DNA of 64,000 nucleotides from a virus (taxonomy: Duplodnaviria; Heunggongvirae; Uroviricota; Caudoviricetes), in the IMG/VR virus record IMGVR_UViG_3300032731_000668, positions 1 through 64,000 of that record. The stretch is one strand, 5' to 3'. A model generated the notes under the pieces. It searched no databases, was not told the origin of the DNA, and saw only the letters and a list, made by a program, of their open reading frames with translations. This document shows positions 1 to 64,000 of the stretch, piece after piece (the first letter of the stretch is position 1; each line of letters begins with the position of its first letter). The translations under genes and the position numbers were made by a program.

Positions 1-65
1 GAGCCCTTCCCCAGAGTGAGCCCTTCCCCAGAGTGAGCCCTTCCCCAGAGTGAGCCCTTCCCCAG
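1..65. repeat. GC-rich 17-nt tandem repeat gagcccttccccagagt, 3 full copies plus a partial fourth
   Basis: Direct reading of contiguous identical units at the window start; GC-rich in an AT-rich context. Confidence 0.9.
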
Positions 66-69
66 AACA

Positions 70-118
70 AGTTAACACGCAGAACACGCAGAACAAGCAG
101 AACAAGCCAGAACACAAA
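70..118. repeat. degenerate 9-nt tandem repeats (aacacgcag / aacaagcag units)
   Basis: Visible short repeats directly after the 17-mer array. Confidence 0.5.
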
Positions 119-217
119 AATTAACAGCCCTTAAAATCGGTTGTAAGCGGTTTAAAATAGATCGTTGATATAGAATACCCTTAAAAACATGACCTTTAAA
201 AAATCCATTTTTTACCC

Positions 218-246
218 TTGACAAAAAAACAAAAATACTTTAAAAT
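218..246 (+). promoter_or_regulatory. sigma70-like promoter TTGACA-17-TAAAAT
   Basis: TTGACA at 218-223, 17-nt spacer, TAAAAT at 241-246, upstream of CDS 277. Confidence 0.55.
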
Positions 247-276
247 CATTTTTAACGAATCAAGGAAATATAAAAA

Positions 277-474
277 ATGGTTATAAAAAAGAAAATTTTT
301 AAATTGTCAGAGATCAAAAAATATATAACAGATTTTAAAACTTATACGAACGAAAAAATCCCCTCATGGGTTGAATTGCAGGATAACGGTTCTAATAGTT
401 ATAGCGTGTTTGATTGTGTTAATGGTTGTGTTTTTCAGATCGGATACCTTAAAACAAACAAAAAATTATTTTAA
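277..474 (+). CDS. hypothetical small protein (65 aa)
   Basis: ORF with AAGGAA RBS 8 nt upstream; no recognisable domain. Confidence 0.5.
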   Translation: MVIKKKIFKLSEIKKYITDFKTYTNEKIPSWVELQDNGSNSYSVFDCVNGCVFQIGYLKTNKKLF

Positions 475-730
475 CAGAACAAAAAAAGGAAAAAATGGAT
501 AATATAGCTGACAATTACAATAACAAAATTATTAAATGCTATCATCATGATAGTAATACAATTTATGAATTAATAAAAAATGATACAGGGGATATTATGT
601 TAATCTTAATTGCAACGGTGAAAGAACAATTATAATAAAATTCCCCTCATATAACATCGCAGAAAGTACATCATATTTTTTTGCTATTCTATTTTGGGAT
701 GCATTAATTAAAAAAGGGGTAAAATAAAAG

Positions 731-772
731 CGGGAAGATTTTTACGGGAAGATTTTTACGGGAAGATTTTTA
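731..772. repeat. 14-nt tandem repeat cgggaagattttta x3
   Basis: Three contiguous identical units upstream of CDS 798; iteron-like. Confidence 0.85.
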
Positions 773-797
773 ATATAACTAAAAGGAAAATTATAAC

Positions 798-1091
798 ATG
801 GATAATATAAAATTAGAGGGTTATACAATTAACAAAAATAAAATTAAAACTATTAATGTAACTGGAGGTTTTGAAGATATAACGGCAGTGGTAGATCAAC
901 CAGTTAGAGCGATATACTCAAGCAGATTTTATAGCGTAATAATAAGAATTAAAGATCGAGATTGTTTATCAGATTTAGAATTTTCAAACAAAGAAAATGC
1001 TGAAACCATGATAAAATACTTAACAGATCAAAATATTAGAATTATGGGTGAAAAATCCATAACAAAATATAAAAATGAATATTATCAATAA
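798..1091 (+). CDS. hypothetical protein (97 aa)
   Basis: ORF with AAAAGGAAAA RBS; no recognisable domain. Confidence 0.55.
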   Translation: MDNIKLEGYTINKNKIKTINVTGGFEDITAVVDQPVRAIYSSRFYSVIIRIKDRDCLSDLEFSNKENAETMIKYLTDQNIRIMGEKSITKYKNEYYQ

Positions 1092-1118
1092 TAACTGATT
1101 TAAAAAGGAGAACAAAAA

Positions 1119-1382
1119 ATGTCTGAACAAGAAAAAGTATATAATTTTCAAGAATACATTAACAGATCGCCAAAGAATCAACCTGTAAGAATAACTGAAG
1201 AAGTTTTTGATTATTTTTTGGGTGTTCTTCCACCTGTAAGTATGGGGAAAACAATTAAGTTAAATGGTAGAATACAAAAAACATCTTTTGAATTTGCTGA
1301 AGGCTGGGAAAAGACAACAGCTTTTTGGCAAGTCGGAGAAAAATTTTATGCTCAAAAAACAAACAGAACGAATAGAAGTTAA
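1119..1382 (+). CDS. hypothetical protein (87 aa)
   Basis: ORF with AAAGGAG RBS. Confidence 0.55.
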   Translation: MSEQEKVYNFQEYINRSPKNQPVRITEEVFDYFLGVLPPVSMGKTIKLNGRIQKTSFEFAEGWEKTTAFWQVGEKFYAQKTNRTNRS

Positions 1383-1575
1383 TAAAAAAATTAAGCCAAT
1401 AAAAAAAGGAAAATAAATTATGATAACATTAATAAATTTGCCTCTAATAAACTTATATCTGAATGCAAGAAAAGAAATAACGGCTTTAGGTTATTGCGAA
1501 GCAAACGCAAAACAATACAGAAAATTAACAAACGCATTGTTCGTATTAACAAATCAATTTGTATAATTTGTATAT

Positions 1576-1603
1576 AGATAGAGGATTTTTTAATCCTCTA
1601 TCT
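1576..1603 (+). terminator. candidate hairpin terminator (12-bp perfect stem agatagaggatt/aatcctctatct, tttt loop)
   Basis: Perfect inverted repeat followed by tt; AT-rich stem so the terminator role is uncertain. Confidence 0.4.
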
Positions 1604-1638
1604 TTAGGATAAAATTATAAATAAAAGGAATATAAATT

Positions 1639-1890
1639 ATGAAGAAAAAAGAAAGCATATACCATATTGGAGTATGTATCAAGAACAAACAAACATTAAC
1701 GGTACAAGCGAGAAAATCAAAAGATTTTTTATCATGCGAATTAATTGATTATTACGGTGAACATATAACAACCAAAAAAGGGTTGAAAAACCGATTGACT
1801 TCAACAGTTAAAAAATCAATTTTACAAGATTATAATAATCGGTTTGCAGACAATAAACAATACAATTTTAAATATATTCAAATTGATTGA
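1639..1890 (+). CDS. hypothetical protein (83 aa)
   Basis: ORF with AAAAGGAA RBS. Confidence 0.55.
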   Translation: MKKKESIYHIGVCIKNKQTLTVQARKSKDFLSCELIDYYGEHITTKKGLKNRLTSTVKKSILQDYNNRFADNKQYNFKYIQID

Positions 1891-1913
1891 ATAGTAAAAA
1901 AGGAATAACTTAA

Positions 1914-2132
1914 ATGGATAATAAATACAACAATAAATTATACAGAATAACACATAAAACGGGGCGGTGCAGAAGCGGTGCAGATAAAACGGGAGTTATA
2001 ACACATGCGGTTATTGGAAATAATGCTATCTGTGGTCAGAATCCAAAAAAAAGATCGGGTTGGTCAGATAACATTGATAAAATAATCACTTGCAAAAAAT
2101 GCTTAAAAATATTAGAAAAGGAAAATAATTAA
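1914..2132 (+). CDS. hypothetical Cys-containing small protein (72 aa)
   Basis: ORF with AAAAGGAA RBS; CRSG...CGQN...CKKC pattern suggests a zinc ribbon. Confidence 0.5.
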   Translation: MDNKYNNKLYRITHKTGRCRSGADKTGVITHAVIGNNAICGQNPKKRSGWSDNIDKIITCKKCLKILEKENN

Positions 2133-2480
2133 ATGGATAACATTGAAAAAATAAATAACATTGAAAGAATGAATAAAGGCAAGTTAAATAAATCTCTTGA
2201 TCGTAAATACAGATTTTCAACAGGTGTAATGCCCTTGCGTGATTATCTCGAATCAAAAATATGGGTTAGCAAAACAACGTATATAACTAACACAAGCAAA
2301 AAACGTATAAATCTTGAATATAAACAAACAATTGATAAACGCACATATACTTTATGGGATGAGTCTGATATCGGTACAGAAGTTCCAAAAATGGTATATG
2401 ATACCTATAACATACCAGAAAAAATAAAAGATAATCGAATCAAACACGAAAAACTTTTAAATTGGCAATCGTTTAGATAA
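2133..2480 (+). CDS. hypothetical protein (115 aa)
   Basis: ORF start adjacent to the previous stop; GGAAAA RBS. Confidence 0.55.
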   Translation: MDNIEKINNIERMNKGKLNKSLDRKYRFSTGVMPLRDYLESKIWVSKTTYITNTSKKRINLEYKQTIDKRTYTLWDESDIGTEVPKMVYDTYNIPEKIKDNRIKHEKLLNWQSFR

Positions 2481-2490
2481 AACAGGCAAA

Positions 2491-2560
2491 ATATACCTAT
2501 ACGCAAGCACAGGATTGAATCTAACAGGTTTAAAAAGGCACATTGATATATAATGACCTT
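2491..2560 (+). repeat. 70-nt intergenic repeat, copy 1 (promoter-like, contains TGaTATATAAT)
   Basis: About 85% identical to 2866-2935; directly follows a stop codon and contains an extended -10-like TGnTATATAAT. Confidence 0.7.
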
Positions 2561-2620
2561 AAATAATTTTAAAACTGTTAGAACAAACAAACAGGTAGAA
2601 AAATAAAAGGAATAACAAAA

Positions 2621-2866
2621 ATGTATAAATACAAGAAAATTGAAACAGCTATTAAACACGAAAAAAATAAATTAATTATTCGTGTAAACAAAAAAGGAAT
2701 TTATGAAAATTTTGGTCAGAAAGAAGTTAGAAAAATTGGGGATCAATATATTGATAATTCATCATATACGGATGAAACGAACAAACAAAGGGATCAATTA
2801 AGAAATTTTAATAACTGGTGCATGACCTATAACGGAAAAGATCAAACACATAAAAACTGGATATAA
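2621..2866 (+). CDS. hypothetical protein (81 aa)
   Basis: ORF with AAAAGGAA RBS. Confidence 0.55.
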   Translation: MYKYKKIETAIKHEKNKLIIRVNKKGIYENFGQKEVRKIGDQYIDNSSYTDETNKQRDQLRNFNNWCMTYNGKDQTHKNWI

Positions 2867-2935
2867 TATACCTATACGCAAGCATAGAATCAAGTCTAAC
2901 AGGTTTAAAACGTACCATTGATATAGAATGACCTT
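2866..2935 (+). repeat. 70-nt intergenic repeat, copy 2
   Basis: Shares atatacctatacgcaagca...tctaacaggtttaaaa...cattgatata.aatgacctt with copy 1; a partial third copy lies at 3523-3547. Confidence 0.7.
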
Positions 2936-3169
2936 TTATAAACAACAAATCATTAGAAATAAAATTCAGGTAGAGAAAACAAAAAGGAATAGAAAAATGA
3001 CTGATAATCAAGAGAATAAATTAAAAAGCAAGGTTGAACAAGTATTAAAATTCAAGATCAAGAATTTTAACAAATTTTATGATTAGTCAGTTTTTCAGAA
3101 AATTTAAAAACGTGGTCAGTAAATATTTATATCGAAAAATAAATCTCATATAACTTAAAAGGAATTACA

Positions 3170-3436
3170 ATGCCAAAAATTCAAGAATCAAGTTACAACA
3201 ATTTTAACGAATATAACGAATACGAAAATGCTTGCAGTAATACAGATCAAATACCTATGCAATATATTTTTAACAAAAAACCAGATTTAAAAAAATTGCT
3301 TCAAGGTTTATACATTGGTGAGAAAAACACATCAAGGAATTGGAAAGAGATTATAAATGATTTATTTTTAGGGTTTGAAATAAATTTTACAGATCAAGAA
3401 AATAATAATTATTTTGTTAGGATCATTACAAGTTGA
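3170..3436 (+). CDS. hypothetical protein (88 aa)
   Basis: ORF with AAAAGGAA RBS. Confidence 0.55.
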   Translation: MPKIQESSYNNFNEYNEYENACSNTDQIPMQYIFNKKPDLKKLLQGLYIGEKNTSRNWKEIINDLFLGFEINFTDQENNNYFVRIITS

Positions 3437-3567
3437 ACCTTAAAAAATCGGATAAAATGCTTCTTTTATCGTGTTTTTATATGATTTTTGACACTATAAA
3501 ATCAATTCTAACCAATAAAAAACAGTATATTGATAGAATATGACCTTAAAAGAAAAAAACTTATTAG

Positions 3568-3790
3568 AGATAATGTCAGACAATAAAAACAATAAATATA
3601 ATAATTGTTATAAAAAATATAATAACTTTAAAAGATTGTCAGACAAAAATCTTAAGAAATTAGACTTTTTAAGATAAGGGTATTGACAAAATGAAATTAT
3701 TATGAGTGGAAGTAAAATAAATGCAAAAAAAGATTGTCAGACAATTACCTTAAATTATCCGATTTTTTAAGGTTGAGGGATTGACAAGAA
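3568..3790 (+). promoter_or_regulatory. non-coding regulatory region with three GTCAGACAA boxes and two duplicated hairpin + TTGACA modules
   Basis: No ORF between 3437 and 3948. Repeated (g)attgtcagacaa at about 3571, 3634 and 3731, each followed by an inverted repeat (cttaaga.. / ccttaaa..tttaagg) and gggtattgacaa / gggattgacaa. Confidence 0.5.
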
Positions 3791-3809
3791 ATTTTTTAAA
3801 TGTTAAAAT
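3781..3809 (+). promoter_or_regulatory. sigma70-like promoter TTGACA-17-TAAAAT
   Basis: TTGACA 3781-3786, TAAAAT 3804-3809; upstream of CDS 3949. Confidence 0.55.
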
Positions 3810-3948
3810 TTAATGGTAAGCAAAACCAGAACATTAAAATGAAAGGAAAATAAAAAATGAAAAAATGTCCTATATGATCCAGTAACTAATGAGATAGAAA
3901 TCGGGCGTGATATTGTAATTAAAGTAATATATAAAGGAAAAAAATAAA

Positions 3949-4227
3949 ATGAATACTACAAATAAAACAAACAATATAAACCATTTAAACAATGTTCATA
4001 ATTGGTTGGGGGATTTAACAGGTGAGATTGAAAAAGGAATAAATACTATTGATGAAGATTTTATAAAATATAGCAATGGTAATTGTGATGATGAAAAATC
4101 TCATAATGAAAGAGTATTGCAATCGCAATTTAATATTTTTATTATCAATTCAGAAGCATTAAGGGATAGTATTAATGAAATTCAAAGTAATATCATTGAA
4201 GTTATCGGAGAGATCGAATCGGCATAA
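3949..4227 (+). CDS. hypothetical protein (92 aa)
   Basis: ORF with AAAGGAAAAAA RBS. Confidence 0.55.
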   Translation: MNTTNKTNNINHLNNVHNWLGDLTGEIEKGINTIDEDFIKYSNGNCDDEKSHNERVLQSQFNIFIINSEALRDSINEIQSNIIEVIGEIESA

Positions 4228-4588
4228 CAGAAAACCAAATAAAAGGAAAAAATGGAATTAGCAATTAATTATAAACACTTTAAAAGATTTTTTTGTATCA
4301 AGTTTACTAAAAATCCTTGTAGTTATCTATTCTTTCATCAGGATGGAGTATTTAACAATAAGATATATTTAAATGAATTTTGGCGGTAAAATAAAAGGAA
4401 TAATACTATGATGAACAATAACATAAAAACCTATAACAGATTTTATACTATTGTATCAAGTATATTTATAGTGATAGCAATTATATTAAAAATCTTTTTA
4501 GGATAATTTAAGGTTTGCGTAGGATAACAGAACAGTATTAATGATATACTAAAATAAGATACAATAACAGATAAAAGGGCAACAGAAA

Positions 4589-4777
4589 ATGACTAAACAA
4601 GAATTAATCAAGGAACAAGAAAGATTAAAAATCTTAAAAGATTTTATGTTTGAAATCGAAAATGCTCTTGGGTTTGGGCGTATGTGCGAAAAAGATGATA
4701 AAATAATTCATGATTGGTGCAATTCTAAACGTAAAGAAATGAAAAAAAGAATCGAAGAAATATTTTTTGAATTATAA
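4589..4777 (+). CDS. hypothetical protein (62 aa)
   Basis: ORF with AAAAGGG RBS. Confidence 0.5.
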   Translation: MTKQELIKEQERLKILKDFMFEIENALGFGRMCEKDDKIIHDWCNSKRKEMKKRIEEIFFEL

Positions 4778-5066
4778 AAAGGAAAACATGAATAAAGAAA
4801 AAACTTATATTTTTCATAGTGATAGTGGGCATGGTTGGTTAGCAGTAAAGCGAGAAGAATTAATCGAATTGAATATAGAAACCGAAATATCTCAATTCAG
4901 TTTTGAAAAAGGCAAAACAATTTATCTTGAAGAAGATCGAGATTTAACAATATTTTTTATAACATTCAGACAAAAATACGGTCATGATCCTATTTTCAGA
5001 GAATCATATATAGATGGAAGATCACCCATTAGAAGCTATGAAATTTATCAAAACAAATATTTTTAA
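4767..5066 (+). CDS. hypothetical protein (99 aa)
   Basis: ORF with AAAAGGAAAA RBS; overlaps the previous stop. Confidence 0.55.
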   Translation: MNYKKENMNKEKTYIFHSDSGHGWLAVKREELIELNIETEISQFSFEKGKTIYLEEDRDLTIFFITFRQKYGHDPIFRESYIDGRSPIRSYEIYQNKYF

Positions 5067-5081
5067 AAGGAATATAAAAAT

Positions 5082-5291
5082 ATGGTAACAGTAATGAATT
5101 TATGTACTGGTGAAAAAACTATATACAGTTGTGAACCATTGATGGCGGTAATTTGCGCTTATGCTCAGAAACAGAAAAAAGATTTTAGTACATGGGATTA
5201 TAAAAGAAAATATCAATCATTAGTACAAAAAAGTAAATTAACTTTTTTATGTGGTGATTTTTCCGCATTCAAAGATGGCAGAATGTTTTAA
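5082..5291 (+). CDS. hypothetical protein (69 aa)
   Basis: ORF with AAAAGGAA RBS. Confidence 0.5.
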   Translation: MVTVMNLCTGEKTIYSCEPLMAVICAYAQKQKKDFSTWDYKRKYQSLVQKSKLTFLCGDFSAFKDGRMF

Positions 5292-5318
5292 TAAATTTTA
5301 TAAAGGAAAACATATAAA

Positions 5319-5582
5319 ATGAACGTTATGGATAAAGAGTTAAAAGAAATTGGTCAGAACAGAAACACGTTATTATCATTGAACACAACGTTAAAAAATG
5401 ATCTTGATAATAGCGCAAATATATGGCGTGTACCTTATAAAGGATGGCGTTTATGCTTTTTTGGAGATACAGATCAACAGAACACAGCCAAATACGTAGT
5501 TTGTTGGTTGGGATTGGGATCATTATCTGACTGGTTTATTGATTATGATAATCAAATTAAAATTGCATTAGATAATAAGTAA
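5319..5582 (+). CDS. hypothetical protein (87 aa)
   Basis: ORF with AAAGGAAAA RBS. Confidence 0.55.
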   Translation: MNVMDKELKEIGQNRNTLLSLNTTLKNDLDNSANIWRVPYKGWRLCFFGDTDQQNTAKYVVCWLGLGSLSDWFIDYDNQIKIALDNK

Positions 5583-5595
5583 AGGAATAAATAAC

Positions 5596-5826
5596 ATGAA
5601 TCCACGAAAATTATCTAACATAGAAATATTTACGTTGCCCGATAAATGGAAAATAGGAAATTCTATCGGTTGGGAAAATCCGAATGTAGATCAAAAAAAA
5701 TGTAAACCCTATGATTATCTATCTTTTTTTTATAGGGTATGGGAAGTAGATCAAGGCAGATATAAAACAAGTCAAAGAATCGGTAATTTATGCCAAAAAC
5801 ATAATAACAGATTTTATGTTGCATAA
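5596..5826 (+). CDS. hypothetical protein (76 aa)
   Basis: ORF with AAAGGAA RBS. Confidence 0.5.
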   Translation: MNPRKLSNIEIFTLPDKWKIGNSIGWENPNVDQKKCKPYDYLSFFYRVWEVDQGRYKTSQRIGNLCQKHNNRFYVA

Positions 5827-5838
5827 AGGAATAACAGA

Positions 5839-6006
5839 ATGACGGTTGGAGAATATAAAAATAAGTGTAGTGATTGTAAGAAGAAAAAAGAATCTCATCT
5901 TTACCCTTTTATGGTAGACAAAAAATGGGTTTGGTTATGTAAAGAATGTTGGAATCGTATAACCGATAATGAAGATCGAATAAATAAGGAAAAACAGAAT
6001 GAATAA
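5839..6006 (+). CDS. small CxxC...CxxC zinc-ribbon-like protein (55 aa)
   Basis: ORF below the track cutoff, AAAGGAA RBS; CSDC...CKEC pairs. Confidence 0.4.
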   Translation: MTVGEYKNKCSDCKKKKESHLYPFMVDKKWVWLCKECWNRITDNEDRINKEKQNE

Positions 6007-6184
6007 ACTACCAGAAGTATTAAAACAAGCAATTAGATCATACAGTTTTTTGATGAATAAAAATTCTTTTACCGTCAAGGAATTAGCCGAAGCAATCGAA
6101 AAATATTACAAGGAACACAATTTGCATAGTGGCAAAAATATTGTTTGGGCTGATATATATAAGGATCATGTAATAAAAATCTAA
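5999..6184 (+). CDS. hypothetical protein (61 aa)
   Basis: ORF with AAGGAAAAA RBS. Confidence 0.5.
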   Translation: MNKLPEVLKQAIRSYSFLMNKNSFTVKELAEAIEKYYKEHNLHSGKNIVWADIYKDHVIKI

Positions 6185-6289
6185 AACCAAATAAAATTTA
6201 TAAAAGGATATAACAGAATGAATAATAAGGAAAAAGAAAAATATTATAGCGAATATGATTATGCGGATAGTTTTAAAGGATAAAATAAT

Positions 6290-6730
6290 ATGAGTAAAAA
6301 TAAAAACGCAATAACAGCAAATATGAATCCATGTTTGAAAAATTTTTCAAACTTGATGAATACTCCAGACAATAAATTTGATTGTAATATTGGCAAGTTT
6401 GGAATTGAAAAAGAAAAAAAATCACATTTAGTTAATAAAGAACCATTTTTAATTATTGGCACACAATTTTTTTATAATGGTAATATTGGGTATAGGGTGC
6501 TAAGAGAGAGCGATAAACATTTTTTTGGATCACCAGTATCATCAAACAATGTTATTTTTATTAGTAGTAATGAGTTAGACATACTACAAAAAAGATATAA
6601 AAATATCTATAATAGTTATTGTGAAGAAAATTATACTTATTGGAATAGAACAAAAAATAGGTGGGAAGAAAAAATCGGTAGAAGTAATTTATACGGAAAG
6701 CCAAGTAATCAAGGTAGAAGTACCAGATAA
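6290..6730 (+). CDS. hypothetical protein (146 aa); 3' end overlaps an alternative-frame ORF 6621-6836
   Basis: ORF with AAAGGA RBS; C-terminal part low-complexity and overlapped by a second ORF in another frame. Confidence 0.45.
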   Translation: MSKNKNAITANMNPCLKNFSNLMNTPDNKFDCNIGKFGIEKEKKSHLVNKEPFLIIGTQFFYNGNIGYRVLRESDKHFFGSPVSSNNVIFISSNELDILQKRYKNIYNSYCEENYTYWNRTKNRWEEKIGRSNLYGKPSNQGRSTR

Positions 6731-6859
6731 TTTAAAATTTGACGAAGAAAAAATTGCGAAATTGGCGTTTGATAAGTTTGACTATAAATATCAGAATGGT
6801 AATTTAATATATAATTATGTTGCAGAATCAGATTAAATAAGGAATAAAGGAAAACAAAA

Positions 6860-7870
6860 ATGAAAATGAATACGAAAGAATTGAAAAAAGCATTAATAAT
6901 TGTAGGGCAAGCAGTCGCAAAAAGAAATTCACTACCAATATTGCAAAATGTATTAATTACTGCAAATGAGAATGTTAAATTGACTTGTACTGATTTGGAA
7001 TTATGTATTGTTCAGAATGTTGTTTCTGAATACGGTATTCCTTTTAAAACAACGGTCAATTATAAAATGTTGAGAGATACAGTAAAATCAATCAAAAATG
7101 AAACTGTGTCAATCAATTTGATTGATGATGAGTTAGTTATTAACGATATGATTACTCTTGATACAATTCCAGAAAATGAATTTCCTCTTGTTGAAGTTGA
7201 GCAAGCGGTTGATAGTTTTAGAATTGATTTAAAAGCAATCAAAAGAATAATACATTGTAGTTCTAAAGATCAAGCCAGACCAACATTAAACGGAATGTTT
7301 TTAAATAATACAGAAATTTGTTGTACAGATGGATTTAGAGTTGCGAAGAATAAAAATGCAAGTAATTCAAAAAGCAAGTTAGTCATTCCAAACAGCGCAT
7401 TAAAAGCAATTAGCAAGTTGAAAACTGATTTTATTGACGCAATCACATATGATAATAAAATTCATGTGGTTTATAAAAGCGGTTATCTAATCGCTATGTT
7501 GATAGAAGGAAATTATCCAGATTATAATGTTATTTTTAAACAAGCCAAAAATGAATTTACGATGACAGCAGATAAGAACGAATTATTAAATGCGGTAGAT
7601 TTGTTAATTCCTGCCTTGAAAGCAGAAGATCAAGTTGTCATTAAATTGACTTTGGGAAATGATCTAACTATTGACAATAGAGAGGGTGGCAAAGTAAGTG
7701 TAAAAGCGGTTTGCAGTAATCCTCTTGTGATCGGTTTGAATTATCAATATTTTACAGAAGCGATAAAAGCGATTGACGGTGATTTAATTACTATGAAGTA
7801 TAATAAGTGTGATACACCTGTTTTATTCGATAATACAGAATTATTAATGCCTATGCACATAGAAATTTAA
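6860..7870 (+). CDS. dnaN: DNA polymerase III beta sliding clamp homolog (DnaN-like, 336 aa)
   Basis: N-terminal LPILQNVLITA...LTCTDLELCIV matches the bacterial DnaN LPILxNxLL...LxxTDLE signature; length fits a three-domain clamp. Confidence 0.8.
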   Translation: MKMNTKELKKALIIVGQAVAKRNSLPILQNVLITANENVKLTCTDLELCIVQNVVSEYGIPFKTTVNYKMLRDTVKSIKNETVSINLIDDELVINDMITLDTIPENEFPLVEVEQAVDSFRIDLKAIKRIIHCSSKDQARPTLNGMFLNNTEICCTDGFRVAKNKNASNSKSKLVIPNSALKAISKLKTDFIDAITYDNKIHVVYKSGYLIAMLIEGNYPDYNVIFKQAKNEFTMTADKNELLNAVDLLIPALKAEDQVVIKLTLGNDLTIDNREGGKVSVKAVCSNPLVIGLNYQYFTEAIKAIDGDLITMKYNKCDTPVLFDNTELLMPMHIEI

Positions 7871-7927
7871 GGTTTGCGTAGGTTGACTTAACAGGAAGCA
7901 TGATAGAATATTTAAAGGAAAATAAGA

Positions 7928-8092
7928 ATGGAAATCAATAAAATTTGTCCAAACTGTAAAACAGTAATGTTATGTTATGATGATTTTCATGAAACATTCT
8001 CACACTCTGAATATGATGAAACAATACCACATCATTTATATTGTCCAAAGTGCGGAAAAAGAATAAACTTGAAAAGAAATAAAGGAAAATAA
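7928..8092 (+). CDS. small zinc-ribbon protein (54 aa; CPNC...CPKC)
   Basis: ORF with AAAGGAAAA RBS; two CxxC pairs. Confidence 0.4.
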   Translation: MEINKICPNCKTVMLCYDDFHETFSHSEYDETIPHHLYCPKCGKRINLKRNKGK

Positions 8093-8095
8093 ATT

Positions 8096-8362
8096 ATGTC
8101 GAATAAGACCTTTAAGTTACCCATTGATGAAAAATACATTCTGGCTGTGCAAATGGTATCCAATATGCGTAAATCATTCTGGATTTGGGATAAAGATGAA
8201 AGTTTGTTTGAAAGCGATACTTTAGTACGAATTGATACAAATCAAGATAGAATAATATACGTACACTTTTGTTCGGTGGAAAGTATTGACATCATTATTG
8301 AAAGTATTAAACAAATGCACTTTGTAAATAATCAACTATTATATGAATTAATGATGAGATAA
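8096..8362 (+). CDS. hypothetical protein (88 aa)
   Basis: ORF with GGAAAA RBS. Confidence 0.55.
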   Translation: MSNKTFKLPIDEKYILAVQMVSNMRKSFWIWDKDESLFESDTLVRIDTNQDRIIYVHFCSVESIDIIIESIKQMHFVNNQLLYELMMR

Positions 8363-8522
8363 ATAAATAAAATGTCCTTAGAAAAAGCTAAACGCAGAAG
8401 TAAAAAATATCGCAAGAAAAGATATGGTATGCGAATATCTAATAAGGGCATATTTTTGTTGGAAGAAATTAAAAAGAAAAGAGCCGATAGAATTAAAAGG
8501 AAAAAGAAAAGGAAAAAATAAA

Positions 8523-8732
8523 ATGTTATTAAAAATTGATGTAAATAGAGAAGATATTTTGATGAATAAAAAAGGTAGAATTGTTATTAAACTAAATTAT
8601 TATAGTGAGTTTTCTATTGGCGCACATTTGGCTACGGTAAAAGGAAGAACATTAGAAGATTTTGAAAACAACAACATGAGTTATGGCAAAAGTCTTTTTG
8701 TCGGTCAAAATGGTGGTATTTCAGTTAAATAA
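8523..8732 (+). CDS. hypothetical protein (start moved to the internal ATG that has a strong RBS)
   Basis: AAAGGAAAAAA RBS precedes ATG 8523; the longer track ORF 8424 lacks an RBS. Confidence 0.45.
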   Translation: MLLKIDVNREDILMNKKGRIVIKLNYYSEFSIGAHLATVKGRTLEDFENNNMSYGKSLFVGQNGGISVK

Positions 8733-8748
8733 CGCAAAGGAAAATAAA

Positions 8749-9153
8749 ATGAATATAATGCCAATAATACCAACACCATTTGAACGAATGAAAAACTTTT
8801 TAGAAAATGCAGGATATAAGCTACAACATTGTGTTTCTGAATATGGATCAGAGGGATATTTATATTTTCCAGAAACGTCAGATTGTTATGATGTTGCTAT
8901 TTATTTTGGATATCCGTCAGGAAAAGAATACTATTGGCAATTAGAGGGTAAAATCGCAGTAGAAAATCGTGCTTGCTTTGATAAGTGGTCAAAAGCACCC
9001 TTTTATGTTTGGCTTCCAGAGTCAGATAAAAAAGCTGAAAAAATTATGAAAGTTATTGAATTTCTTAAAACAGATCAGGGTATAATATGTCTAATAATTT
9101 TGGCGATATACACATCCTATTTGATTTTGAAATTCCAGAAAGGTAAAAAATGA
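8749..9153 (+). CDS. hypothetical protein with C-terminal TM helix (134 aa)
   Basis: AAAGGAAAATAAA RBS precedes ATG 8749; hydrophobic C-terminus. Confidence 0.5.
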   Translation: MNIMPIIPTPFERMKNFLENAGYKLQHCVSEYGSEGYLYFPETSDCYDVAIYFGYPSGKEYYWQLEGKIAVENRACFDKWSKAPFYVWLPESDKKAEKIMKVIEFLKTDQGIICLIILAIYTSYLILKFQKGKK

Positions 9154-9407
9154 AAAAATCTACTTTAAAATATTACAATGGCGGAGATAATTATAAAGGT
9201 ACTTTCAATATAAATTTGGTCGAAAGAAAACGGTGGCATAAAAAAGCTAAAGAAAGCGGTCAGGTTGGCTATCTGACTGGCTATCATTATGACTATGATG
9301 GGGAAAAATCAAGTGTGGTTTGTTATTTTAGAAAAAAACCATCTTTTGATACCATTAAACTAAGACGCAGAAATGGACTTCTTCGTGCTACGTGGTATTG
9401 GTTATAA
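9150..9407 (+). CDS. hypothetical protein (85 aa)
   Basis: ORF overlapping the previous stop; GGTAAAAA RBS. Confidence 0.5.
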   Translation: MKKSTLKYYNGGDNYKGTFNINLVERKRWHKKAKESGQVGYLTGYHYDYDGEKSSVVCYFRKKPSFDTIKLRRRNGLLRATWYWL

Positions 9408-9435
9408 CAAAACCACATAAAAGAGAGATTTTATT
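9407..9435. repeat. intergenic inverted-repeat element (AACCACATAAAA...ATTTTAT family)
   Basis: caaaaccacataaaagagagattttatt; motif begins at the stop codon of the upstream CDS. Confidence 0.7.
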
Positions 9436-9613
9436 ATGAAAATAAAAACAAAAATATTTATTAATGATATCAATGAATATGCGAAAAATAATCAATTGTT
9501 TTGGGTTTGTGCTATGGCAAAAGATTGCAACAAAATCTTAGTCAATCATTTAGATAAATTGCATGAAAGCGCAAGAATAGCAGTAGAACATTATAATAAT
9601 AAGGAGAATTAAT

Positions 9614-9841
9614 ATGGATAATCACATAGACATGAATCACAAAGAGATCATAACAGATTTAATGGTTAGATTATATTGTGAAAAAGTTAGTCTATACCAT
9701 CAGATTTTTGAGAAACAAGACGTATTGAATAATCAGATCATGATATTGCAAGAATTAATGTTAGCCGAAGGATTAGAGTATGGTATAAATTTTATGAGTT
9801 TCGACAATTTAATTAAGTATGACGTAGAGGAAAAATTTTAA
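9614..9841 (+). CDS. hypothetical protein (75 aa)
   Basis: ORF with AAGGAGAA RBS. Confidence 0.5.
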   Translation: MDNHIDMNHKEIITDLMVRLYCEKVSLYHQIFEKQDVLNNQIMILQELMLAEGLEYGINFMSFDNLIKYDVEEKF

Positions 9842-9842
9842 A

Positions 9843-10142
9843 ATGAACATCAATCAAATCGAAGTAATACACGATAGCAATAAATTATTTTCCTTTTTAG
9901 GCAACAATCCAGATATATTAAAAAGTTATATAAAAGAGCATAAAAAATTGATTGAGGAAGAATACCCCCATACAAATATAAATATCCATTTTGGAGAAAT
10001 AGATTGCAATACAATAATTAAAATGAACGGTAAAACATATAACAGTAATAATATTGGCGTATTAAATGATCCGAATTTTATACCAGAAAATATTTTATTT
10101 TTAGAAGATCAGATTGATTTATGCAACCTTAAAAAATGCTAA
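9843..10142 (+). CDS. hypothetical protein (99 aa)
   Basis: ORF adjacent to the previous stop. Confidence 0.55.
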   Translation: MNINQIEVIHDSNKLFSFLGNNPDILKSYIKEHKKLIEEEYPHTNINIHFGEIDCNTIIKMNGKTYNSNNIGVLNDPNFIPENILFLEDQIDLCNLKKC

Positions 10143-10147
10143 AACAC

Positions 10148-10175
10148 TTGACAAAAATATAAAAAAGTGTATAAT
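10148..10175 (+). promoter_or_regulatory. consensus sigma70-like promoter TTGACA-16-TATAAT
   Basis: TTGACA 10148-10153, TATAAT 10170-10175; drives CDS 10202 onward. Confidence 0.7.
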
Positions 10176-10201
10176 GAAGTAGGAATAAAGGAGAAAATAT
10201 T

Positions 10202-10402
10202 ATGAGAACAAGCAACAAGGTTTTTACAACAGGAGCACATTTATATCCACTTCTTGTTGCCTTTGAAAACGGCAACAAACAATGGCGTTGGGTTGTTAGT
10301 AGATTTGAAGACGATAGTTTTGGTGATGATGGTGAACCAGTTGATATATATGCATATGCAGACACAGAAGAAAAATTATTTGTTCCAGAAGATGAAGGAT
10401 AA
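10202..10402 (+). CDS. small highly acidic protein (66 aa)
   Basis: ORF with AAAGGAGAAAA RBS; Asp/Glu-rich C-terminal half. Confidence 0.55.
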   Translation: MRTSNKVFTTGAHLYPLLVAFENGNKQWRWVVSRFEDDSFGDDGEPVDIYAYADTEEKLFVPEDEG

Positions 10403-10405
10403 AAA

Positions 10406-10591
10406 ATGAAAAAATTTAATGTTTATTCTAACGAAACAGTATTCTATATGCAAACTATTGAAGCCGAAAACGAAAAAGAAGCATATGAAAAAGCCGACCA
10501 TGCAGGGAATTTTCTTCTTGGGGAAGATGATGTACAAGGTGGAATGGATTCTGGTTGGCATGTTGAATTTGTGGAAAAAGTTAAGGAATAA
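10406..10591 (+). CDS. small acidic protein (61 aa)
   Basis: ORF directly after 10202-10402; acidic. Confidence 0.55.
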   Translation: MKKFNVYSNETVFYMQTIEAENEKEAYEKADHAGNFLLGEDDVQGGMDSGWHVEFVEKVKE

Positions 10592-10594
10592 ATT

Positions 10595-11359
10595 ATGATT
10601 AAATCTCAATTACTACCAATACTAAGACAAGCAGTAAAATATGCACCCAAAAAAGATAGATGGGGCGAAACAAAGATACCTATTTTAGCAAATGCAAGAA
10701 TTATGTCTAACAATGGGGTTTTAGCAGTTGAAACAACCAATTTAGAAAAACATTTTGTCGGACATATAAAAGGTTCTGATATTCCCAATACAGAATTTCT
10801 TATTGATGTCAGATGGTTAAAAGATATAATCAACGTAATGGATAAAAAAGTAGATATTGAATTTGAAATTTCTTATCGTTGGCTATCCAGTAATGGGCAT
10901 AGTAAACAAGAACTTACTTCACCAGTATTGATCGTTAAACAAAATAGAACTATATTTAATCTAAAAGTTAGAATGAACTTGGAAGATTTTCCTCTCCATC
11001 CAGTTGATAATAATCTTAAGTATGTTGAAGAAAATATTGATGGCAAAAATTTTACTGGTATACTTTATACTTATGACAATGAAGATGAATATCAAAATCC
11101 TTATAAAATTCATAAAGATAAGAGAAAAGAATTAAATAAACTACTTCCAAAATATTTAGTAATTAATGGTGCTATCGCTATAAAAACAGGAATATCATAT
11201 GATCTTATTCCCAATAATAAGCCCAATTCTTACGACTACAAATATTATGGAAATTACGATTTATCCTATGGTTCAAATATACAAGATGATGTTAGAAAAA
11301 TATCTGTAAATGAAATCAAAAATTATGAAGCAGTTGATACGAAGAAAGAGAGAAAATAA
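10595..11359 (+). CDS. hypothetical protein whose N-terminus resembles the DnaN clamp N-terminus (254 aa)
   Basis: LLPILRQAV...IPILANARIM...LAVETTNLEKHF is reminiscent of the DnaN LPILxNxLL...TDLE region; weak. Confidence 0.6.
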   Translation: MIKSQLLPILRQAVKYAPKKDRWGETKIPILANARIMSNNGVLAVETTNLEKHFVGHIKGSDIPNTEFLIDVRWLKDIINVMDKKVDIEFEISYRWLSSNGHSKQELTSPVLIVKQNRTIFNLKVRMNLEDFPLHPVDNNLKYVEENIDGKNFTGILYTYDNEDEYQNPYKIHKDKRKELNKLLPKYLVINGAIAIKTGISYDLIPNNKPNSYDYKYYGNYDLSYGSNIQDDVRKISVNEIKNYEAVDTKKERK

Positions 11360-11370
11360 TAGGAGAAATA

Positions 11371-11559
11371 ATGTTTTTAATTTTGCTAAGAATTCCAGAA
11401 GTTGATAAATTTTGTATGAGTGTTGAGCATTTACACGTTGTCGAAATACAAAAGTTGTTAAAAAAGGAAAGATGTTTATGGAAAAGATATATTTTGAAAA
11501 AGTTGATCAAAATTGAGTTTGATGAATATAATTTTATGGAAAAGACAAATCAAAATTAG
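11371..11559 (+). CDS. hypothetical protein (62 aa)
   Basis: ORF with AGGAGAAATA RBS. Confidence 0.4.
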   Translation: MFLILLRIPEVDKFCMSVEHLHVVEIQKLLKKERCLWKRYILKKLIKIEFDEYNFMEKTNQN

Positions 11560-11574
11560 CAAAAGGAAAATAAA

Positions 11575-11814
11575 ATGGAACATTTTGAAACAGGCGTATT
11601 TGTTTTATTAGGGATTTTTATATTTTATATTTATAACGAGGGTGTTGGGAGTGATATTGTAAAAGAATCTAAATGGTTAACAGGTCTTTCTGATAGTCAA
11701 TTTATTCGATATATAATTTCCTGTATTGTTAGTTCTTTGACAGTTATAATTGGACTTCCAATATTTTGTGCAATAGCATACGTTTTTGGTTGGATGTTTT
11801 CACTATTTTTTTAA
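11575..11814 (+). CDS. small membrane protein (79 aa, two TM segments)
   Basis: ORF with AAAAGGAAAA RBS; hydrophobic stretches. Confidence 0.5.
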   Translation: MEHFETGVFVLLGIFIFYIYNEGVGSDIVKESKWLTGLSDSQFIRYIISCIVSSLTVIIGLPIFCAIAYVFGWMFSLFF

Positions 11815-12212
11815 AAGGAATAAAAGACAAGAAGCTAAGAGGAAAGAGATAACATGAAAATATGGATTGGACTTATTAGGAAAAGTCTTGCTTTTCGTTA
11901 ATGTAGGTTGTGTAATTATTAAAATTGCGCAAATAATGGCAAGACTATAAAAATCACATAAAATGATAGTTTCTGTGGTACACTAATAACAGATAAGGAG
12001 ATAAAATGTTTTGGTTGATTTTTGGACTATTATTTGCTTGGTTTGCAGACGATTTGCTACAATTTGAATGGAGTAATGCTTTTTTTGAGCCAGATTTTAG
12101 TAGAGTAGTAGCATTTTGTTTTTGTTTAATAATTGTGTATATGAAAGGGGTTTTTGAGGAAGACTAAACAACATAAAATGATAGTTTTATCATATAAAAA
12201 AGGAGATTAGAA

Positions 12213-12458
12213 ATGAAAAATAAAAAAATGAAAAAAATATTAGTTTTACTTATGCTTGTTCTTTTGATTTCATGCGCACCTGCTGATTTATACACATCCT
12301 CAAATTCGTCTTCAAATTCATCTTCAGAAGAATCTACGCAAAGATTAGACAGTAGTACGTTTTATAGGGTTTTCGATGTCGCAGAAATGGGTATCAGGTG
12401 TGTTTTTGTTGATGGATATCAGAATGGTGCAATGTGGTGTGTTGATTTAGATCAGTAA
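12213..12458 (+). CDS. putative lipoprotein (81 aa; signal peptide plus LISC lipobox)
   Basis: N-terminal KKILVLLMLVLLISC lipobox; Ser-rich linker. Confidence 0.55.
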   Translation: MKNKKMKKILVLLMLVLLISCAPADLYTSSNSSSNSSSEESTQRLDSSTFYRVFDVAEMGIRCVFVDGYQNGAMWCVDLDQ

Positions 12459-12647
12459 AAGGAGATTAAAATGGCAAGAAAAATTGTTTTTTATGATTTA
12501 TGTGGTAATACTCTAAGCTATTGCGTTGGCACAGTTGTTGTGGCTTTGATTTTTCATGATGTAAAACTTTTGGCTTTAATGATTCCCTGTATTGTGGGAA
12601 CATTTTCGCTTTATTTCTTGTGGGGTAGAAAGATAGAAGAATAAACA

Positions 12648-12672
12648 AACCACATAAAACGATAATTTTATC
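12648..12672. repeat. intergenic inverted-repeat element (AACCACATAAAA family)
   Basis: aaaccacataaaacgataattttatc. Confidence 0.7.
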
Positions 12673-12686
12673 TGAAAAGGAGAACT

Positions 12687-13463
12687 ATGTTAACAAAAAC
12701 ATTAAGGTTTGATGAACAAGTTTTAACAGTATTAAGGTCAATGGATTGGCAAAATGATGGTGAATTAGGTATTCTTACTTGCGGTCAGTTAGATCGCAAA
12801 ATGTATACTTCGGTAAATAAGGCATTAGACGCAATGGGCGGTAAATGGAATCGAAAATTAGGCGGTCATGTGTTCAAAATCGATCCAAGAAATCAAGTTG
12901 AAGGTCTTTTAGATTCTGGCGAATTGTTAGTAGAAAAAGACGGATTTTTTGAAACTCCCACCGAAGTAATCGATCGAATGTTTGAAGTTGCCCCACCTCT
13001 TATTAATGAAAGAGTATTAGAACCTTCCGCGGGAATCGGTGCGATTGCATTGAGATTAATTGAAGTTAGATATAAAGCTACATACCTTAATTTGATTGAA
13101 AAGAATGCTGTCAGAGTTGATATTTTGAAAGAAAAATTTAATGAAGCATCCATTAGGTGTATGGATTTTTTAAGTTTGAATCCATTGACAACTAACCGAA
13201 AATTTGATAGAATCTATATGAATCCACCATTTGAAAATTTACAAGACATAGATCATGTACAACATGCATATAAATTTTTATCTGATAATGGCATTATGGT
13301 TTCTGTAATGGCTGAATCTGCATTTTTTAGAAGCGATAAAAAATCAGTTGCGTTTAGAGAATGGCTTACTGGATATAACGAAGAACTACCAGAAGGATCA
13401 TTCAAATCATCTGGGACAATGGTCAAAGCTAGATTGGTTGTAATAAAAAGTAAAACCACATAA
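12687..13463 (+). CDS. N6-adenine DNA methyltransferase (258 aa)
   Basis: SAM motif I LEPSAGIGA and catalytic motif IV IYMNPPF (NPPF). Confidence 0.85.
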   Translation: MLTKTLRFDEQVLTVLRSMDWQNDGELGILTCGQLDRKMYTSVNKALDAMGGKWNRKLGGHVFKIDPRNQVEGLLDSGELLVEKDGFFETPTEVIDRMFEVAPPLINERVLEPSAGIGAIALRLIEVRYKATYLNLIEKNAVRVDILKEKFNEASIRCMDFLSLNPLTTNRKFDRIYMNPPFENLQDIDHVQHAYKFLSDNGIMVSVMAESAFFRSDKKSVAFREWLTGYNEELPEGSFKSSGTMVKARLVVIKSKTT

Positions 13464-13480
13464 AATAAGGATTTTATCAT
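13452..13480. repeat. intergenic inverted-repeat element (AACCACATAAAAT...ATTTTATC)
   Basis: aaaaccacataaaataaggattttatcat; the TAA inside the left arm is the MTase stop codon. Confidence 0.75.
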
Positions 13481-13494
13481 AAAAGGAGATTATT

Positions 13495-13905
13495 ATGTTC
13501 AAAAAAATAGTGCAAGAAAAATGTGCAATAGAAACACAAAAAAATAAGGAAGAATTAGAATTACAAAACAAAGAAACAAGGAAAGATATAGTAGAATTTT
13601 TATCCAATCTTTTTGGCGAACAATGGAAAGATATAAAATATGAAGAGCGTGCAAACTATATTTATATTGAATATGATAAATATAACATAGCGTTTCGTCA
13701 AAGTTACTCATGGCAACCTACTACGCAATTTACGCAATCTAAGTATTACTACTGTGTATTTTATCAATGTACTACATGCTTCTATAACGGTAGTTTTAGA
13801 AAAATTTGTAATGCTTGCGATATTGTATCTGTAATCAAACAGGCAGATCAACATAAATGCGAAATCAAAAAAACATTTTTTAGCTTTCTCAAAAGGAAAA
13901 AATGA
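13495..13905 (+). CDS. hypothetical Cys-rich protein (136 aa)
   Basis: ORF with AAAAGGAGA RBS; YYCVFYQCTTCFYNG...CNACD cysteine cluster. Confidence 0.55.
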   Translation: MFKKIVQEKCAIETQKNKEELELQNKETRKDIVEFLSNLFGEQWKDIKYEERANYIYIEYDKYNIAFRQSYSWQPTTQFTQSKYYYCVFYQCTTCFYNGSFRKICNACDIVSVIKQADQHKCEIKKTFFSFLKRKK

Positions 13906-14186
13906 GTTACGTCTTATCAAAATCAGGTCGTAAAATGCCATTACCAAAAAACAAATTTAGATTACGATTAGATTCAGGCAGAAAATGTATGAATGACTTA
14001 AGAGAATTTAATCAATGGCTTATAGATCAATCGGTTGCGGAATGTAAAGCAAATAATGATAGTTACAATATTCTTTTCTTCGAAAATGAGAGTGTAAAAA
14101 ACTTACCACAAGCATCTATCGACCTTATGAATTTATATTTGTTTGATGATGCAGATGGTGTTGATTTAGTAATACATGAAGAATAA
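13902..14186 (+). CDS. hypothetical protein (94 aa)
   Basis: ORF overlapping the previous stop; AAAAGGAAAAAA RBS. Confidence 0.5.
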   Translation: MSYVLSKSGRKMPLPKNKFRLRLDSGRKCMNDLREFNQWLIDQSVAECKANNDSYNILFFENESVKNLPQASIDLMNLYLFDDADGVDLVIHEE

Positions 14187-14209
14187 AACCGAGCAATTTA
14201 ATTAAACCC

Positions 14210-14238
14210 TTGACAAATAAGAAAAATTATGATATACT
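14210..14238 (+). promoter_or_regulatory. sigma70-like promoter TTGACA-17-TATACT
   Basis: TTGACA 14210-14215, TATACT 14233-14238. Confidence 0.6.
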
Positions 14239-14577
14239 AAAGTGCACTTACGAGAAAAAAAGATATACATATATTATTTTTTAAAAAAATGTAATATACG
14301 AAAATTTTGATTGAATAACAAATGTAGATAATCCGAAAAGAAAAACAGATAAAAGAAAGATTTTATTATATAAAAGGAGATTGAGATGAATATTTTTATA
14401 AAAATATTATTTTGGATAATATGGTGTTTATTAAGCGGTAGCGTTGTGGGAAGATGGGTTGCGAATAAAAGGGGCGGGTGGTTTCATCTTATTGTTGCTC
14501 TTATTGCCTTGTCTGTAATAAATTTAGGCATTTTATATTTGATCAATACTTATTTAATAGTATAAAAGGAGATTAAA

Positions 14578-14910
14578 ATGAATTTTGAATTTGGGTGTAG
14601 TGTTTTGATGGTTTTACTTATTATTGGGATGATTATTGGATTTTCGGTGGTAGATTTAGGAAATAAACAAACGCTCGAAGCAACGGTAACAGATACATTT
14701 ATTGATGAAGGGAATACATATTTTGTTTTGCAAAGTGTAGATACGGAAGAAAAATTTGCTTGCGAAAATGAAGATTCACTTTGGTACGGAAAGTGGAATT
14801 CAAATGATTTTATAGTTGATATAGAAGTAGGAAATACTTATCAATTCTTTCTTGTGGGATACAGAGTTCCATTTCTTAGTGCTTTCCCAAACATTGTTTC
14901 TTACAAATAA
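14578..14910 (+). CDS. membrane-anchored protein (110 aa, N-terminal TM)
   Basis: ORF with AAAAGGAGA RBS; hydrophobic N-terminus. Confidence 0.5.
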   Translation: MNFEFGCSVLMVLLIIGMIIGFSVVDLGNKQTLEATVTDTFIDEGNTYFVLQSVDTEEKFACENEDSLWYGKWNSNDFIVDIEVGNTYQFFLVGYRVPFLSAFPNIVSYK

Positions 14911-14911
14911 T

Positions 14912-15100
14912 ATGAGGAAAACTGTATTTGATTGTGTAGATTGTGGAATGGATACTGGCAAAAAAGGTGAGTACTATATGGTTCACGATAAGATATGGAT
15001 GCTTTCTGGATTAGGATCTTATAATAGCAAAATGTTGTGTCTTAATTGTTTAGAAAAAAGAATCGGAAGACCATTAACAAAAGATGATTTTCCAACATGA
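14912..15100 (+). CDS. small zinc-ribbon protein (62 aa; CVDCG...CLNC)
   Basis: Internal ATG coupled to the previous stop; two CxxC pairs. Confidence 0.4.
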   Translation: MRKTVFDCVDCGMDTGKKGEYYMVHDKIWMLSGLGSYNSKMLCLNCLEKRIGRPLTKDDFPT

Positions 15101-15192
15101 AGGCATTACTTATGTAATTTACGAGGATGAGTCTGGATACAAAGTAACATTTACTGAATATCCGATAACACTTATTACTTTAGAGGTAAAAG

Positions 15193-15402
15193 ATGGCACT
15201 AAGGAAAATTAATAAAGCATATAAGAAAGTAAATAATCAAATCGCTTCTCAAATTGATAAGTCCAGCAAGTATTCAAGAGGGCTTGCTTATGAGGGTTAT
15301 CTCGGTGGTTATTTACAGGCTTTGCGTGACGTTACGGCAGTATTGAGAAAAATTCCAGTATCTCATAAAATGGCAATGTATTGGGAAGAGGAGCCAAAAT
15401 GA
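15193..15402 (+). CDS. hypothetical protein (69 aa)
   Basis: ORF with GAGGTAAAAG RBS. Confidence 0.5.
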   Translation: MALRKINKAYKKVNNQIASQIDKSSKYSRGLAYEGYLGGYLQALRDVTAVLRKIPVSHKMAMYWEEEPK

Positions 15403-15752
15403 CTAAAAAATTAAACGAAAAAATGGCGGAAGTGATGGGGTGGCATAAGGGAAAAGGCACTAAATCGGTATTCTCTGGTCTCACGGTTATTTGGTGGCGA
15501 GATAGTAATGATGAAGCACAATGTAAACTTTTCGACTGGAATCCCACAGAGGACTTGAATCAGGCGGTGCGGTGTGTGTTTAAGTCTGGCGCATCAAAGG
15601 TTTCAATTACAGAGGTTGATGTTGATAGGTATATGGCAAGCATTTATCCAGATTGTTTTTCAGACGATAATAAGCCAACATGCAAAATTTCTAATACTGC
15701 TTCACTCGCCATCTGTGAAGCAATCCGAGAAGCGATACTTGAAACAAGATAA
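15399..15752 (+). CDS. hypothetical protein (117 aa) in a locally GC-richer segment
   Basis: GGAG RBS before ATG 15399; composition differs from its neighbours. Confidence 0.5.
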   Translation: MTKKLNEKMAEVMGWHKGKGTKSVFSGLTVIWWRDSNDEAQCKLFDWNPTEDLNQAVRCVFKSGASKVSITEVDVDRYMASIYPDCFSDDNKPTCKISNTASLAICEAIREAILETR

Positions 15753-15786
15753 AATCACGATTTTATCATAAAAAGGAAATAAAATA

Positions 15787-16569
15787 TTGAAAAAAATATT
15801 TTTAATAATATTATTGATATTATTAGTAATTACATCTTGTTCTATGCCAGTAGAGCATGAAATATCTGTTGATAATTCTTTTCCAACTAATGAAGTTGGA
15901 AAAGAATATACTGGCTATGTAACTTTTTGGTTTGACGATGGATATAATTCTACTTATAATGTAGCGTTTCCAGAACTTGAAAAAAGAGGGTGGGATGCAG
16001 TAATTGCTGTACTTGCCGACCGAGAATATGCAGTCAAGGCATTTTACCCAAAAGAAATTATTGCTTGGAACGAATTAGAAATACTTGAAAAAGCTGGATG
16101 GGAAATATCAAGTCATTCGACTCATCATCTTCATTTGAATACATATGGAGAAAAAGACGACAAAATATTTAAAGAAGAAATTACGGACTCTTCAGCAATA
16201 TTAAAAAAAATAGGTTTTGAAGTTGTTTCATTTACATTTCCATATGGAGAACAAGGTGGTACGGCTGGACAAAAATACGTAAAAGACAATTATGATTATT
16301 GGCGATCAAGTCAAAATGGAGTCAATGAATTACCAGCTTGGAAACATCTTTTAGCGTATTCAATTACACCAGATACAACAAAAAATGTAATTAGAAAGTG
16401 GATTACAGAAGCAGAAAATTCTGGATGGCTAATTATTAATTTCCATGATATTAGTGAAATATCCTATGATGATTGGGATCAATCAATAGAACAATTTATA
16501 GAATTATTGAAGATAATTGAGGAATCTAATTTACAAGTAGTTATTCCAAAACAAATATATGGTCAATAA
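15787..16569 (+). CDS. polysaccharide deacetylase (NodB/CE4-like) lipoprotein (260 aa, TTG start)
   Basis: Lipobox LLVITSC; NodB motifs TFWFDDGY and HSTHH. Confidence 0.7.
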   Translation: MKKIFLIILLILLVITSCSMPVEHEISVDNSFPTNEVGKEYTGYVTFWFDDGYNSTYNVAFPELEKRGWDAVIAVLADREYAVKAFYPKEIIAWNELEILEKAGWEISSHSTHHLHLNTYGEKDDKIFKEEITDSSAILKKIGFEVVSFTFPYGEQGGTAGQKYVKDNYDYWRSSQNGVNELPAWKHLLAYSITPDTTKNVIRKWITEAENSGWLIINFHDISEISYDDWDQSIEQFIELLKIIEESNLQVVIPKQIYGQ

Positions 16570-16991
16570 TGATGGCTTGGACAATAGTTCCCGTTAATAT
16601 AATGGAGTTGTGTGTGCAGAGGGTTCGATGGAACAGGGGTGGGGTTGATGCATTAAGGGATATTGGGTGGAATAGGGGAACATATAGAGACATTTTGCAA
16701 CATATATGGGGCAATATTGCCACCATTGTCTTAATGTATATTTATATTGGATGGATATTCTATATGATCAATACGAATAGTTATCATATTTATTATCATT
16801 GGTCTATACTGTTATTAATAATGTTTGGTATGTACGATAAAATATATCGAATAAAAAACTACGTTGATAACTTAAAAATATGTGATTGGTTAATAGCCAT
16901 TATCTTGATGCCAATATATAATCAGGTACAAACTATATTGTTATATATATCTTATGCGCAATCATTTGTGGGAACAAATAAAAATTGGTAA
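16569..16991 (+). CDS. multi-pass membrane protein (140 aa)
   Basis: ORF coupled to the previous stop; several hydrophobic segments. Confidence 0.55.
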   Translation: MMAWTIVPVNIMELCVQRVRWNRGGVDALRDIGWNRGTYRDILQHIWGNIATIVLMYIYIGWIFYMINTNSYHIYYHWSILLLIMFGMYDKIYRIKNYVDNLKICDWLIAIILMPIYNQVQTILLYISYAQSFVGTNKNW

Positions 16992-17253
16992 AAATAATAA
17001 AAGGAAAGGAGAGAAAAATGGATTATGGAATACCTGTACTTCCAGCAGCGGGTGGCGGAATTGCCTTAACAACATTTGGATTTTATAGTAATAATTATAT
17101 TGTCTTAATGTTGGGAGTAGTTTTATTAGCAGTAGTGTTAGTTAGTCATATCAAATTAAGAATAAATGAAAAGTAAGTAATAAATAATTGTTTCGCCGCC
17201 GCCAAAAAATATACGATAAAATCGTACTTTTATTGTGAGAAGAAAAAAATAAA

Positions 17254-17661
17254 ATGACAATTGAAAAAGATTTTTGGAAACATAAAACTTTAACAGAAAT
17301 GTCTTCAGAAGAATGGAACTCATTATGTAGCCGATGCGGAGTTTGTTGTCTATGTAAAATTATTGATACAGACGGAAAAATTCAGTGGACAAATATTGCC
17401 TGTTATTATCTGGATTTTGAAACCCGCACTTGCCAAATATATGATAACAGAAAAAATATATATCCGAGATGCATAAAGCTCACTCCTGACAATGTTAAAG
17501 ATTTTGAATATTTACCAGAAACATGTGTCTATCGTATGCTTGCAGATGGAAAGCCACTACCTGACTGGCATCCATTGATTACAGGTGATCCAAATTCTGT
17601 TTCTCAAAATCCTCATAAGCTTAAACTTGACAATATTATTAAAAAAAGCAAAGATAAATAA
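17254..17661 (+). CDS. CxxCxxCC zinc/iron-chelating domain protein (YkgJ-like, 135 aa)
   Basis: CSRCGVCCLC motif plus further Cys. Confidence 0.6.
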   Translation: MTIEKDFWKHKTLTEMSSEEWNSLCSRCGVCCLCKIIDTDGKIQWTNIACYYLDFETRTCQIYDNRKNIYPRCIKLTPDNVKDFEYLPETCVYRMLADGKPLPDWHPLITGDPNSVSQNPHKLKLDNIIKKSKDK

Positions 17662-17668
17662 AAATATC

Positions 17669-17697
17669 TTGACAGAGAATAAATTATGTGTTATGAT
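17669..17697 (+). promoter_or_regulatory. sigma70-like promoter TTGACA-17-TATGAT
   Basis: TTGACA 17669-17674, TATGAT 17692-17697, upstream of CDS 17715. Confidence 0.6.
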
Positions 17698-17714
17698 ATA
17701 TAGGAGATAATTTT

Positions 17715-17921
17715 ATGGAAAAAATATTAAATATAAATGGTTGTGGTTTTGATTGTCCGAACTTTAGAAGTTGTCCTACGCATAGCGGACAACTTTTTGA
17801 ATGTCTTTTGATAAATGAAAAAGTTTTAATACCTTATATGGATGGTGCTTCAAGCGAGATGGAAGTTTTAAAAAATTGGTTTGAAAATTTATGCACTCTG
17901 ACCAATGCCGAGAAAGAATAA
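17715..17921 (+). CDS. small Cys-containing protein (68 aa)
   Basis: ORF with AGGAGATAA RBS; CGFDCPNFRSCPTH. Confidence 0.5.
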   Translation: MEKILNINGCGFDCPNFRSCPTHSGQLFECLLINEKVLIPYMDGASSEMEVLKNWFENLCTLTNAEKE

Positions 17922-17924
17922 AAT

Positions 17925-18140
17925 ATGATTATTTCTATTTGGTTTAAAGATGGAGAGCGACGAACTCTAAAAAAAACTTCAGAAATATTTTTCGGAAAAT
18001 CAAAAAAGTTAGCAGGTAGTCATATAATGTTATTTGCAAGTGAAAAAGATAATATAATCAAGACTTACTATAGCTATCAAATAAAAAAAGTTACAATAAA
18101 AACACCAAAGGAAAAAAGTAAAAAATATGCCCACCAATAA
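17925..18140 (+). CDS. hypothetical protein (71 aa)
   Basis: ORF adjacent to the previous stop. Confidence 0.5.
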   Translation: MIISIWFKDGERRTLKKTSEIFFGKSKKLAGSHIMLFASEKDNIIKTYYSYQIKKVTIKTPKEKSKKYAHQ

Positions 18141-18780
18141 GAAAATTGTATGTTTTTCCGATACGCATGGACAGCATAGAAACTTAAAACTTAACAAATG
18201 GTTTGAAAATAATCCTGCCGATATTTTGATCTTCGCGGGCGATTGTCAGATGAATGATCAAGACAACGGTGAAGACTTTGTTGATTGGATGTCTAAATTG
18301 CCCTATAGATACAAGCTTGTTGTTCCAGGCAATCATGATAATAATTTTGTACATATAAAAGAATTAATCAAACGTCATTTTAAAGTTTATTTTGTTGTAC
18401 ATGACAGTATAACAGTTGAAGGAATAAGATTTTTTTGTTCAGCTTATAGTCGAACATTTGGGAATTGGTGGTTTATGGAATCAGAGAGTGTTTTAGAATA
18501 TCTTTATGAAAAAATTCCAGAAAATACAGAAATACTTGTAACACATACGCCCCCTTTTGAAAAACTTGACAAAACATTTATGGGAATCAATGCAGGGAGC
18601 GTAAGTCTAGGTGAAAGAATAACAAAATTACCAAATCTTCAATATAATATTTTTGGTCATATCCATGAAAGCAATGGATCTGAAACAATTGATGGTATTC
18701 GATATATCAATTGTAGCGTTACAAATAAGGGATATAATCTTGTAAATATGCCTTATATTTTTGAATTTGAAAAGAAATAA
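18127..18780 (+). CDS. calcineurin-like metallophosphoesterase (217 aa)
   Basis: Motifs FSDTHG, AGD, GNHD, THTPP, GHIHE. Confidence 0.8.
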   Translation: MPTNKKIVCFSDTHGQHRNLKLNKWFENNPADILIFAGDCQMNDQDNGEDFVDWMSKLPYRYKLVVPGNHDNNFVHIKELIKRHFKVYFVVHDSITVEGIRFFCSAYSRTFGNWWFMESESVLEYLYEKIPENTEILVTHTPPFEKLDKTFMGINAGSVSLGERITKLPNLQYNIFGHIHESNGSETIDGIRYINCSVTNKGYNLVNMPYIFEFEKK

Positions 18781-18857
18781 TAAATAAATTTAAAACAACA
18801 AGGAGAATATGATAATTTTTTGGTTAATACTTTTTGTCATAGGAACGATAGGAAGCA

Positions 18858-18883
18858 AATAAAATGACTATTTTATGTGGTTT
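18858..18883. repeat. intergenic inverted-repeat element (ATAAAAT...ATTTTATGTGGTTT)
   Basis: aaataaaatgactattttatgtggttt. Confidence 0.7.
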
Positions 18884-18913
18884 ACTCGGTAGTTTTTATA
18901 GGAGAGAAATAAA

Positions 18914-19549
18914 ATGACAAAAGATTTGAGAACTGGATGGTTGGCAAAATTAAAAATTGGTGATGAGGTAGTGGGTGTTAATGTAATAGGTAAAAAATCG
19001 TCTTTTATTGTAATGGTTATGGGGATATCCTCAAACGGAGATATAAGAGTTACTTCACAGGGAAGAAGATTTTTTTATACATTTAGCCATAAAGGTGAAC
19101 TTAGGTATAAAGGAATGTTTTTAGTGTCTTACCTTAAACAAATGAATACAGCAAGTTTGTATGAAGCCGTAGATCCAAAATGTCGAGATATGGTTGAATT
19201 TTTTAATGAAATGAATATTTCTACAATTAGTTCTTGTCAAGGTCATAATAATCTTCAAAACAATGCCTTTTACGTTATATTTGATGTTTGTGTTACTGAT
19301 AAAGATATTGATAATTTTTTGTCTATGTTTGATAAACATACAATCCATTCTCCGTTTATTGGGACATTTAAAAAATGGATGCGAAAAATCGACGGTATTA
19401 TTACGTCTAATTGGATTTATAGCATTGATTATGGAAAATATAAAATGAATCAAGAATTTGCATTAGAAGATTACAAAACTATGAAAAACAAGCGCGACGA
19501 GATTGACGGCGAATTTAATAATATGCCTAAGCCTTATAATTTGATATAG
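18914..19549 (+). CDS. hypothetical protein (211 aa)
   Basis: ORF with GGAGAGAAATAAA RBS; no recognisable motif. Confidence 0.6.
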   Translation: MTKDLRTGWLAKLKIGDEVVGVNVIGKKSSFIVMVMGISSNGDIRVTSQGRRFFYTFSHKGELRYKGMFLVSYLKQMNTASLYEAVDPKCRDMVEFFNEMNISTISSCQGHNNLQNNAFYVIFDVCVTDKDIDNFLSMFDKHTIHSPFIGTFKKWMRKIDGIITSNWIYSIDYGKYKMNQEFALEDYKTMKNKRDEIDGEFNNMPKPYNLI

Positions 19550-19572
19550 CTAAATAGTTGGGAGTATAAAAA

Positions 19573-19758
19573 ATGAACACGACAATTTTCCCCTATGACT
19601 TAATGCAAAAATTTTTTGATTATTATGCAGATATTGGCTATAGGACAGAATTTATAGTAAAAATGAAAGAACATGATATATCCGAAAGAGAGGCAATTAT
19701 TATTTGGCAGTCTTTTGATGTTGCATATGATAGATTGATAGACGGTATTAGGGAGTAG
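19573..19758 (+). CDS. hypothetical protein (61 aa)
   Basis: ORF with GGGAG RBS. Confidence 0.5.
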   Translation: MNTTIFPYDLMQKFFDYYADIGYRTEFIVKMKEHDISEREAIIIWQSFDVAYDRLIDGIRE

Positions 19759-19760
19759 CT

Positions 19761-19913
19761 ATGAAATGTAGGTATTGTAAAAGGTTAGGGGTAATATATG
19801 ATGAAGATGGACGTGCCGATATTTGTGTAAATTGCTATGGGATAGGTAAAGTAACTTTAAAAATATGGTTAAATCAGTTGTACGAGAAAATCGGACAACT
19901 CAAAACCACATAA
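19761..19913 (+). CDS. small zinc-ribbon protein (50 aa; CRYC...CVNC)
   Basis: Below the track cutoff; its stop codon lies inside the inverted-repeat element 19903-19930. Confidence 0.35.
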   Translation: MKCRYCKRLGVIYDEDGRADICVNCYGIGKVTLKIWLNQLYEKIGQLKTT

Positions 19914-19930
19914 AATTTATCTTTTATCAT
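19903..19930. repeat. intergenic inverted-repeat element (AACCACATAAAAT...TTTTATCAT)
   Basis: aaaaccacataaaatttatcttttatcat. Confidence 0.7.
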
Positions 19931-19968
19931 ACATAATTCTATATAATTGAAATATAAGGAGAAAATAA

Positions 19969-20154
19969 ATGTTAAATATGATCGGGGGTTTTGGATATCC
20001 TTCTTATAATTATGATTCTGCTACTTGGGTTTGTAAAGTATCTATATTTGAAGGAAATGGAGATTACAAAGATATAACAGGTTGTGGGGTCAATATTGCT
20101 CAAGCATTATGTCATTTAGTGATAGAACTTAAACATTATAAGGAAAATAAATGA
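19969..20154 (+). CDS. hypothetical protein (61 aa)
   Basis: ORF with AAGGAGAAAA RBS. Confidence 0.5.
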   Translation: MLNMIGGFGYPSYNYDSATWVCKVSIFEGNGDYKDITGCGVNIAQALCHLVIELKHYKENK

Positions 20155-21284
20155 AAACACTATATCAACTAGACAGCAATAACAATGTAAAGATCTGGAT
20201 GATTGAGGTTGTTAACAAGGACGATTATTCAGAAATGATTGTTAGAAGTGGCAGAAAAGGTGGTTCTTTGGTAGAGAATGTCGCTAAAATTATGGCTGGT
20301 AAAAACATAGGAAGATCCAATGAAACAACTCATTTTACTCAGGCTATTTCACAAATGGAATCTAAGATTGAGGCAAAATTAAAAAAAGGCTATGTTTACG
20401 ATTTAGCCAATGCGAAAAGTTCTTCTGTTTTAGGAAGTGGAATATCTGCCCCTATGTTAGCACAAAAATATAGTTGGGATGGTTCTCAAAAAGGTTCTAA
20501 AACATTGAGGCAGTTAGGAGTTGAAAATAAACCAATTATTGTTCAGCCAAAATTGGACGGGAATAGATGTTTAATTAAAATGGAAGATGGAAAATTGTTT
20601 ATGTACACACGAAAAGGTACAAAAATGACAGTACAACTTTCTCATATTTTAGAGGATTTAAAAGATGATTTATCAGAGGGCTATACTTTAGATGGAGAAT
20701 TGTTTTCAGATTCATTTTCTTTCAATATATTGAATGGTATTATAAAAAGAGAGACCATAACCCCAGAGGAAAAAGAACAACGAAAACTTATTAAATTTCA
20801 TCTGTACGATGTAATGTTGGATAAGGGGTATAAAGAACGTTATCATTATATTTGTAAATTTGTTTCTCCTAATGTAGTTATTGTTCCTAGTTATGAAATA
20901 GTGGCCTCGATTGCAAATATCAACATGTACTTAGAACAATTTCTTGCCGAAGGACACGAAGGACTAATGATACGACAGCTAAATATGAGCTACGAAAATA
21001 AACGATCCTGGCAATTATGTAAGATGAAAGTTTTTGAAGACGCCGAGTTCGAGTTGGTCGATTTTCAGGAAGATGTTAGAGGCGGTTTTGTTGGCTCTTT
21101 TGTCATGAAAGACAAGAATGGTAAAATTTTCAACGCGGGTGCAAGTGGACAAAATGTTGAAAAGAGAACCGCTATGTGGAACAATAAATCCGATTATATT
21201 GGGAAAATGGCTACAGTAGAATTTTTTGGCAAGAGTGAATATGATATTCCCAGATTCCCAAAATTCAAAGGAGTACGAAATTAA
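20151..21284 (+). CDS. ATP-dependent DNA ligase (377 aa)
   Basis: Adenylation motif I KLDGNR, motif IV EGLMIR, motif V LCKMK plus a C-terminal OB-like region. Confidence 0.85.
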   Translation: MKTLYQLDSNNNVKIWMIEVVNKDDYSEMIVRSGRKGGSLVENVAKIMAGKNIGRSNETTHFTQAISQMESKIEAKLKKGYVYDLANAKSSSVLGSGISAPMLAQKYSWDGSQKGSKTLRQLGVENKPIIVQPKLDGNRCLIKMEDGKLFMYTRKGTKMTVQLSHILEDLKDDLSEGYTLDGELFSDSFSFNILNGIIKRETITPEEKEQRKLIKFHLYDVMLDKGYKERYHYICKFVSPNVVIVPSYEIVASIANINMYLEQFLAEGHEGLMIRQLNMSYENKRSWQLCKMKVFEDAEFELVDFQEDVRGGFVGSFVMKDKNGKIFNAGASGQNVEKRTAMWNNKSDYIGKMATVEFFGKSEYDIPRFPKFKGVRN

Positions 21285-21296
21285 GAAATTGCACCC

Positions 21297-21325
21297 TTGA
21301 CAAAAATTGATTTATATGATAGAAT
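21297..21325 (+). promoter_or_regulatory. sigma70-like promoter TTGACA-17-TAGAAT
   Basis: TTGACA 21297-21302, TAGAAT 21320-21325. Confidence 0.6.
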
Positions 21326-21355
21326 ATAGTGTAATAAGAATATAAAAGGAGCAAG

Positions 21356-21547
21356 ATGAATATTCAAGAAGTTATGAAAGCCGGTCTACCTTTTCGCCGC
21401 AGAGGATGGATAGACGATGATGTTTTTATAGTTTATGAAAAAGGCGACATAGTGTTTACAATGGAGGAAGACGATCTTTCGTCAGCCAACATAGATTGCG
21501 AAGACATTCTTTCTGAGGATTGGTATATAAAAAATGACTGTAATTAA
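21356..21547 (+). CDS. small acidic protein (63 aa)
   Basis: ORF with AAAGGAG RBS. Confidence 0.5.
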   Translation: MNIQEVMKAGLPFRRRGWIDDDVFIVYEKGDIVFTMEEDDLSSANIDCEDILSEDWYIKNDCN

Positions 21548-21551
21548 TCTA

Positions 21552-21575
21552 GGCAACTATATACCTGACGCACAA
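21552..21575. repeat. 24-nt direct repeat ggcaactatatacctgacgcacaa, copy 1
   Basis: 22/24 identical to 22091-22114. Confidence 0.7.
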
Positions 21576-21605
21576 GTTATGTCTACAAAAACAATAGGAA
21601 TTTAA

Positions 21606-21782
21606 ATGAGTATTAAAAATAATCTTATAAAAGACAAAGAAACAAACAATTTATCATCTTTAAAAGATGTACTAAAAATTGCTAAAGAAATAGATAGTTT
21701 AAAAGTAATGCATATTTCAAAAGACTTGATTTTTAGAATCGCAATTCAAATTCATTTTTTGAAAAAGATTGAATTACCTTAA
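21606..21782 (+). CDS. hypothetical small protein (58 aa)
   Basis: Below the track cutoff; converges on the minus-strand gene. Confidence 0.35.
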   Translation: MSIKNNLIKDKETNNLSSLKDVLKIAKEIDSLKVMHISKDLIFRIAIQIHFLKKIELP

Positions 21783-21967
21783 TCTTTAATCAATATTGAT
21801 TCAGAAATTGTTTTTAATGTTTTTACATAGGCATTTGTAAACTTTTCAAGAAGTTGCTCTTGTGGTTCATCTGCCGATGAATTTGATACGACCGCTACTT
21901 TGACAATTTCCCAAGCTATAGAGGCATAGGCAACATGTATGTTTTCAGTATTTGGTAAGTCTGACAT
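21779..21967 (-). CDS. hypothetical protein (62 aa); the only minus-strand gene with good support
   Basis: Lies in a gap free of + ORFs; GAAAGGATAATAT-ATG RBS on the minus strand; divergent from the + genes at 22144. Confidence 0.45.
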   Translation of the reverse strand: MSDLPNTENIHVAYASIAWEIVKVAVVSNSSADEPQEQLLEKFTNAYVKTLKTISESILIKD

Positions 21968-22090
21968 ATATTATCCTTTCAAAATAGATTATGAATCAAT
22001 TGTATATTAAAAATTATATATTGTGTCTCAACATTATATATTACAAGAGAAAAGAAAGGAAACAAATTGAAACTAAATTATTTAAAAAAT

Positions 22091-22114
22091 GGTAACTATA
22101 TACTTGACGCACAA
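22091..22114. repeat. 24-nt direct repeat ggtaactatatacttgacgcacaa, copy 2
   Basis: Matches 21552-21575; sits just upstream of CDS 22144. Confidence 0.7.
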
Positions 22115-22143
22115 AATAGATTTTACCCCCTAAAAAGGATAAA

Positions 22144-22719
22144 ATGGGGGTTATGGGAAACTATAAAATACAAGACAGCAAGTTTATTCATTGGGTGCTC
22201 GAAAACATTTCTTGGGATATTTTCAGATGGTTTTGTGATTTATTATTTTCAATTTGCTGTACTCAAAAAATTTTTATCTATCCAAATATTCAAAAATGGT
22301 TACTTGCAATGAATATTCCTATGGTTGTATCAATACTTGGAATATTTATTATTATTTTTGTTATTACTTGGATATTTTTATCGTTGGTTGAGTGGTTGTA
22401 TAAAAAAATTAATTTTATCTTATTTTTGAAAAAACAAAAAGAAATAGTAATAAATACTTGGAATCTAGTAAATATCTCAGTAGAAAATTCTTTGTCATTT
22501 TTACAAGGGGTATCTTATTCAAATGAACCAAGTTTACAAGAACAATGCAAAATAACAAGAAATAGCGGTAAAGAATTGATGGAATATTTTCAAGACAAAG
22601 ATAATGGACTGAGTTGTTTTATAGAGCAAAGAAGAATAAAACAGACGAATTCTATACGCAAATGCCCGATATTGAGGCAGAAATGCGCCTCTATAAAGAC
22701 CAGTTTCGCGGTAAGGTAA
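22144..22719 (+). CDS. membrane protein (191 aa, 2-3 TM)
   Basis: AAAAGGATAAA RBS; hydrophobic segments; first gene of the higher-GC island. Confidence 0.55.
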   Translation: MGVMGNYKIQDSKFIHWVLENISWDIFRWFCDLLFSICCTQKIFIYPNIQKWLLAMNIPMVVSILGIFIIIFVITWIFLSLVEWLYKKINFILFLKKQKEIVINTWNLVNISVENSLSFLQGVSYSNEPSLQEQCKITRNSGKELMEYFQDKDNGLSCFIEQRRIKQTNSIRKCPILRQKCASIKTSFAVR

Positions 22720-22722
22720 TTT

Positions 22723-23925
22723 ATGGCACACATCAATCTCGCTAATGCTAAAAAGGTAAAGAACGACGAATTTTATACGCAATATTTTGATATTCAGAAA
22801 GAAATCTCGACATATTTAGAACACAACCCTGATGTCTTTCGGGGTAAGACTGTGCTTTTACCCTGTGATGACCCTGAATGGAGCAACTTTACCAAGTTTT
22901 TTGCCCAAAATTTTGAGCGGTTCGGGTTGAAAAAACTCATCAGTACAAGCTACGCTGTAAATAGCAAAACCTATAAGGGCGGATACCAACCAACGCTCTT
23001 TGAAACAAGTGCCCTCCAATTTGACGAAAATAAAACTGTGGAAAATGGGAAAATTTTCACACTGACCCACGACAAGACAGGTGACCGCAAGGTTGATGTG
23101 AATGACCTAGAATGGCTCTATCTTAAGGGTGACGGCGATTTTCGTAGCGACGAGATCAAAAAGTTTCGTGACGAAGCCGACATCATCATTACTAATCCAC
23201 CATTTTCGCTTTTCCGTGATTTTTTGGCATGGATAATGGAGGCTGACAAACAATTTGTAATAATAGGTAACCTAAATGCCATTACCTATAAAGAGGTATT
23301 CCCGTTACTTAAAGAAAACAAGGTTTGGTTAGGTAATAATTGTAAAGTAAATGGTGGTGCAATGTTTTATGAGATACCAGAAGACATTGCTAACTTGGAC
23401 CAAGTTCGTGAAATAAGGACAAACGAAATTGGCAAGGAGGTTTATATTACCAGGGTACAAGGTGTTCGTTGGTTTACCAATCTCGACCATGGGCGTCTTC
23501 ATCAACCCTTACCACTAATGACAGAGTCAGAGGTAGTCAAGTTCGTAACGAAAAAGCCATTTGTTAAATATGATAATTACGATGCAATAGAAGTATCGAG
23601 AGTTAAAAACATTCCAAGCGATTACAACGGAGTAATGGGAGTACCGGTTAGCTTTCTCGATAAATACAGTCCAGAACAATTTAAAATTTTGGGGGCAACA
23701 CAAAGAGGTTGTCATGATGAATTCCCTGACACAAAAAAATATAATGACTATAGCGAAGTAAGACAAAATGGGGAAAATACAGGTTCTTCTGGCGGAAAAA
23801 CAAATGAAAATGGGAATTTAGTTGGTAATGACGGAAAAAAGAATTATTTCATAAATGAAGATGGCAGAATAATTCAATCTGTGTATCAAAGAATATTCAT
23901 CAGACATAGGAATAAAACAACATGA
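22723..23925 (+). CDS. N6-adenine DNA methyltransferase, gamma-class-like (400 aa)
   Basis: DEFYTQ (FxTP-like motif X), catalytic [14 protein letters not shown]; local GC about 45%. Confidence 0.85.
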
Positions 23926-25091
23926 AAACAATCTTAATAACTGACATTACTGTCAAAAATATCTGCGAAGGATTTGTCTATAACGAACTTGAGGGCAAAG
24001 GACTATTTGGCTTGTCTGGCAAGTTAACCATCCAGCCAGAGTATCAGCGTAACTATATTTATGCATCCGATGGTGGTAAAAAAGAAGTTGCGGTGATTGA
24101 ATCCCTGCTGAAAGGATACCCATTGGGCTTAATTTATTTTAACAAAGTGAGTGATGAAAAACTGGAAGTGCTTGACGGTCAACAACGTATAACCAGTTTT
24201 GGACGATTTGTAACTAACAAATTTGCTATAAAAGATGAAAATGGCATGGAGCAATATTTCAGTGGTATTGCGGCTGATAAGCAATCTAAGATCTTGACAA
24301 CGGAACTGCTTATTTATGAATGCGAAGGGATTGAAAGTGAGATAAAAGAGTGGTTCAAAACGATCAATATTGCTGGCATACCACTTAATGATCAGGAACA
24401 GCTGAACGCCGTGTTTTCTGGGTCATTCGTGACACTTAGTAAGGCGGAGTTTAGTAACAGTCAGAATGCCAATATCCAAAAATGGAGAGCGTATATTAGA
24501 GGCAGTGTCAATCGACAGCATTTATTGGAACGCGCTCTTGATTGGGTTAGCAAAGGCAACATTGACGATTATATGAGCCGCCATCGGTACGACAACAACA
24601 TTACAGAGTTAAAAACGTATTTCAACAGTGTAATTGATTGGGTTTCAAGCGTATTTGTTGATGTAGAGGGTGAGATGCGCGGATTGGAGTGGGGACGATT
24701 GTACGAAGAGTATCATAATACATCTTATGACCCTGCAAAGGTTTCAAAAGATGTGCAAAAACTTTATGGCGATCCGTATATTAAAAACCGTAAGGGTATT
24801 TTTGAGTACATTCTTGGCGGTTCAATTGATACAAAATTATTAAATGTCCGAGTCTTTGATGATGCAACCAAGAATAATGTTTATTCAACACAGACTGCTA
24901 AGACCGAAGCTAAAGGTGAATCAAACTGTCCGCTCTGTGCTATTGGATATGATGCCAACAAAAGTAAAATCTGGAAGTTGAACGAAATGGATGCCGACCA
25001 TGTATCGGCATGGAGCAAAGGTGGCGCAACAGATATTAGCAATTGTCAAATGTTATGCAAAACTCACAATAGGGCAAAAGGAAATAAATAA
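23922..25091 (+). CDS. DUF262 (DGQQR ParB-like) + C-terminal HNH nuclease, GmrSD/type IV restriction-like (389 aa)
   Basis: LDGQQRITS motif in the N-terminal domain; C-terminal CPLC...[12 protein letters not shown]...[13 protein letters not shown] motif. Confidence 0.85.
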
Positions 25092-25260
25092 ATCAGATTT
25101 GTGCGATAGTTATATAATTACCAAAAATTAGCGTGCTCTATAGCGATTTTTGATAGCAATAATGATTATGAAGTGGCTAAATTCAACTTGTGTGTCAAGT
25201 ATATAGTCGCCTAAATTAATGTTTGCGTATAGATTAACCTCAAATCTTTCCAATAAAATA

Positions 25261-25287
25261 AATACCACATAAAACAAGAATTTTATC
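25261..25287. repeat. intergenic inverted-repeat element (ACCACATAAAA...ATTTTATC)
   Basis: aataccacataaaacaagaattttatc, immediately upstream of promoter 25293. Confidence 0.7.
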
Positions 25288-25292
25288 TGGTC

Positions 25293-25321
25293 TTGACAGG
25301 TTTTGAAATATATGATATAAT
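25293..25321 (+). promoter_or_regulatory. consensus sigma70-like promoter TTGACA-17-TATAAT
   Basis: TTGACA 25293-25298, TATAAT 25316-25321. Confidence 0.65.
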
Positions 25322-25337
25322 AATCAAGAGGAAATAT

Positions 25338-25529
25338 ATGGATAATAAAATTCCAATAGAAGAATTGCTTGAAGACTTTGGGGTAGAGAATGAGGACGAG
25401 CTGTACGCCAAATTAACGGATGATTCTAACACTATTCCATGCATCGTATGCGGGAAAGAAATTCCGATAGAAGAAATTAGAATTGTTGGTGATGATCCAT
25501 ATTGCAAGAGGTGCAAGAATAGTTTATGA
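25338..25529 (+). CDS. small zinc-ribbon protein (63 aa; CIVCG...CKRCK)
   Basis: AAGAGGAAATAT RBS before ATG 25338; the track ORF 25293 would begin inside the promoter. Confidence 0.5.
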   Translation: MDNKIPIEELLEDFGVENEDELYAKLTDDSNTIPCIVCGKEIPIEEIRIVGDDPYCKRCKNSL

Positions 25530-25858
25530 ACATTATTTTGAAATGGGATAGTAGTAGAGTTACTATAGAACAATTCGCCAATATGTGTAGATCTTATGCG
25601 GGACTGATGCCACAATATCAGATAGTTTATCATCTAATTGATATGGTTGCAACAATGGCTTTTGATACAGATATTAATGATTATGTTGATAAAGATGTTG
25701 CTATAAAAGTTTTGACTAAATTTAGTTATTATGATTTTTCTTTATTGGCCAAAGAATTAAATAAACAACAAGAAGAAAACGGGTTATTATTGATGGCACA
25801 AAATTTATTTGGAAATAATGTTAAGTTTTCGGAAACTAAAAAACACAATAAAATATAG
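25526..25858 (+). CDS. hypothetical protein (110 aa)
   Basis: ORF overlapping the previous stop. Confidence 0.55.
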   Translation: MNIILKWDSSRVTIEQFANMCRSYAGLMPQYQIVYHLIDMVATMAFDTDINDYVDKDVAIKVLTKFSYYDFSLLAKELNKQQEENGLLLMAQNLFGNNVKFSETKKHNKI

Positions 25859-25978
25859 ATTTTATGAGGAAATAAGATGAACATATATATTCAAATAGTT
25901 GTTGGTCTGTTGATAATAGTGGCATTTTTTTGCGTTATTTGTATCGGAGTTCTAATGATACAAATGCTAAAAATGAAG

Positions 25979-26007
25979 TAAACACAATAAAATGTACGTT
26001 TTATCAT
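25979..26007. repeat. intergenic inverted-repeat element (AACACAATAAAAT...TTTTATCAT)
   Basis: taaacacaataaaatgtacgttttatcat. Confidence 0.7.
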
Positions 26008-26099
26008 ATAAAAGGAGAATCATATATGGATTAACAGAAAAAATATTGAAGAAAAATAAATAATAAAATAAAAAATAACAATAGGAAGGTTTTATATAG

Positions 26100-27203
26100 A
26101 TGAATAACAATATAGATACACAGAAAGTTAACAGATGGATTAGAAGAGCCGTAAGTGGTGTGGTTGTTTTAATCATACTAGTTGTTTTTTTGGCGAATTC
26201 GTTTGTTTTAAAACGTGTTGAGCCTACTGAAATGGCAATTATTACTAGAGGCGGACAATTACAAAGTGTAGTTGGTTCGGGTACATATACTCAGTTTGGT
26301 TTTTTGAAAAAATCTAAACTCGATACATTCTCGGTTGCTATTATTCCTTTGAATTCTACTGACCCCGAAGTTTTGACGAAACCAACAGACAACAGTAAGA
26401 ATGATGAAAGTTCCGTTGGTATGCCTGTTGGATTTGAAATTGTTGGCGATATTCAGATTCCCACTGATCCCATAACTCTGATGAATAATTGGGCAAGATA
26501 TGGAGTAATGTATAAAAATCCTGAAACTCTTGAAGAAAGAGTTGATAGTTTTACAAGAGAAGCTATGAAAGTTTGTGGTGGTGCATTCACTTTTTATGAA
26601 ATCACTGCCTTAAGACGTGTCGAGTTTGCTACCTGTATTTCTGATGCTGTTACAGACAAGGTTGAAAAAGAGTATAGCGTAAGGGTAACGAATGTTACAA
26701 TTGCTAATATTATTTTAAGTAATACAGTTCTTGAACGTATCAACGCAGTTATTGACTTACAACAGCAGGTGGACTTAGAAAAACAAACAGCAGAACTAGC
26801 TACTGCTACCGGTGAACGAAAAGAAGCGGAAAATACGGCTTCAATTCAAGCTACAATGGCTACAGCGATAGAACAAGCAAAACAAGACGCAATTCTTGCT
26901 GTCCAAGAAGCTATAAGTGTTGCCTCACGACAAGAAGTTGTTATTGCCAAAATAGACTTGATTGCATTACAACAAGATTTGGCAGACGAAGAACTCACAT
27001 TGGCAAAAACAAAAGCTGTTGAACATCTTTCTAATGAAGCTCGTATGGCTGAAATTTTGCAAGGAAGTCCTAACTATTACAGTTTTTTGGTCGCAGAGTT
27101 GAACTCAAAAGCATTACAGAATGTTGACAAATTAATTGTTTCAGATGAAGGAACCGCACCACAAATTGTTATGGGCATAGATACAGTATATTCAGTAAAA
27201 TAA
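26100..27203 (+). CDS. SPFH/band-7 (prohibitin/stomatin/HflK-like) membrane protein with coiled-coil tail (367 aa)
   Basis: N-terminal TM, then a band-7-like core (VEPTEMAIITRGGQL...), then an Ala/Gln/Glu-rich coiled coil; GC-richer than the phage backbone. Confidence 0.7.
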   Translation: MNNNIDTQKVNRWIRRAVSGVVVLIILVVFLANSFVLKRVEPTEMAIITRGGQLQSVVGSGTYTQFGFLKKSKLDTFSVAIIPLNSTDPEVLTKPTDNSKNDESSVGMPVGFEIVGDIQIPTDPITLMNNWARYGVMYKNPETLEERVDSFTREAMKVCGGAFTFYEITALRRVEFATCISDAVTDKVEKEYSVRVTNVTIANIILSNTVLERINAVIDLQQQVDLEKQTAELATATGERKEAENTASIQATMATAIEQAKQDAILAVQEAISVASRQEVVIAKIDLIALQQDLADEELTLAKTKAVEHLSNEARMAEILQGSPNYYSFLVAELNSKALQNVDKLIVSDEGTAPQIVMGIDTVYSVK

Positions 27204-27223
27204 ACTATAGATAGAATTAATAG

Positions 27224-27279
27224 GGAAGGCTTTAGTTGGCGGAACATTACGTTTGCGAGTTCGAATCTCGCCCTTCCTT
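27224..27279 (+). tRNA. tRNA-like element lacking a D-arm (acceptor stem + anticodon-like hairpin + canonical T-arm), about 56 nt; pseudo-tRNA or recombination remnant
   Basis: 7-bp acceptor gggaagg/ccttcct, 5-bp hairpin with a 7-nt loop, T-stem gcgag/ctcgc with the consensus T-loop TTCGAAT; too short for a canonical tRNA and no CCA. Confidence 0.45.
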
Positions 27280-27581
27280 ATAAATAAAAAAATAAACATA
27301 AAGGAGGCAACATAAACATGATAAACTGGACTGATTTTTTATGCCTTGTTTTACCGCTTGTAATATTATTAATAGTAGCATTATGTGTACCGCTTATAAG
27401 GAAAAAATAAAATGACTCAAAAAATAAAAGAAATGCGTGTTTTTAAAGACGGAGATGCATGGTGTTTTGTGTTATCGGATTTTAAAAATTTACAAGAGTC
27501 TCCTTCTGCATGGCTTGATGAAACAGACACCAATATGGATATTATTCATGAACAATTGGTTGAAACAATGGAAGAAGACGG

Positions 27582-27606
27582 ATAAAATGTATATTTTATG
27601 TGGTTT
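27582..27606. repeat. intergenic inverted-repeat element (ATAAAAT...ATTTTATGTGGTTT)
   Basis: ataaaatgtatattttatgtggttt. Confidence 0.7.
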
Positions 27607-28365
27607 AAGGCAATAGTGAATAAGAAAAATTTGTTAATATGGGGTATTATAGGGTTGTTGTTATTTGGTGCATGCGGACAACCCTTTGATCTTCAAGTAT
27701 CTGAGCGGTTGCAATCTGCTCCTATAGCAAATATTGCCGAAGAAGCTATTGCGGAAGTCGCTGTTTGTGAGACTCCCCAGACTCGTTTTTTGAAAGATTA
27801 TCCCGATATTGCAATTGCACTTGGGGACAGTATTTCTATTGAAGATTATGATAGCGAAGTTGTCCAACTACACCTAACCGATTTGAATAAATTTCCTCCA
27901 GATATTCTAAGGGAAATTAAAAATTTTGGGTATAGGATTAGAGTTGGGGATAAAACAGTTACCGATTTCTCTGGGTTTGAGCATTTGAAAGGTTTGACCC
28001 CTCGTGGATGGGAAGGGACAGGACTAACTTGGGATGATGCTGCGGGGTGCAATAGCCGAAGCAAAATAACTGTAATCCTTGGTAATGGAATTCATTCATC
28101 TTCGAGTCTTGCATTACATGAAATAGCTCATGCGATTGACCATGTAATGGGAATAACCAAACTCCCCGAAATGGAATATTTTCATAAAAAAGCGTACAAT
28201 GGACTTGATGAATATTTTAAGCAAGATGGTCCTGGTGGTGAAATAGGAATGAAGGAGATGTTTGCTGAAAGCGTAGCCAATATTTTTCAAGATCAAGACT
28301 ATTGGAGTAAAGAATATGAACAGTTTGTTAAAGATATATTAGGAGTAAAAGAGGGTGGTTATTGA
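27598..28365 (+). CDS. secreted lipoprotein zinc metalloprotease, HExxH (anthrax lethal factor / M34-like) (255 aa)
   Basis: Signal peptide plus LLFGAC lipobox; LALHEIAHAIDH zinc-binding motif; GC-richer. Confidence 0.7.
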   Translation: MWFKAIVNKKNLLIWGIIGLLLFGACGQPFDLQVSERLQSAPIANIAEEAIAEVAVCETPQTRFLKDYPDIAIALGDSISIEDYDSEVVQLHLTDLNKFPPDILREIKNFGYRIRVGDKTVTDFSGFEHLKGLTPRGWEGTGLTWDDAAGCNSRSKITVILGNGIHSSSSLALHEIAHAIDHVMGITKLPEMEYFHKKAYNGLDEYFKQDGPGGEIGMKEMFAESVANIFQDQDYWSKEYEQFVKDILGVKEGGY

Positions 28366-28397
28366 GAAAACACGATAAGATAATGGTTTTATTGCAC

Positions 28398-28426
28398 TTG
28401 ACAAATATTGAATTATGTGATACAAT
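28398..28426 (+). promoter_or_regulatory. sigma70-like promoter TTGACA-17-TACAAT
   Basis: TTGACA 28398-28403, TACAAT 28421-28426. Confidence 0.6.
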
Positions 28427-28447
28427 TATATGTTTAGAGAATAAAAA

Positions 28448-28639
28448 ATGAATGAACAAATGACATTCGAACAAATTCATGAAATAACCGAGCCTTATTG
28501 TATTCACGGCGATGAATTCTATGGCAATTTAACATCCATAATTATTTTTTTACGTCAATTTGATACAATGGTTGATGTAAATAAGGTTGGCGTAAGCAAA
28601 TGGTTCAAAATAACACCAACAAATATGTGGTTAAATTGA
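28448..28639 (+). CDS. hypothetical protein (63 aa)
   Basis: ORF downstream of promoter 28398. Confidence 0.5.
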   Translation: MNEQMTFEQIHEITEPYCIHGDEFYGNLTSIIIFLRQFDTMVDVNKVGVSKWFKITPTNMWLN

Positions 28640-28656
28640 CAGGAGATTTCTTATAA

Positions 28657-28845
28657 ATGACTTATGTATATCAATGTAAAAAATGCAAAAAAGAATTTGA
28701 ACTTGTTGCTGGTTTTTTAACAATCTTATCATTAGAAAAACAATGTCCTCATTGTGGATCTAAAAAAGTGGCAAGAAAATTTGTTCCTATTGATTTTATT
28801 TTAAAGGGAAATGATTTTTATAGAAACAACAAAGAAGACAAGTGA
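28657..28845 (+). CDS. FmdB-type zinc-ribbon protein (62 aa)
   Basis: YQCKKCKKEF...CPHCGS pattern. Confidence 0.5.
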   Translation: MTYVYQCKKCKKEFELVAGFLTILSLEKQCPHCGSKKVARKFVPIDFILKGNDFYRNNKEDK

Positions 28846-30149
28846 ACATAGATCAAAAAATTATAAATTTTATTAAAGAGATAGAAAAAGATTTACGCAT
28901 TCCTGCATGTGTTCATAATAACTTTGACAATTTTGTACCCTATGAGACCCCTGTTTACTATTCTGGGCCATATTGGAATGATTTAGAAATTTTGGTGGCA
29001 ATTAAAACATTGATTTTGGGCGATTGGATTAGCGCAGGAAAGAATGTTCAAGAATTCGAAAAACAATTTGCAAAAGTTATTGATGAAAAATATGGAATAA
29101 TGGTAAACAGTGGTTCATCTGCAAACCTAGTAATGATTACAGCTTTAAAAAAATATTTTAATTGGAATGATGGTGATGAGATAATAGTGTCAGCAGTGGG
29201 GTTCCCGACTACAACCTCTGTTATTGTCCAAAACAATTTGACACCCATATTTATTGACATAGAAATGCAAACTCTAAATTTTGATTTGAATTTAATTAAA
29301 GAAAAAATTACCAAAAAAACAAGAGCAATATTCCTGTCCCCCGTTTTAGGCAATTCTCCCGATATCGATGTAATAAAAGAAATATGTATGAAGTATAACC
29401 TACAACTAATTTTAGATGATTGCGATTCTCTGGGAAGTAAATGGGATGGAAAATTTTTAAATAAATACTGTGTTGCTTCTTCTCATTCCTTTTATGCAGC
29501 CCATACAATTTCCACAGGAGAAGGTGGAATGATTGTTACTAGCAATGCGAAAATTGCTAAAATTGCCAGAAGTTTAGTGAACTGGGGTCGTGATTGCCAT
29601 TGTTATGGAAGTGAAGGATTAATTCCTGATGGGGCTTGCGGACATAGATTTTCAAATTGGCTCAGAAATTATAACGGGATTGTAGATCATAGGTATGTTT
29701 TTTCTAATATGGGATATAATTTCAAGCCATTGGATTTGCAGGGTGGTATCGGAAACGTCCAATTGACTAAACTAGAAGAAATATATCAAAAAAGAAATAT
29801 AAGCAAACAAAAAATCACCGAAATATTTAGTCGAATAGAGGGTGTAGATAACCCGATACAATTAAATAAGGCTAATACTATATGGTTCGGCACCCCTTTT
29901 ATCTGTCAAAATAAAAAATTAAAACAAAATCTTGTGTCATTTTTAGAAAGTAACAAGATTCAGACCAGAAATTATTTCGCGGGAAATATATTACTTCATG
30001 AAGGATATGAAACTTTAGGTAATTTCAATGATTATCCTAACGCAAATTTAGTGTTGGACTTAGTATTTTTTGTCGGGGCTTCGCCTCATTATAATGATAA
30101 AATATTTGACTATTTTAAATCTGTTTTGAAGGAATTTAAAAATGAATAA
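28842..30149 (+). CDS. DegT/DnrJ/EryC1/StrS-family sugar aminotransferase (435 aa)
   Basis: DGDEIIVSAVGFPTT...IFIDIE and SFYAAHTISTGEGGMIVT (PLP-lysine region) motifs. Confidence 0.85.
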   Translation: MNIDQKIINFIKEIEKDLRIPACVHNNFDNFVPYETPVYYSGPYWNDLEILVAIKTLILGDWISAGKNVQEFEKQFAKVIDEKYGIMVNSGSSANLVMITALKKYFNWNDGDEIIVSAVGFPTTTSVIVQNNLTPIFIDIEMQTLNFDLNLIKEKITKKTRAIFLSPVLGNSPDIDVIKEICMKYNLQLILDDCDSLGSKWDGKFLNKYCVASSHSFYAAHTISTGEGGMIVTSNAKIAKIARSLVNWGRDCHCYGSEGLIPDGACGHRFSNWLRNYNGIVDHRYVFSNMGYNFKPLDLQGGIGNVQLTKLEEIYQKRNISKQKITEIFSRIEGVDNPIQLNKANTIWFGTPFICQNKKLKQNLVSFLESNKIQTRNYFAGNILLHEGYETLGNFNDYPNANLVLDLVFFVGASPHYNDKIFDYFKSVLKEFKNE

Positions 30150-30840
30150 TGGCATTATTGTTCTTGGATATGGATTACTCGGAAAAGAAATAACAAAACA
30201 AACCGATTGGAACTATATAAGTCGCAAGGAACACGGTATCGATTTTAATAAAACTGATTGGTATCATCACATTCAACGTTATGATACAATTATAAATTGT
30301 ATTGCAAATACTAACACATATTCACACGAAAGAGAAGACCATTGGCCGACCAATTATATAAGCGTAATGAATTTAGTAGACTGGTGTAATGAAAATAATA
30401 AAAAAGCTATACAAATTTCTACAGACTATATTTACAGTGGGTCTAATCGTAATGCCTCTGAGGAAGACATTCCTCTACATAATAAAACTTGGTATACATA
30501 TACAAAACTACTTAGCGACGCCTATGTACAAGCAAGGGCAAAAAATTATTTGTTGATTCGAACATCTTTTAAGCCAACACCTTTTCCATACCCCGAAGCA
30601 ATTGTTACTCAGACTGGTAATTTTGATTATGTCGATAAAATATCAAAATTGATTATTGAACTTATTAATAAAAATGCTTTCGGTGTTTTTAATGTGGGAA
30701 CACGGAGGAAAACTATATATGATCTAGCAACTAAAACTAATCCAAATATTATAGGTGCATTTCGAATATTAAATAAAGAAATGCCAAGAGATGTAACAAT
30801 GAATGTTTCAAAAATGGAGAATTTTTTAAATGAAAGTTAG
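30142..30840 (+). CDS. RmlD-like dTDP-4-dehydrorhamnose reductase family protein, short form (232 aa)
   Basis: ISTDYIYSG (RmlD STDYVF motif), YTYTKLLSD (YxxxK), LLIRTSF. Confidence 0.7.
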   Translation: MNNGIIVLGYGLLGKEITKQTDWNYISRKEHGIDFNKTDWYHHIQRYDTIINCIANTNTYSHEREDHWPTNYISVMNLVDWCNENNKKAIQISTDYIYSGSNRNASEEDIPLHNKTWYTYTKLLSDAYVQARAKNYLLIRTSFKPTPFPYPEAIVTQTGNFDYVDKISKLIIELINKNAFGVFNVGTRRKTIYDLATKTNPNIIGAFRILNKEMPRDVTMNVSKMENFLNES

Positions 30841-31570
30841 CATAGCAATTCCAGTTTATGAAATGGGTGGAAGAGGTACAGAATTTTTAAAATACTGTCT
30901 TCGCTCTATTTTATTGCAAACGCATCCTGTGTATGAGATAGTCATCTCAGATCATTCAAAAAATGATGACATTCTTGATCTTTGTAGTCCATGGCCACCA
31001 AACGTAAAATATGTTCGAAATAAAGAAAATTACGGTGTTTTTGCGTCCAACATGAATAATTGTTTTAGTTATTGTACCGGCGATATTATTAAAATTATGC
31101 ATCAGGACGACTTCTTTTATAGAATGGATTCTTTATCGAAAATTGTAAACAATTTTGATTTAGATAAAGGTTGGTTACTAACTACATATTATCATTCTAG
31201 AAATGGGAAAGATCTTTTTAAATTACATACCCCAAGTATTAAGGAATGTCCTTTGTTTATTAATAAAATTGGTGCACCTACCTGCCTAACAATTAAGAAT
31301 GAAGATATTCTTTATTTTGATGAAAATTTAAAGTGGTATGTAGACAGTGATTACTACGTAAGGTTGTTGACAAAATATGGACTCCCTGTGATTTTAGAAA
31401 AGCCAACAGTGGTACAGCGATTATGGGAAGGACAGGTTACTAATACAATAATACATAAGGATGTGATTACAGAAGAAATATTGTATTTATATAAAAAGCA
31501 TGACGTAAAACTAGAAGACCTGACTGAAATAATAGGAAGACTTGGGTATTGTGAGGCATATGAAGATTAG
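30830..31570 (+). CDS. family 2 glycosyltransferase (246 aa)
   Basis: VSIAIPVYEMGGRG...ISDHSKNDD GT-A N-terminal signature; paralog of the next gene. Confidence 0.75.
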   Translation: MKVSIAIPVYEMGGRGTEFLKYCLRSILLQTHPVYEIVISDHSKNDDILDLCSPWPPNVKYVRNKENYGVFASNMNNCFSYCTGDIIKIMHQDDFFYRMDSLSKIVNNFDLDKGWLLTTYYHSRNGKDLFKLHTPSIKECPLFINKIGAPTCLTIKNEDILYFDENLKWYVDSDYYVRLLTKYGLPVILEKPTVVQRLWEGQVTNTIIHKDVITEEILYLYKKHDVKLEDLTEIIGRLGYCEAYED

Positions 31571-32258
31571 TATTGCGATTCCTACTTATGAAATGAGTGA
31601 TCGTGGAGTCGAATGTTTAGACTACAATTTTAAAAAAATTCACCAACAAACGTTCAAAGACTTCAACGTGATCATCTCTGATCATTCGAAAGATGATAAA
31701 ATTTTTCATTTATGTAATATGTGGGGCAAAAAATTGAATATCAAATATATCAAAAATGAAAAAGATAGAGGTTCGCTATCAAGTAACTTAAACAGTTGTA
31801 TAAAAAATTGTAGCGGAGAAATAATTAAGTTCATAATGCAGGATGATTATTTTTACCATAAAAATTCATTAGAAAAAATTGTAAATAGGTTTGGTATAGG
31901 CAAAAGATGGCTGGTGTCTTCGTATTTTCATACAAATGACAGAATAAAACTTTTTCGTTTGCATATACCTGAAATTAGTAAAGACATGCTTCTTATTAAT
32001 CGTATCGGAACCCCTACATGTCTTACTATAAAAAATAATATTGATATTAAATTTGACTTGAAATTAAACTGGTATGTAGATTCAGATTATTATACACAAT
32101 TATATAAAACATATGGTAAGCCAGTTATTTTAAGAGATCCAACTGCGGTACAACTTCTTTGGGAAGGCCAAACAACGAACACAATTATCAATGAGAAAAT
32201 TATTAAAAATGAAGAAATATATCTTATGAAAAAATATGGGGCATATAGAAATGGATAA
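31560..32258 (+). CDS. family 2 glycosyltransferase, tandem paralog (232 aa)
   Basis: ISIAIPTYEMSDRG...ISDHSKDDK; about 45% identical to 30830-31570. Confidence 0.75.
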   Translation: MKISIAIPTYEMSDRGVECLDYNFKKIHQQTFKDFNVIISDHSKDDKIFHLCNMWGKKLNIKYIKNEKDRGSLSSNLNSCIKNCSGEIIKFIMQDDYFYHKNSLEKIVNRFGIGKRWLVSSYFHTNDRIKLFRLHIPEISKDMLLINRIGTPTCLTIKNNIDIKFDLKLNWYVDSDYYTQLYKTYGKPVILRDPTAVQLLWEGQTTNTIINEKIIKNEEIYLMKKYGAYRNG

Positions 32259-32910
32259 AATTCAAATTCCTGAATTAACCCTTATCGCTGTATCATCTAT
32301 AAAAATAGATGAAACTATTTTGGCTTTACAGAAGAGTTATAAAGATATTTTATTTGGATCTATAAAACTAATTACACATGAACGCCCAGAAATTTTACCT
32401 AAAGAAATTAGTTTTGAAGAATGTCCTAAATTAGATGATATAAATAAATATAATCATTATGTTTTTATAGAATTAGGTAAACACGTAAAAACAAGTCATT
32501 GTTTATTAATCCAACATGATTCTTGGGTATTAAGCCCCAAGTTATGGGACGATGATTGGTTGCAATATGATTATTGTGGTAGTCCGTGGGAATGGAAAAC
32601 TAATTCATACCAAACAGATTATGGAGAACATGTCAGAGTAGGAAATGGCGGATTTTCTCTGAGATCTAAAAAGCTTTTAGATATACCTAAAAAACATAAT
32701 ATGTATCTAAAATCTGAGAAGGGGTGGAAAAACGAAGATGGACAAATTTGCGTTTATTGGCGAAAAGAATTATTAGATTATGGAATCAAATATGCACCCG
32801 TTGAAATAGCATCAAAATTTTCTTATGAAAATCCAGTTCCTGAGAATAACTTTGGGAAGATGAAAACTTTTGGATTTCATAAGAATTTAAATACAGGGAA
32901 TAAGAGATAG
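32236..32910 (+). CDS. hypothetical protein in the glycan locus (224 aa)
   Basis: ORF overlapping the previous stop; no confident motif. Confidence 0.55.
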   Translation: MGHIEMDKIQIPELTLIAVSSIKIDETILALQKSYKDILFGSIKLITHERPEILPKEISFEECPKLDDINKYNHYVFIELGKHVKTSHCLLIQHDSWVLSPKLWDDDWLQYDYCGSPWEWKTNSYQTDYGEHVRVGNGGFSLRSKKLLDIPKKHNMYLKSEKGWKNEDGQICVYWRKELLDYGIKYAPVEIASKFSYENPVPENNFGKMKTFGFHKNLNTGNKR

Positions 32911-32916
32911 GCCAAA

Positions 32917-33903
32917 ATGATTATTTCTAAAACAGTTTTTGTTCAAGTGGCAGGACAACGTTCTTATTATATTAATAAAGGATACAATCTGACGCCATAC
33001 ATGTACAAAAATAGAAAGGGGAAAATGGTAATACCCCGCGGAACAATTATTGAAGTAAGGGTAGACGACCTTCCGCCGCGAAGTTCAAGAAAAGTTTTAG
33101 CCCAATGCGATAATCCAAAATGTAAAAAAGAACGTTGGGTAGAATACGAAAAGTATACCTCTCTATGCCATAGATGCGCTCTACAAACAGAATCTTATAA
33201 AACTAATAATGGAAATGCAAATAGAGGTAAAAAAAGAACTGCTGGCCAAAAAGAAAGAAAGAGAAAACCAAACTATCTGGTTAGAGGCAAAAATAACATT
33301 AATTGGAATAAAAATATATCTGAAAAAGACAGGCTAAAAACAAACGAAAAAAGTAGGAATAGCGTAGAATATAGAGCGTGGAGATTGTCTGTTTTTAGAA
33401 AAAATTGTTATCAATGCCAAAATTGTGGGTATACCGGTAGAAAAATAAATGCCCATCATATAGAAAGTTATTTTACAAATAAAGACTTAAGGTTTGATGC
33501 TGACAACGGAATAGTATTGTGTACAAATTGCCACAAATTGTTTCACAGCACATATGGAAAAACAGGAAATCATAAGTACCAACTCGATAAATTTTTAAAA
33601 AATAATAAAAACAAAAAAGAATTTGTTAAGTTAAAATTTGATATTCATAAAGATACTCGCCAAGGAAGAAAAAATGTAAACAACAATGATTCCAGCATAT
33701 ATGTTGGTGTATCAAAAAATAAAAACAGAAAAAAATGGGAGGCCGGAATATACCATGATAAAATAAAATATTATTTAGGAATGTTTGAATATGAAGTTGA
33801 GGCGGCAATGGCCTATAATGAAGCGGCGTCAGAAATATGGGGATGGAAAGCAATCTTAAATAAAATAACAGAAGACGATATTATTAAATTATGGGAAAAC
33901 TAA
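32917..33903 (+). CDS. HNH homing endonuclease with C-terminal AP2 DNA-binding domain (328 aa)
   Basis: CQNCGY...HHIESY...NGIVLCTNCHKLFH HNH motif; YVGVSKNKNRKKWEAGIYHDKIKYYLGMFEYEVEAAMAYNEAA AP2-like. Confidence 0.85.
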   Translation: MIISKTVFVQVAGQRSYYINKGYNLTPYMYKNRKGKMVIPRGTIIEVRVDDLPPRSSRKVLAQCDNPKCKKERWVEYEKYTSLCHRCALQTESYKTNNGNANRGKKRTAGQKERKRKPNYLVRGKNNINWNKNISEKDRLKTNEKSRNSVEYRAWRLSVFRKNCYQCQNCGYTGRKINAHHIESYFTNKDLRFDADNGIVLCTNCHKLFHSTYGKTGNHKYQLDKFLKNNKNKKEFVKLKFDIHKDTRQGRKNVNNNDSSIYVGVSKNKNRKKWEAGIYHDKIKYYLGMFEYEVEAAMAYNEAASEIWGWKAILNKITEDDIIKLWEN

Positions 33904-34625
33904 TGCCTTCTATTGCTTTTCAAACATCGTGTTACGAAAAATCATATAAACATTTACTTAAAAATGGAGTTCTAAATCACTATCTTTCATTATTTCAAGA
34001 TATTGATTTTGAAGAAAAGACGGTTATAGTAAATAATGTTTCAGACCATAATAATATCAAATCCTTATTTAAAAATTTCAATAATATCGATTTTATTTTT
34101 TCTGAAAAAAATCCAGAAACAGTTTTAAGTTTTTTCAATTTATCTTTGTTGGATTTTCAGATAGGATTATATTATTCTATTCAGCATTTTACGGGAATTT
34201 ATTATACACAATGCGATTACTTGTTTCATGTTAGTGAAGATTGTGGGATCGATAATCTTGATTCTAACTTTATAAAAGAATCTGTAGAAATGCTAGAATC
34301 AAATGAAAAATATATTATTGCTATGCCGAGATGGTGTGAAGACGACAACGCAATTGAAAAAACTGAACCGGAGAGTGATAAATTTTTTATACAATATGGA
34401 TTTACTGATCAAATATATATTATAAAAACAAAAAAATTCAAAGAAGATATATACCATTATAGCCACCCTATGTCTGAAAGATATCCTAAGTATGGTGGCG
34501 AATGCTTTGAAAAAAGAATCGATTCTTTTATGAGATGCAATCAACATTATGGAGTTGTACATAAAAATTATATTTATGACAGCAAACATTATGATGCAAT
34601 AATAAAACAATATAAGGAGATATAA
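33891..34625 (+). CDS. hypothetical protein in the glycan locus (244 aa)
   Basis: ORF overlapping the previous stop. Confidence 0.55.
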   Translation: MGKLMPSIAFQTSCYEKSYKHLLKNGVLNHYLSLFQDIDFEEKTVIVNNVSDHNNIKSLFKNFNNIDFIFSEKNPETVLSFFNLSLLDFQIGLYYSIQHFTGIYYTQCDYLFHVSEDCGIDNLDSNFIKESVEMLESNEKYIIAMPRWCEDDNAIEKTEPESDKFFIQYGFTDQIYIIKTKKFKEDIYHYSHPMSERYPKYGGECFEKRIDSFMRCNQHYGVVHKNYIYDSKHYDAIIKQYKEI

Positions 34626-34628
34626 AAA

Positions 34629-35978
34629 TTGAAAAATAATAATCCATACGGAATGAAAGTTCCAGAATCTTTTTTTGTTGTCTCTAATTGGAATAACGAT
34701 GTTTCTTGGGTAGAAAAATATACAGATAACTATATTATATATGATAAAAGTAACACGTTGCCAGCCAATGATAGAACCATTAAACTAAAAAATGTTGGCT
34801 ATAATGTTTATGATATGGCTCATTTTATTGTCAACAATTATGATAATCTCCCCGAACTAACTGCCTTTCTTCAGGGAAATCCCTTTGACCATTGCAAGAA
34901 AGAAACATTCGATAGGTTGATTTATAACACATGTTTTACTCCACTTGAAGATTATACAGATGTGCCAGAATCAAACGCCCATATAAAAGATGTTGACGGT
35001 GGCTATATGGAAATTAATAATTCTTGGTATTTCAGAACGCATAGACAAGAACATGGTGCCGAAGTTGAAAAATATGTAACATCATATAATCGATTTCTAG
35101 ATGAAATATTCGAAAGTCCAGAGCATTTAAAATGGATTAGGTTTGCGCCTGGCGCGCAATATATTGTACCAAAAGAAAATATATTGTTTTATAGTAAAGA
35201 ATTTTATAGAAAATTGATGAGGTATGTTGACTATCATAGAATACCGTCGGAAGGATTCGCTTTAGAACGAGCAATGTATTATATTTTCACTAATAGATGG
35301 AGAGAAAGAATGAATGATGAGAAAAAAGAGTTAAATGAATTAGACATATTGGCAAGAAAGTATGGGACAGATAAAAGAACCAACGACACACTCCCAAGCA
35401 TTTATCATGGGTACACAGATACTTATTATAATTATTTATTTCCCGGAAAACTTGGGATAAAGAATCTGTTAGAAATTGGTGTAAGTAAAGGGTCATCTCA
35501 TTATATGTGGGCAGATTTTTTACCTAATGCTATGATTTATGGAATCGATAATTTTTTAGATCCTTCCTGTACTGTCAGTAAAGAGGAACTTGAATCAAAT
35601 CCACGAATAAAGATTATTGTTGGCGATCAATCAGATAAACTTGTTTTGAATAAATTTAAAGAAATTCCGTTAGATGTTATAATAGATGACGGTTCTCATT
35701 TTTCCTGGGATCAACAAAGAAGTTTCGATGTTCTTTGGGACTTTTTATTGCCAGGAGGATATTATTTTTTTGAGGACTTGGGGGAAAGTTTTAATAATGA
35801 CTTTAGAGAATTTGAGGATATGCGTTCTGCCACCGTTAGATGGCTACATACAATGAAAAAAGGAAAGGTTCCGTTTTCATATTATACTAGAGAAAGCAAG
35901 ATGGAAAGAATTTTTAAAGAGATTCTATCAGTAAAAGCTTTTGGCGAACTTGTTGTAATCCAGAAAAAGATTATATGA
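34629..35978 (+). CDS. two-domain protein: N-terminal domain paralogous to 36565-37212, C-terminal class I SAM methyltransferase (CmcI/TylF-like) (449 aa)
   Basis: LLEIGVSKGSS...IIDDGSH SAM-MTase motifs; N-domain shares LPELTAFLQGNPFDHCKKETFDRLIYNTCFTPLEDY with the 36565 ORF. Confidence 0.65.
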   Translation: MKNNNPYGMKVPESFFVVSNWNNDVSWVEKYTDNYIIYDKSNTLPANDRTIKLKNVGYNVYDMAHFIVNNYDNLPELTAFLQGNPFDHCKKETFDRLIYNTCFTPLEDYTDVPESNAHIKDVDGGYMEINNSWYFRTHRQEHGAEVEKYVTSYNRFLDEIFESPEHLKWIRFAPGAQYIVPKENILFYSKEFYRKLMRYVDYHRIPSEGFALERAMYYIFTNRWRERMNDEKKELNELDILARKYGTDKRTNDTLPSIYHGYTDTYYNYLFPGKLGIKNLLEIGVSKGSSHYMWADFLPNAMIYGIDNFLDPSCTVSKEELESNPRIKIIVGDQSDKLVLNKFKEIPLDVIIDDGSHFSWDQQRSFDVLWDFLLPGGYYFFEDLGESFNNDFREFEDMRSATVRWLHTMKKGKVPFSYYTRESKMERIFKEILSVKAFGELVVIQKKII

Positions 35979-36568
35979 ATAAAAAAGAAGTATTAGAACA
36001 TGCATTGTCGTTTAAGTATGGCGGGATGTTGGAAGTTGAATTGGGTTATGTCTATGACATATGCGCCAACAAAAACGTTTTAGAGTTGGGAAGCATGGTA
36101 GGCATGAGTAGCTATGTTATTGCTTCTGTCGCAAAAAGTCTTTCATGTGTTGATGTATGGTCTGATACATGGGAACATCTAGCACACGATCCAATACAAC
36201 AAAAGATTTACGAGCAATTTACAGGTGTTATTTTATCTATGCATGAAAGTTTTAAAAGAAACTGCAAAACTTTTATTGATTCTAAAAAAATTAGAATGTA
36301 CAAGGGAAATACAAGAGAGATGGTCGATAAATTCTTAGATGAAAGCTTTGACGTTATTTTAATAGATGCCGACCATTCTTATGAAGGTGTATTACGTGAT
36401 TTTAATCTTTATCAAAATAAAATAAAAGATAATGGATATATTGTTTTTCATGATTATGGTGATTCTATGTGGACAGGAATTGCCCAATTGGCAAATGAAA
36501 TGGCTTCTCAAAATAAGATAAAAATAGTGGGAAGAGTTGAAAGAATAGGAGTGTTTAAAAAAATATGA
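35975..36568 (+). CDS. class I SAM-dependent O-methyltransferase (197 aa)
   Basis: VLELGSMVGMSS (motif I) ... ILIDADHSYEGV ... IVFHDY. Confidence 0.75.
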   Translation: MNKKEVLEHALSFKYGGMLEVELGYVYDICANKNVLELGSMVGMSSYVIASVAKSLSCVDVWSDTWEHLAHDPIQQKIYEQFTGVILSMHESFKRNCKTFIDSKKIRMYKGNTREMVDKFLDESFDVILIDADHSYEGVLRDFNLYQNKIKDNGYIVFHDYGDSMWTGIAQLANEMASQNKIKIVGRVERIGVFKKI

Positions 36569-37212
36569 AACAACCAAAAGCTAAAATAATTATAAGTCGC
36601 TTCAAAGAGGATTTTGATTGGGTAAAAGAATATACCGAAGATTATCTTATATATAATAAAGGTGAGCCTATTGATGATCCACATATAATAAATACAAAAA
36701 ATATTGGAGGAAATCAAAGAGATATTTTTAAGTTTATCCATGATTTTTATGATGACCTACCCGATCTGATGGCTTTTATGCAGGCATATCCATTCGACCA
36801 CTGTAAAAAAGAAACGTTTGACAAACTAATTTATAACGAGTGTTTTACTTCGCTTGAGGACTATGGGGTAATACCCGCAAACGCATATGAAAAAAGAGAT
36901 CACGATGGCGGGTTCCTGGAAAGAAATAATAGCTGGTATATAGAAGCCAACAATGCAACCTACAATGTTGGTTGTAAATATTCTTCTTTTGATCAGTTTA
37001 TGGAAAAATTCTTTTCAAACTATAAAACAGGTGCACATGTTAGATTTGCGCCAGGTTCTCAATATATTATAGAAAAAAAACAAGCGTTACATTATCCAAA
37101 AATATTTTGGAGAAGTTTAATGAATGAACTTCCGGAGAACTTTATGTCTGAAGCACATATTATTGAAAGATCTTTATGGACGATACTGCAATGTGGCTTA
37201 ATAATGAGGTAG
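36565..37212 (+). CDS. hypothetical protein paralogous to the N-domain of 34629-35978 (215 aa)
   Basis: Shared conserved block ...AFMQAYPFDHCKKETFDKLIYNECFTSLEDY. Confidence 0.55.
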   Translation: MKQPKAKIIISRFKEDFDWVKEYTEDYLIYNKGEPIDDPHIINTKNIGGNQRDIFKFIHDFYDDLPDLMAFMQAYPFDHCKKETFDKLIYNECFTSLEDYGVIPANAYEKRDHDGGFLERNNSWYIEANNATYNVGCKYSSFDQFMEKFFSNYKTGAHVRFAPGSQYIIEKKQALHYPKIFWRSLMNELPENFMSEAHIIERSLWTILQCGLIMR

Positions 37213-37215
37213 ATT

Positions 37216-38142
37216 ATGAATTATAAAGAATATAGACCAGGCGTACACAAATTATTACGTCATTTAGGACATTTAGATTCCATTGTTAAAGGAGTCCCCG
37301 TAGCCCCAATTCATATTTCTGTTTGGCCAACCAATAAATGTCAATTAAATTGTGATTATTGTTGTTGTAGAAACACAATGCGAAATGATTCTGAGCTAGA
37401 TATCGAGCTATATAAAAAGGCATTGCTTATTTTTTCAAAATATGGGACAAAGGCTATAGAAATGTCCGGTGGGGGCGAACCTCTTTTATGGAAACATATA
37501 GACGAAGGAGTTGATTTTGCACATTCGATTGGGATGAAACAATCTTTGATAACTAATGGACTTGCCCTAGCGGATACATCCGTAGACACTTTACGCAAGT
37601 TTGAATGGATTAGGATTAGTGTTCAATCGGTAATTCATGCAAAAAAGATAGACTATGATTCCATACCAGTAAAAACCAGTTTATCATATATGGTTTCTAG
37701 TAATATTTGTTTATCTGATTTAATGGATCTACATGAATTTTCTAAAAGTATAAATATCCCAACGAGAATAGCTGTAGTTCGCCCGTGTTCAAAAGAAAGA
37801 GTAAGTGAAATAGAAAATATTGTTGACAATTTAGGGGCACCGGTTTTCTTTTCTAATAAAAAGTTAGGCAAGCCTAAAGGATGTTACATGGCATGGATAC
37901 GTGCCGCAATAGATTGGAATGGCAACTTTTTTCCGTGTCCTTCGATTCAATTAAATAAAGAGAACGAAGGATTTATTCCCGACAGTTTTATCCTATGCAA
38001 CATTAAAAATATAGAAAAGTGGATATTAAATAACTCCCCGCATGATTTAGGATATCAATGTTCATTTTGTAATTGTGGCAAAGAAGAAAATGATTTTATA
38101 CATGAATTATTGGAGGACACTATAGATGCCGATTTCGTTTAA
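37216..38142 (+). CDS. radical SAM enzyme with Cys-rich C-terminal (SPASM/twitch-like) region (308 aa)
   Basis: CQLNCDYCCC (CxxxCxxC) cluster; glycine-rich GGGEPLL; extra C-terminal cysteines. Confidence 0.8.
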   Translation: MNYKEYRPGVHKLLRHLGHLDSIVKGVPVAPIHISVWPTNKCQLNCDYCCCRNTMRNDSELDIELYKKALLIFSKYGTKAIEMSGGGEPLLWKHIDEGVDFAHSIGMKQSLITNGLALADTSVDTLRKFEWIRISVQSVIHAKKIDYDSIPVKTSLSYMVSSNICLSDLMDLHEFSKSINIPTRIAVVRPCSKERVSEIENIVDNLGAPVFFSNKKLGKPKGCYMAWIRAAIDWNGNFFPCPSIQLNKENEGFIPDSFILCNIKNIEKWILNNSPHDLGYQCSFCNCGKEENDFIHELLEDTIDADFV

Positions 38143-38773
38143 ATTAGATGGCTCTTTTTATGATGAAGACTATTTTGAAAATGGAAGAGCCACCAAAAAA
38201 AGTTGGTATACAAACTATCGTTGGTTGCCGCAAAGAAGTTTCCGAGAAGCATTCGTCTATCTTGACTATTTAAAACTAGATAAAGACAGTTATGTTTTAG
38301 ACTATGGTACAGCGAAGGGTTTTTTGGTAAGAGCTTTTCGTGAATTAGGTATAAAGGCTGATGGTTGTGATATTAGTAAATACGCACTATCATTTGCTCC
38401 AGAAGGATGTTGGAATTGCTCAGACTTATCACAGTGGAAAAATCGTAATTATTCCCACGTTGTTGTCAAAGATGTTTTTGAACACCTAAATGAAAGTCAA
38501 TTAGAAAGCACATTTGATCAATTGTCTAAAATTTCATTAAAAATGATGTGTGTTATTCCAATGGGAGATAATGGTACTTACAGAATAAAAGAATATCATA
38601 CAGATGTATCGCATCTAATTGCAGAGAATGAATCTTGGTGGCGCAATAAGTTCTATAACTCAGGATGGAAAATTATTGGAGAATCCTATTATGTCAAAGG
38701 ACTAAAAGATAACTGGATTTATATTCCTGAAGGAAATCGTGTTTTTGTGTTGGAGAACAATGATAAGAAATAG
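38126..38773 (+). CDS. class I SAM-dependent methyltransferase (215 aa)
   Basis: VLDYGTAKGFLVRAF...GCDIS motif I / post-I. Confidence 0.7.
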   Translation: MPISFKLDGSFYDEDYFENGRATKKSWYTNYRWLPQRSFREAFVYLDYLKLDKDSYVLDYGTAKGFLVRAFRELGIKADGCDISKYALSFAPEGCWNCSDLSQWKNRNYSHVVVKDVFEHLNESQLESTFDQLSKISLKMMCVIPMGDNGTYRIKEYHTDVSHLIAENESWWRNKFYNSGWKIIGESYYVKGLKDNWIYIPEGNRVFVLENNDKK

Positions 38774-39473
38774 TGAAAAAGAATTCTTTAAGTCAATTAA
38801 AAATACTTGTAAGGTTATTTTTGATATAGGTTGCAGGGAAGATATATATTATATTAAAAATAGCGAAGGTAAAGAAATTTATTTATTTGAACCAAATCTT
38901 ATCTCTTTTAATAATTGTAAGAAAGAGATAAATGCTTTTATTAAAGAATATGGCACCAACTTGAATAAAATTCGTCTATATAACTTTGGAATAGGAAATA
39001 TAAGTGAGACCAGACACTATTATGCAGACACTCAATCATTCTTTAAAAGACATCCTTATCCAAGTGTTGATTTCAAGCCTTGTGTTGCTATCATCAAGAA
39101 GTTTTCCGAGTTTTTAAAAGAGAACGACATTAAGTTTATTGATTTTTTAAAAATAGATACAGAGGGCTGCGAACCAGATATATTGTTGGACGATATTGAA
39201 TTTATAAAAACTAAAGTTCAATATATTCAGTTCGAGTGGGCGACTACATGGTTTGATAGAGATGACAATATTGCTTTTGCAGATATATTTAATGAGTATA
39301 TAAATAATTTTGAATTTTGGTTTTTATATGATGAAGACCATCCTTTATCTAGCAAATATGAAGAAATGTTATCTTCTATAATAACCCAAGAAGATTTCGA
39401 AGAATTGAATGAGAATATTTGTTTGGGGTATGGATTAGATATCGTTATGATAAAAAGAAAGAGGAATAAATGA
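38739..39473 (+). CDS. FkbM-family methyltransferase (244 aa)
   Basis: FDIGC...YLFEPN and LKIDTEGCEPDIL signature. Confidence 0.75.
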   Translation: MFLCWRTMIRNSEKEFFKSIKNTCKVIFDIGCREDIYYIKNSEGKEIYLFEPNLISFNNCKKEINAFIKEYGTNLNKIRLYNFGIGNISETRHYYADTQSFFKRHPYPSVDFKPCVAIIKKFSEFLKENDIKFIDFLKIDTEGCEPDILLDDIEFIKTKVQYIQFEWATTWFDRDDNIAFADIFNEYINNFEFWFLYDEDHPLSSKYEEMLSSIITQEDFEELNENICLGYGLDIVMIKRKRNK

Positions 39474-40315
39474 TAACTGTTGATCTTACTGGAAATATAG
39501 GTGATCATATTACAAGATATTTGCTATGCAGGACGGTTGCCGAGAAAAACAATTATGAATGGAGCATTAATAAAAAAACATCTCATGATTATTATGGTGG
39601 GCAGGAACAAATGAGTTTTTTTGATATAGATTATGGGCTTCCAAATGACACTCCTTACGGACAAATGCCTGAAGGAATAATGAATGTTTGGGAAGAAAAA
39701 TATGAACATCATGACACGTATGATTATCAACCCTATCAGCCAGATGTATTTAGCGTTCCCGACAACACAAAATTGGTAATTCGATGTGCCCATGACGCAA
39801 ATTATTATGATAAAGATAAAGTAATTGAATGGCTCAAGATTAAAGAAAATAATGCAAAAGAATATGAGATACTTTTATCAGAATTTAATGTTGATTTAAA
39901 AGATGAAAATCTTTGTGTATTAAATTGTCGTGGGGGAGAATATAGAGGTGTTCCTTCTTTATTTCTAGAAGAAAATTACTGGCGAAACGCAATCGGCAAC
40001 ATGTTAAATAAAAATTCAAAGATGAAATTTATTGTTATTACTGATGATCCAGAATATTTTAAAGACGTTTTTAATTATCCAACTTACCATTTTGATATTG
40101 GTTGTGATTATTATGTTGTTAATAATGCAAAAAACTTAATTATTTCTAACTCGGCATTTGGCATTTTTTCGACTTGGACAAACAGTAATAAACCTTATGT
40201 GATAGCGCCAAAATATTGGGCAAGACATAATGTGAGCGACGGATACTGGGCTAATAGTGATATGCAATCTTTTGGATGGAGTTTTATGGATCGGAGTGGA
40301 GATATAGATGGATAG
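39470..40315 (+). CDS. putative fucosyltransferase-like GT (GT11-like) (281 aa)
   Basis: CVLNCRGGEY resembles the HxRRGDY motif; IISNSAFGIFSTW resembles the GT11 SNSTFSWW motif; moderate. Confidence 0.55.
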   Translation: MITVDLTGNIGDHITRYLLCRTVAEKNNYEWSINKKTSHDYYGGQEQMSFFDIDYGLPNDTPYGQMPEGIMNVWEEKYEHHDTYDYQPYQPDVFSVPDNTKLVIRCAHDANYYDKDKVIEWLKIKENNAKEYEILLSEFNVDLKDENLCVLNCRGGEYRGVPSLFLEENYWRNAIGNMLNKNSKMKFIVITDDPEYFKDVFNYPTYHFDIGCDYYVVNNAKNLIISNSAFGIFSTWTNSNKPYVIAPKYWARHNVSDGYWANSDMQSFGWSFMDRSGDIDG

Positions 40316-41189
40316 AAAAGTTTACTGTTGTTTTATGTTTTTTAATGAACTTGAATTGTTAAAATTAAAGTTTGAAGAATTATATGATGCTGTTGACTAT
40401 TTCGTACTTTCGGAAAGTACAAAAACCCATAGCGGATTGGACAAACCATTATATTTTAAAGAAAACAAGCATTTATTTTCTAAATATACCGACAAAATTA
40501 TTCATCAGGTTGTTACAGATACACCCGCAAGCTTTCAGACTCTTATGAGTATGAATCCGATTAATAATTCTCATAGAAAAATAATTGACGATATAAAAAA
40601 ATCCTATTGGTTTGATAAAAAAGTAGAGGGCTATATACGAGACACATATGAAAAAGAAATGTTATTTCTACCCTTGACAAAATGTAAGGATTATGATATA
40701 ATTATTTTAGGTGATTGTGATGAGATTCCTAAAGCAAGTGCGATTAAGGAAATTCTAGGGAGTTTTGATGACAATCAGATTTATCATTTACAACATGATG
40801 TATTTTACTATTATTTAAATTTACGAAAGAATGAACCTTGGTATGGAAATATCATTCTGTCGTTTAGGAGTTTTACAATGAACTCATTTAATGAATTGCG
40901 CCACGCAAAGAGGGGAGTACTTATTGAAAATGGAGGATGGCATTTTTCCTATATGGGCGGACATGATAAGGTAAAACTTAAGATAGAGTCATTTGGTGAA
41001 CAAAGTTGTAATACAGAGAAGGTTAAAATCGAATTAAAAAATAGCATAGAAAATGCAGTAAATTTAAATAGAGATCTATATAATCGCCCGTGCAAATTTT
41101 GGATTGAAGAATTATCATATAAAACCCATCCTAAATATTTAGTTGACAACCAAGATGAATTTAAAAATTTTATTTATAAGGAGGTATAG
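40308..41189 (+). CDS. GT17-family glycosyltransferase (beta-1,4-GlcNAc-transferase-like) (293 aa)
   Basis: FMFFNELELLKLKFEEL..VDYFVLSES.KTHSG.DKPLYF matches the GT17 N-terminal signature. Confidence 0.75.
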   Translation: MDRKVYCCFMFFNELELLKLKFEELYDAVDYFVLSESTKTHSGLDKPLYFKENKHLFSKYTDKIIHQVVTDTPASFQTLMSMNPINNSHRKIIDDIKKSYWFDKKVEGYIRDTYEKEMLFLPLTKCKDYDIIILGDCDEIPKASAIKEILGSFDDNQIYHLQHDVFYYYLNLRKNEPWYGNIILSFRSFTMNSFNELRHAKRGVLIENGGWHFSYMGGHDKVKLKIESFGEQSCNTEKVKIELKNSIENAVNLNRDLYNRPCKFWIEELSYKTHPKYLVDNQDEFKNFIYKEV

Positions 41190-41831
41190 TTGAAATTCAC
41201 CGAACTATTCCCACTGATAACTTATATCAACTTAGATTCTCGTCAAGATAGAGATAGATTAGCCAAAAAAGAATTTGAAAAATTGGCTATAGATCCGACA
41301 AGAGTATCTGGAACAGTGATAAGAGCTACAGACAACCCTATGTGGAATGGAGTTTTAGGATGTACCTTATCCCATATCAGATGTTTAGAAATGGCATTGG
41401 AACAGAGACAAAACATATTTATTTTTGAAGATGATATAAAACTTGTTGATGACAGTTTTCAGGATATAGATAAGTGTTTCGATGAAATAAATAAAATAGA
41501 TTGGGACATGCTATATCTTGGAGGCAATGTCCTTAAACCAATATATCAAAAAACTGAACATGTTGGAAAACTCACCCATTGCCAAAGCACAGTAGCATAC
41601 GGAGTCAACAAAAATTTTTTAAAAAAACTAATATCATATATTCCAAGAAACAATATAATCCCGATCGATCTTGTCTATACAAATAAAGTAATTCCGAACA
41701 ATAATTGTTTTATCAGTATCCCTATGACTATAGTTCAAAGAGATTCTTTTAGCGATATAGAGGGAAAACAAGTACAGTATGAATCGTATCTTCAAAAAAG
41801 ATATAACAAAAATCTAATTTATTTAAAATAA
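41190..41831 (+). CDS. GT25-family (LPS/Lic2B-like) glycosyltransferase (213 aa, TTG start)
   Basis: ITYINLDSRQDRD...GVLGCTLSHIRCLE...IFIFEDDIKL. Confidence 0.65.
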   Translation: MKFTELFPLITYINLDSRQDRDRLAKKEFEKLAIDPTRVSGTVIRATDNPMWNGVLGCTLSHIRCLEMALEQRQNIFIFEDDIKLVDDSFQDIDKCFDEINKIDWDMLYLGGNVLKPIYQKTEHVGKLTHCQSTVAYGVNKNFLKKLISYIPRNNIIPIDLVYTNKVIPNNNCFISIPMTIVQRDSFSDIEGKQVQYESYLQKRYNKNLIYLK

Positions 41832-41846
41832 GGAGTATACTAATAT

Positions 41847-42713
41847 ATGAAAATTTATGATTGTTTCGGGTTTTTTAACGAACTAGATCTTCTAGAACTA
41901 CGTCTAGAAATGATGGCGCCTATAGTAGATCATTTTGTTATTACTGAATATACCATTACATATAAAGGAGACCCTAAGCCCCTATATTATAATGAAAATA
42001 AAGAAAGATATAAGAAATTTGAAGGTAAAATTATCCATCAAGTTATTGACGATGTTCCGATGGATTATGTTAATCTATCGTTAGATATGGGGAAAGACGA
42101 ACTACATACGCAAGTAATTGATCGTGTTATGAAAATGACTCATTTCCCCAAGACCCATGTTCCTTATGGAATCAATAGTTATGGAAAAGAATGTGTAATT
42201 AGAGCGCTGGGCGAATGTGCTGACGGAGATATTATAATGTATTCTGACTTGGACGAAATTCCGAACAACGTTACAGTGCAACAGATTATTGAAAATTTTG
42301 ATCACAGAAATATATATAATTTACGCCAAAAAATGTATTATTATTATATGAATTGTGAAAAAAATGAAATGTGGAATGGGGGATGGCTTATGGACTGGCA
42401 TAATTTTAACAAAATACCTGTCTCCGAGCAAAAGGTTAAACGCTATGGGGAATTTGTATACAATGGGGGTTGGCATTTTGGATTCTTGGGAGGGTCAGAA
42501 GGAATAAGAGCAAAGATGATGACGTGTGATGAGCCTTCATTTAATATCCCCGAACTTTTGAAAAATATTGAATATAGAGTTGAAAATTGTCAAACATGCG
42601 GAGTAGATATTTACAATAGAAGTGCAAAGTTTAATTTTGTTAGTGTGGAAGAAATGCCACAGTATGTTCAGGACAATTATGAAAAATATGAAAAATACTT
42701 TCGGTTCAAATAA
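41847..42713 (+). CDS. GT17-family glycosyltransferase, paralog (288 aa)
   Basis: YDCFGFFNELDLLELRLEMM..VDHFVITEY.ITYKGDPKPLYY. Confidence 0.75.
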   Translation: MKIYDCFGFFNELDLLELRLEMMAPIVDHFVITEYTITYKGDPKPLYYNENKERYKKFEGKIIHQVIDDVPMDYVNLSLDMGKDELHTQVIDRVMKMTHFPKTHVPYGINSYGKECVIRALGECADGDIIMYSDLDEIPNNVTVQQIIENFDHRNIYNLRQKMYYYYMNCEKNEMWNGGWLMDWHNFNKIPVSEQKVKRYGEFVYNGGWHFGFLGGSEGIRAKMMTCDEPSFNIPELLKNIEYRVENCQTCGVDIYNRSAKFNFVSVEEMPQYVQDNYEKYEKYFRFK

Positions 42714-42737
42714 AAAATCATTGAGGAGTATATTATA

Positions 42738-43718
42738 GTGTTATTACCAGATTATATTAGAAAAGTTTTCGTTACAGGAGGAGCGGGATTTATTGGAAGC
42801 CATGTTGTAGATATGTTGCTAGAAGGAGGGTATCAAGTTACTGCATTTGATAATCTATCCACCGGTAAAAAATGCTGGATTGAGCAACATCTTGATAACG
42901 ATAATTTTCAATTTATACAAGCTGAATTACTAAGTTTGGATGACGTAAAAAATTCAATGCAGGGAAGCGATTTGGTTTGGCACTTAGCCGCCAATACAAA
43001 TATCCCAATAGGTTTTACAAAGACTGACATTGATCTAAAAAGCAATGTAATTGGCACCTATAACGTATTAGAATCTATGCGCTTAAATAATATTCAGCCT
43101 ATACTATTCTCATCAACTGGAGCGATATATGGCGACTTATGCAAAAAGAATTCCGTGACGGAAAATGTTGGACCAATTTTGCCAGTATCTTTATATGGAG
43201 GTAGCAAATTAGGATGTGAAGGGTTTATTGCCGCATATTGTAGTCTATTTAATCTAAGGGCATGGATGTTTAGATTTGGGAATGTTGTTGGTGGTCGTAT
43301 GAAGCGCGGGGCGATTTATGATTTTATTAAGAAGTTAAATACAAACTCCGCAGAACTAGAAATATTGGGAGACGGTAAACAAGAAAAGAATTATTTTCTT
43401 GTAGAAGAATGTATTGATGGAATGATCTATGCGTTAAAAAACGCTAAACTTACTGATGAAAATCCTTGTGATATTTTTAATTTAGGAGCTGATTCGACCA
43501 CAAGAGTCACTACAATAGCCCAACTAGTTATTGAAGGAATGAAGTTAAAAAATGTGGGTACCTATTTTACGGGCGGTGAAAAGGGATGGGAGGGTGATCA
43601 ACCCCAAGTCCATATACTTTCTAATAAAATGCATGGTTTAGGCTGGCAGACAAAACATACTTCAAATGAGGCCGTAAGAATAGCCATAAAAAGGTTGTTA
43701 AAAGAATATGAAAAATAA
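42738..43718 (+). CDS. NAD-dependent sugar epimerase/dehydratase (GalE/SDR family) (326 aa, GTG start)
   Basis: VTGGAGFIGSHV Rossmann motif and YGGSKLGCE (YxxxK). Confidence 0.85.
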   Translation: MLLPDYIRKVFVTGGAGFIGSHVVDMLLEGGYQVTAFDNLSTGKKCWIEQHLDNDNFQFIQAELLSLDDVKNSMQGSDLVWHLAANTNIPIGFTKTDIDLKSNVIGTYNVLESMRLNNIQPILFSSTGAIYGDLCKKNSVTENVGPILPVSLYGGSKLGCEGFIAAYCSLFNLRAWMFRFGNVVGGRMKRGAIYDFIKKLNTNSAELEILGDGKQEKNYFLVEECIDGMIYALKNAKLTDENPCDIFNLGADSTTRVTTIAQLVIEGMKLKNVGTYFTGGEKGWEGDQPQVHILSNKMHGLGWQTKHTSNEAVRIAIKRLLKEYEK

Positions 43719-44544
43719 AACAATAGCGGTAATATTTAGCAAAAATAGAGCAATGCAATTAGATTGTTGCCTAAAAACTTTTTATAGGGAATGCCTAGAT
43801 GCAGATAAGATCAATGTATTTATCTTATACACTACAACAAACAAAAATCATGAAAGAGCATATGACATTCTTGAACAAGAATATCCTGACGTAAGTTTCA
43901 TTAAAGAAAGTAATTTCAAAGAAGATTTATTAGAAATTACATCAGGGAATGTTCACCTCTTATTCATTGTTGACGACACCATCTTTATCGATGAATTTTA
44001 TATTGCCGATATGACCGACTCTCTTGCATATCGCCACAACAAATATACTTTGGGTGTGAGTCTGCGTCTTGGTACAAACACCACATACTGTTATCCCCTA
44101 AGCAAAACTCAACAAATTCCTAAACTAATAAATGGGTGGTATGGACTTCAAAAATTTGACTGGACGAAAGCAGAGTACGATTTTAATTATCCACTAGAAT
44201 TGTCATCTAGCCTTTATAGATATAATGACTTAAAATTTATTTTGGAACAAACCTATTATAATAATCCAAATGAATTAGAATATTTATTAAGTATTAATTC
44301 GGTGGTTGTAAAAAAGGATTATTTATTATGTTATGAAAATTCTATGGCATTTTCTAATCCGCTTAACAAAGTTCAAAATACGAATAACAATAAATTCGCA
44401 ATTGAATCAATACATACCCCAGAATTTCTTTTATCAATGTTTCTAGATGAATTCAGAATAGAAACAACTATGTTTGAAGAATTTATGCCTTCGGGATGCC
44501 ACGAAGAAATAGAATTCTTATTTATAAAGGAGAAAAATGACTAA
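43708..44544 (+). CDS. hypothetical protein, possible GT-A fold (278 aa)
   Basis: ORF overlapping the previous stop; weak glycosyltransferase-like N-terminus. Confidence 0.5.
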   Translation: MKNKTIAVIFSKNRAMQLDCCLKTFYRECLDADKINVFILYTTTNKNHERAYDILEQEYPDVSFIKESNFKEDLLEITSGNVHLLFIVDDTIFIDEFYIADMTDSLAYRHNKYTLGVSLRLGTNTTYCYPLSKTQQIPKLINGWYGLQKFDWTKAEYDFNYPLELSSSLYRYNDLKFILEQTYYNNPNELEYLLSINSVVVKKDYLLCYENSMAFSNPLNKVQNTNNNKFAIESIHTPEFLLSMFLDEFRIETTMFEEFMPSGCHEEIEFLFIKEKND

Positions 44545-44983
44545 AAACTCTATATCAATCATTCTTGCTGTTCATAATCAAGAAAAACTTATTGGAGATG
44601 TTATAAAGGGAATTTTTAATAACATGTCAAACAATGTAATAGATATGTTTGTAATTCTTGAGGACTGTACAGATAATTCTGAAAATGAAATTTTAGTTGC
44701 TTTAGCAAAGCATAAAAAAGACGGTTTCTTTGATGTAAAGTTAGTGTATTCAGACTATAACAACAAATTAATAGCAAACAATATAGGATGTCAATCGTCA
44801 GAGAATGAATATTCTTTAATAGTTCCAGATAATATGATTATCGATGAGATGGATTTTGACAAAAGATTGTTGGAATCATTTGAATCAAGTAAGACCTTTA
44901 TAGAGGCTAGGGAGGGAAATATTTTGGTATTGTTGAAAAATAGTGAATTACCAGAATTGAATTTTGACGGAGTAGAACTATGA
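44537..44983 (+). CDS. short GT2-like protein (148 aa)
   Basis: ISIILAVHNQEKLIGDVIKGI GT2-like start. Confidence 0.5.
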   Translation: MTKNSISIILAVHNQEKLIGDVIKGIFNNMSNNVIDMFVILEDCTDNSENEILVALAKHKKDGFFDVKLVYSDYNNKLIANNIGCQSSENEYSLIVPDNMIIDEMDFDKRLLESFESSKTFIEAREGNILVLLKNSELPELNFDGVEL

Positions 44984-45759
44984 GTTTAAAAGAATTATCA
45001 AAAAAAGACATAGATAAATTTTGGGACAGTGTTGTAAAAAATGAAAGTAATAATTGTTGGGACTGGCGTGGAATTAAAGACAGGAACAACAGGGGAATAA
45101 TGTTTGCGGTGAATAAAAAAAATATTGTTTATAGTGCCGCACATATTTCATTGTTTTTGAATCGCAACATAGATGTTAGTGGTACACCGATAAGAAGATT
45201 GTGTGAAAATATGTGGTGCTGTAAGCCAGATCATTTGGTTATAAAGAAAAAAGATTTGAGTATACCTTTAGATATTGTTTTGACAAAAAAACGATTAAGA
45301 AATTTTTGGGCACGAGTAAAAATAAAAGATAAAGATGAATGTTGGGAATGGCAAGGATGCAAGGATAAAAAGGGTTATGGACAAATTAATTTAAATTATA
45401 AAACTTATAGGACGCACAGATTATCCTATATGATAAAACACAATTTAAGTTATATTTCTGGCGGAATGTGTGTTTTACATAAATGCGATAATCCCGTCTG
45501 TGTTAATCCCGACCACTTATGGCTTGGCACCAATTTTGATAATGTTCAAGATCGCCATGCAAAAGGAAGAAGTAGTGCTTCTAAAGGTGAATCTAGCCAT
45601 TTTCATAAACTCAATGAGAAAACGGTAAGAAAAATTAGGCAAGATTATAAAACCGGTAATTTTACAACAAGAAAGCTTGCTGTCAAATATAATACTTCGA
45701 AATCAAATATAGGCCACATTGTTCACAATAAAACATGGAGGGACATATCAATTGAGTAA
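44980..45759 (+). CDS. HNH homing endonuclease (tandem HNH_3-like repeats) (259 aa)
   Basis: Two CWxW...C.NxxCxNPDHL modules (CKPDHLVI, CVNPDHLWLGTNFDNVQDR). Confidence 0.8.
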   Translation: MSLKELSKKDIDKFWDSVVKNESNNCWDWRGIKDRNNRGIMFAVNKKNIVYSAAHISLFLNRNIDVSGTPIRRLCENMWCCKPDHLVIKKKDLSIPLDIVLTKKRLRNFWARVKIKDKDECWEWQGCKDKKGYGQINLNYKTYRTHRLSYMIKHNLSYISGGMCVLHKCDNPVCVNPDHLWLGTNFDNVQDRHAKGRSSASKGESSHFHKLNEKTVRKIRQDYKTGNFTTRKLAVKYNTSKSNIGHIVHNKTWRDISIE

Positions 45760-46585
45760 AAGAAAACGTACAAAGTATATAAATCTTGCAGAACCATTGG
45801 TAAGTGTAATAGTTCCGATTTATAATAGATTTAATTTTTTAGTCTTAACATTACAGTCTTTAAAAAATCAATCATATGATAATATTCAAGTTGTATGTGT
45901 GAATGATGGTGGCAAAAGTGCTGAGAAATATATTAAGGATTTAAATGATCCAAGATTTGAATACTATGAACACGAGGTCAACGGTGGATTGCCGAAGGCC
46001 CGTAATACAGCCTTAAAACACGCAAAGGGTTCTTATATTTCATTATTAGATTCAGATGATATTTATATGAAATATGCAATAGAATTTAGGATGTATATGA
46101 TGAAGAAGTTAAATGCCGAAATAGTTTTTACAAGATCTTTGCAAAACATTATGGATAAAGTAAAATTGCCGAATGGACAGGAAGTGTATAAAACTATTCA
46201 CTCCCAATTGTACTGGAATTCTGGGTTTTCTCGTGATCTTCTCTTAATCCAAAATGTTTCGCCGTGTTGCAATGTTTGTTTTTCTAGAAAATCCTGGGAA
46301 GATTCGGGTTATTGGTTCGATGAAACTATGACTAGTTCAGAGGATCATGATTTTTGGTGTGCTCTGAGTAGAAAGCATGACTTTGAGCCATTAGAATTGC
46401 TTGATACAGAATGTTCGCTTCGCCGAGACGGCAGTAATATGACGGGGACAATTAACTTTGTTCCAAACTGGATTAAAATTTTTAAAAAATGGAGACATAC
46501 CGCAGAAGATTTAGACTATGTTACGGATGCCCAAAATCGTATTTTGCAATCTGTCAACATTGACCCAAAAGAATATGGACTTTAA
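45752..46585 (+). CDS. family 2 glycosyltransferase (277 aa, TTG start)
   Basis: VSVIVPIYNRFNFLVLTLQSLKNQSY...VNDGG; start moved to the TTG with a GGAGGG RBS. Confidence 0.75.
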   Translation: MSKRKRTKYINLAEPLVSVIVPIYNRFNFLVLTLQSLKNQSYDNIQVVCVNDGGKSAEKYIKDLNDPRFEYYEHEVNGGLPKARNTALKHAKGSYISLLDSDDIYMKYAIEFRMYMMKKLNAEIVFTRSLQNIMDKVKLPNGQEVYKTIHSQLYWNSGFSRDLLLIQNVSPCCNVCFSRKSWEDSGYWFDETMTSSEDHDFWCALSRKHDFEPLELLDTECSLRRDGSNMTGTINFVPNWIKIFKKWRHTAEDLDYVTDAQNRILQSVNIDPKEYGL

Positions 46586-46601
46586 GGACTTATAGAGAAA
46601 T

Positions 46602-47531
46602 ATGACACCTATGAATGACTTAAAGGGAATGAAATATGGACTATTGACGGTCTTGCATAAAGTTAGTCGTCCAAGTTGGGCAAAAAATAAAAGTATTTAT
46701 TGGTTTTGTAGATGTGATTGTGGAAAAGAATTAATTATTTCTGCGTCTCGACTGAGGAGTAAGGGAAAACGGTCGTGTGGATGTGCACGATACAATGATT
46801 TAAGTGGAAAGATATTTGGGATTTTAACAGTTCTTATGGAGTATGGAAAAGATAAGAACGGGAAAAGGCTATGGATATGCAAGTGTGAGTGCGGAAATGA
46901 AAAAGAAGTAAAAGGAAGTTCCTTAAAATCCGGGAATACAAAATCTTGCGGGTGTTTAAGTAAAAATATGTTCCTGTCTAGCGCCGAGGATTTAGTTGAA
47001 CGAAGATTTGAGAGATTGGTTGTTCTAGAGATTGTTAAGGCTAATAAAACAGGATCTCATTGGTTATGTCAATGCGATTGCGGGAATAAAAAGGTTATTG
47101 CCGCAAAAAATTTAAAGCAGGGGTATACAAAGTCTTGCGGGTGTTTAAAAAAAGAAAGAGTAAGCGCTGCCCACAGATTAGAGGTATCGGAGGCGGCATT
47201 TAATGCAGTATTTTATGAATATAAAAGCAGCGCAAAAGCAAGGGGTTTTGAATTTCTTTTAAGTAAGAATAAATTTCGTATACTGACAGAACAAAATTGT
47301 TATTATTGTGGCTGTTCGCCAAGCAATGTCAGAAAAGCACAAAACAATAATGGAAACTATATTTATAGCGGAATAGACAGGGTTGATAATTTCAAAGGAT
47401 ACACAATAAAAAATACTGTGCCTTGTTGTAAAGATTGCAATTGGGCAAAAAAAGACAAGTCTTTGGGAGAATTTAAAAATTGGGTTAAATTAATTTATAA
47501 AAATTTTATTAAAAACAAGGAGCAAGAATGA
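46602..47531 (+). CDS. HNH-type endonuclease with repeated SCGC zinc-finger-like modules (309 aa)
   Basis: Three KRSCGC/KSCGC repeats; C-terminal YYCGC...IDRVDN...CCKDCNWAK HNH-like. Confidence 0.6.
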   Translation: MTPMNDLKGMKYGLLTVLHKVSRPSWAKNKSIYWFCRCDCGKELIISASRLRSKGKRSCGCARYNDLSGKIFGILTVLMEYGKDKNGKRLWICKCECGNEKEVKGSSLKSGNTKSCGCLSKNMFLSSAEDLVERRFERLVVLEIVKANKTGSHWLCQCDCGNKKVIAAKNLKQGYTKSCGCLKKERVSAAHRLEVSEAAFNAVFYEYKSSAKARGFEFLLSKNKFRILTEQNCYYCGCSPSNVRKAQNNNGNYIYSGIDRVDNFKGYTIKNTVPCCKDCNWAKKDKSLGEFKNWVKLIYKNFIKNKEQE

Positions 47532-48754
47532 ATCTCGTTTACGTGTACGCGGACCAGCCACAAACTGAAAATTGTTCAAAATGGAATTGTTATTATCCAG
47601 CGGAAGCGGTCAATAGAACTAAAGATCATCGTGCTAGTATTATGCACGTTAATCAATTCTCACAAAATACTTCAGAAGTAAATAAAATGTGTGCAAAGGC
47701 CGATATTCTTATCATTGAAAGAAATTTATTTGGCGACGTGCTTACTTTTATGACTTATTGGCGCATTAGAAATAAAACTGTATTGGCAATTTTTGATGAT
47801 GGTTATGATTGTATGACGGAAGACAATCCTGCATATGCATTTTGGCATCGAAATGAAATAAAAGTTATAGCGAACAATATTGCCAACAGTACTCTTAACC
47901 AAATGAATTCTCAAAAACAAAACAATGTTTTATGGAATAATATCCCTATGGAAGATAGAGACAAAATGATTGCGTTAGCTACATCAATGTTTGAAGGGAA
48001 GATGCCCATAGGACCAGAAACTAAAGTTTCAGATATTCCCTTTATGTCACAATTCAAATGGGGTTTAAAAATAGCAAAAGGAATACAAGTTCCGTCTAAG
48101 CGATTAGCTAATGACTGGAAAAAATATAACAAAACTTATTTTGTACATAATTATCTTGATATCAAACAATATATGAATGTTGAACCATTAATAAAACACG
48201 ATGATATATTTATTGGTTGGTGCGGAAGCCTGACTCACCTGCCCAGTTTTGTTGAAAGTGGCGCTATAGAAGCAATTAAAAACATTGTCGCTAAATACAA
48301 TAATGTAAAACTATTAATAGGTGGAGACAAAAAAGTATTTGATGCAATAGACATTCCAGAGGATAAGAAAATATTTCAAAAATATGTTCCTCATGAGCAA
48401 TGGACTAGCCTGTTAAAATCTATCGATATAGGATTGGCGCCATTGGCAACTGTTTATGATCGCAGACGCAGTTGGATTAAGGCACTTGAATATATGGCTC
48501 TTAAGACACCATGGATTGCATCAGACTTTCCTCCATATAAAGAATTACAAGGTTACGGAAAAATAGTTCAAAATTCAGTTGCTTCATGGGAAAATGCATT
48601 AGCGGACATGATTGACAATTTGCAAGACCATAGAGATAAAGCAGCAGCCGAACCATATGACTTTGCATTAACTCAAACCACCGACAAGAATATCTTGAAA
48701 ACTATTGCCTTATACCAAAAAATTATTGATGCGCCTTATCGCTGGCCAGCTTGA
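47528..48754 (+). CDS. GT-B fold glycosyltransferase (GT4-like) (408 aa)
   Basis: C-terminal EQWTSLLKSIDIGLAPL...IKALEYMALKTPWIASD resembles the GT4 EX7E region. Confidence 0.65.
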   Translation: MNLVYVYADQPQTENCSKWNCYYPAEAVNRTKDHRASIMHVNQFSQNTSEVNKMCAKADILIIERNLFGDVLTFMTYWRIRNKTVLAIFDDGYDCMTEDNPAYAFWHRNEIKVIANNIANSTLNQMNSQKQNNVLWNNIPMEDRDKMIALATSMFEGKMPIGPETKVSDIPFMSQFKWGLKIAKGIQVPSKRLANDWKKYNKTYFVHNYLDIKQYMNVEPLIKHDDIFIGWCGSLTHLPSFVESGAIEAIKNIVAKYNNVKLLIGGDKKVFDAIDIPEDKKIFQKYVPHEQWTSLLKSIDIGLAPLATVYDRRRSWIKALEYMALKTPWIASDFPPYKELQGYGKIVQNSVASWENALADMIDNLQDHRDKAAAEPYDFALTQTTDKNILKTIALYQKIIDAPYRWPA

Positions 48755-48779
48755 CAAAATAATAATTATGTGATAGAAT
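48751..48779 (+). promoter_or_regulatory. sigma70-like promoter TTGACA-17-TAGAAT (overlaps the stop of the previous gene)
   Basis: TTGACA 48751-48756, TAGAAT 48774-48779. Confidence 0.6.
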
Positions 48780-48784
48780 AAATT

Positions 48785-49357
48785 ATGAAAAAAAATATAA
48801 TAGAATCAGACAACAAAACATATGATACAGTTGGTGAAATGTTTGATGACATGAAAAAAGAATTCAAAAATAATCATCCGTTTCAATATTGGATTGACCA
48901 TTCTTTGTTTTCGGCGAAAGGATTTTTTGGTTATGCACCACACGTCTTTTTTATACGACCATGGATAGCCATAGAATTTGTTTGGGGGCATGTAGTATGG
49001 GCTTGGCAAAGAGTGTTTAATGGCTATGATGATCGTGTTATATGGGGTATAGATTTTTATTTATCTCGAATGATGCCGCTTTGGTTACAACAACTGAAGG
49101 AGAAAAAACATGGGGTTCCTGGAATAATGTTTGAAGAAGAAGATCATGATAAAAACGGGAATGTTTTAGACGATTCATTAGAAAAAAGATTAAAAGAATA
49201 CAATGCTATTCTTGACAAAATTATTTTGGGTTTTAAATCTTATACTGAATTAGACAACCGGTGTGATATTAGGAGCAAAGAATATAAAGTTTTACGGAAA
49301 AATTTTGATCAGGGATTTGATTTGCTAAAAAAATATTATGGTACTTTATGGGATTGA
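48785..49357 (+). CDS. hypothetical protein (190 aa)
   Basis: ORF downstream of promoter 48751. Confidence 0.55.
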   Translation: MKKNIIESDNKTYDTVGEMFDDMKKEFKNNHPFQYWIDHSLFSAKGFFGYAPHVFFIRPWIAIEFVWGHVVWAWQRVFNGYDDRVIWGIDFYLSRMMPLWLQQLKEKKHGVPGIMFEEEDHDKNGNVLDDSLEKRLKEYNAILDKIILGFKSYTELDNRCDIRSKEYKVLRKNFDQGFDLLKKYYGTLWD

Positions 49358-49366
49358 ATGAAAGAA

Positions 49367-49399
49367 AAAACACAATAAAATACAGGTTTTATGTGGTTT
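49367..49399. repeat. intergenic inverted-repeat element (AAACACAATAAAAT...TTTTATGTGGTTT)
   Basis: aaaacacaataaaatacaggttttatgtggttt. Confidence 0.75.
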
Positions 49400-49616
49400 A
49401 GAAAGGAAAAATGACTATTGAAAGTCAGTTTGATAATGAATATGATTGTATAGAACAAGAATTTGAAGAAGGTTTGATTGATGAAGATGAATATATTCGG
49501 CGCATGAAAAATCTTGAAGAAGAAGGAAGGCAAGCGAATATATTCGCAGACAACGATTTGCCTTTTTAGCAATAAAACTAAATAAAATTCAGATTTTATT
49601 GTATAAGGAGTAATAA

Positions 49617-49859
49617 ATGAACAAAGTGGTAGGCGAATATTCAACAGTAATTGAATTTGAAAATGAAGAGCCAAAAGAAATTTGCAAATTAGGTCTTGGC
49701 CAAGAATGTTGTGCCTTTCTGGTTTGTGGATTTACCGGATTTGAATGTTGGAGAATGAATTACCCCGACAATACAACAATTTTTAGTAGATTGGAAGCGG
49801 GAACAATGAACGCAAAAGGAATAGGAGAATGGGCAGGATGTCCTTGGAAAGATGAATAA
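49617..49859 (+). CDS. small Cys-rich protein (80 aa)
   Basis: AAGGAG RBS; CKLGLGQECCAFLVCGFTGFEC...CPW. Confidence 0.5.
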   Translation: MNKVVGEYSTVIEFENEEPKEICKLGLGQECCAFLVCGFTGFECWRMNYPDNTTIFSRLEAGTMNAKGIGEWAGCPWKDE

Positions 49860-50073
49860 ATTTCAAAAACTGTGGTATAATACAATAGGGAAAATAGCTA
49901 ATGCAAGAATCAGATTCTTCGTCAGGATGGCAGGATTTTGCAATGTAGATATGATGAAGATTGTTTGTACAAATAAACATGATCAAACAACTGTCACTAT
50001 GGATAGGGATGGAGCCATTCATAGAATTATTAGTATGAAAATCAATATAGATGTTGATAAAATTTTAAATTAA
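49852..50073 (+). CDS. hypothetical protein (73 aa)
   Basis: ORF overlapping the previous stop. Confidence 0.45.
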   Translation: MNKFQKLWYNTIGKIANARIRFFVRMAGFCNVDMMKIVCTNKHDQTTVTMDRDGAIHRIISMKINIDVDKILN

Positions 50074-50189
50074 TATGAGGTAATATGTCTGCTGATAATG
50101 GAATTTATATTCTTGAAATGAAAGATCAATCAAGAGTTATTCATACTCAAAATATTGAAAACCTATGGTAGTCTAATTTAGCCAATAGG

Positions 50190-50486
50190 ATGTGCAAAAA
50201 TATGGTTCCTACACGTATCATAGATTATTATGGTGACGCAAAATCAATGACTACTTCAGAAGCAAATGCTAAGGCAAGAGATATTTATGATGAAATTATG
50301 GATGATGATTTTTGTCCCATAGTAGAATATGGAATTTGTTATTTTAAAATAAATAAAACTTGGAAACAAATTTTCAAAGAGGCTAAGAAATTGGCGACTA
50401 AAGAACTAAAAATCTTGCAAAAAAATAATGAAGATAATTTCTATGAACATGAAATTAGGGTGTTGCAAAATATAATAAAAGAGTAA
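50190..50486 (+). CDS. hypothetical protein (98 aa)
   Basis: ORF with AGGATG-context start. Confidence 0.5.
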   Translation: MCKNMVPTRIIDYYGDAKSMTTSEANAKARDIYDEIMDDDFCPIVEYGICYFKINKTWKQIFKEAKKLATKELKILQKNNEDNFYEHEIRVLQNIIKE

Positions 50487-50513
50487 TTTTATTTGGTTTA
50501 AAAAGAAAATGAA

Positions 50514-50786
50514 ATGAAAAAAATAACTAAACACTTTATTTGGGCAAATATATTCGATGCTATTAGCACAGGTTTTGCCTTAAGCCAAGGCTGTGTCGAG
50601 ATGAATATTCTTGTGAATAGGTATGGATGGATTGTTGGCTGCGTAGCTAAAATCTTGGCGACAATACTTGTGGCCTATGTTTTAGAAAGAGTCAAAGAGT
50701 GGTGGTTTTTTTGGGTTCTTCCTATACTTATATGGTTGATTGTTGTATGGAATATTTTCAATGGTATTATGGTGGCAACACAATAA
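50514..50786 (+). CDS. small membrane protein (90 aa, 2-3 TM)
   Basis: Hydrophobic segments. Confidence 0.5.
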   Translation: MKKITKHFIWANIFDAISTGFALSQGCVEMNILVNRYGWIVGCVAKILATILVAYVLERVKEWWFFWVLPILIWLIVVWNIFNGIMVATQ

Positions 50787-50807
50787 AATAACTATTTTAT
50801 GTGGTTT
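50777..50807. repeat. intergenic inverted-repeat element (AACACAATAAAAT...ATTTTATGTGGTTT)
   Basis: aacacaataaaataactattttatgtggttt; left arm contains the stop of 50514-50786. Confidence 0.75.
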
Positions 50808-50820
50808 AAGAAGAGGAAAG

Positions 50821-51039
50821 ATGAAAATAAAAAACACTTATAGAAAATTAAACAAAGTAGAATATAGTTTTTCTAAACAAGATATTTTAAAAGCATTATC
50901 GAATCATTTTAAAATAAAAGTTGTGAATGAAAAATATGATTTTAGTATCTTTGAAGAACTTGATGATGCCAAAGGTTTTGGTTCAGGAACGTGTGCATCA
51001 TTGGTAGTATCTTATGAAGAACCAAGAGAGGAAAAATGA
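50821..51039 (+). CDS. hypothetical protein (72 aa; start moved to the ATG with an AGAGGAAAG RBS)
   Basis: RBS precedes ATG 50821; the track ORF 50740 begins inside the hairpin element. Confidence 0.45.
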   Translation: MKIKNTYRKLNKVEYSFSKQDILKALSNHFKIKVVNEKYDFSIFEELDDAKGFGSGTCASLVVSYEEPREEK

Positions 51040-51287
51040 AATTTAGAAAGAAACCAATAGTCGTTGAGGCCGAACAGTTTACAATGGATTCAAAAGATCA
51101 AGTGTTTAATTGGGTAAACTGCAATAGATATGCCGACTTTGTTGACGGCAAACCTGTATTGATAATACAAACACTTGAAGGCGATATGACTGTAAGCATT
51201 GGCGATTGGGTTATCGAAGGTATCAATGGAGAATTTTATCCTTGCAAACCAGATATTTTTGAAAAGACTTATGAAAAGGTAGAATAG
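51036..51287 (+). CDS. hypothetical protein (83 aa)
   Basis: ORF overlapping the previous stop. Confidence 0.5.
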   Translation: MKFRKKPIVVEAEQFTMDSKDQVFNWVNCNRYADFVDGKPVLIIQTLEGDMTVSIGDWVIEGINGEFYPCKPDIFEKTYEKVE

Positions 51288-51313
51288 CAGAATGACTTTA
51301 TGAGGAAAAAATA

Positions 51314-52579
51314 ATGAAAGAATTTTTTGAAAATTTCTTAAAAATATTACAAGAAAACCAGGTTCTTTTGACCACATTAGGTATCGGTGGTGCTGGAACA
51401 ATTATAATGTGGTTGAAGGGTGTGCCCCAAACATTTTTCAATTTATTAAAAAGAGAATTTACAACCGAGATGACTATCACTAGTCAAAATATTTCATTTT
51501 TTAATGTTATAAAATTGTTAGAAAAAACCTACGCAGATAAAAAATGGAGAAAATTAAAAGTTATGAACGGAAGATGGGGGGCTGAAGAAACTGTTCTTGG
51601 GATTGGATATGGACATCATACTTTGATATACAAAAAAAACCTTCTTTTTATAACCTTGGTAAAAGAATCTGCAAATCAAACCAATTATGACAAAGATTCA
51701 CTAACTTTTTTAAAGTTGGGCAGAGACTATGGACTTTTTAAACAAATTATAAGTGATGCTGATGAAATAGCAGAAGATAAAAGTTCTAACAAAATATACA
51801 AAATGGAGGACGGATGGCGCTATGTAAAAGACCAGAAAAAAAGGGCTTTAAGTAGTGTGTTTTTAGAAAAAACTAAGAAGAAATATTTATTAGAAACCAT
51901 AGATAAATTTATATCTAGCGAAGAATGGTATCTTTCACATGGTATTCCTTATCAATTAGGAATATTGTTATATGGTTCGCCTGGAACAGGTAAGACTAGC
52001 TTAATTAAGGCAATAGCGGCATATTTAAACTACTCAATTTATTATTTACCTAGTTCAAGATTATACAAAATTGAAAAAGCAGTGTCTTTATTGCCAGACA
52101 ATTCTATTTTGGTGATTGAAGATATTGATACTAATGATATTACTAATAGAAGAGACAATGGATGGGATCAACCAGACGTACCCGAAGGTGCAAGTGGGAC
52201 TGCTCCAACAACATCCAATAACAAATCTTCTGATGATAGAGACTTTGAAACTTTTTTGAAGATGGGATTGTCCGAGATACTAAATTCTTTAGATGGCATT
52301 TTTGCTACTCACGGAAGAATTTTAATTGCTACCACAAACTACCTAGAATCATTGGATTCTGCATTAATTCGTCCTGGCAGAATAGATATAAAAATAGAAG
52401 TAGGATATGTAAACAACGAAGTATTGAAAGAGTTTTGCAATAGTTTCTTTCCCGAAAACAAAATTAATTTTGATGAAATAAAGATTAAGAAAAATAAACT
52501 TACCGTAGCATTATTGCAAAATATGATACTTGAAGGTAAAACATTACAAAATATTTTAGACTTTGTAGAAACCCAATAA
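51314..52579 (+). CDS. BCS1-like AAA+ ATPase with N-terminal TM segment (421 aa)
   Basis: Walker A GSPGTGKTS, Walker B LVIEDIDT; BCS1-type LSEILNSLDGIF...ATTNYLESLDSALIRPGRIDIKIEVGY. Confidence 0.8.
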   Translation: MKEFFENFLKILQENQVLLTTLGIGGAGTIIMWLKGVPQTFFNLLKREFTTEMTITSQNISFFNVIKLLEKTYADKKWRKLKVMNGRWGAEETVLGIGYGHHTLIYKKNLLFITLVKESANQTNYDKDSLTFLKLGRDYGLFKQIISDADEIAEDKSSNKIYKMEDGWRYVKDQKKRALSSVFLEKTKKKYLLETIDKFISSEEWYLSHGIPYQLGILLYGSPGTGKTSLIKAIAAYLNYSIYYLPSSRLYKIEKAVSLLPDNSILVIEDIDTNDITNRRDNGWDQPDVPEGASGTAPTTSNNKSSDDRDFETFLKMGLSEILNSLDGIFATHGRILIATTNYLESLDSALIRPGRIDIKIEVGYVNNEVLKEFCNSFFPENKINFDEIKIKKNKLTVALLQNMILEGKTLQNILDFVETQ

Positions 52580-52604
52580 AAGAATGATTTTATGAGATAA
52601 GATA

Positions 52605-52790
52605 ATGTATAAATATAAACATACCATCACAAAAGAAATTATTGAGATAGAAGATATTATTGTTGATAGCAATATAAATTATTTCGATTCTCAGTTTGTT
52701 GAATGGTGGTGCCACATAAATGACATAACTAAAGAAATAGATAAATGGTCTGCAACTTATACGATTAGTGATAACGGTATGTTTAAGTAA
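52605..52790 (+). CDS. hypothetical protein (61 aa)
   Basis: ORF after element 52572-52597. Confidence 0.45.
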   Translation: MYKYKHTITKEIIEIEDIIVDSNINYFDSQFVEWWCHINDITKEIDKWSATYTISDNGMFK

Positions 52791-52791
52791 A

Positions 52792-53094
52792 ATGAAGTAT
52801 CAAACAACGAAAGAGATCGAATTTGCTTGTATTAAACATGTTTGGAACGGCGGATCTTATCTTATAATCCCGAATGTAAAAGATGGGTTCTTTGGGAAAA
52901 GAGAAGCTGACTTATTGGTTATTACTCCATCAAATTATCTGTTTGAAATTGAAATCAAGATAAGTATGGCTGACCTAAAAAAGATGGTCAAAAAAATTTA
53001 TTGCTACAAGATATATACTCTAATGATCTTAGAATCAAGAAAAAAATTTTTGCAATACCTGAAGAAATGTTTAATAAATATGAAGATAAAATAA
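52792..53094 (+). CDS. hypothetical protein with PD-(D/E)xK-like EADLL...EIEIK motif (100 aa); may continue by frameshift into 53001-53366
   Basis: GKREADLLVITPSNYLFEIEIKIS nuclease-like motif; overlaps the next ORF across an A7 tract. Confidence 0.45.
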   Translation: MKYQTTKEIEFACIKHVWNGGSYLIIPNVKDGFFGKREADLLVITPSNYLFEIEIKISMADLKKMVKKIYCYKIYTLMILESRKKFLQYLKKCLINMKIK

Positions 53095-53366
53095 TTAAGT
53101 TATTGCCTAATTATGCAGGTTTATGGGTGGTTAAGAAATCAGGTGGTTATGTGGTTGAGAAATTAAAGGCTAAAAATAAAATAGGTGCCCGTAAATTGTC
53201 CGACAAAGAAAAAAATACTTTAATGAGACTAGGTTGTTTGAGGCTTTGGGGAATAAAGGGAAAATCTGTAGAGATTGACAGTATTAAAAAAGATATAAGA
53301 AAGGTATTAAAAGGCGAAGATGTCAAAATATTGAAACAATATGTTGAAAAAAAGAAATATTGGTAG
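53001..53366 (+). CDS. hypothetical protein (TTG start in the track); possibly the C-terminal part of a frameshifted gene
   Basis: Frame opens at 52980 inside the previous ORF; no independent RBS. Confidence 0.4.
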   Translation: MLQDIYSNDLRIKKKIFAIPEEMFNKYEDKIIKLLPNYAGLWVVKKSGGYVVEKLKAKNKIGARKLSDKEKNTLMRLGCLRLWGIKGKSVEIDSIKKDIRKVLKGEDVKILKQYVEKKKYW

Positions 53367-53391
53367 TATTTACCCTTGAAGAAAAATAGAC

Positions 53392-54111
53392 ATGATAATA
53401 TATTTAACGACCAATAATATAAAAGGTAAAGTATACGTCGGCAAGCTGGTTGACGAAAGTAAGTCAACTTATCTCGGTTCTGGAACATGTGTTGGACGAG
53501 CGATCAAGCAATACGGTAAAGAAAATTTTAGCAGAATAACCTTAGAAGGCGGAATTACTGACCATGATTATTTGTGCAAAAGAGAAATTTATTGGATAGA
53601 ATTCTATGATTCTACTAATCCAGAGATAGGATATAACCTTAGCGAAGGCGGACGCGGAGGTTATTCTGGATGTAAACATACGCCAGAAACACTTGAAAAA
53701 ATGTCCGAAGCACAAAAGGGCGAAAACCACCCCATGTATGGGAAAAGAGGAAAAGAAACAGGTATGTTTGGAAAACACCATACGGAAGAGGCGCGTAAAA
53801 AAATGTCTGAAGCAAACAAAGGCAAAAATCATCCAATGTACGGAAAACATCACACAGAAGAAGCATGTAAAAACATGTCTAAGTCGGCCAGAAATAGACC
53901 TCCTGCGTCTGAAGAAACATGCAAGAAAATATCGGAATCGAAAAGGGGAATAAATAATCCCAATGTCCTTGAAAAGGGAATGGTGTTGAATGTTTTAAAA
54001 CTATTGAAAGATAATGTTTCTATGAAAAATATAACTAAAGAATTAAAAGTTTGCAATAGAACTATCCACAAAGTTAAAAACGGTGGCTATGATGATATTT
54101 ATGATTTGTGA
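53392..54111 (+). CDS. GIY-YIG homing endonuclease with NUMOD3 repeats (239 aa)
   Basis: IIYLTTNNIKGKVYVGKL...YLGSG GIY-YIG core; repeated GKHHTEEARKKMSEANKG NUMOD3-like modules. Confidence 0.85.
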   Translation: MIIYLTTNNIKGKVYVGKLVDESKSTYLGSGTCVGRAIKQYGKENFSRITLEGGITDHDYLCKREIYWIEFYDSTNPEIGYNLSEGGRGGYSGCKHTPETLEKMSEAQKGENHPMYGKRGKETGMFGKHHTEEARKKMSEANKGKNHPMYGKHHTEEACKNMSKSARNRPPASEETCKKISESKRGINNPNVLEKGMVLNVLKLLKDNVSMKNITKELKVCNRTIHKVKNGGYDDIYDL

Positions 54112-54118
54112 AAGTGTC

Positions 54119-54147
54119 TTGACAAAACGCAAATAGTATGATATGAT
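54119..54147 (+). promoter_or_regulatory. sigma70-like promoter TTGACA-17-TATGAT
   Basis: TTGACA 54119-54124, TATGAT 54142-54147; upstream of the recombinase gene. Confidence 0.65.
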
Positions 54148-54173
54148 ACTATCATTAACTATGGAGGTTTTCG

Positions 54174-55091
54174 GTGAATAAATCTTTTATTGAATTAGAA
54201 AAATATTATGAATTAAAATCCATTGATTGTACTAAGGCGACCCTTTTTTATTATAAAAATACACTTGATAAATTTGTTTTATATTTTGATATAAAAAACA
54301 TTAGTGATTTATCAAATATAAAATCCGAGGATATACAACAGTACATGTATTTCTTAGCCAATAATAAAAATGCTAAAAATTCTAATACTGCAAAAAATTC
54401 CGCCAATGCTCATTTTCGGGTTATTAAAGCTTTCTGTAACTGGTTAATAGAACAAGATTATCTTGCAAAATCACCATGTGAAGGTATTAAACAATTTAAG
54501 ATAGCTAAAGAAATAAAATTTTATTTAAAGAAAGATGAAATAAAATCTATTTTGTTGAATTGTAGAAGCGCAAAAGATAAACTTATAATTGCTCTATTAT
54601 TATATACCGGTATTCGTGTTGGGGAAATATCCAAGATAAAAATTTCTGATATTGACGATAACCATCTTTTGATTCACGGCAAGGGACGTAAGGAGAGAAA
54701 TGTAATTCTGATTCCTTATATTATAGATTTATTAGGAAAATACTTAGAAACAAGATCAGATGAAAACGAATTTTTACTTGTTTCTAGAAAGAATTTTGGA
54801 AAAAGGTCAAGGGAATTACACAGTGTTACACCCCAAGCTGTCAGAGATGTTATTAAAAAAATAGCCAAAAGATCTGACATTGATACAAATAGAATAAATA
54901 ACATTACGCCCCATACATTTAGACGAACGTTTGCTGTCAATCTTGCCAAAAATGGACACGCTTCTTCTTTTCAAATTCAAAAAGCATTGGGGCATTCAAA
55001 TATTCAAACTACCCAAATTTATCTTGAGGCGGCCGGAGCCGAGATTTCAGATTCGGCATTATTAGGTCAGGTTGTGCCTATTGGAATATAA
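54174..55091 (+). CDS. tyrosine recombinase/integrase (XerC/D-like) (305 aa, GTG start)
   Basis: C-terminal catalytic region HTFRRTFAV...LGHSNIQTTQIYL (R..HxxR..Y); GGAGG RBS. Confidence 0.85.
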   Translation: MNKSFIELEKYYELKSIDCTKATLFYYKNTLDKFVLYFDIKNISDLSNIKSEDIQQYMYFLANNKNAKNSNTAKNSANAHFRVIKAFCNWLIEQDYLAKSPCEGIKQFKIAKEIKFYLKKDEIKSILLNCRSAKDKLIIALLLYTGIRVGEISKIKISDIDDNHLLIHGKGRKERNVILIPYIIDLLGKYLETRSDENEFLLVSRKNFGKRSRELHSVTPQAVRDVIKKIAKRSDIDTNRINNITPHTFRRTFAVNLAKNGHASSFQIQKALGHSNIQTTQIYLEAAGAEISDSALLGQVVPIGI

Positions 55092-55276
55092 TAAAAGGAG
55101 AACTTATTATGGTTGGTATTTTAAGATTTATCAGCAACATGTTCGTGACACTTATAGTTGTTCAGGAATTGTTTTTTCCAGAATTACTTAAACCTTGGGC
55201 ATGGTATAAATGGGTGTTCTTGGCAATTGGTGTTATTATTGTTAATTATCAAGAATAGTAATAAAAGGAGGATTTT

Positions 55277-55552
55277 ATGCAAGAATATAAAGGAACAGTC
55301 AGACGAGAAGAGAGTGAAGATTTAGAGGTTTTGAATCTTGTTCCGTCTTTTCACGAGAGTAATATCAAACGTCAGTCAGTTTGTATAGCTCCATTAACGA
55401 GACATGAAACTTCAATTATAATGTCAAAGACAAATGAAAAAGGAGGGTCTTCATTCTGTCATTTCATATTTACCGAAAGAGAAACAGACATGTTGATTGA
55501 GGCTCTGCAAGAAGTAAAAACTAGATGGAAAGAGAATAAGGTAATAGAATGA
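55277..55552 (+). CDS. hypothetical protein (91 aa)
   Basis: ORF with AAAAGGAGGA RBS. Confidence 0.5.
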   Translation: MQEYKGTVRREESEDLEVLNLVPSFHESNIKRQSVCIAPLTRHETSIIMSKTNEKGGSSFCHFIFTERETDMLIEALQEVKTRWKENKVIE

Positions 55553-55558
55553 AGAAAG

Positions 55559-55753
55559 ATGGTTTTTATGCATACTAATATAAAAAAGTTAAAAAAGATG
55601 ATAGGGTATTTTCAGGGATTTTCCGACGAAGAAGTTGTAGAAGTTGAAGTTGGAGATGTTAAAAAAGCATTATTAGACCTTTTAGAGTTAAAAGAAATGG
55701 TTGATGTTATTGCTCGCCAGGTTGAGAAATATTACGGAATACCAATAGGATAA
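55559..55753 (+). CDS. hypothetical protein (64 aa)
   Basis: ORF adjacent to the previous stop. Confidence 0.45.
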   Translation: MVFMHTNIKKLKKMIGYFQGFSDEEVVEVEVGDVKKALLDLLELKEMVDVIARQVEKYYGIPIG

Positions 55754-55776
55754 AAGAAACATTTTATGAGGTTTAA

Positions 55777-55980
55777 ATGGAAGAAAAAGTAATTAATGGA
55801 GTTTTATGTTTCTCTAAAGATAGCGATTTGAAAGGTGGCGAAACAGAATGGGTTCCTTATACGCTTGAATCATTGACAACTGCTTTTAGGGCAATGAGAT
55901 CAATGTATGAATCTGCTGATCGAAGAGCAAATAAATTAAATTGCATTGTTGAAAATGTTAGAAAAGATGTTAGATGGTAA
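55777..55980 (+). CDS. hypothetical protein (67 aa)
   Basis: ORF with GAGG RBS. Confidence 0.5.
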   Translation: MEEKVINGVLCFSKDSDLKGGETEWVPYTLESLTTAFRAMRSMYESADRRANKLNCIVENVRKDVRW

Positions 55981-56201
55981 CATCCTATTCAAGAGGCCAT
56001 AAAACATATTACAATGGGAGTGAGTGGCTATATTGTGATAACAATAAGCCAGAAGACGAAATGAGACCATGCGCAAGGTGCGGGAAGTCTCCCACGCCAG
56101 AAGGATATGATGCTTGCTTAGGTTATATTGAGGGAGTTAAAAGTGCTTGTTGTGGGCATGGAGTGTCTGTTGTAATAGAAATGAAAGATGAAACACAATA
56201 A
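55974..56201 (+). CDS. Cys-rich small protein (75 aa)
   Basis: CARCGKSP...CLGY...CCGHG cysteines. Confidence 0.5.
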   Translation: MVTSYSRGHKTYYNGSEWLYCDNNKPEDEMRPCARCGKSPTPEGYDACLGYIEGVKSACCGHGVSVVIEMKDETQ

Positions 56202-56224
56202 AATTACAATTTTATGTGGTTTTA
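56191..56224. repeat. intergenic inverted-repeat element (AAACACAATAAAAT...ATTTTATGTGGTTTT)
   Basis: aaacacaataaaattacaattttatgtggtttt; embeds the stop of 55974-56201. Confidence 0.75.
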
Positions 56225-56233
56225 GGAAAACTT

Positions 56234-56722
56234 ATGGAAATAAAAAAAGTTAAAGCCCCAGTTTACAAAAATATTATAGATGGATATAAGGAAGTAAACG
56301 TTTATATAACTTCCGATGGACAAAAATTTTCGGAACGCGATAAAGATGACGCTAACCGACACGAACATAGACTAAATTACGAAAAAAGATTATCTGATAT
56401 AGAACAAGTAACTATCGAAAACATGTTTGATATGGTCCCTGAAAAATGGTTTTATGCTTCTACCAAAGAAGATTTGGATTTTTTGACAAACCTAAAAGAA
56501 GACAAATATAGAAAAGTAGAAATAAACGGAGACTTAAAAGTTGGCGAATGGATAGGGTGTTATGTTTTTGATTGTGGAGACTCAGGAGAAACTGCAATGT
56601 ATTATACTCTTTCTTATATAAGGAGCAAAACTATTGAGTTTTTGGAAGATGTTATGAGTAAAACAAATTTAACTATATCTGATAATCGCGAAGAACTTAA
56701 TCGGAAAGATACTTCCGACTAG
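56234..56722 (+). CDS. hypothetical protein (162 aa)
   Basis: AGGAAAA RBS before ATG 56234. Confidence 0.5.
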   Translation: MEIKKVKAPVYKNIIDGYKEVNVYITSDGQKFSERDKDDANRHEHRLNYEKRLSDIEQVTIENMFDMVPEKWFYASTKEDLDFLTNLKEDKYRKVEINGDLKVGEWIGCYVFDCGDSGETAMYYTLSYIRSKTIEFLEDVMSKTNLTISDNREELNRKDTSD

Positions 56723-56776
56723 AAGCATAAAACGTACTTAATCGGCAATATGTTGCCGATTAAAAAAGGAGAAATA

Positions 56777-56992
56777 ATGACATTAACAAACGAAGATTTA
56801 AATAATAGATTTACATATCATAAGCCAAATGAAAAAACTATAATGACCCATCAACTAATTCGTAATTTTGGTTTAGAATTAGCCAATGAATTAAACAATC
56901 TTTTGCCCGATGGACGAGAAAAGTCTTTGGCAATTACAAAATTAGAAGAAGTAGTTATGTGGGCAAACGCTTCTTTAGCGAGGAATAGCTAA
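56777..56992 (+). CDS. small conserved protein, tandem paralog A (71 aa)
   Basis: AAAAAGGAGAAATA RBS; about 60% identical to 57041-57256. Confidence 0.5.
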   Translation: MTLTNEDLNNRFTYHKPNEKTIMTHQLIRNFGLELANELNNLLPDGREKSLAITKLEEVVMWANASLARNS

Positions 56993-57019
56993 AACCACAT
57001 AAAAGATTGATTTTATATG
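56991..57019. repeat. intergenic inverted-repeat element (AAAACCACATAAAA...ATTTTAT)
   Basis: aaaaccacataaaagattgattttatatg. Confidence 0.7.
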
Positions 57020-57040
57020 ATTTAGAAAAGGAAAAATAAA

Positions 57041-57256
57041 ATGACATTAGACGAAAAAGATTTATTAAATAGATTTACTTATCATGCACCAAACGAAAGA
57101 GATGTATTAAACCATGAAGCAATTCGAAATTTTGGATTAGATTTAGCGAGAATATTGAATGACTTATTACCAGACTCAAGAGAAAAGTCATTAGCTATGA
57201 CAAAACTTGAAGAAGCTATAATGTGGGCAAATGCTGCAATAGCGAGGAATAAGTAA
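57041..57256 (+). CDS. small conserved protein, tandem paralog B (71 aa)
   Basis: AAAGGAAAAATAAA RBS; RFTYHxPNE...AIRNFGL.LA..LN.LLPD.REKSLA.TKLEE..MWANA shared with paralog A. Confidence 0.5.
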   Translation: MTLDEKDLLNRFTYHAPNERDVLNHEAIRNFGLDLARILNDLLPDSREKSLAMTKLEEAIMWANAAIARNK

Positions 57257-57283
57257 AACCACATAAAAATATAATTTTATCAT
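57255..57283. repeat. intergenic inverted-repeat element (AAAACCACATAAAAAT...ATTTTATCAT)
   Basis: aaaaccacataaaaatataattttatcat. Confidence 0.7.
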
Positions 57284-57309
57284 ATTTTAAAGAGGCTACG
57301 AACATATAA

Positions 57310-57843
57310 ATGAATAGAAAAAAATACATTAATAGATACGATATTCAGAAACGTGTCGAAGAATTGGCGATTGAAATAGATTGTGATTATAGCGGTTTGG
57401 ATGATCGTATTTGTATTGTCGGCATTTTGCGTGGCGCTTTTATTTTCTTGGCGGATATGTCAAGATTATTAGATACGAGACACACTATTGATTTTATTTC
57501 AATTGGTAGTTATGATAAAGATAATTCAGGAAATGTTAGGTTATTGATGGATACAAGAACCGATGTTTCAGGAAAACATGTTCTTATTGTAGAAGACATT
57601 ATTGATAGCGGCAAAACAATTAATTATCTTGTTGACTTATTTTTAAATCGAAATGTAGCAAGTGTAAAAACATGTACCTTATTTAGAAAAAATGGATCAA
57701 AAGAAACCTCTAACATAGATTATATTGGATTTGATGTCCCTAAAGAACATTGGCTCGTTGGTTATGGCTTAGATTTTGATAATAAATATAGAACATTACC
57801 AGATGTCGAAATATTAAAACAATCAGATGAGGAGCTAAATTAA
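57310..57843 (+). CDS. hpt: hypoxanthine(-guanine) phosphoribosyltransferase (177 aa)
   Basis: PRPP-binding motif VLIVEDIIDSGKT and LVGYGLDFDNKYRTLP match bacterial Hpt closely. Confidence 0.9.
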   Translation: MNRKKYINRYDIQKRVEELAIEIDCDYSGLDDRICIVGILRGAFIFLADMSRLLDTRHTIDFISIGSYDKDNSGNVRLLMDTRTDVSGKHVLIVEDIIDSGKTINYLVDLFLNRNVASVKTCTLFRKNGSKETSNIDYIGFDVPKEHWLVGYGLDFDNKYRTLPDVEILKQSDEELN

Positions 57844-58910
57844 TGCATAGAGGCGCATATATTATTGTCGGTGCACAATGGGGCGATGAGGCAAAAGGAA
57901 TGGTGAGTGCTTATTTGTCCATAAGAGAAAATGCTAAAATTGTTTGTAGGGCTGGAACTGGACCAAACGCAGAACATGGTGTTTTTCTAAAAGATGAAAA
58001 AACATATATAAAAACAAATCAGTTGCCTTTAGGTTGGATATTCAATCCTGATATTCAAATTCGTATTGGGTCTGGTGTAGCCGTTGATCCAGTCAAACTA
58101 ATGTATGAAATAAATAAATATAAATTACATAATCGTGTAAAAATAGATTATCGTTGTCCTATTATTACATCAGAACACATTAAAGCAGAGAAAAACAGCA
58201 AGGGAATGGCCTCTATTGGCTCAACATTTAGTGGAACCGGTTATTGTCGAGCAGACTTTATTTTACGAAAAGCAAAGCAGGCACGAGACATAGAAGCATT
58301 AAAAGACTATATAACGGATTGTAGCACTGAGATAAATAATGAGGCTAGAACTGAAATTGTAATTATAGAGTCTTCACAAGGAACATTTCTTTCATTAGCT
58401 TTAAGCGAAGATTATCCAAACACAACCTCCGATAATGTTACTGCAATGGCTGCCGCCGATGACGTATTGTTAAATTGGAAAAACTTAAAAGAAGTAATTT
58501 TAGTTGTAAAAGCATTACCTACTCGCGAAGGTAGCGGAGATATAGGAGCAAGAGAATTATCGTCTGAAGAAATTATTTCTAAAGGGTTGGTTGAACCAAG
58601 TTCAATTGGCGGGAAAACAAGAAGAAAAGCCGAGGGAATTAATTTCGACATGCTAAAATATGCAGTAGAAGTAAATGGGGCAACACAAATCGCACTTACA
58701 TTTTGTGATCATTATGACCCTCAAATTAAAAATGCTAAAGCAATAAGTAAAATTACTCCAAGAATATGGGAATTGATTTATGAAATCGAAACTTCTACTG
58801 GTGTACCGGTTACTATTCTAAATACAGGTAAACCGTATAATTGTATTATTGATCGAACTGAAAATTCTGTTGATTGGGAGAGTATAGATAACAATATTCT
58901 GAAATTATGA
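57843..58910 (+). CDS. purA: adenylosuccinate synthetase family protein, short form (PurA-like; PurZ candidate) (355 aa)
   Basis: N-terminal P-loop IIVGAQWGDEAKG (PurA VxGxQWGDEGKG); conserved blocks IGSGVAVDP, ESSQGTFLS; about 75 aa shorter than bacterial PurA; guanine-specificity TKLD region reads TFCD. Confidence 0.85.
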   Translation: MHRGAYIIVGAQWGDEAKGMVSAYLSIRENAKIVCRAGTGPNAEHGVFLKDEKTYIKTNQLPLGWIFNPDIQIRIGSGVAVDPVKLMYEINKYKLHNRVKIDYRCPIITSEHIKAEKNSKGMASIGSTFSGTGYCRADFILRKAKQARDIEALKDYITDCSTEINNEARTEIVIIESSQGTFLSLALSEDYPNTTSDNVTAMAAADDVLLNWKNLKEVILVVKALPTREGSGDIGARELSSEEIISKGLVEPSSIGGKTRRKAEGINFDMLKYAVEVNGATQIALTFCDHYDPQIKNAKAISKITPRIWELIYEIETSTGVPVTILNTGKPYNCIIDRTENSVDWESIDNNILKL

Positions 58911-59227
58911 CAAAATTTATAAGAAAATTTATGGGAATATTTAAAAAACCCGAAGCTAAAAAACCTGATGACAAATATACCAAAGTTTTTAGGCAATTGG
59001 TGCAAGCTCCTAAGATAGACAAAGACATTGCAAATCTTCGTCGGTTTGGTAAGGGATATGTGCTTTCCAATCCAGAGGAGGGTCTATTCTGGGGGAATGA
59101 TGAGAAAACAGCCATCAGGATTTACATGGATGAGGAAGCAGCTACTTTTGACCGAGACCGCTTGCCATCTTCCGATGGTTGGCGTGTTTTTTCGGTTGCA
59201 GTATTTTATACAGGCAAGAATAGTTAA
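58907..59227 (+). CDS. hypothetical protein (106 aa)
   Basis: ORF overlapping the previous stop. Confidence 0.5.
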   Translation: MTKFIRKFMGIFKKPEAKKPDDKYTKVFRQLVQAPKIDKDIANLRRFGKGYVLSNPEEGLFWGNDEKTAIRIYMDEEAATFDRDRLPSSDGWRVFSVAVFYTGKNS

Positions 59228-59233
59228 GATAAA

Positions 59234-59563
59234 ATGATTAAAATTTCAAAAAACAACAGGTGGCCTAGACCTAATAGTACTAGATTGCGTATGATGCATG
59301 AAAATAATCCTTGTTGTATTTGGTGTGGGGAAAAAACAGTTTTATATGAAAAATATATCGCGTATTTATCAGACGATGCGGCAACAGTAGACCATCTGTT
59401 TGTCAGAAAAGATCCTCGAAGAATATATTGCAAAAAACATGGAATTCCATCTTTACTTATTTTAGCTTGCCATAAGTGTAACCAAAGAAGAGACGATATG
59501 CTTTGGGAAAGATTTTGCAGAATAAAGAAAGTTGATATAAATTTTGATTTTGTTTATTGTTAG
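59234..59563 (+). CDS. HNH endonuclease (109 aa)
   Basis: CCIWCG...VDHLFVRKD...ACHKCNQRR HNH/zinc motif. Confidence 0.75.
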   Translation: MIKISKNNRWPRPNSTRLRMMHENNPCCIWCGEKTVLYEKYIAYLSDDAATVDHLFVRKDPRRIYCKKHGIPSLLILACHKCNQRRDDMLWERFCRIKKVDINFDFVYC

Positions 59564-59751
59564 GAGTAATCATGAAAAGAGATAAGGACAAATTGACGAT
59601 GAATTTTATAGAAGAGTGGTGCTATAAAGAAGCGGTTCTTGATGCCTATGACGACTTTGGTTTGGAACTTACCGAAGATGAGGTAATGGAATATTATCAT
59701 CATCTTTTAAAACGAATCGATAAAAGGAGTAGAGATGAAACAATATGTTGA
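59557..59751 (+). CDS. hypothetical protein (64 aa)
   Basis: ORF with AGGAG RBS. Confidence 0.45.
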   Translation: MLGVIMKRDKDKLTMNFIEEWCYKEAVLDAYDDFGLELTEDEVMEYYHHLLKRIDKRSRDETIC

Positions 59752-59880
59752 ATTTACTGTGTGGAATTATAAAGAGGAAAGACCCGCCACCGAAGAAGAA
59801 ATAAAAGAACACATTTATATTATATATCATAATGGAAAATGTGTTGTCGAGTGCGATAATGATTATAGCCTGTTGATGGA

Positions 59881-59905
59881 ATAAAATTGAGATTTTATGT
59901 GGTTT
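59881..59905. repeat. intergenic inverted-repeat element (ATAAAAT...ATTTTATGTGGTTT)
   Basis: ataaaattgagattttatgtggttt. Confidence 0.7.
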
Positions 59906-59908
59906 AAT

Positions 59909-60094
59909 ATGAAACATTTGCGAAACGACACTTGGACAAAACGATTGAAGGGTATTAGAAGAAAAGGAATTAGATGGGACTATAATTTAGACGGAAGATC
60001 TGATCATGAAGAGATGTCTTCTTATTGGAAAAAGTATTGGCGTAGGTGGCGAAGAAGAAAATCGCGCAAGGAGATTGATTTTGAAAACAATTGA
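59909..60094 (+). CDS. small basic Arg/Trp-rich protein (61 aa)
   Basis: ATG after the hairpin element; overlaps the next ORF, so one of the two may be spurious. Confidence 0.35.
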   Translation: MKHLRNDTWTKRLKGIRRKGIRWDYNLDGRSDHEEMSSYWKKYWRRWRRRKSRKEIDFENN

Positions 60095-60353
60095 TAAAAA
60101 ATATTTTAAAAATCCAGAAAAATATATCCCAAAGGGAATATACTGCTATAAAACAACTTCTATTACTTATGACGATAGTGGATATCCACAAATTCATACT
60201 GATATTTGTCCTTTTTTTGAGTGGCTAATAAATAAAGAAGGGGCATATTGTCACTACGAAGAGTCTAGCGACGATATATTTTTATCGGATCAAGTAAAAA
60301 TATGTAATATCAATCATTATACCGATGAAGAAATGACGGAGATGAATGAATGA
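60081..60353 (+). CDS. hypothetical protein (start uncertain: TTG 60081 with an AGGAG RBS, or ATG 60006)
   Basis: Overlaps 59909-60094 in another frame. Confidence 0.35.
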   Translation: MKTIDKKYFKNPEKYIPKGIYCYKTTSITYDDSGYPQIHTDICPFFEWLINKEGAYCHYEESSDDIFLSDQVKICNINHYTDEEMTEMNE

Positions 60354-60553
60354 TAAAAATATTGACAATAGGAAAACATAGTTTGATATTTCAAAATAAA
60401 AGATTTTATATTGTTTTAAATAGACAATTATGGTTTTGGTCTGATAAATGGCAAGAAAGCGAAAAACAAGTTGATCAAGATATAAAAGACGGCAATATTC
60501 AAACATTCAATAGTGTTGATGAATTTTTTGATGGTTTAAAAGAAGAGGAATAA
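60350..60553 (+). CDS. hypothetical protein (67 aa)
   Basis: ORF overlapping the previous stop. Confidence 0.45.
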   Translation: MIKILTIGKHSLIFQNKRFYIVLNRQLWFWSDKWQESEKQVDQDIKDGNIQTFNSVDEFFDGLKEEE

Positions 60554-60554
60554 A

Positions 60555-61148
60555 ATGAATGATAAAGAAAGAATACTTACTACAATTTTAGATCAATTTT
60601 ATTATACTCAAACTTTATGTTTTCATTCCCCCAAAGAAAATGATTTTATTAAAAGTGGTGGTGATACATATGTTCATTTTGGCGCATATGATGATCGTAA
60701 AATTAAAGTGGGCGATTTAGTTATGGGGAAAACTGGTAAGGTTCATGATTTCAAAATAGGATTTGTTCATGAAATTTTGTCTAAATTTGAGATGGTTATC
60801 AGGGAGATAGGTAGCAACAAATTGTGTAATTATTCTAATGAATCGTTCACAAGAATTGTTGGACTTAAACCAAGTGACTTATATGAAAAAGGCCAATATG
60901 GTTTCTATCAAAAAGTATTAAAAGCTTTTACAAGAGGGAATGAATATTCTTATAGATATGGTGGACTAGAATTTTTAGGAGATAATATTGCAAAAATTTG
61001 GATTAGAGAGGCGTTCGGTGGTTTTGGGGAGTGTAAATCAAGTCCTTTTTCTTTTAAAATAGAATGGAATAAAAGAACAACAATAAAAGAAATACTCAAC
61101 CTAATGATTGAAAATGGATATGGAACAAAAAAATTTGAAAGGGAATAA
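60555..61148 (+). CDS. hypothetical protein (197 aa)
   Basis: ORF adjacent to the previous stop. Confidence 0.55.
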   Translation: MNDKERILTTILDQFYYTQTLCFHSPKENDFIKSGGDTYVHFGAYDDRKIKVGDLVMGKTGKVHDFKIGFVHEILSKFEMVIREIGSNKLCNYSNESFTRIVGLKPSDLYEKGQYGFYQKVLKAFTRGNEYSYRYGGLEFLGDNIAKIWIREAFGGFGECKSSPFSFKIEWNKRTTIKEILNLMIENGYGTKKFERE

Positions 61149-61836
61149 AACATTGGAACTAAATAAAATTTATTTTGGTGATAATTTAGAGTATGATATC
61201 GATGTTGTTCCAGATCTTGTTTTTGCTGATATGATTTATGAAAACCTTGATTTTAGATGGGTCGAAAAGTATTGGTGTATTTTGAGACATGACGGAATAT
61301 TTATTGTTATGACAGACTATCATACCGTTGCCCAATTAAAAATATTTATGGATCAATTAGAAAAATCTACCTTTGTAAATTGGTGTATCTATAAGCAAGA
61401 GTGGGGCGGGGTGCCAAAGAAGTCTTTTCCACATAAGCATGACGATATTCTTATATATTGCAAGGGCAAAGATTATAAGTGGTATGGGGACAGAATCCAA
61501 ATTCCAAAAGTTACCGCAGGTACAAAATTAGATAAAAAGGGAACTGGATTAAAAACTCCGTGCTCAGTGTTTGATGATCTTGGAAATTTCAGTACTATTA
61601 GTCGAGAGAGAGTGAAAAAAGACGATGGCCACAATATTCAATGGCAGAAACCCCTAAAACTAATGGACAGATTATTGTTGCCCTTTACCGACGAAGGAGA
61701 TTTGATTATAGATCCGTTTTTCGGTTCTGGAACAACTGGCGAATGGTGTATAAAAAATAACCGTAATTTTATTGGGATTGAAAATTGTCAAGAACCTTAT
61801 GAGATAGCCCTGAAAAGAATGAAGTTAAACAAATGA
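61114..61836 (+). CDS. beta-class N4/N6 DNA methyltransferase homolog with a degenerate catalytic motif (DPPY replaced by DMIY)
   Basis: DLVFADMIYENL at the position of DLIFxDPPY; C-terminal DPFFGSGTTG SAM motif I. Confidence 0.7.
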   Translation: MDMEQKNLKGNKTLELNKIYFGDNLEYDIDVVPDLVFADMIYENLDFRWVEKYWCILRHDGIFIVMTDYHTVAQLKIFMDQLEKSTFVNWCIYKQEWGGVPKKSFPHKHDDILIYCKGKDYKWYGDRIQIPKVTAGTKLDKKGTGLKTPCSVFDDLGNFSTISRERVKKDDGHNIQWQKPLKLMDRLLLPFTDEGDLIIDPFFGSGTTGEWCIKNNRNFIGIENCQEPYEIALKRMKLNK

Positions 61837-62111
61837 AAATATTAAAATCAATCATGGTAGAAAAAGCAGAAACGGTCGCAATTGTATGTAATAAATGCGG
61901 TACACAATTTGATTGTGAAAAAGATCTTGCCGCCAATCTAATTCATGGATTTCACATACAGTTTTGTTACGGAAGTAAACATGATTTAGAAGAATGGTAT
62001 TTTGATTTATGTGAAAAATGTATAGATAAATTGACGGGTTCTTTTAAAATTAAGCCCACAAAACTTGAAATAGGTCCATTCGGCGAACAATACGGAAGAG
62101 AGTTAAAATGA
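61833..62111 (+). CDS. small zinc-ribbon-like protein (92 aa; CNKCG...CEKC)
   Basis: ORF overlapping the previous stop. Confidence 0.5.
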   Translation: MKILKSIMVEKAETVAIVCNKCGTQFDCEKDLAANLIHGFHIQFCYGSKHDLEEWYFDLCEKCIDKLTGSFKIKPTKLEIGPFGEQYGRELK

Positions 62112-62371
62112 CTACACAAATAGAACATATAGAATGGCATAGTGCAGAGAATCCGCCCAAAACGGACGGTGTCCACAGCGTACCGATATTGGCTCAGTCA
62201 GCAGATAGACAATATAAAAGTACGTCTTATATGAGTGTATTAAAACATGGAGAACCAACCAGAGAATGGTTTTATGCTTGGTCTGAATACGATGCAGATA
62301 ATTATTGTTATAAACAAAAGGAAGTTATCGCATGGGCAGAGAGACCTAAAGGTTGGCAGGAGACAAAATGA
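62108..62371 (+). CDS. hypothetical protein (87 aa)
   Basis: ORF overlapping the previous stop. Confidence 0.5.
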   Translation: MTTQIEHIEWHSAENPPKTDGVHSVPILAQSADRQYKSTSYMSVLKHGEPTREWFYAWSEYDADNYCYKQKEVIAWAERPKGWQETK

Positions 62372-62583
62372 GTATGTACTTGATTGGAGAAATGTCGTTT
62401 GATCCATATTATATGAGTCGTGGTGGGCCACTAATTGAACTTTGGAATGGTGAAATCTATCACACTAAATCTAGAGCCGGAAAAGAACTAAAGAAATTAA
62501 AAAAACGATTAGCCGACGAAGGAAATCCTTATCCTCAGCTTTGTCTTATTGACGACGATAAATATAATGTAATTAAAGAATAA
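62353..62583 (+). CDS. hypothetical protein (76 aa)
   Basis: ORF overlapping the previous stop. Confidence 0.5.
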   Translation: MAGDKMSMYLIGEMSFDPYYMSRGGPLIELWNGEIYHTKSRAGKELKKLKKRLADEGNPYPQLCLIDDDKYNVIKE

Positions 62584-62613
62584 AACACAATAAAATCACA
62601 GTTTTATGTGTTT
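62582..62613. repeat. intergenic inverted-repeat element (AAAACACAATAAAAT...TTTTATGTGTTT) running into a TTGACA -35
   Basis: aaaacacaataaaatcacagttttatgtgttt, followed directly by promoter 62612. Confidence 0.75.
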
Positions 62614-62640
62614 GACAAAAATGGCAATCTATGTTACACT
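62612..62640 (+). promoter_or_regulatory. sigma70-like promoter TTGACA-17-TACACT
   Basis: TTGACA 62612-62617, TACACT 62635-62640. Confidence 0.6.
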
Positions 62641-62664
62641 GAATAGTGTATAAGTTGGAATAAA

Positions 62665-62994
62665 ATGAAAAAACGAAAATGGATTTATATACAGAAACCA
62701 CAGAGTTATGGAGTTTCTTGTAATTTGTGCAAAGGAATAAATATTGAGTGGTCTGAATATGAGCATATGATATGGTGCTTTGATTGTGAGAAAGACGTAT
62801 CGGGTACAGATGGAATATTTAATGGGCCAATGTTAATGCATACATCTAATTTGTTGGGCATGAATTTTGATAGAATAGAACTAAAAACCGGACAACGATT
62901 ATATATGACGCGAAGAGGCGATAAGTTTATTTGGTGTCATAAAAAACCTAATCCAAAATATGATCCACAATACATAAAAAGAAAAGGTAAATAA
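62665..62994 (+). CDS. Cys-containing protein (109 aa)
   Basis: CNLCKG...CFDCEKD. Confidence 0.55.
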   Translation: MKKRKWIYIQKPQSYGVSCNLCKGINIEWSEYEHMIWCFDCEKDVSGTDGIFNGPMLMHTSNLLGMNFDRIELKTGQRLYMTRRGDKFIWCHKKPNPKYDPQYIKRKGK

Positions 62995-62997
62995 ATT

Positions 62998-63228
62998 ATG
63001 AATAATCAAATAGTTAAAAATTGGGAAGAGATTTTCTTAGAATATGCCGATCATATGGCAAAAGAATACGGAGAGAAGGCACGTACCGATACTGATATGC
63101 GTGGAGCATGGTTTTCGCGTGGAGTTGCTAGCGCATACGAAGCACTAAAAGTGGAATTTTATTGTGCAAAGCATGGAATTGAGCTTGTTCAACCTGAAAC
63201 GATCGCATCAGAAAAAGCATTGGAGTAG
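62998..63228 (+). CDS. hypothetical protein (76 aa)
   Basis: ORF adjacent to the previous stop. Confidence 0.5.
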   Translation: MNNQIVKNWEEIFLEYADHMAKEYGEKARTDTDMRGAWFSRGVASAYEALKVEFYCAKHGIELVQPETIASEKALE

Positions 63229-63497
63229 TGATGAAGAAACCATTTAAGATGAGGTTTTTAATCCACCAGAAACATTCGGCTGTAATCAATGGGAGACGAA
63301 AGATGACTAAAGAAATTGAAATAAACAATGTCGAGGTGCTAAAAGAAATACGCAGAAAACAGTGTATTAATATTGCAAGGCTAACCGCAGAAAACAGCAA
63401 ACTTAAAGACCTTATCCGTAGTCTTTACAGCGATTATTGCGAAGATATGCTTGATAAAATAAGCCTAAGTGTTTTGAGCGAGGAAAACAACAGATGA
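63228..63497 (+). CDS. hypothetical protein (89 aa)
   Basis: ORF overlapping the previous stop. Confidence 0.5.
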   Translation: MMKKPFKMRFLIHQKHSAVINGRRKMTKEIEINNVEVLKEIRRKQCINIARLTAENSKLKDLIRSLYSDYCEDMLDKISLSVLSEENNR

Positions 63498-63778
63498 TTG
63501 AATTTGTAAGGTATAGTTTACCAAACGGAAGAAGGACAACCGAAACGATATCCATTGACCCAGAAACAGATCGGCTTGGAAATAAATTGATTGAATCCGG
63601 CATTGTTTTTTCGACTGAAATTCTAACAACTGGAATGGTTGCACTGTACGCAATAAATAAAAATCTTCCAGATGCCGAAGAACAGGAACTTTGTTACATT
63701 TCACAAAACGGGCCAGAAATAATTGGCAAGGTGAGAGATATGATAAATGAAGCATCTAAAATGTGGAATAAACAATAA
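63494..63778 (+). CDS. hypothetical protein (94 aa)
   Basis: ORF overlapping the previous stop. Confidence 0.5.
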   Translation: MIEFVRYSLPNGRRTTETISIDPETDRLGNKLIESGIVFSTEILTTGMVALYAINKNLPDAEEQELCYISQNGPEIIGKVRDMINEASKMWNKQ

Positions 63779-63969
63779 TGAAAAAATTATTTATATTGTT
63801 TATATTATTTTTATTCAAAAAAACCATAAAGATTTCAATGTATGACAATATTGGAGGGTATTTTGTTGACGAGATAGAAGTATCTCAACATGCCCACGGA
63901 GAAGAAAAAATTAGAATTACATTAAGGTCAAGGCAAAACACAATAAAACCACAATTTTATAAGGTTTAA
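63778..63969 (+). CDS. hypothetical protein (63 aa); C-terminal codons coincide with a hairpin element
   Basis: ORF overlapping the previous stop; element 63945-63967 lies inside its 3' end. Confidence 0.45.
   Translation: MKKLFILFILFLFKKTIKISMYDNIGGYFVDEIEVSQHAHGEEKIRITLRSRQNTIKPQFYKV
63945..63967. repeat. inverted-repeat element (AAAACACAATAAAA...ATTTTAT)
   Basis: aaaacacaataaaaccacaattttataaggttt. Confidence 0.65.
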
Positions 63970-63972
63970 AAA

Positions 63973-64000
63973 ATGAATCAAATAACTTTAGAACTAGTAA
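63973..64000 (+). CDS. 5' end of a CDS running off the window
   Basis: ATG 63973 after AAGG; truncated by the window edge. Confidence 0.3.

Follow-up and report, generated by a model that had tools for sequence, protein, structure and literature searches.

A fixed-spacing interrupted palindrome at gene junctions in a clade of uncultured large phages is a candidate dispersed operator

We identified an 18-bp interrupted palindrome, ATRAAA-N6-TTTYAT, that recurs at many gene junctions in a clade of uncultured large phages. In the window, the 64-kb stretch of phage DNA analysed here, its core ATAAAA-N6-TTTTAT has 27 exact copies where dinucleotide shuffles lead one to expect 0.21 ± 0.46, and all 27 lie at gene junctions (table 1). 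Comparison of the copies suggests that their variation is better matched by a site where a DNA-binding protein of two-fold symmetry docks than by an RNA hairpin. We tentatively read the sites as operator-like elements of double-stranded DNA, which a dimeric regulator may use to control the transcription of the phage genome-wide.

An earlier sequence-only reading had placed a family of intergenic inverted repeats at positions 9407-63967. This observation is partly confirmed: the family exists, with a geometry other than the one described. The 13-mer on which it was built has 36 matches with at most two mismatches (8.1 expected), the 14 positions given as examples are all core sites, and the range does contain the sites, except for one further core site at 3452. 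The paired 13-nt arms (AACCACATAAAAT / ATTTTATGTGGTT) exist as a consensus only and no site has both. The distance between the arms, said to vary from 3 to 8 nt, is invariant: 27 core sites have a spacer of 6, and each other spacer from 0 to 11 has none or one. Hence, the argument that a variable spacer speaks for a hairpin and against a fixed-spacing dimer site falls. Seven sites with a single mismatch have a spacer of 6 in the window, which is the background level of the other spacers (6-13), and by this count the motif is sharply defined. The one-mismatch site at 28375 (ATAAGA) belongs to the family.

Around the core there is a weak extended consensus (aATAAAAt-N4-aTTTTATt), and several window sites share flanks (AAAAC.., GTGGTTTA, CATATAAAAGGAG). 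One arm reaches approximately 12 nt in window sites, whereas the arm conserved in relatives has only 6-7 bp. In the window the extension lies on either side of the core and never on both: the left arm matches AACCAC in at least five of six positions at eight sites, the right arm matches GTGGTT equally well at nine, and these two sets do not overlap (r = -0.42). This indicates that the element serves in either orientation with respect to transcription. Core density is about one site per 1.5-2 kb. Closely spaced tandem pairs are frequent; their gaps (1, 4, 6, 7, 11-14 and 24 bp) show no clean phasing with the DNA helix, and the 4-bp gap (22-bp period) was found five times, in four different genomes.

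Related phages carry the same core. We found 180 sites in 19 loci (264 kb) of phages with an AAA+ ATPase 53-72% identical, and in the clade loci 148 exact sites have a spacer of 6, compared with 0-3 at spacers 3-9. The core ranks first among palindromes in the AAA+ relatives L013, L016, L031 and L033, in L011 (a tie, with only two exact sites) and in the IMG/VR loci L036, L056, L082 and L089. Its flanks are not conserved and differ between genomes. Site 52576 of the window, at the AAA+ stop codon, has counterparts at this position in L031 (7158) and L033 (11212), and nothing beyond the 12 core bases is retained at this orthologous junction. Sites are absent from more distant relatives of equally AT-rich composition (28-34% GC), and a search for a close relative of the window phage found none.

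We then considered the position of the sites relative to genes and promoters. At 121 of 175 sites overall the upstream stop codon is overlapped by the site or at most 12 nt away, and in long intergenic spacers the site is nearer to the upstream stop in 30 cases and to the downstream start in 16. The next start codon is close, as described earlier, at a median distance of 18 nt in the 19 loci. The further claim that in most cases the upstream gene ends with the TAA of the left arm does not hold: this is so at nine of the 27 window sites and at 60 of 175 overall (34%), in line with the one in three that reading frame alone would give. One site (L033:2252) lies directly 5' of a tRNA-His gene, at 5 nt, and therefore the motif is not tied to translation. 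Three of the approximately 12 strong promoters of the window have a site 4-6 bp upstream of the -35 hexamer, which bears out the earlier remark that three sites abut TTGACA promoters (TTGACA-N17-TAnnnT; 25293, 28398 and 62612). Most strong promoters have no overlapping site, unlike those with classical operators. The promoter at 28398 heads a 20-kb operon of glycosylation genes that is bracketed by sites (28375 and 49375). The core match at 55261 could be due to chance in a ribosome-binding-site (RBS) context.

Table 1. Sites of the palindrome family and neighbouring promoters in the 64-kb window.
Feature	Position	Strand	Context
Core site	3452..3469		15 nt past upstream stop; TTGACA hexamer 18 bp downstream
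Core site	9417..9434		spacer GAGAGA SD-like; ATG 1 nt after motif
Core site	12173..12190		gene junction
Core site	12654..12671		gene junction; extended left arm AACCAC
Core site	13460..13477		TAA is stop codon of gene 12687-13463
Core site	14349..14366		5' leader; ~105 nt downstream of promoter 14210-14238; 19 nt before ATG
Core site	15749..15766		TAA is upstream stop codon
Core site	17216..17233		gene junction
Core site	18859..18876		extended right arm GTGGTT
Core site	19910..19927		TAA is upstream stop codon
Core site	25269..25286		6 bp upstream of -35 hexamer of consensus promoter
Sigma70-type promoter TTGACA-17-TATAAT	25293..25321	+	12/12, with TG; directly after site 25269
Core site	25848..25865		gene junction; upstream stop in spacer
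Core site	25987..26004		follows short hydrophobic ORF
Core site	27582..27599		TAA is upstream stop codon; right arm GTGGTT
One-mismatch site ATAAGA-N6-TTTTAT	28375..28392		5 bp upstream of promoter -35 hexamer
Sigma70-type promoter TTGACA-17-TACAAT	28398..28426	+	11/12, with TG; after site 28375
Core site	49375..49392		directly past last gene of 20-kb block (stop codon at 49357)
Core site	49582..49599		gene junction
Core site	50475..50492		upstream stop codon within motif
Core site	50783..50800		gene junction
Core site	52576..52593		TAA is stop of BCS1-like AAA+ gene
Core match	55261..55278		GGAGGA in spacer; ATG overlaps right half
Core site	55750..55767		TAA is upstream stop codon
Core site	56198..56215		TAA is upstream stop codon
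Core site	56999..57016		after first Acb2/Tad1-like gene
Core site	57263..57280		after second Acb2/Tad1-like gene, paralogue of first
Core site	59881..59898		TAA is upstream stop; next ATG overlaps right half
Core site	62590..62607		4 bp upstream of promoter -35 hexamer
Sigma70-type promoter TTGACA-17-TACACT	62612..62640	+	with TG; after site 62590
Core site	63943..63960		near window end

The substitutions found among the copies bear on whether a site is read as DNA or pairs as RNA. The dominant excess variants are A to G at the third position of the left half (15, background 0.5) and the mirror change, T to C, in the right half (19, background 0.33). ATGAAA in the left half and TTTCAT in the right, mirror images of each other, are the main tolerated forms; 3G/8C and 5T/6A are weaker mirror pairs. 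When the 180 sites were oriented by gene strand, the combinations were A-T 144, G-T 19, A-C 15 and G-C 2 (odds ratio 1.0, p = 1), and in L036 alone, in the same order, 8/4/8/2. Substitutions in the two halves are independent and A·C mismatches are not avoided. The A·C sites fold at just -0.8 kcal/mol, yet have the same SD/ATG context. Independent and symmetric half-site variation fits a separate reading of the two ATRAAA half-sites by a dimeric protein on double-stranded DNA. Since an A+·C wobble is isosteric with a G·U pair, the tolerance of A·C only weakens a reading at the RNA level.

Such a reading, the main idea put forward earlier, would make the sites short AU stem-loops between cistrons, serving as attenuators, RNase processing or stability elements, or modulators of translation initiation, and we consider it unlikely. 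The inverted repeat is intergenic and on the transcribed strand, the SD lies in the spacer or right arm at a few sites at least (9417, 55261), so that transcripts read through the motif, some window sites fold at -5 to -8 kcal/mol (z of about -2 to -3.7), and 19 variants are compatible with G·U pairing, with two more compensated as G-C. However, the proposed hairpins of 10-14 bp shrink to seven symmetric pairs on average, with a mean minimum free energy (MFE) of -3.3 kcal/mol across sites and -0.4 kcal/mol for the core stem alone. The 14 sites first given as examples range from -0.1 to -8.3 kcal/mol (z from -0.1 to -3.7), and several of their MFE structures are not the central hairpin. The stem is invariant in sequence instead of covarying, no covariation was found at the spacer edges or in the outer flanks of the core, the loop is unconstrained, and the 15 A·C mismatches against 19 G·U sites are what independence predicts. 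An extended arm on either side of the core would give different RNA sequences at different sites, and the site before the tRNA gene has no RBS. There is neither a GC-rich stem nor a U-tract, and canonical terminators are not enriched. With marginal hairpins, tolerated A·C variants and no covariation, the terminator, attenuator, RNase and stability roles put forward earlier are poorly supported; the evidence favours the alternative listed last, in which a regulator encoded by the phage recognises the sites. Overall, that interpretation is partly supported.

We therefore favour, by analogy with mycobacteriophage stoperators, a dispersed operator or roadblock system. Each site, two inverted 5'-ATRAAA-3' half-sites exactly 6 bp apart, would be bound by a dimeric, sequence-specific protein of two-fold symmetry. 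This protein is most likely encoded by the phage, since the motif occurs only within a single clade of phages, and is probably a genome-wide regulator of transcription: sites closely follow stop codons, closely precede RBSs or, at some junctions, stand a few bp ahead of a -35 hexamer. The surrounding genes would be transcribed from strong host sigma70-type promoters, and the most likely mode of action is that the bound protein blocks elongation at junctions and damps adjacent promoters, which may provide temporal shut-off or silencing. Speaking against this proposal, searches of Pfam and PHROGs with 107 small ORFs of the window detected neither an HTH nor a regulator family, and the sole annotated HTH gene, in the relative L016, has no homologue there.

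The sites might instead be core-type recombination sites of an Xer-like tyrosine recombinase (54174-55091) that mark the borders of small gene cassettes, comparable to pdif, which we regard as decidedly unlikely. Two inverted binding arms would then surround a 6-bp crossover region, and this layout is the architecture of dif/XerA-type sites. The window does encode such a recombinase, whose best NCBIfam matches are XerA (180 bits) and XerD/XerC (approx. 135 bits), all under the curated cutoffs. Homologues lie near the AAA+ gene in the motif-bearing L013, L016 and L031, and none was found in a sample of 12 loci taken to be without the exact core, one of which (L015) carries variant sites; this co-occurrence is, however, confounded by phylogeny. 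Sites fall exactly on the borders of genes, in regions that are extremely mosaic and have few genes in common, one gene-plus-site unit is in tandem duplicate (56750-57280), and one arm reaches approximately 12 nt at window sites. Against this, relatives conserve 6-7 bp per arm compared with approximately 11 bp for Xer arms, all spacers differ, which excludes classical exchange between different sites, and the recombinase gene has its own conserved promoter and no adjoining site. A set distance to promoters and close tandem sites are also unexpected of crossover sites.

It is very unlikely that the motif is a promoter or initiator for phage-specific machinery (sigma factor, activator or RNA polymerase), with transcription starting at or just after the right half. 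Its all-or-none conservation and density resemble phage-specific promoters, many start codons follow it at 10-20 nt and the tRNA gene at 5 nt, and TAAAAT is similar to a -10 hexamer. But an element of perfect two-fold symmetry would fire both ways while every gene is on the same strand, the ATGAAA variant loses the key -11 A of the -10 hexamer, and the SD is often 0-2 nt past the motif or inside the spacer, leaving no leader. No initiator conservation was found downstream, sites in long spacers adjoin the upstream stop codon, and a consensus sigma70-type promoter directly after five sites would be redundant. We find it hardly credible that the motif is a passive repeat lacking a reader of its own and propagated by duplication or recombination, in the manner of promoter-early stem-loop (PeSL) cassettes, chiefly substrates for homologous recombination: flanks shared between window sites suggest common descent of some spacers and three sites have a PeSL-like order of element then promoter, but PeSLs are ~100-bp composites with stable GC-rich stem-loops, and across genomes, including one orthologous junction, just 12 core bases survive in diverged surroundings, which requires purifying selection on the exact sequence.

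Among known systems, Rho-independent terminators and T7 RNase III sites are also intergenic inverted repeats between co-directional genes; the present sites lack their GC-rich stem, U-tract or ~20-bp dsRNA, and conserve sequence, not pairing. Global regulators such as the phiC31 repressor ('conserved inverted repeats'), RK2 KorA/KorB and P1 C1 each act on many conserved palindromic operators in intergenic DNA, 7-20 sites that are mostly near promoters with some copies elsewhere. The likeness lies in many highly conserved intergenic copies in a mobile genome, some off promoters; our sites have other sequences and a different putative regulator, number at least 27 in 64 kb and are mostly at intra-operon junctions. 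In Acinetobacter plasmids, pdif sites flank 'dif modules', and like Xer/dif core sites in general they share with ours inverted arms around 6 bp, multiple copies at module borders and an Xer-like recombinase nearby; they differ in arm length, 6-7 bp being conserved clade-wide here, and the window recombinase falls under every NCBIfam cutoff. The PeSLs of T4-type phages are repeated intergenic cassettes between small variable early-region genes, and three window sites have a similar layout (site, consensus sigma70-type promoter, SD). Within their ~100 bp, PeSLs contain a stable hairpin, often with a G/C tract, for which terminator activity has been demonstrated (PMC2839356), whereas the present sites have 12 conserved bases and a marginal hairpin, and 24 of 27 lack a promoter. 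The parallel we favour is with stoperators, which in Cluster A mycobacteriophages (L5 gp71, Bxb1 and TipsytheTRex repressors) are more than 20 dispersed copies of a short protein-recognition sequence. These repressor sites lie in short intergenic spaces, where they stop elongation, and at promoters, at a density of about one per 1.5-2 kb (PMC9283540). They block both initiation and elongation (PMC9283540), as we propose for the present sites. Stoperators are 13-bp, asymmetric and monomer-bound, their orientation must match transcription, and their phages are unrelated to the present one in host and lineage; the 18-bp palindrome with its 6-bp spacer implies a dimer, acting here as a putative repressor and presumed block to elongation.

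The window holds 27 exact copies of the 18-bp palindrome ATAAAA-N6-TTTTAT (hereafter the core), against 0.21 ± 0.46 expected from dinucleotide shuffles of its 64 kb. All these copies have a spacer of 6 nt, and any other spacer between 0 and 11 gives zero or one match. One-mismatch sites number 7 at spacer 6 and 6–13 at the other spacers. The motif is essentially all-or-none in this genome. The sequence-only reading had described the family as intergenic hairpins with paired 13-nt arms separated by a variable spacer of 3–8 nt. Its 13-mer is indeed over-represented (36 matches at up to two mismatches for 8.1 expected), but the spacing is fixed and the paired arms exist only as a family-level consensus: the left arm AACCAC is present at 5/6 positions or better in eight window sites and the right arm GTGGTT in nine, and the two never occur together (r = −0.42). 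The family does exist, with high significance, and is conserved throughout a clade of phages, but its description as hairpins and the argument from a variable spacer are wrong. A literature search for the motif itself found nothing.

All 27 window sites lie at gene junctions. Across the clade, the upstream stop codon overlaps the site or lies within 12 nt of it in 121 of 175 cases, and the next start codon follows at a median of 18 nt past the motif. When the intergenic spacer is long, the motif is nearer to the upstream stop in 30 cases and nearer to the downstream start in 16. The sites are essentially restricted to junctions even though two of the three reading frames could encode the motif, which ties their function to gene boundaries. 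The TAA of the left arm had been regarded as the stop codon of the upstream gene in most cases. This applies to only 9 of the 27 window sites; in the clade the TRA of the motif is a stop in 60 of 175 sites (34%), and a further 46 stop codons lie within 12 nt upstream of the motif. Since 34% is the share expected from one frame in three, the embedding of stops is a by-product of tight packing and not a design feature.

The 20-kb sugar block, where intergenic DNA is almost nil, contains no site. It is bracketed by the one-mismatch site at 28375 (ATAAGA-N6-TTTTAT) and the promoter at 28398 at one end, and by the site at 49375 at the other. The first 9.4 kb have a single site (3452) despite their intergenic spacers, many of which are minimal and of the form TAA-AAGGAA(T)AA-N-ATG. 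The near absence of the palindrome there suggests that genes at positions 1–9400 are expressed as a class of their own, which may be immediate-early. Two other intergenic repeat families, a unit of ~60 nt (..TATACCTATACGCAAGCAyAGrATyrArTCTAACAGGTTTAAAA..TTGATATAkAATG) and a GTTTGCGTA box upstream of promoter-like hexamers, occur at 2481–2620 and 2867–2927, and also at 4513, 7872 and 25221. In this palindrome-poor region, they seem to represent promoters of a separate class. Close to the window start, a 162-nt intergenic spacer carries three head-to-tail copies of ACGGGAAGATTTTT (744–785).

The window has a GC content of 31% and all its plausible genes are on the + strand. Apart from the genes in the table, it encodes several DNA methyltransferases and homing endonucleases, and it has about twelve near-consensus promoters of the sigma70 type (TTGACA-17-TATAAT, in many cases with TG). 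It contains no tRNA gene and no match to an Rfam family. Megablast with the window found no match among GenBank phages, and by tblastn jumbo phages share only ~30% identity with its proteins. Logan assemblies hold contigs identical to the window, the longest of which with the AAA+ protein (the BCS1-like ATPase) has 168 kb. Given the lack of a close GenBank relative and the size of this contig, the window belongs to an uncultured large phage. The counts of sites and ORFs refer to the 64-kb window, in a genome that has 168 kb or more. As the Logan contigs with the AAA+ gene match the window at 100% identity, they bring no information on indels. The search of GTDB genomes for a host gave a single match, a distant Verrucomicrobiota MAG, which is uninformative.

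Main annotated features of the window
Feature	Position	Strand	Domain match
Beta sliding clamp	6860–7870	+	
ATP-dependent DNA ligase	20151–21284	+	
Sugar-modification genes, overlapping, 20-kb block	28.8–49.4 kb	+	
BCS1-like AAA+ ATPase	51314–52579	+	
Xer-like tyrosine recombinase	54174–55091	+	Pfam Phage_integrase, 7e-33
PurA/PurZ-like synthetase with phosphoribosyltransferase	57310–58910	+	

The sugar operon (28448–49357), headed by the consensus promoter at 28398, has overlapping genes for an aminotransferase, epimerase/dehydratase enzymes, methyltransferases and at least six glycosyltransferases. For a phage, an operon of this size for sugar biosynthesis or modification is unusual; its role could be in the hypermodification of DNA or the modification of glycans. 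The relatives L015 and L016 have similar blocks. Two tandem paralogues with the Acb2/Tad1 hairpin domain (56750–56992, E = 1e-18, and 57041–57256, 3e-21) correspond to anti-CBASS/anti-Thoeris nucleotide sponges, and a motif site follows each gene. A Tad2-like domain was matched in one of the 107 small window ORFs. In the PurA/PurZ-like pair, the phosphoribosyltransferase gene precedes a short archaeal-type adenylosuccinate synthetase, labelled PurZ-like in PHROGs, whose NCBIfam scores (295 bits for PurA PRK04293, 117 bits for PurZ) are both under cutoff. The pair hints at 2-aminoadenine (Z) or another form of purine remodelling. A gene of the phage early region (27598–28365) has an ATLF (anthrax-toxin lethal-factor-like) metalloprotease domain (E = 8e-18). 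At 27223–27279 is an apparently truncated tRNA-like fragment that has an acceptor-like stem together with a GTTCGAATC T-arm. It scores 16.6 bits with the Rfam tRNA model (gathering score 29), ARAGORN finds no tRNA there, and it could be a tRNA remnant or mimic.

We found contigs of related phages through homologues of the AAA+ protein, and counted palindromes in them de novo as hexamer pairs. The core is the top palindrome in the loci L013 (70% AAA+ identity, 9 sites in 13.9 kb), L031 (60%, 11 sites in 15 kb), L016 (59%, 11 sites in 21 kb) and L033 (53%, 12 sites in 21 kb). It is tied for top in L011 (72%), which has two exact sites only, and L015 (72%) carries variant sites. A scan of IMG/VR for paired sites added L036, L045, L056, L064, L072, L078, L082, L085 and L089. 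This tandem-site scan returned 66 loci, of which ~10 are true clade members; the rest are mostly pairs that arose by chance, or tandem repeats, in bins of AT-rich giant viruses. Altogether, the clade has 180 copies in 264 kb from 19 loci (variant combinations included). The relatives L017–L030 and L032, with AAA+ identities of 57% or less, have no site; as they include loci at 28–34% GC, they provide a control for composition. Scanning IMG/VR for the exact right arm specific to the window gave scattered matches only, and the PurA-like protein retrieved from JGI metagenomes two loci, distant or short, neither of which has a site. The per-genome profiles share the 12 core bases, a weak A at −1, T and A at the spacer edges and T at +18; the AAAAC.. 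and GTGGTTT flanks are specific to the window phage. At the orthologous junction formed by the stop codon of the AAA+ gene, the core is kept in the window, L031 and L033 while all its surroundings have diverged. In L033, a perfect 14-bp hairpin (TTGTCCAGTTAATT-TTAT-AATTAACTGGACAA, 11230–11262) directly follows the palindrome at this stop codon. It is a structure separate from the palindrome and could be a true terminator.

The variation among these loci bears on the choice between RNA hairpin and DNA site. There are 148 exact copies at spacer 6 and 0–3 at spacers 3–9, and 81 single-mismatch sites for a background of about 34. This excess is concentrated in a mirror pair, ATGAAA on the left (15 against 0.5) and TTTCAT on the right (19 against 0.33), with weaker mirror-image pairs of substitutions at 3G/8C and 5T/6A. 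After orienting each site of the 19 loci (264 kb) by the local coding strand, both variants are found in sense orientation, and the counts are 144 A-T, 19 G-T, 15 A-C and 2 G-C (odds ratio 1.0, Fisher p = 1). L036 alone has 8, 4, 8 and 2, respectively. An A·C combination would disrupt the 6-bp AU stem at its centre, and such sites fold to −0.8 kcal/mol. Yet they are as frequent as the G·U-compatible ones and have the same context, with GAGG/GGAG and ATG directly after. Pairing between positions that flank the core is at or below shuffle expectation. Unlike a structured RNA, the sites show neither pairing kept up by compensatory change nor avoidance of mismatches, and they match no Rfam family.

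The hairpins are also weaker than had been supposed. When segments of 34 nt are folded, the MFE averages −3.3 kcal/mol (from −0.1 to −8.3), with 7 symmetric pairs on average; the core by itself folds to −0.4, and no site attains the −14.4 of the idealised consensus hairpin. The 14 sites given as examples in the sequence-only reading have z-scores of −0.1 to −3.7 relative to dinucleotide shuffles, and in several the MFE fold is not the central hairpin. The sites lack the features of intrinsic terminators, as this weak stem is made of AU pairs only and lacks a U-run; terminator-like sites are not enriched in the three scanned segments (4, 8 and 6 for 5.3, 8.0 and 8.0 expected). An independent degeneracy with two-fold symmetry (half-site ATRAAA), a fixed but unconstrained spacer, and the extended arm of the window, which is found on either side of the core, are expected for a homodimeric protein on double-stranded DNA and unexpected for a structure-dependent RNA. 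In addition, the L033 site at 2252 precedes a tRNA-His gene by 5 nt, a context in which a ribosome-binding site plays no part; this gene is the first of six clustered tRNA genes (2252–3797; His, Trp, Gly, Met, Lys and Arg). We consider that the sites are probably double-stranded DNA targets of a symmetric protein.

The best-supported reading is that they are a new palindromic variant of dispersed phage operators or 'stoperator'-like sites. A consensus TTGACA promoter starts 4–15 bp past the site in five cases, three of them in the window (4–6 bp; promoters at 25293, 28398 and 62612), the others being L016:1875 and L033:13239. Seen from the promoters, 3 of the ~12 strong ones in the window have a site 4–6 bp upstream of the −35, and the −35 and −10 hexamers are never overlapped. 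The site at 14349 lies in a 5' leader, ~105 nt downstream of a promoter. Close tandem pairs are common; a gap of 4 bp (22-bp period) occurs five times in four genomes, along with other gaps. The placement at junctions, the promoter-adjacent and leader sites and the tandem pairs match the arrangement of a system of dispersed operators or roadblocks. A regulator would bind at gene junctions and next to some promoters, and once bound would stop or damp transcription by the host polymerase over arrays of early and accessory genes. We propose this function tentatively, the mechanism being read from the layout of the sites.

The search for a binder among the 107 small window ORFs, with Pfam and PHROGs, revealed no HTH, RHH or repressor family. 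A site precedes an XRE-family HTH gene in L016, but this gene has no homologue in the window. The proteins encoded downstream of tandem sites are mutually unrelated. Small Zn-ribbon proteins (25338–25526 and 28657–28845) follow two of the motif-flanked promoters, the second being homologous to genes annotated PF09723 in the relatives, and such proteins recur in L011, L016 and L033. For these reasons they are candidate binders, on a speculative basis.

If the operator reading is correct, one invariant palindrome at gene junctions controls dozens of early and accessory genes, including the anti-CBASS/anti-Thoeris sponge genes and the 20-kb glycosylation operon, in a whole clade of uncultured phages whose genomes have 130–170 kb or more. 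The degenerate form ATRAAA-N6-TTTYAT provides a sequence tag to recognise clade members in metagenomes and to delimit genes and operons, and the 18-bp motif a defined bait for the regulator.

Alternatively, the single Xer-type recombinase of the phage could use the sites as dif-like core sites, which would mark the borders of cassettes of one to three accessory genes, such as anti-defence genes. Sites of the Xer/dif type have inverted recombinase arms around a central region of 6–8 bp, and inverted hexamers with an invariable 6-bp spacer reproduce this architecture. Homologues of the Xer-like recombinase of the window are found in three motif-bearing relatives and in none of the sampled loci lacking the exact core, one of which, L015, carries variant sites. 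Its best match is XerA, at 180 bits for a cutoff of 220. Yet only 6–7 bp per arm are conserved in the relatives, against ~11 bp in Xer/dif sites, with unconserved flanks beyond in L013, L016, L031 and L033 and, in the window profile, an extension of the left arm alone, and the spacers all differ. Furthermore, the recombinase gene has its own conserved sigma70-type promoter, and a search for an adjoining dif-like site found none. We regard this alternative as improbable. Were it true, it would reveal a mechanism of cassette shuffling for phage accessory genes. Large phages would then have a site-specific exchange system that compares with pdif modules or integrons and accounts for how extremely mosaic the site-bearing regions are. 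As to the recombinase loci themselves (window 54119–55091, L013:11340–12291, L016:16110–17057 and L031:3535–4479), a near-consensus TTGACA promoter precedes the gene in all four phages; its sequence is partly conserved between the window and L013, where a tRNA-His gene lies immediately upstream of it.

It is unlikely that the motif is itself a promoter, because it is symmetric in a genome that is coding on one strand; besides, the ATGAAA variant would destroy the −10 hexamer, the SD is often 0–2 nt past the motif or within its spacer, and a consensus promoter comes directly after several sites. Comparison with their consensus sequences led us to reject, on sequence grounds, a DnaA box, IHF site, UP element, CRP-like site, PlcR box, NusG pause motif, TATA-like box and restriction-modification or methylase target.

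Among known intergenic repeats, the PeSL-type cassettes of T4-type phages are bigger and join a sigma70-type early promoter to a stable, GC-rich stem-loop terminator (PMC2839356, PMC4122927). Our sites do not fit such cassettes, in which ~100 bp are conserved: a promoter adjoins 3 of 27, 12 bases are conserved and the hairpin is weak. The attC sites of integrons are imperfect palindromes of 57–141 bp with RYYYAAC...GTTRRRY core sites, folded as single-stranded DNA. Here the element has 18 bp, the GTTRRRY core was not seen by eye in the site alignments and pairing is not maintained; models of the integron integrase score far under their cutoffs. The conserved inverted repeats of phiC31, the KorA/KorB operators of RK2 and the C1 operators of P1 are further analogues of the operator reading. 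The closest documented precedent is the stoperators of Cluster A mycobacteriophages, where more than 20 repressor sites in short intergenic spaces halt elongation (PMC9283540). In both cases, many copies of one sequence are spread over the phage genome (here 27 in 64 kb), within short spaces between genes or across stop and start codons. The stoperator sequence also acts as operator at early lytic promoters. Stoperators, however, are asymmetric, bound by a monomer and oriented with transcription, whereas the core described here is a perfect palindrome. To our knowledge, the stoperator logic has so far been known only from Cluster A mycobacteriophages, with their asymmetric monomer site. If our reading holds, this logic would extend to an unrelated lineage and to a dimer-type site.

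Follow-up and report, generated by a model that had tools for sequence, protein, structure and literature searches.

The question raised by this locus is whether a GC-rich region in an AT-rich phage genome (22144-28365) was acquired as one piece of foreign DNA, and if not, which of its parts were. The window, by which we mean the whole 64-kb stretch of DNA analysed, belongs to a replicon whose phage nature rests on replication-type PHROG matches and homing endonucleases. An earlier note on this DNA took the region to be a single island of horizontally acquired, defence-type cargo. We find that the region is composite and not one island, and we consider it likely that it consists of an imported methyltransferase-nuclease cassette, genes of the phage backbone and flexible genes that have long resided in the lineage. 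The features are collected in Table 1.

Table 1. Features and segments in and around the GC-rich region, in window coordinates
Feature	Coordinates	Strand	Remarks
Sigma-70-type promoter, TTGACA-17-TAGAAT, TG-extended -10	21296..21326	+	Predicted start of the transcription unit containing the cassette
Repeat copy A, roughly 30-36 nt, core ACTATATACYTGACRCACAA	21543..21578 (24-nt: 21552-21575)	+	
Repeat copy B, direct relative to copy A, 539 nt downstream	22086..22136 (24-nt: 22091-22114)	+	Just upstream of ORF 22144
191-aa ORF ('membrane protein'), uncertain	22144..22719	+	AT-rich to ~22602
Relic of a second EcoRI-family methyltransferase gene (its first ~40 codons), with a frameshift and no start codon	22603..22722	+	L024 homology starts here
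EcoRI-family N6-adenine DNA methyltransferase, 400 aa, NPPF motif	22723..23925	+	PF13651, 4.1e-119
Nuclease, 389 aa: DUF262 (ParB/Srx-like, DGQQR) and zinc-ribbon HNH	23922..25091	+	PF03235, 4.7e-19; PF01844, 5.7e-8
Repeat copy C, inverted	25166..25220 (match 25188-25207)	-	75-130 nt past nuclease stop codon
Sigma-70-type promoter, perfect, TTGACA-17-TATAAT with TG	25292..25322	+	Predicted start of the next transcription unit
Small backbone gene, 63 aa, zinc-ribbon-like	25338-25529	+	GC of the two small genes 27-34%
Small backbone gene, 110 aa	25526-25858	+	
SPFH/Band-7 membrane protein, 367 aa, N-terminal hydrophobic segment	26100..27203	+	PF01145, 1.3e-11
tRNA-derived remnant: acceptor stem and T arm, no anticodon arm	27223..27278	+	From the fold
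57-aa ORF between SPFH and peptidase genes	27412..27585	+	Called in L002
Lipoprotein-type M34/PPEP-like zinc metallopeptidase, 255 aa, lipobox LFGAC, HEIAH	27598..28365	+	PF07737, 8.3e-18
Sigma-70-type promoter	28397..28427	+	Predicted start of the downstream sugar and glycosyltransferase unit
Segment upstream of the cassette	22144-22602		GC 25.9%
Segment, cassette	22603-25091		GC 38.4%, z 3.6
Segment, spacer	25092-26099		GC 28.3%
Segment, SPFH gene	26100-27203		GC 36.5%
Segment, SPFH to peptidase	27204-27597		GC 31.7%
Segment, peptidase gene	27598-28365		GC 38.3%

Base composition and codon usage

The region has a GC content of 35.1% compared to 30.8% in the remainder of the window, and among the 6.2-kb windows of the 64-kb stretch it ranks first in GC (z 2.4), with no background window equal to it. 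The GC rise reported earlier is hence real, while the reported level of 40-48% is too high: the peak is 39.5% in 1-kb windows, 41% in 500-bp windows and 45.5% in 200-bp windows, and just 22% of the region's 200-bp windows reach 40%. The GC-rich part is divided into three blocks with backbone-like DNA in between.

These blocks differ in their synonymous sites. The GC3 background in the window is 0.25 +/- 0.04, from which the methyltransferase gene (0.359, z 2.7) and the DUF262-HNH nuclease gene (0.377, z 3.1) deviate, and the SPFH gene (0.236, z -0.3) and the peptidase gene (0.277, z 0.7) are typical of the phage. The GC and codon-usage analysis proposed in the earlier note thus separates 22603-25091, to which the deviation is limited, from the ORF 22144 part, the spacer at 25.1-26.1 kb and the SPFH and peptidase genes. 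In the latter two the excess is found in codon positions 1 and 2 (GC1 0.50-0.52, GC2 ~0.36), and as GC3 is normal we attribute it to amino-acid composition.

For these two genes it is enough to say, with no horizontal transfer, that the GC rise reflects the amino acids which a few genes encode, and other genes in the window have a similar GC (e.g. 15381-15752 at 41%). As an account of the whole region this explanation is extremely unlikely, and for 22603-25091 it is refuted by the raised GC3 of both cassette genes, by sharp junctions, one of them with a pseudogene relic, and by the nucleotide identity to copies in unrelated cells, which is 77-85% for the nuclease gene and, in patches, 69-81% for the methyltransferase gene.

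Ends and origin of the cassette

Nucleotide homology to other cassettes extends from 22603/22717 to 25085-25092 and ends at the nuclease stop codon, and GC change points at ~22640 and ~25035 coincide with these junctions. The methyltransferase relic at the left junction is 120 nt long and is present only in the window and in L024-L026, which represent one cellular lineage; on the left the imported DNA begins with it. Frame analysis identifies the last ~39 codons of ORF 22144 as an out-of-frame reading of this relic, and the ORF has no match in Pfam, PHROG, PADLOC or NCBIfam. The gene content given in the earlier note therefore stands for the methyltransferase, the DUF262-HNH nuclease, the SPFH protein and the ATLF peptidase, all with Pfam matches, and fails for the 'membrane protein', an ORF without homologue whose 3' end lies in the relic.

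The closest backbone relative, L010, lacks the cassette as well as the SPFH and peptidase genes. We found no exact 'empty site' among the backbone relatives, with which synteny is poor. No recombinase (integrase or transposase) is encoded in 21.3-28.4 kb, the nearest integrase being at 54174-55091. An element mobilised by an integrase or a transposase was rejected, as there is no recombinase and as the three-copy repeat does not sit at the junctions of homology and other hosts of the cassette lack it. Composition, sharp junctions, absence from relatives and occurrence in unrelated genomes together mark 22603-25091 as an imported cassette, and it is to this segment alone that the earlier suggestion of horizontally acquired defence-type cargo applies.

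Genomes of at least 582 species representatives carry the cassette pair, at 77-85% amino-acid identity; they span many bacterial phyla and include one archaeon. The pair is also found on plasmids, though in very few sequenced phages. Across bacterial phyla and archaea the nuclease is 77-88% identical, and cassette GC stays at 0.41 +/- 0.05 against flanks of 0.30 to 0.60 (e.g. 37.7% within 55.8%). The two genes are linked in most loci: an EcoRI-family gene lies immediately upstream of the nuclease gene in 64 of 80 GTDB loci, and of the other 16, 9 have one 2-4 kb upstream and 6 more are truncated by a contig end. The neighbour of the plasmid copies is annotated as an 'EcoRI family' methyltransferase, and adjoining pairs are further seen in an Anaerolineales chromosome, CPR-type genomes and others, including the Flavobacterium phage vB_FspS_laban6-1. 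In this phage gp007/gp008 (MN812211) are the same pair, with amino-acid identities of 67% (methyltransferase) and 77% (nuclease). Unlike the higher-GC cassette here, the laban6-1 pair has a GC of 30% against ~31% in its flanks and looks ameliorated or resident; it is oriented opposite to the neighbouring tail genes and has no methyltransferase relic upstream.

The methyltransferase and nuclease genes

The methyltransferase matches the PADLOC model MTase_II over nearly its full length (1.6e-87), and the TNPPFSLFR motif is invariant across the alignment, in which the protein is a mosaic of family segments. The Pfam and PADLOC matches and the motif identify the protein as a SAM-dependent DNA methyltransferase whose catalytic motif is of the N6-adenine type, in accordance with the N6-MTase named earlier. 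The phage carries at least two more DNA methyltransferase genes, at 12687-13463 and 61108-61836.

The start of the nuclease gene overlaps the methyltransferase stop by 4 nt (ATGA), and the two are translationally coupled. The protein has GmrSD_N/DUF262 and HNH matches in Pfam and matches the PADLOC REase_II model PDLC03418 over residues 8-389 (1.4e-79). Its DGQQR, CxxC, DH, N and HN motifs show no variation, leaving the HNH residues intact, and a dN/dS of 0.05-0.07 (~0.07 in pairs with the phage copy) points to strong purifying selection. The DGQQR motif of the DUF262 domain has been defined before (PMC4619093).

A separate adjoining endonuclease gene with an intact catalytic motif and a match to an REase model agrees with a Type II restriction-modification system of an EcoRI-family (PF13651) methyltransferase and an HNH endonuclease. 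Like such systems the cassette has two adjacent, co-oriented and overlapping genes, an N6-adenine NPPF methyltransferase, an intact-HNH nuclease and PADLOC Type II matches to both, and it behaves like a mobile unit, present on chromosomes, plasmids and phages. It departs from them in that the nuclease has an N-terminal ParB-like DUF262 NTPase-type domain and varies far less than the methyltransferase. Classical Type II enzymes do not typically have a DUF262 NTPase-like domain, which is characteristic of Type IV and modification-sensing enzymes. With GmrSD, BrxU and SspE the nuclease shares the N-terminal DUF262 domain with DGQQR and, in a broad sense, the C-terminal His-Me finger nuclease. Unlike GmrSD and BrxU, which have DUF1524, its C-terminus is a PF01844 HNH domain with a CxxC...CxxC zinc ribbon (Pfam PF01844/PF14279), and no DUF1524 was detected by Pfam at E values up to 0.01. 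The chain has 389 aa compared to 587 aa in BrxU, BrxU 7p9k is matched only marginally in the profile comparison (E about 1) and in the DUF262 motif alone, and in most loci examined the nuclease is linked to an EcoRI-family methyltransferase, unlike the stand-alone Type IV enzymes GmrSD and BrxU.

How the cassette might act

Restriction-modification systems borne by phages and viruses are known in general. We suggest that the phage acquired the 2.49-kb two-gene cassette from a very large cross-phylum pool and that the 21297 promoter may drive it together with phage genes. The methyltransferase would then mark a specific site on the phage DNA, and on host DNA while it is expressed, and the nuclease, with its ParB-like nucleotide-binding N-domain and C-terminal HNH domain, would cut DNA without the mark. 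The phage could benefit by being protected from the same system in its hosts, and by being armed against host DNA that is unmodified or the DNA of co-infecting phages; the pair may also persist selfishly. The composition, junctions, distribution, homology and intact motifs are observed, whereas we here infer the enzymatic specificity, the direction of benefit and the expression. The sequence gave no recognition site: palindromes are not clearly avoided, and GAATTC, CAATTG and AATT all occur near expectation.

The cassette might instead be mainly anti-restriction, with a methyltransferase selected to shield the phage DNA from this widespread system in hosts and a nuclease carried along as a passenger or as a partner in addiction. 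Candidate host phyla carry the cassette very commonly, the phage has the further methyltransferase genes mentioned above, and matches to the methyltransferase family in the phage collection often have no nuclease counterpart, e.g. in mycobacteriophages. Against this, the phage nuclease ORF is full-length with all catalytic motifs and with the low dN/dS given above, and we regard a mainly protective role as unlikely.

The divergence of the two proteins raises another possibility. Mean pairwise identity is 80% for the nuclease and 54% for the methyltransferase, two methyltransferase clades that are 47% identical pair with nucleases that are 79% identical, and partner methyltransferases diverge to 29-47% identity. 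A nuclease far more conserved than its methyltransferase is the opposite of the usual restriction-modification pattern, and a conserved nuclease with a mosaic methyltransferase fits uneasily with a strictly specificity-matched pair. SspE senses phosphorothioate on self DNA. By analogy to SspE and BrxU/GmrSD, the DUF262-HNH protein could be no classical sequence-matched Type II enzyme but the conserved, NTP-dependent effector of an uncharacterised methylation-linked system, reading m6A as SspE reads phosphorothioate and being licensed or restrained by the methylation of any methyltransferase of the family. The shared DUF262 domain with DGQQR, the matches to the DUF262-type PADLOC models NsnA and PD-T4-2_A and the weak co-divergence of nuclease and methyltransferase (r 0.385) are in line with this, and an effector reading the products of interchangeable, mosaic EcoRI-family methyltransferases would explain both the extreme nuclease conservation and the divergence of its partners. 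On the other hand, the nuclease matches a curated Type II REase model along its whole length, methyltransferases that are 40% identical can share one target site, and the co-divergence, weak as it is, is significant (Mantel p about 0.001). We hold such an effector to be a tentative idea with perhaps a minor chance of being right; were it true, the phage would have captured a DUF262-HNH effector as an offensive or exclusion weapon.

Genes downstream of the cassette

Returning to the composite region, the part to the right of the cassette contains two small genes with homologues in L010 (57% and 37.5% identity, respectively), and these genes belong to the backbone; the gene start follows the JGI call in L002. 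The comparison with related phages that the earlier note had called for hence gives a divided answer, as L010 has these two genes in common with the window and lacks the cassette, SPFH and peptidase.

The Band_7 domain of the SPFH protein scores 45.3 bits, above the Pfam cut-off of 23.6, and is shared with prokaryotic SPFH/Band-7 proteins (HflK/C, stomatin-like), here in a phage-encoded form. The protein is ~70% identical to the products of chromosomal Anaerolineae genes and of a phage-like contig. The chromosomal relatives are compositionally native in their contigs, which have 51-54% GC and of which one is labelled Anaerolineae, and the gene is probably an old acquisition from a cellular, Anaerolineae-like genome. 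A scan of the neighbouring ORFs showed no NfeD partner of SPFH; the metallopeptidase gene follows ~400 nt downstream instead. The 57-aa ORF in between has no family match in Pfam, PHROG, PADLOC or NCBIfam.

The peptidase, correctly described earlier as a lipoprotein metalloprotease, has an ATLF domain and aligns with PPEP-1/Zmp1 (Clostridioides difficile, M34) in the PDB at 8e-16, with HExxH and the downstream motifs aligned and LHEIAHAIDH kept. It differs from PPEP-1/Zmp1 in its low identity, in its lipoprotein signal and in being phage-encoded. Two close relatives were found, all others having at most 43% identity. In the related contig L027 the peptidase homologue is located before the same promoter motif as in the window (28397). 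The SPFH and peptidase genes, whose GC3 is that of the phage, are likely long-resident flexible genes of the lineage and not recent imports.

Acquisition of 22144-28365 as one contiguous 6.2-kb unit, bounded by promoters and repeats, is thus very improbable and largely refuted. It would suit the position of the region as the most GC-rich window of its length, the absence of cassette, SPFH and peptidase from L010, and the presence of all three repeat copies in or beside the region. It conflicts with the GC of 25-28% at 22144-22602 and 25092-26099, with the backbone homologues of the genes at 25338-25858, with the normal GC3 of SPFH and peptidase, with cassette homology that stops at 25091, with the place that the peptidase keeps before its promoter in another relative, and with the lack of an integrase or transposase within the region.

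Promoters, repeats and a tRNA remnant

The one-island view also gains nothing from the promoters. The three promoters listed earlier at 21297, 25293 and 28398 are genuine matches (11-12 of 12 positions, TG-extended -10), though they do not bound an island: they are ordinary starts of transcription units, of a class that occurs window-wide with 14 strong examples on the + strand and 1 on the - strand. The SPFH gene, the tRNA remnant, the small ORF and the PPEP-like peptidase gene would be part of the unit following that of the cassette.

The 24-nt direct repeats were recovered as described, together with a third, inverted copy; three copies in 64 kb compare to 0.03 expected.

The tRNA-like fragment is present too, with an acceptor stem and a T arm only. 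A complete tRNA gene was rejected since a cloverleaf with an anticodon arm is absent, and at 27223-27278 ARAGORN makes no call and Rfam, even with E relaxed to 10, matches no tRNA. Genuine phage tRNAs have exactly the T-arm and 3' acceptor string of the remnant, and in L030 an array of 9 tRNAs follows the SPFH homologue.

Composition of the region

The region 22144-28365 has a GC content of 35.1% against 30.8% for the remainder of the window (31.2% overall), and it ranks first among 6.2-kb windows (z 2.4, no background window equal to it). An earlier note had described it as one horizontally acquired island of 40-48% GC. It is indeed the richest part, but the level was set too high, with peaks of 39.5%, 41% and 45.5% in 1-kb, 500-bp and 200-bp windows, and the excess is broken into separate blocks rather than continuous.

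Further, we compared GC at third codon positions (GC3) with a background of 50 genes, each 100 aa or longer (GC 0.316 ± 0.028, GC3 0.250 ± 0.041). The methyltransferase and nuclease genes alone are GC3 outliers, and therefore only this pair is compositionally foreign; in the SPFH and peptidase genes the GC excess sits at codon positions 1 and 2. A raw GC bump may thus blend a true import with genes that are GC-richer by amino-acid composition alone, and both GC3 and relatives are needed to separate the two. Horizontal cargo as argued from composition holds for the pair and not for SPFH and peptidase. The real feature is a promiscuous 2.5-kb restriction-modification-type cassette, and the remainder of the proposed island consists of ordinary phage genes and flexible genes. 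A further composition outlier lies at 15381.

Features of the region and of the rest of the window. GC3, GC at third codon positions; the repeat copies measure 30-36 nt.
Feature	Position (nt)	Strand	GC (z)	GC3 (z)	Match or remark
Methyltransferase-like gene	12687-13463	+			N6-type, MTS/N6_Mtase-like; PHROG 'DNA methyltransferase'
Composition outlier	15381-15752	+	41% (3.4)	0.363 (2.8)	weak Phage_ABA_S match in JGI annotation of same contig
Promoter	21297
Repeat copy A	21543-21578	+
Tiny ORF	21779-21967	-
Repeat copy B	22086-22136	+
Segment	22144-22602		25.9%
ORF	22144-22719				no family match in any family search
Cassette	22603-25091		38.4% (3.6)
Methyltransferase gene	22723-23925			0.359 (2.7)	Pfam EcoRI_methylase, 4e-119
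Nuclease gene	23922-25091			0.377 (3.1)	Pfam GmrSD_N/DUF262 + HNH
Segment	25092-26099		28.3%
Repeat copy C	25166-25220	-
Promoter	25293
Two small genes	25338-25858
SPFH gene	26100-27203		36.5%	0.236 (-0.3)	Pfam Band_7/SPFH
Segment	27204-27597		31.7%
tRNA-like piece	27223-27278
Peptidase gene	27598-28365		38.3%	0.277 (0.7)	Pfam ATLF
Promoter	28398
Sugar-modification run	28842-48754	+
Gene in sugar cluster	32917-33903	+			weak HNH and AP2 Pfam matches
NUMOD3-motif gene	53392-54111	+
Tyrosine integrase	54174-55091	+			PF00589, 7e-33
Phosphoribosyltransferase gene	57310-57843
PurZ-like gene	57843-58910	+			PHROG 1211 (3.9e-47); Pfam Adenylsucc_synt
Methyltransferase-like gene	61108-61836	+			N6_N4_Mtase PF01555, 1e-29

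Pfam bears out most of the gene calls (EcoRI methylase, DUF262-HNH nuclease, SPFH and ATLF peptidase).

The methyltransferase-nuclease cassette

Nucleotide homology with other cassettes runs from the methyltransferase ATG to the nuclease stop. Upstream of the ATG, only the cellular lineage L024-L026 shares another 120 nt. This stretch corresponds to the 5' end (~40 codons) of a gene for another EcoRI-family methyltransferase; the phage copy carries a frameshift and lacks a start codon, and the last part of the ORF at 22144 crosses this relic out of frame. The imported unit thus comprises 22603-25091, with immediate ancestry in common with the L024-type cassette. In L024 the left flank (1-1638) is AT-rich as well (33.8% against 46% in the right flank) and codes for a NucS_C-like protein, so the island there may exceed two genes.

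PADLOC Type II models match both proteins (MTase_II, 1.6e-87; REase_II PDLC03418, 1.4e-79, residues 8-389), their genes share a 4-nt overlap, and the motifs NPPF in the methyltransferase and DGQQR and CxxC...DH...N...CxxC...HN in the nuclease are invariant. As judged from these sequences, the best-supported reading is that the cassette would act as a restriction-modification pair of a Type II-like kind, transcribed together with phage genes. It might protect the phage against the same system in its hosts, attack unmodified DNA of host or competitor, or simply persist as a selfish pair. The recognition site could not be inferred, as over- and under-representation of palindromes gave nothing specific. 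Sequence and profile searches of the PDB with the nuclease returned chance matches and BrxU at E ~1, and no close solved structure; an AlphaFold2 model from a 9-sequence alignment reached a pLDDT of 35, all available homologues being >77% identical. Our literature search found no description of this exact methyltransferase and DUF262-HNH pair.

Conservation within the pair

We aligned 51 adjacent pairs, taken from the window, from loci L001, L019, L021 and L024, and from loci L031-L110. Pairwise identity has a mean of 80% and a minimum of 71.5% for the nucleases, against a mean of 54% and a minimum of 29% for the methyltransferases. The nucleases that go with two methyltransferase clades of only 47% mutual identity are themselves 79% identical. 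The two genes diverge together only weakly (r 0.385, Mantel p ~0.001), and the phage methyltransferase combines three family lineages in a mosaic. A slow nuclease beside a fast, mosaic methyltransferase inverts the pattern usual for restriction-modification systems. Recent transfer is rejected as the cause: nuclease dS is 0.9 or saturated with dN/dS of 0.05-0.07, and the conservation is therefore due to purifying selection.

Taken with the ParB-like NTPase-type domain that the DUF262-HNH protein has in common with GmrSD, BrxU and SspE, this inverted conservation would allow a nuclease that senses modification. In contrast to the GmrSD family the protein has no DUF1524 domain and does not stand alone, and membership fails on both. 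We regard a modification-sensing mechanism as unlikely, and retain the Type II-like reading.

Distribution of the cassette

The nuclease search returned at least 8000 cluster representatives, the best 120 of which are ≥82% identical, and a scan of GTDB species representatives gave at least 582 genomes with the nuclease. With plasmids and phages included, few methyltransferase-nuclease pairs in public data are as widespread or as conserved as this cassette. The 80 GTDB loci retained (nucleases 77-85% identical to the phage copy) include Chloroflexota, Bacteroidota, many Patescibacteria, Omnitrophota, Desulfobacterota, Gammaproteobacteria, Bacillota, Verrucomicrobiota, Planctomycetota, Elusimicrobiota, Ignavibacteria, Chlorobi, SAR324 and one Pacearchaeota bin. 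Flavobacterium phage laban6-1, an Anaerolineales chromosome, CPR-type genomes and L024-L026 all carry the two genes side by side, and the cassette also occurs on plasmids from Enterococcus, Moraxella, Arthrobacter, Rhodococcus and Lactobacillaceae. Among 50,697 records of sequenced phages it is rare, with laban6-1 (2 records) and 2 uncultured 'Bacteriophage sp.' records. Cassette GC stays at 0.41 ± 0.05 while flank GC ranges over 0.30-0.60 (for example 37.7% within 55.8%), and the phage copy, within a 31% background, fits this pattern. Phages that gain restriction-modification-type cassettes, or carry membrane and protease accessory genes, are already known; for this phage the finding is modest, namely that a large AT-rich phage gained a complete cassette.

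Backbone relatives and the genes downstream

We class the replicon as a probable phage from three kinds of evidence: PHROG matches to families of clamp, ligase and ATPase; genes for homing endonucleases; and relatives of the ligase that belong to huge uncultured phages. A search with 20-30 kb for near-identical DNA in sequenced phages and an IMG/VR search with the ligase gave no matches, and IMG/VR with the aminotransferase gave one distant, non-syntenic locus (L007). Metagenomes contain relatives of the flanking ATP-dependent ligase (47-81% identity). The best of them, L010, lacks the cassette, SPFH and the peptidase, and has homologues of the two small genes at 25338 (57% and 37.5%). The exact empty site was not found among the backbone relatives because synteny there is poor.

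The SPFH protein is ~70% identical to genes native in composition (53-55% GC) on two contigs from chromosomes (51-54% GC, one labelled Anaerolineae), which suggests an old capture from cells and later amelioration. The peptidase aligns with the Pro-Pro endopeptidase PPEP-1/Zmp1, retains the HExxH motif and has by sequence an N-terminal lipoprotein signal (LFGAC). It has two close relatives only, all remaining ones being ≤43% identical; at L027 a 79% homologue is followed by the same promoter motif.

The tRNA-like fragment named in the earlier note exists as 56 nt with an acceptor stem and a canonical T arm, but is not a tRNA gene: ARAGORN found no tRNA and no Rfam family reached gathering score, so a genuine tRNA or tmRNA is rejected. 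Its acceptor/T-arm string is identical to the corresponding part of genuine phage tRNAs. At 4546-6746 of L030, a phage-like contig, a 72% homologue of SPFH is followed after ~430 nt by an array of 9 tRNA genes. On these grounds it is best read as a probable decayed tRNA remnant.

Promoters and repeats

The three promoters thought to bound the island are well formed (11-12/12 matches, TG-extended -10, common 31-nt motif). They are not special to it; we take them to be ordinary transcription-unit starts of the replicon, because 14 strong promoters of this class lie on the + strand of the window (1 on the - strand). The 'TTG start' of an ORF at 25293 is really the -35 hexamer, and the gene starts at 25338.

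The 24-nt direct repeat at 21552 and 22091 is genuine, and 25188-25207 holds another copy in inverted orientation, which makes 3 matches where 0.03 would be expected. The three copies enclose the ORF at 22144 and the cassette. They lie off the cassette homology junctions, and an element end was rejected; the repeat is missing from other cassette hosts and from backbone relatives, and is unique to this genome. Two copies show no folding advantage over shuffles and copy C is borderline, so that the signal is not consistent and an RNA structure was likewise rejected. The stretch separating copies A and B contains two tiny ORFs, one of them the sole minus-strand gene called in the region.

Other features of the window

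Two more methyltransferase-like genes, at 12687 and 61108, bring the replicon to at least three methyltransferases. The short adenylosuccinate-synthetase-like protein of PurZ type (355 aa) lies directly downstream of a phosphoribosyltransferase gene, and L010 has a 69% homologue ~2.5 kb downstream of its ligase. A scan of nearby ORFs gave no HD or MazG domain; the gene could point to 2-aminoadenine (Z) DNA or to plain purine salvage. A protein with a NUMOD3 motif, which is probably a homing endonuclease, is encoded just upstream of the tyrosine integrase. The sugar-modification run holds a DegT aminotransferase, an RmlD-like reductase, several GT2/GT1 glycosyltransferases, DUF5672, DUF3431 and a methyltransferase, an unusual bulk for a phage.

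Follow-up and report, generated by a model that had tools for sequence, protein, structure and literature searches.

What is the function of a phage gene pair in which an adenine methyltransferase gene runs directly into a gene for a GmrSD-like nuclease? Such a pair lies in the 64,000-nt stretch of Caudoviricetes DNA analyzed here (positions 1 to 64,000 of IMG/VR record IMGVR_UViG_3300032731_000668; "the window"). The original prediction regarded the pairing as atypical for restriction-modification (R-M) and offered two readings, either Type IV exclusion of phages with modified DNA alongside a separate anti-restriction methyltransferase or a novel R-M-like pair. We found that the two-gene unit is a phage-borne copy of a very widespread and strongly conserved R-M cassette, which is near to the second of these readings. 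The first gene (M; positions 22,723 to 23,925) encodes ORF1, a predicted EcoRI-family N6-adenine DNA methyltransferase of 400 amino acids (aa). The second (R; 23,922 to 25,091) encodes ORF2, a 389-aa protein with a DUF262 domain (a ParB/Srx-like NTP-binding domain), a helical middle region, and a zinc-finger HNH nuclease domain. Both genes, like all other features reported here for the cassette, are on the plus strand. Their translational coupling, already proposed, is borne out by an ATGA start/stop overlap (23,922 to 23,925) in which the R start codon (ATG, 23,922 to 23,924) overlaps the M stop codon (TGA, 23,923 to 23,925). An AGGA Shine-Dalgarno-like site can be read from the sequence within the 3' end of M (23,908 to 23,911), 10 nt upstream of the R start, and the M-R junction is identical or similarly short in most related loci. 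Given the M-then-R order and the overlap, synthesis of the nuclease would depend on prior translation of the methyltransferase.

We examined the two proteins with profile searches and alignments of homologues, and the domain matches of both were far above chance level. ORF1 matched the EcoRI_methylase family (PF13651) from end to end (E = 4e-119; 398 bits against a cutoff of 26.4; 1 to 344 of the 345 model positions) and was also matched over its full length by the MTase_II profile of PADLOC (E = 1.6e-87). The DEFYT motif (residues 15 to 19; 22,765 to 22,779) is conserved, with D15, E16, F17, T19, and Q20 invariant across 81 close homologues and the longer NDEFYTQ block (residues 14 to 20) invariant or nearly so in the family. 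The catalytic motif IV, TNPPF (residues 157 to 161; 23,191 to 23,205), is invariant or nearly so in both methyltransferase alignments, and CDDP at residues 48 to 51 is invariant in the family alignments. The prediction that ORF1 is an N6-adenine methyltransferase is confirmed at the sequence level, and the protein is a full-length member of the EcoRI family. A sequence search against solved structures returned nothing significant for either protein. We also scanned 502 kb of host flanks plus the window for depleted palindromes. GGCC (which contains no adenine), CTAG, and ACGT had the lowest values, and CTCGAG was found at an observed/expected ratio of 0.5 in a scan that had no cassette-free control for comparison.

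ORF2 contains a DUF262/GmrSD_N domain at residues 36 to 165 (24,027 to 24,416; PF03235, E = 5e-19). Within it, the predicted DGQQR motif (residues 85 to 89; 24,174 to 24,188) is conserved among 76 diverse relatives, over which residue conservation was scored: D85, G86, and R89 never vary, and at least 90% of the sequences retain Q87 and Q88. The Q42-R43 pair (24,045 to 24,050) is invariant or nearly so. The middle region (residues 166 to 329; 24,417 to 24,908), which belongs to no Pfam family and is helical according to the modeled secondary structure, has conservation values of 0.68 to 0.90 per 20-residue block and no indels in 88 sequences. The C-terminal HNH domain (residues 330 to 389; 24,909 to 25,088) was matched by PF01844 at residues 354 to 389 (E = 6e-8). 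Its catalytic residues D359 and H360 (24,996 to 25,001) are present in at least 90% of sequences and invariant, respectively; C336 is also invariant, and C339, N374, and C379 are kept in at least 90%. C375, read in the window copy and not flagged as conserved, completes an apparent four-cysteine zinc site. ORF2 is therefore a DUF262-HNH protein as predicted, but its likeness to GmrSD, BrxU, and SspE ends there. The C terminus is of the PF01844 type, the DUF1524/GmrSD_C profile (PF07510) had no match in ORF2, and the protein has 389 aa, compared to about 560 to 770 aa in its solved relatives. The profile search detected no DNA-binding modules of the NUMOD/AP2 type in ORF2 either, and this, together with the fixed methyltransferase partner described below, ruled out a free-standing HNH homing endonuclease.

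The distribution of the two genes bears on the reading of ORF2 as a modification-dependent excluder of modified competitors and of ORF1 as an independent anti-restriction enzyme. Relatives of the nuclease are encoded in at least 579 species genomes according to a genome scan, the cassette is present on about 40 viral contigs, and the protein searches returned family sequences in the thousands. Carriers include bacteria, DPANN archaea, plasmids, and phages, and the same M-then-R pair sits amid unrelated genes in Anaerolineales chromosomes and in Moraxella and Enterococcus plasmids. Cultured carriers include Moraxella osloensis NBRC 115781 (plasmid pSKB0120-6, AP031478.1) and Enterococcus faecium BN83 (pBN83-1, NZ_CP142416.1), as well as Pediococcus, Leuconostoc, and Arthrobacter with plasmid-borne copies. 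Counting only loci with room for an upstream gene, an EcoRI-family methyltransferase gene lies upstream of R on the same strand at 66 of 68 genomic and 34 of 36 viral loci; of the four exceptions among these 104 loci, three are contig ends or a breakpoint. What had been called atypical is, in this nuclease family, the norm. The reverse does not hold: M occurs without R at 19 of 62 viral loci (31%), where ordinary phage genes come next. The pairing is retained down to about 34 to 35% nuclease identity, always with the same methyltransferase family. This one-sided linkage, in which R is almost never found without M but M is often alone, fits R-M rather than a Type IV nuclease next to an unrelated methyltransferase.

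Linkage that survives between phyla and at nuclease identities as low as 35% would not be expected of two independent functions. The reading frames overlap, and in 96 to 98% of loci the nuclease is tied to one methyltransferase family. The pair is also stable in bacterial chromosomes and small plasmids. At one locus (L212), a true GmrSD gene (GmrSD_N plus GmrSD_C) adjoins the cassette as a separate gene; the same locus has a NUMOD4/HNH_3 gene inserted between M and R. Together with the lack of DUF1524 and the short length of ORF2, these observations make the Type IV reading very improbable.

A candidate target recognition element is located at the end of ORF1, where residues 325 to 400 (23,695 to 23,922), following a conserved PEQFKILG block, form a hypervariable region that is gappy in alignment. 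We distinguished at least 19 unrelated classes of this C-terminal module (32 to 83 aa), carried on M cores that are 83 to 88% identical; all classes end in Y-x-R-[IL]-[FL]-I. In L112 and in L117 to L124, site-specific inversion exchanges the corresponding part of M. This shufflon consists of 18- to 25-nt inverted repeats and a tyrosine recombinase and yields three in-frame alternative modules, with both orientations occurring in nature. Just 8 of the 91 loci have it; these belong to a single viral or integrative subgroup, and the window is not among them. The AlphaFold model of ORF1 had a confident core and pLDDT values of 30 to 58 in the module segment, too low to place the module in the fold or relative to DNA. 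By analogy, we propose that the module determines sequence specificity; its diversity could instead be driven by pressure from phage inhibitors.

The nuclease shows the opposite pattern. It is about 80% identical across phyla; synonymous sites are saturated, and GC3 ranges from 0.23 to 0.74. Relative to the window copy, R had a dN of 0.12 and M one of 0.32. Conservation is uniform and free of indels in R, whereas variation in M occurs in blocks. R identity was nearly the same in pairs sharing a module class (0.807) and in pairs with different classes (0.803), no column of the R alignment tracks module class, and identical R proteins occur with different modules. Type III Res subunits are not known to reach such conservation, so a Type III-like division of labor accounts only in part for the roughly 80% cross-phylum identity. 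We also found a natural M-R fusion (L209), in which a catalytically degenerate M domain is joined to R in a code-4 organism. An artifact of stop-codon read-through was rejected for this gene, as the junction is stop-free in any code; its in-frame TGAs all fall at conserved tryptophans. The fusion represents one lineage with an inactive-looking methyltransferase domain and possibly has a different mode of action.

These data bear on a conventional alternative, in which ORF2 is an independent, sequence-specific DUF262-HNH endonuclease of a classical Type II system, ORF1 methylates the same site, and the module is unrelated to specificity. ORF2 is already filed by PADLOC under a Type II restriction enzyme model (REase_II, a REBASE-style profile; full-length match, E = 1.4e-79), a label that fits an independent enzyme equally well, and ORF1 has its MTase_II match. 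Moreover, the genes are separate, a C-protein-like HTH gene lies upstream in some loci, a constant nuclease would suit a single constant recognition site, and M.EcoRI, on which the methyltransferase family was founded, is itself part of a classical Type II system. Yet inverting part of M beside an unchanged R would be lethal if specificity were affected and pointless if it were not. At least 19 unrelated modules exist with zero covariation in the nuclease, and M outpaces R in evolution, opposite to what Type II systems usually show. The exclusive partnership of R with one methyltransferase family down to 35% identity and the fusion to a degenerate methyltransferase domain also count against this alternative, and the conserved NTP-binding DGQQR pocket is foreign to classical Type II enzymes. 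We consider the classical arrangement unlikely, if still a serious competitor.

We therefore lean, by a modest degree and on comparative sequence evidence, toward a complete R-M cassette in which M picks the target and R serves as a generic effector that methylation holds back. The most basic tier of this model, self-marking by M and cutting of unmarked DNA by R, is well supported. ORF1 would methylate adenine N6 at target sites, marking the carrier DNA (phage genome, chromosome, or plasmid) as self, and the DUF262-HNH protein would cleave DNA without this mark. The nuclease itself probably does not read DNA sequence; the methyltransferase would select the target through its exchangeable module, and the near-invariant nuclease would work with, and probably bind, the methyltransferase core. 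The ParB-like DGQQR pocket would then be the switch, dependent on NTP, by which the HNH domain is licensed. Target choice by M is suggested by the slow evolution of R, the at least 19 modules, the lack of covariation in R, the shufflon, the fusion, the persistent partnership, and the precedent of programmed inversions in other systems (see below). Labor would then be divided as in systems of Types I and III, but between different parts. More tentatively, the cassette may represent an undescribed architectural class, in which a nonspecific ParB-like NTPase/HNH subunit is directed by an EcoRI-family methyltransferase with a plug-in module. With similar caution, the module of such a class might be swapped by recombination (in some lineages by the shufflon), with DUF262 serving the restriction of unmodified DNA.

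How did the cassette come to be in this phage? Its GC content is 38 to 39%, compared to 31% in the phage flanks. Immediately upstream lies a degenerate N-terminal remnant of another EcoRI-family methyltransferase (22,608 to 22,724; plus strand; about 39 codons), in a frame different from that of ORF1. The remnant ends exactly at the ORF1 start codon, has a stop codon just upstream of it, and aligns to about residues 4 to 49 of the family with 49 to 58% identity (tblastn; E values down to 2e-9, computed against a small searched region). Insertion or replacement of a cassette may have left it behind as a scar. There was no corresponding 3' methyltransferase remnant downstream of R, and no other locus examined had a 5' methyltransferase fragment upstream of the cassette. 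Exact look-ups of the flanking genes found no cassette-free variant of the phage; its ligase had no relatives in IMG/VR, and megablast found no match among INPHARED phages. Horizontal acquisition by the phage is the best explanation for these features.

For the phage, the likely role would be to shield its DNA from the many hosts with the same cassette and to cut unmethylated DNA of the host or of competitor phages; this is pure inference. Selfish persistence of the cassette is possible too. In the strong form of this view, the cassette is a mobile addiction module, or it targets EcoRI-family methyltransferase genes in the manner of a homing element; it persists since its loss is lethal and brings no benefit to the phage. 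This would agree with the foreign GC content, the truncated older 5' end exactly at the junction, the extreme mobility across phyla and replicon types, and the known selfish behavior of R-M systems. All contigs of the phage population that cover the region nevertheless carry intact and identical cassettes, and since the remnant is confined to the window, nothing points to targeted homing. We regard a passenger without benefit as rather improbable; this view is about what the phage gains rather than how the cassette works, and it can hold together with the explanation favored above. Self-protection by a Z-genome was also considered, because ORF 57,843 to 58,910 matches the PHROG "2-aminooxy adenylosuccinate synthetase" and was read as PurZ-like. 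This idea was dropped: against archaeal-type short PurA the ORF scored E = 1.5e-67, against verified PurZ structures no better than about 1e-10 to 1e-11, and no DatZ/MazZ-type genes were seen near it.

If M supplies the specificity, a family filed as ordinary Type II would operate in the manner of Type I/III systems while sharing none of their parts, the known ways of building R-M systems would be broadened, and the current picture, in which DUF262 proteins sense modified DNA, would change. A plug-in module of 30 to 80 residues that retargets both methylation and cleavage beside a small constant nuclease would also appeal to engineers. Given the abundance of the family, annotations would be affected in many genomes and metagenome-assembled genomes. 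Both halves of an arms race are visible as well, as many phages have the methyltransferase only and some, including the present one, have the whole cassette.

In the full-text literature (with most subscription journals and REBASE outside its scope), we found no description of a DUF262 plus PF01844 HNH nuclease with an EcoRI-family methyltransferase and no recognition motifs for such methyltransferases. Among known systems, the cassette resembles GmrSD, BrxU, and SspE in the N-terminal DUF262 domain with its DGQQR nucleotide pocket and differs in the much shorter protein and the PF01844 zinc-finger HNH domain in place of DUF1524. Unlike those enzymes, which attack modified DNA, ORF2 is implied by its obligate pairing to spare methylated DNA. 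With classical Type II systems it shares adjacent, separate methyltransferase and endonuclease genes that are both matched by R-M profiles. The likeness to EcoRI extends to PF13651, shared by ORF1 and M.EcoRI, and to a two-gene M and R cassette on plasmids and mobile elements. R.EcoRI, however, is a PD-(D/E)xK enzyme that reads GAATTC unaided, whereas a DUF262-HNH protein takes its place here, next to a methyltransferase with interchangeable C-terminal modules.

In HsdS, Type IIG, BREX, and DISARM inversion systems, restriction and modification share one specificity element. Programmed inversions have been reported for Type I HsdS and for Type IIG, BREX PglX, and DISARM DrmMI methyltransferases, and surveys of such inversions do not mention EcoRI-family methyltransferases (PMC7672463, PMC9881135). 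The shufflon has the same layout, with short inverted repeats inside the specificity gene, silent alternative 3' segments in opposite orientation, and a tyrosine recombinase close by, and it likewise produces alternative in-frame alleles (PMC7672463, PMC9881135), but the gene switched here encodes a Type II-like methyltransferase of the EcoRI family, and the nuclease has a gene of its own. A close parallel may be with Type III systems (Mod/Res, e.g., EcoP15I), which also have two genes, a methyltransferase that can occur and act alone, and specificity or expression subject to phase variation; here, too, the methyltransferase subunit would carry target recognition for both modification and restriction, and the restriction subunit would be a nucleotide-dependent effector. 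The parts differ, as ORF2 combines a ParB/Srx-like DUF262 domain with HNH instead of an SF2 helicase-type ATPase with a PD-(D/E)xK nuclease, and the methyltransferase comes from the EcoRI family (PF13651), with a short C-terminal module as its variable element.

M, an EcoRI-family N6-adenine methyltransferase (22723-23925, + strand, 400 aa), and R, a DUF262-HNH nuclease (23922-25091, + strand, 389 aa), lie where the original prediction had placed them and are coupled, as it proposed. The two overlap by ATGA, and the window sequence has an AGGA site 10 nt 5' of the R start. In profile searches, PF13651 (EcoRI_methylase) matched M over its full length (E = 4e-119), and R comprised PF03235 (GmrSD_N/DUF262, residues 36-165) and PF01844 (HNH, residues 354-389). 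The PADLOC profiles for Type II MTases and Type II REases matched M and R, respectively, the latter over its full length (E = 1.4e-79). [quoted passage not shown] When R was aligned with 76 relatives (34 to 65% identity), the residues of the nucleotide pocket (Q42-R43 and D85-G-Q-Q-R89), the HNH site (D359-H360 and N374), and cysteines C336, C339, and C379 were invariant or nearly so, and both modules therefore look functional. C375, the fourth Cys of an apparent zinc site in the window R, was not among the residues flagged as conserved.

Relatives of R number in the thousands. The best 120, at 82 to 88% identity, are spread over Anaerolineae, Bacteroidota, candidate phyla, and other groups. 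When each species was represented by a single genome, relatives were encoded in at least 579 species, among them a Pacearchaeota metagenome-assembled genome, and further matches occur on about 40 IMG/VR contigs and 110 plasmids. The M-then-R pair sits amid unrelated housekeeping genes on Anaerolineales chromosomes, and a Moraxella plasmid of 9 kb and megaplasmids of Enterococcus faecium also carry the cassette. Considering only loci with room for a partner, M lay upstream of R on the same strand in 66/68 genomic and 34/36 viral loci. The pairing, initially regarded as atypical, is thus fixed and widespread, and these counts also reject a homing endonuclease unrelated to M, the alternative raised with it. 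Two of the exceptions (L059 and L120) are truncated where their contigs end, a third (L115) has a synteny break exactly at a recombination repeat (see below) with a silent module kept, and only L064 has the nuclease and no partner in view. Conversely, M occurs without R in 19 of 62 viral loci, where it is followed by ordinary phage genes (polymerase, terminase, and chaperonin); these phages fit a familiar anti-restriction strategy. Because R hardly ever occurs without M and M is often alone, this one-sided linkage reads as the signature of restriction-modification. The partnership is exclusive and old: an EcoRI-family methyltransferase gene still lies upstream when nuclease identity has dropped to 34 to 35%. 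We consider it highly probable that the cassette is a restriction-modification system in which methylation by ORF1 labels DNA as self and unlabelled DNA is cut by ORF2.

At some loci (L037, L042, L063, L078, and L086), defence-island-type cargo separates M from R: RhuM, Bro-N, an OLD-like AAA_15/TOPRIM ATPase, DUF2130, and Schlafen/AlbA_2 with HATPase_c_4. Similar cargo is known from within Type I loci and defence islands. Locus L101 (5615-9161) has two tandem full-length EcoRI-family methyltransferase genes followed by one nuclease gene. In a distant relative of the cassette (L212, 625-5548), M and R have a homing-type endonuclease gene (NUMOD4/HNH_3) inserted between them, and a canonical GmrSD (GmrSD_N plus GmrSD_C) follows R after one small ORF, such that both DUF262 nuclease types coexist as separate genes.

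The two proteins differ in conservation. The dN to the window copy was 0.12 for R and 0.32 for M; R was conserved evenly from end to end without indels, whereas M varied in blocks (residues 81-120, 201-240, and most of all 321-395). Conservation is inverted relative to classical Type II systems, with R evolving more slowly than M. This inversion does not fit a classical Type II system, and neither do the modularity of M, the indifference of R to the M module, the switching of modules by DNA inversion, the natural M-R fusion (all described below), or the exclusive, old partnership described above. Synonymous sites were saturated in most comparisons, with R third-position identity at about 50%, and the GC3 of R ranged from 0.23 to 0.74, following host GC (r = 0.61). 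The roughly 80% identity of R across phyla therefore reflects long-term purifying selection and not just recent spread. Where computable, R dN/dS was about 0.06. Simultaneous constraints (NTP, DNA, partner, and self-association) explain this extreme conservation only partly.

Much of the variation in M falls in an exchangeable C-terminal module of 32 to 83 residues that follows a conserved P-x-Q-F-x-I-x-G block. Among 199 M sequences, there were at least 19 unrelated module classes, all of them with a Y-x-R-[IL]-[FL]-I tail, and M cores that are 83 to 88% identical can bear modules of only 19 to 28% identity. R ignores module class. Within the main clade, R identity was 0.807 between members of the same class and 0.803 between different classes; the adjusted mutual information between R columns and module class had a maximum of 0.19 and a mean of 0.012; and L121 and L122 have identical R proteins and different module classes.

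Site-specific DNA inversion (a shufflon) switches the module at 8 of the 91 loci, and these 8 belong to a single viral or integrative subgroup. The shufflon repeat is 18 to 25 nt long, encodes QFEILG, and recurs in inverted orientation once or twice downstream, and a tyrosine recombinase gene follows R. Inversion in silico left the methyltransferase intact and gave each locus three alternative modules, which fall into classes known from unrelated loci. The module expressed in L117 is silent in L121 and vice versa, the two loci having opposite module orientations and nucleases that are 98.7% identical. A complete shufflon locus, L124 (5506-10143; also L112 and L117-L123), contains an HTH_3 regulator, M with the internal repeat, two silent inverted modules, a Bro-N-like gene, R, and the tyrosine recombinase. 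In L115 (6940-9173), the M core is absent and a silent inverted module, the Bro-N-like gene, R, and the recombinase are kept; synteny with L124 begins exactly at the outer repeat, and L115 either arose by recombination or reflects an assembly that broke at this repeat. In the inversion systems of Type I, Type IIG, BREX, and DISARM, restriction shares its specificity element with modification. Surveys of programmed inversion report switching in Type I HsdS, Type IIG, BREX, and DISARM methyltransferases (PMC7672463, PMC9881135) and make no mention of an EcoRI-family cassette.

Nature also provides a fusion of the two proteins. In P0179 and P0392 (688 aa, on two contigs), an EcoRI-family domain is joined to DUF262-HNH by a linker of about 25 residues; P0391 is a truncated third example. 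The organism uses genetic code 4, the in-frame TGAs all fall at conserved R tryptophans, and the junction contains no stop in any code. The methyltransferase motifs are degenerate (NDEFYTQ to NNLFASL, CDDP to CNAG, and TNPPF to TFPSF), and the 9-kb fusion locus (L209, fusion at 6001-8067) has no second methyltransferase. The fused domain has apparently been kept for something other than methylation.

The window itself is phage-like, with every long ORF on one strand, a GC content of about 30%, and no tRNA genes. It carries genes for a sliding clamp, an ATP-dependent ligase, an integrase, and a BCS1-like AAA protein, together with a long cluster for sugar modification. Metagenomic contigs as long as 168 kb contain the same sequence, and INPHARED yielded no close relative. 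The cassette has a GC content of 38 to 39%, versus 31% in its flanks. Immediately upstream, in another frame, 22608-22724 corresponds to a degenerate 5' end (~45 codons) of another EcoRI-family methyltransferase gene, stopping exactly at the M start codon; no matching 3' fragment was found downstream of R. We infer that this remnant is probably the scar of an earlier methyltransferase mostly displaced by the complete cassette. Where the next ORF begins, about 200 nt past the R stop, lies a perfect sigma-70 consensus (25293-25321; TTGACA, 17-nt spacer, TATAAT, and an extended -10 TG), the sole 12/12 match within the 4.7 kb scanned, which suggests that a new transcription unit starts right after the cassette. 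Just 3' of it are genes for a Band_7/SPFH-family protein (26100-27203) and an ATLF-like metalloprotease homologue (anthrax lethal factor family, PF07737; 27598-28365). Two further DNA methyltransferase-like ORFs, one N6_Mtase/MTS-like and resembling giant phage protein domains (12687-13463; phrog_9133 and phrog_15406) and one N6_N4_Mtase (61108-61836; PF01555, E = 1e-29), indicate a phage that invests heavily in DNA methylation. The sugar-nucleotide and glycosyltransferase cluster (28842-48754) is about 20 kb, unusual in size for a phage, and includes a DegT aminotransferase, an RmlD-like protein, several GT2 and GT1 enzymes, an epimerase/dehydratase, DUF3431 plus Methyltransf_24, and DUF5672; it may act on DNA, the capsid, or the host surface. 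Inside the cluster, a 328-aa ORF (32917-33903, equivalent to L137 13818-14804) has weak HNH and AP2 matches in a homing-endonuclease-like architecture. A full DNA polymerase III beta-clamp homologue (6860-7870) is accompanied by a shorter ORF (10595-11359) with a weak beta-clamp N-domain match below Pfam's cutoff. A phosphoribosyltransferase gene (57310-57843; PF00156) adjoins a short adenylosuccinate synthetase gene (57843-58910) that matches PHROG 1211, read as PurZ-like. The synthetase matches archaeal-type PurA (E = 1.5e-67) far better than solved PurZ (about 1e-10 to 1e-11); the two are probably purine-salvage auxiliary genes and not a 2-aminoadenine pathway.

How the nuclease finds its target is a separate matter. 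We give an even chance to a mechanism in which M would recognise the target through its exchangeable module, R would be a generic effector acting together with the M core, and the DGQQR pocket of R would serve as an NTP-controlled switch. Such an arrangement would account for the harmless swapping and inversion of specificity-like modules, for the lack of covariation between R and these modules, for the attachment of R to a single methyltransferase family, and for the value of fusing a dead methyltransferase domain to R. Work is shared in the same way in Type I and Type III systems; here the arrangement would be built from different parts. In this phage, the cassette could shield phage DNA from the many hosts that have a related cassette and cleave host or rival DNA that is unmethylated, and it may also simply persist selfishly.

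No description of methyltransferase-guided restriction by such a cassette was found in the openly searchable literature, which excludes REBASE and most subscription journals, and the system may already be known. Of the "GmrSD-like nuclease" originally predicted, the DUF262 part and the DGQQR and HNH motifs stand, but membership of the GmrSD family is rejected: GmrSD, BrxU, and SspE have a DUF1524 nuclease domain, whereas R has a classical zinc-finger HNH and does not stand alone. A Type III system is likewise rejected, as there is no helicase-type Res. At the level of its genes, the cassette fits the formal definition of a Type II system, and existing profiles already class it as one, but its behaviour across genomes points to methyltransferase-guided restriction.
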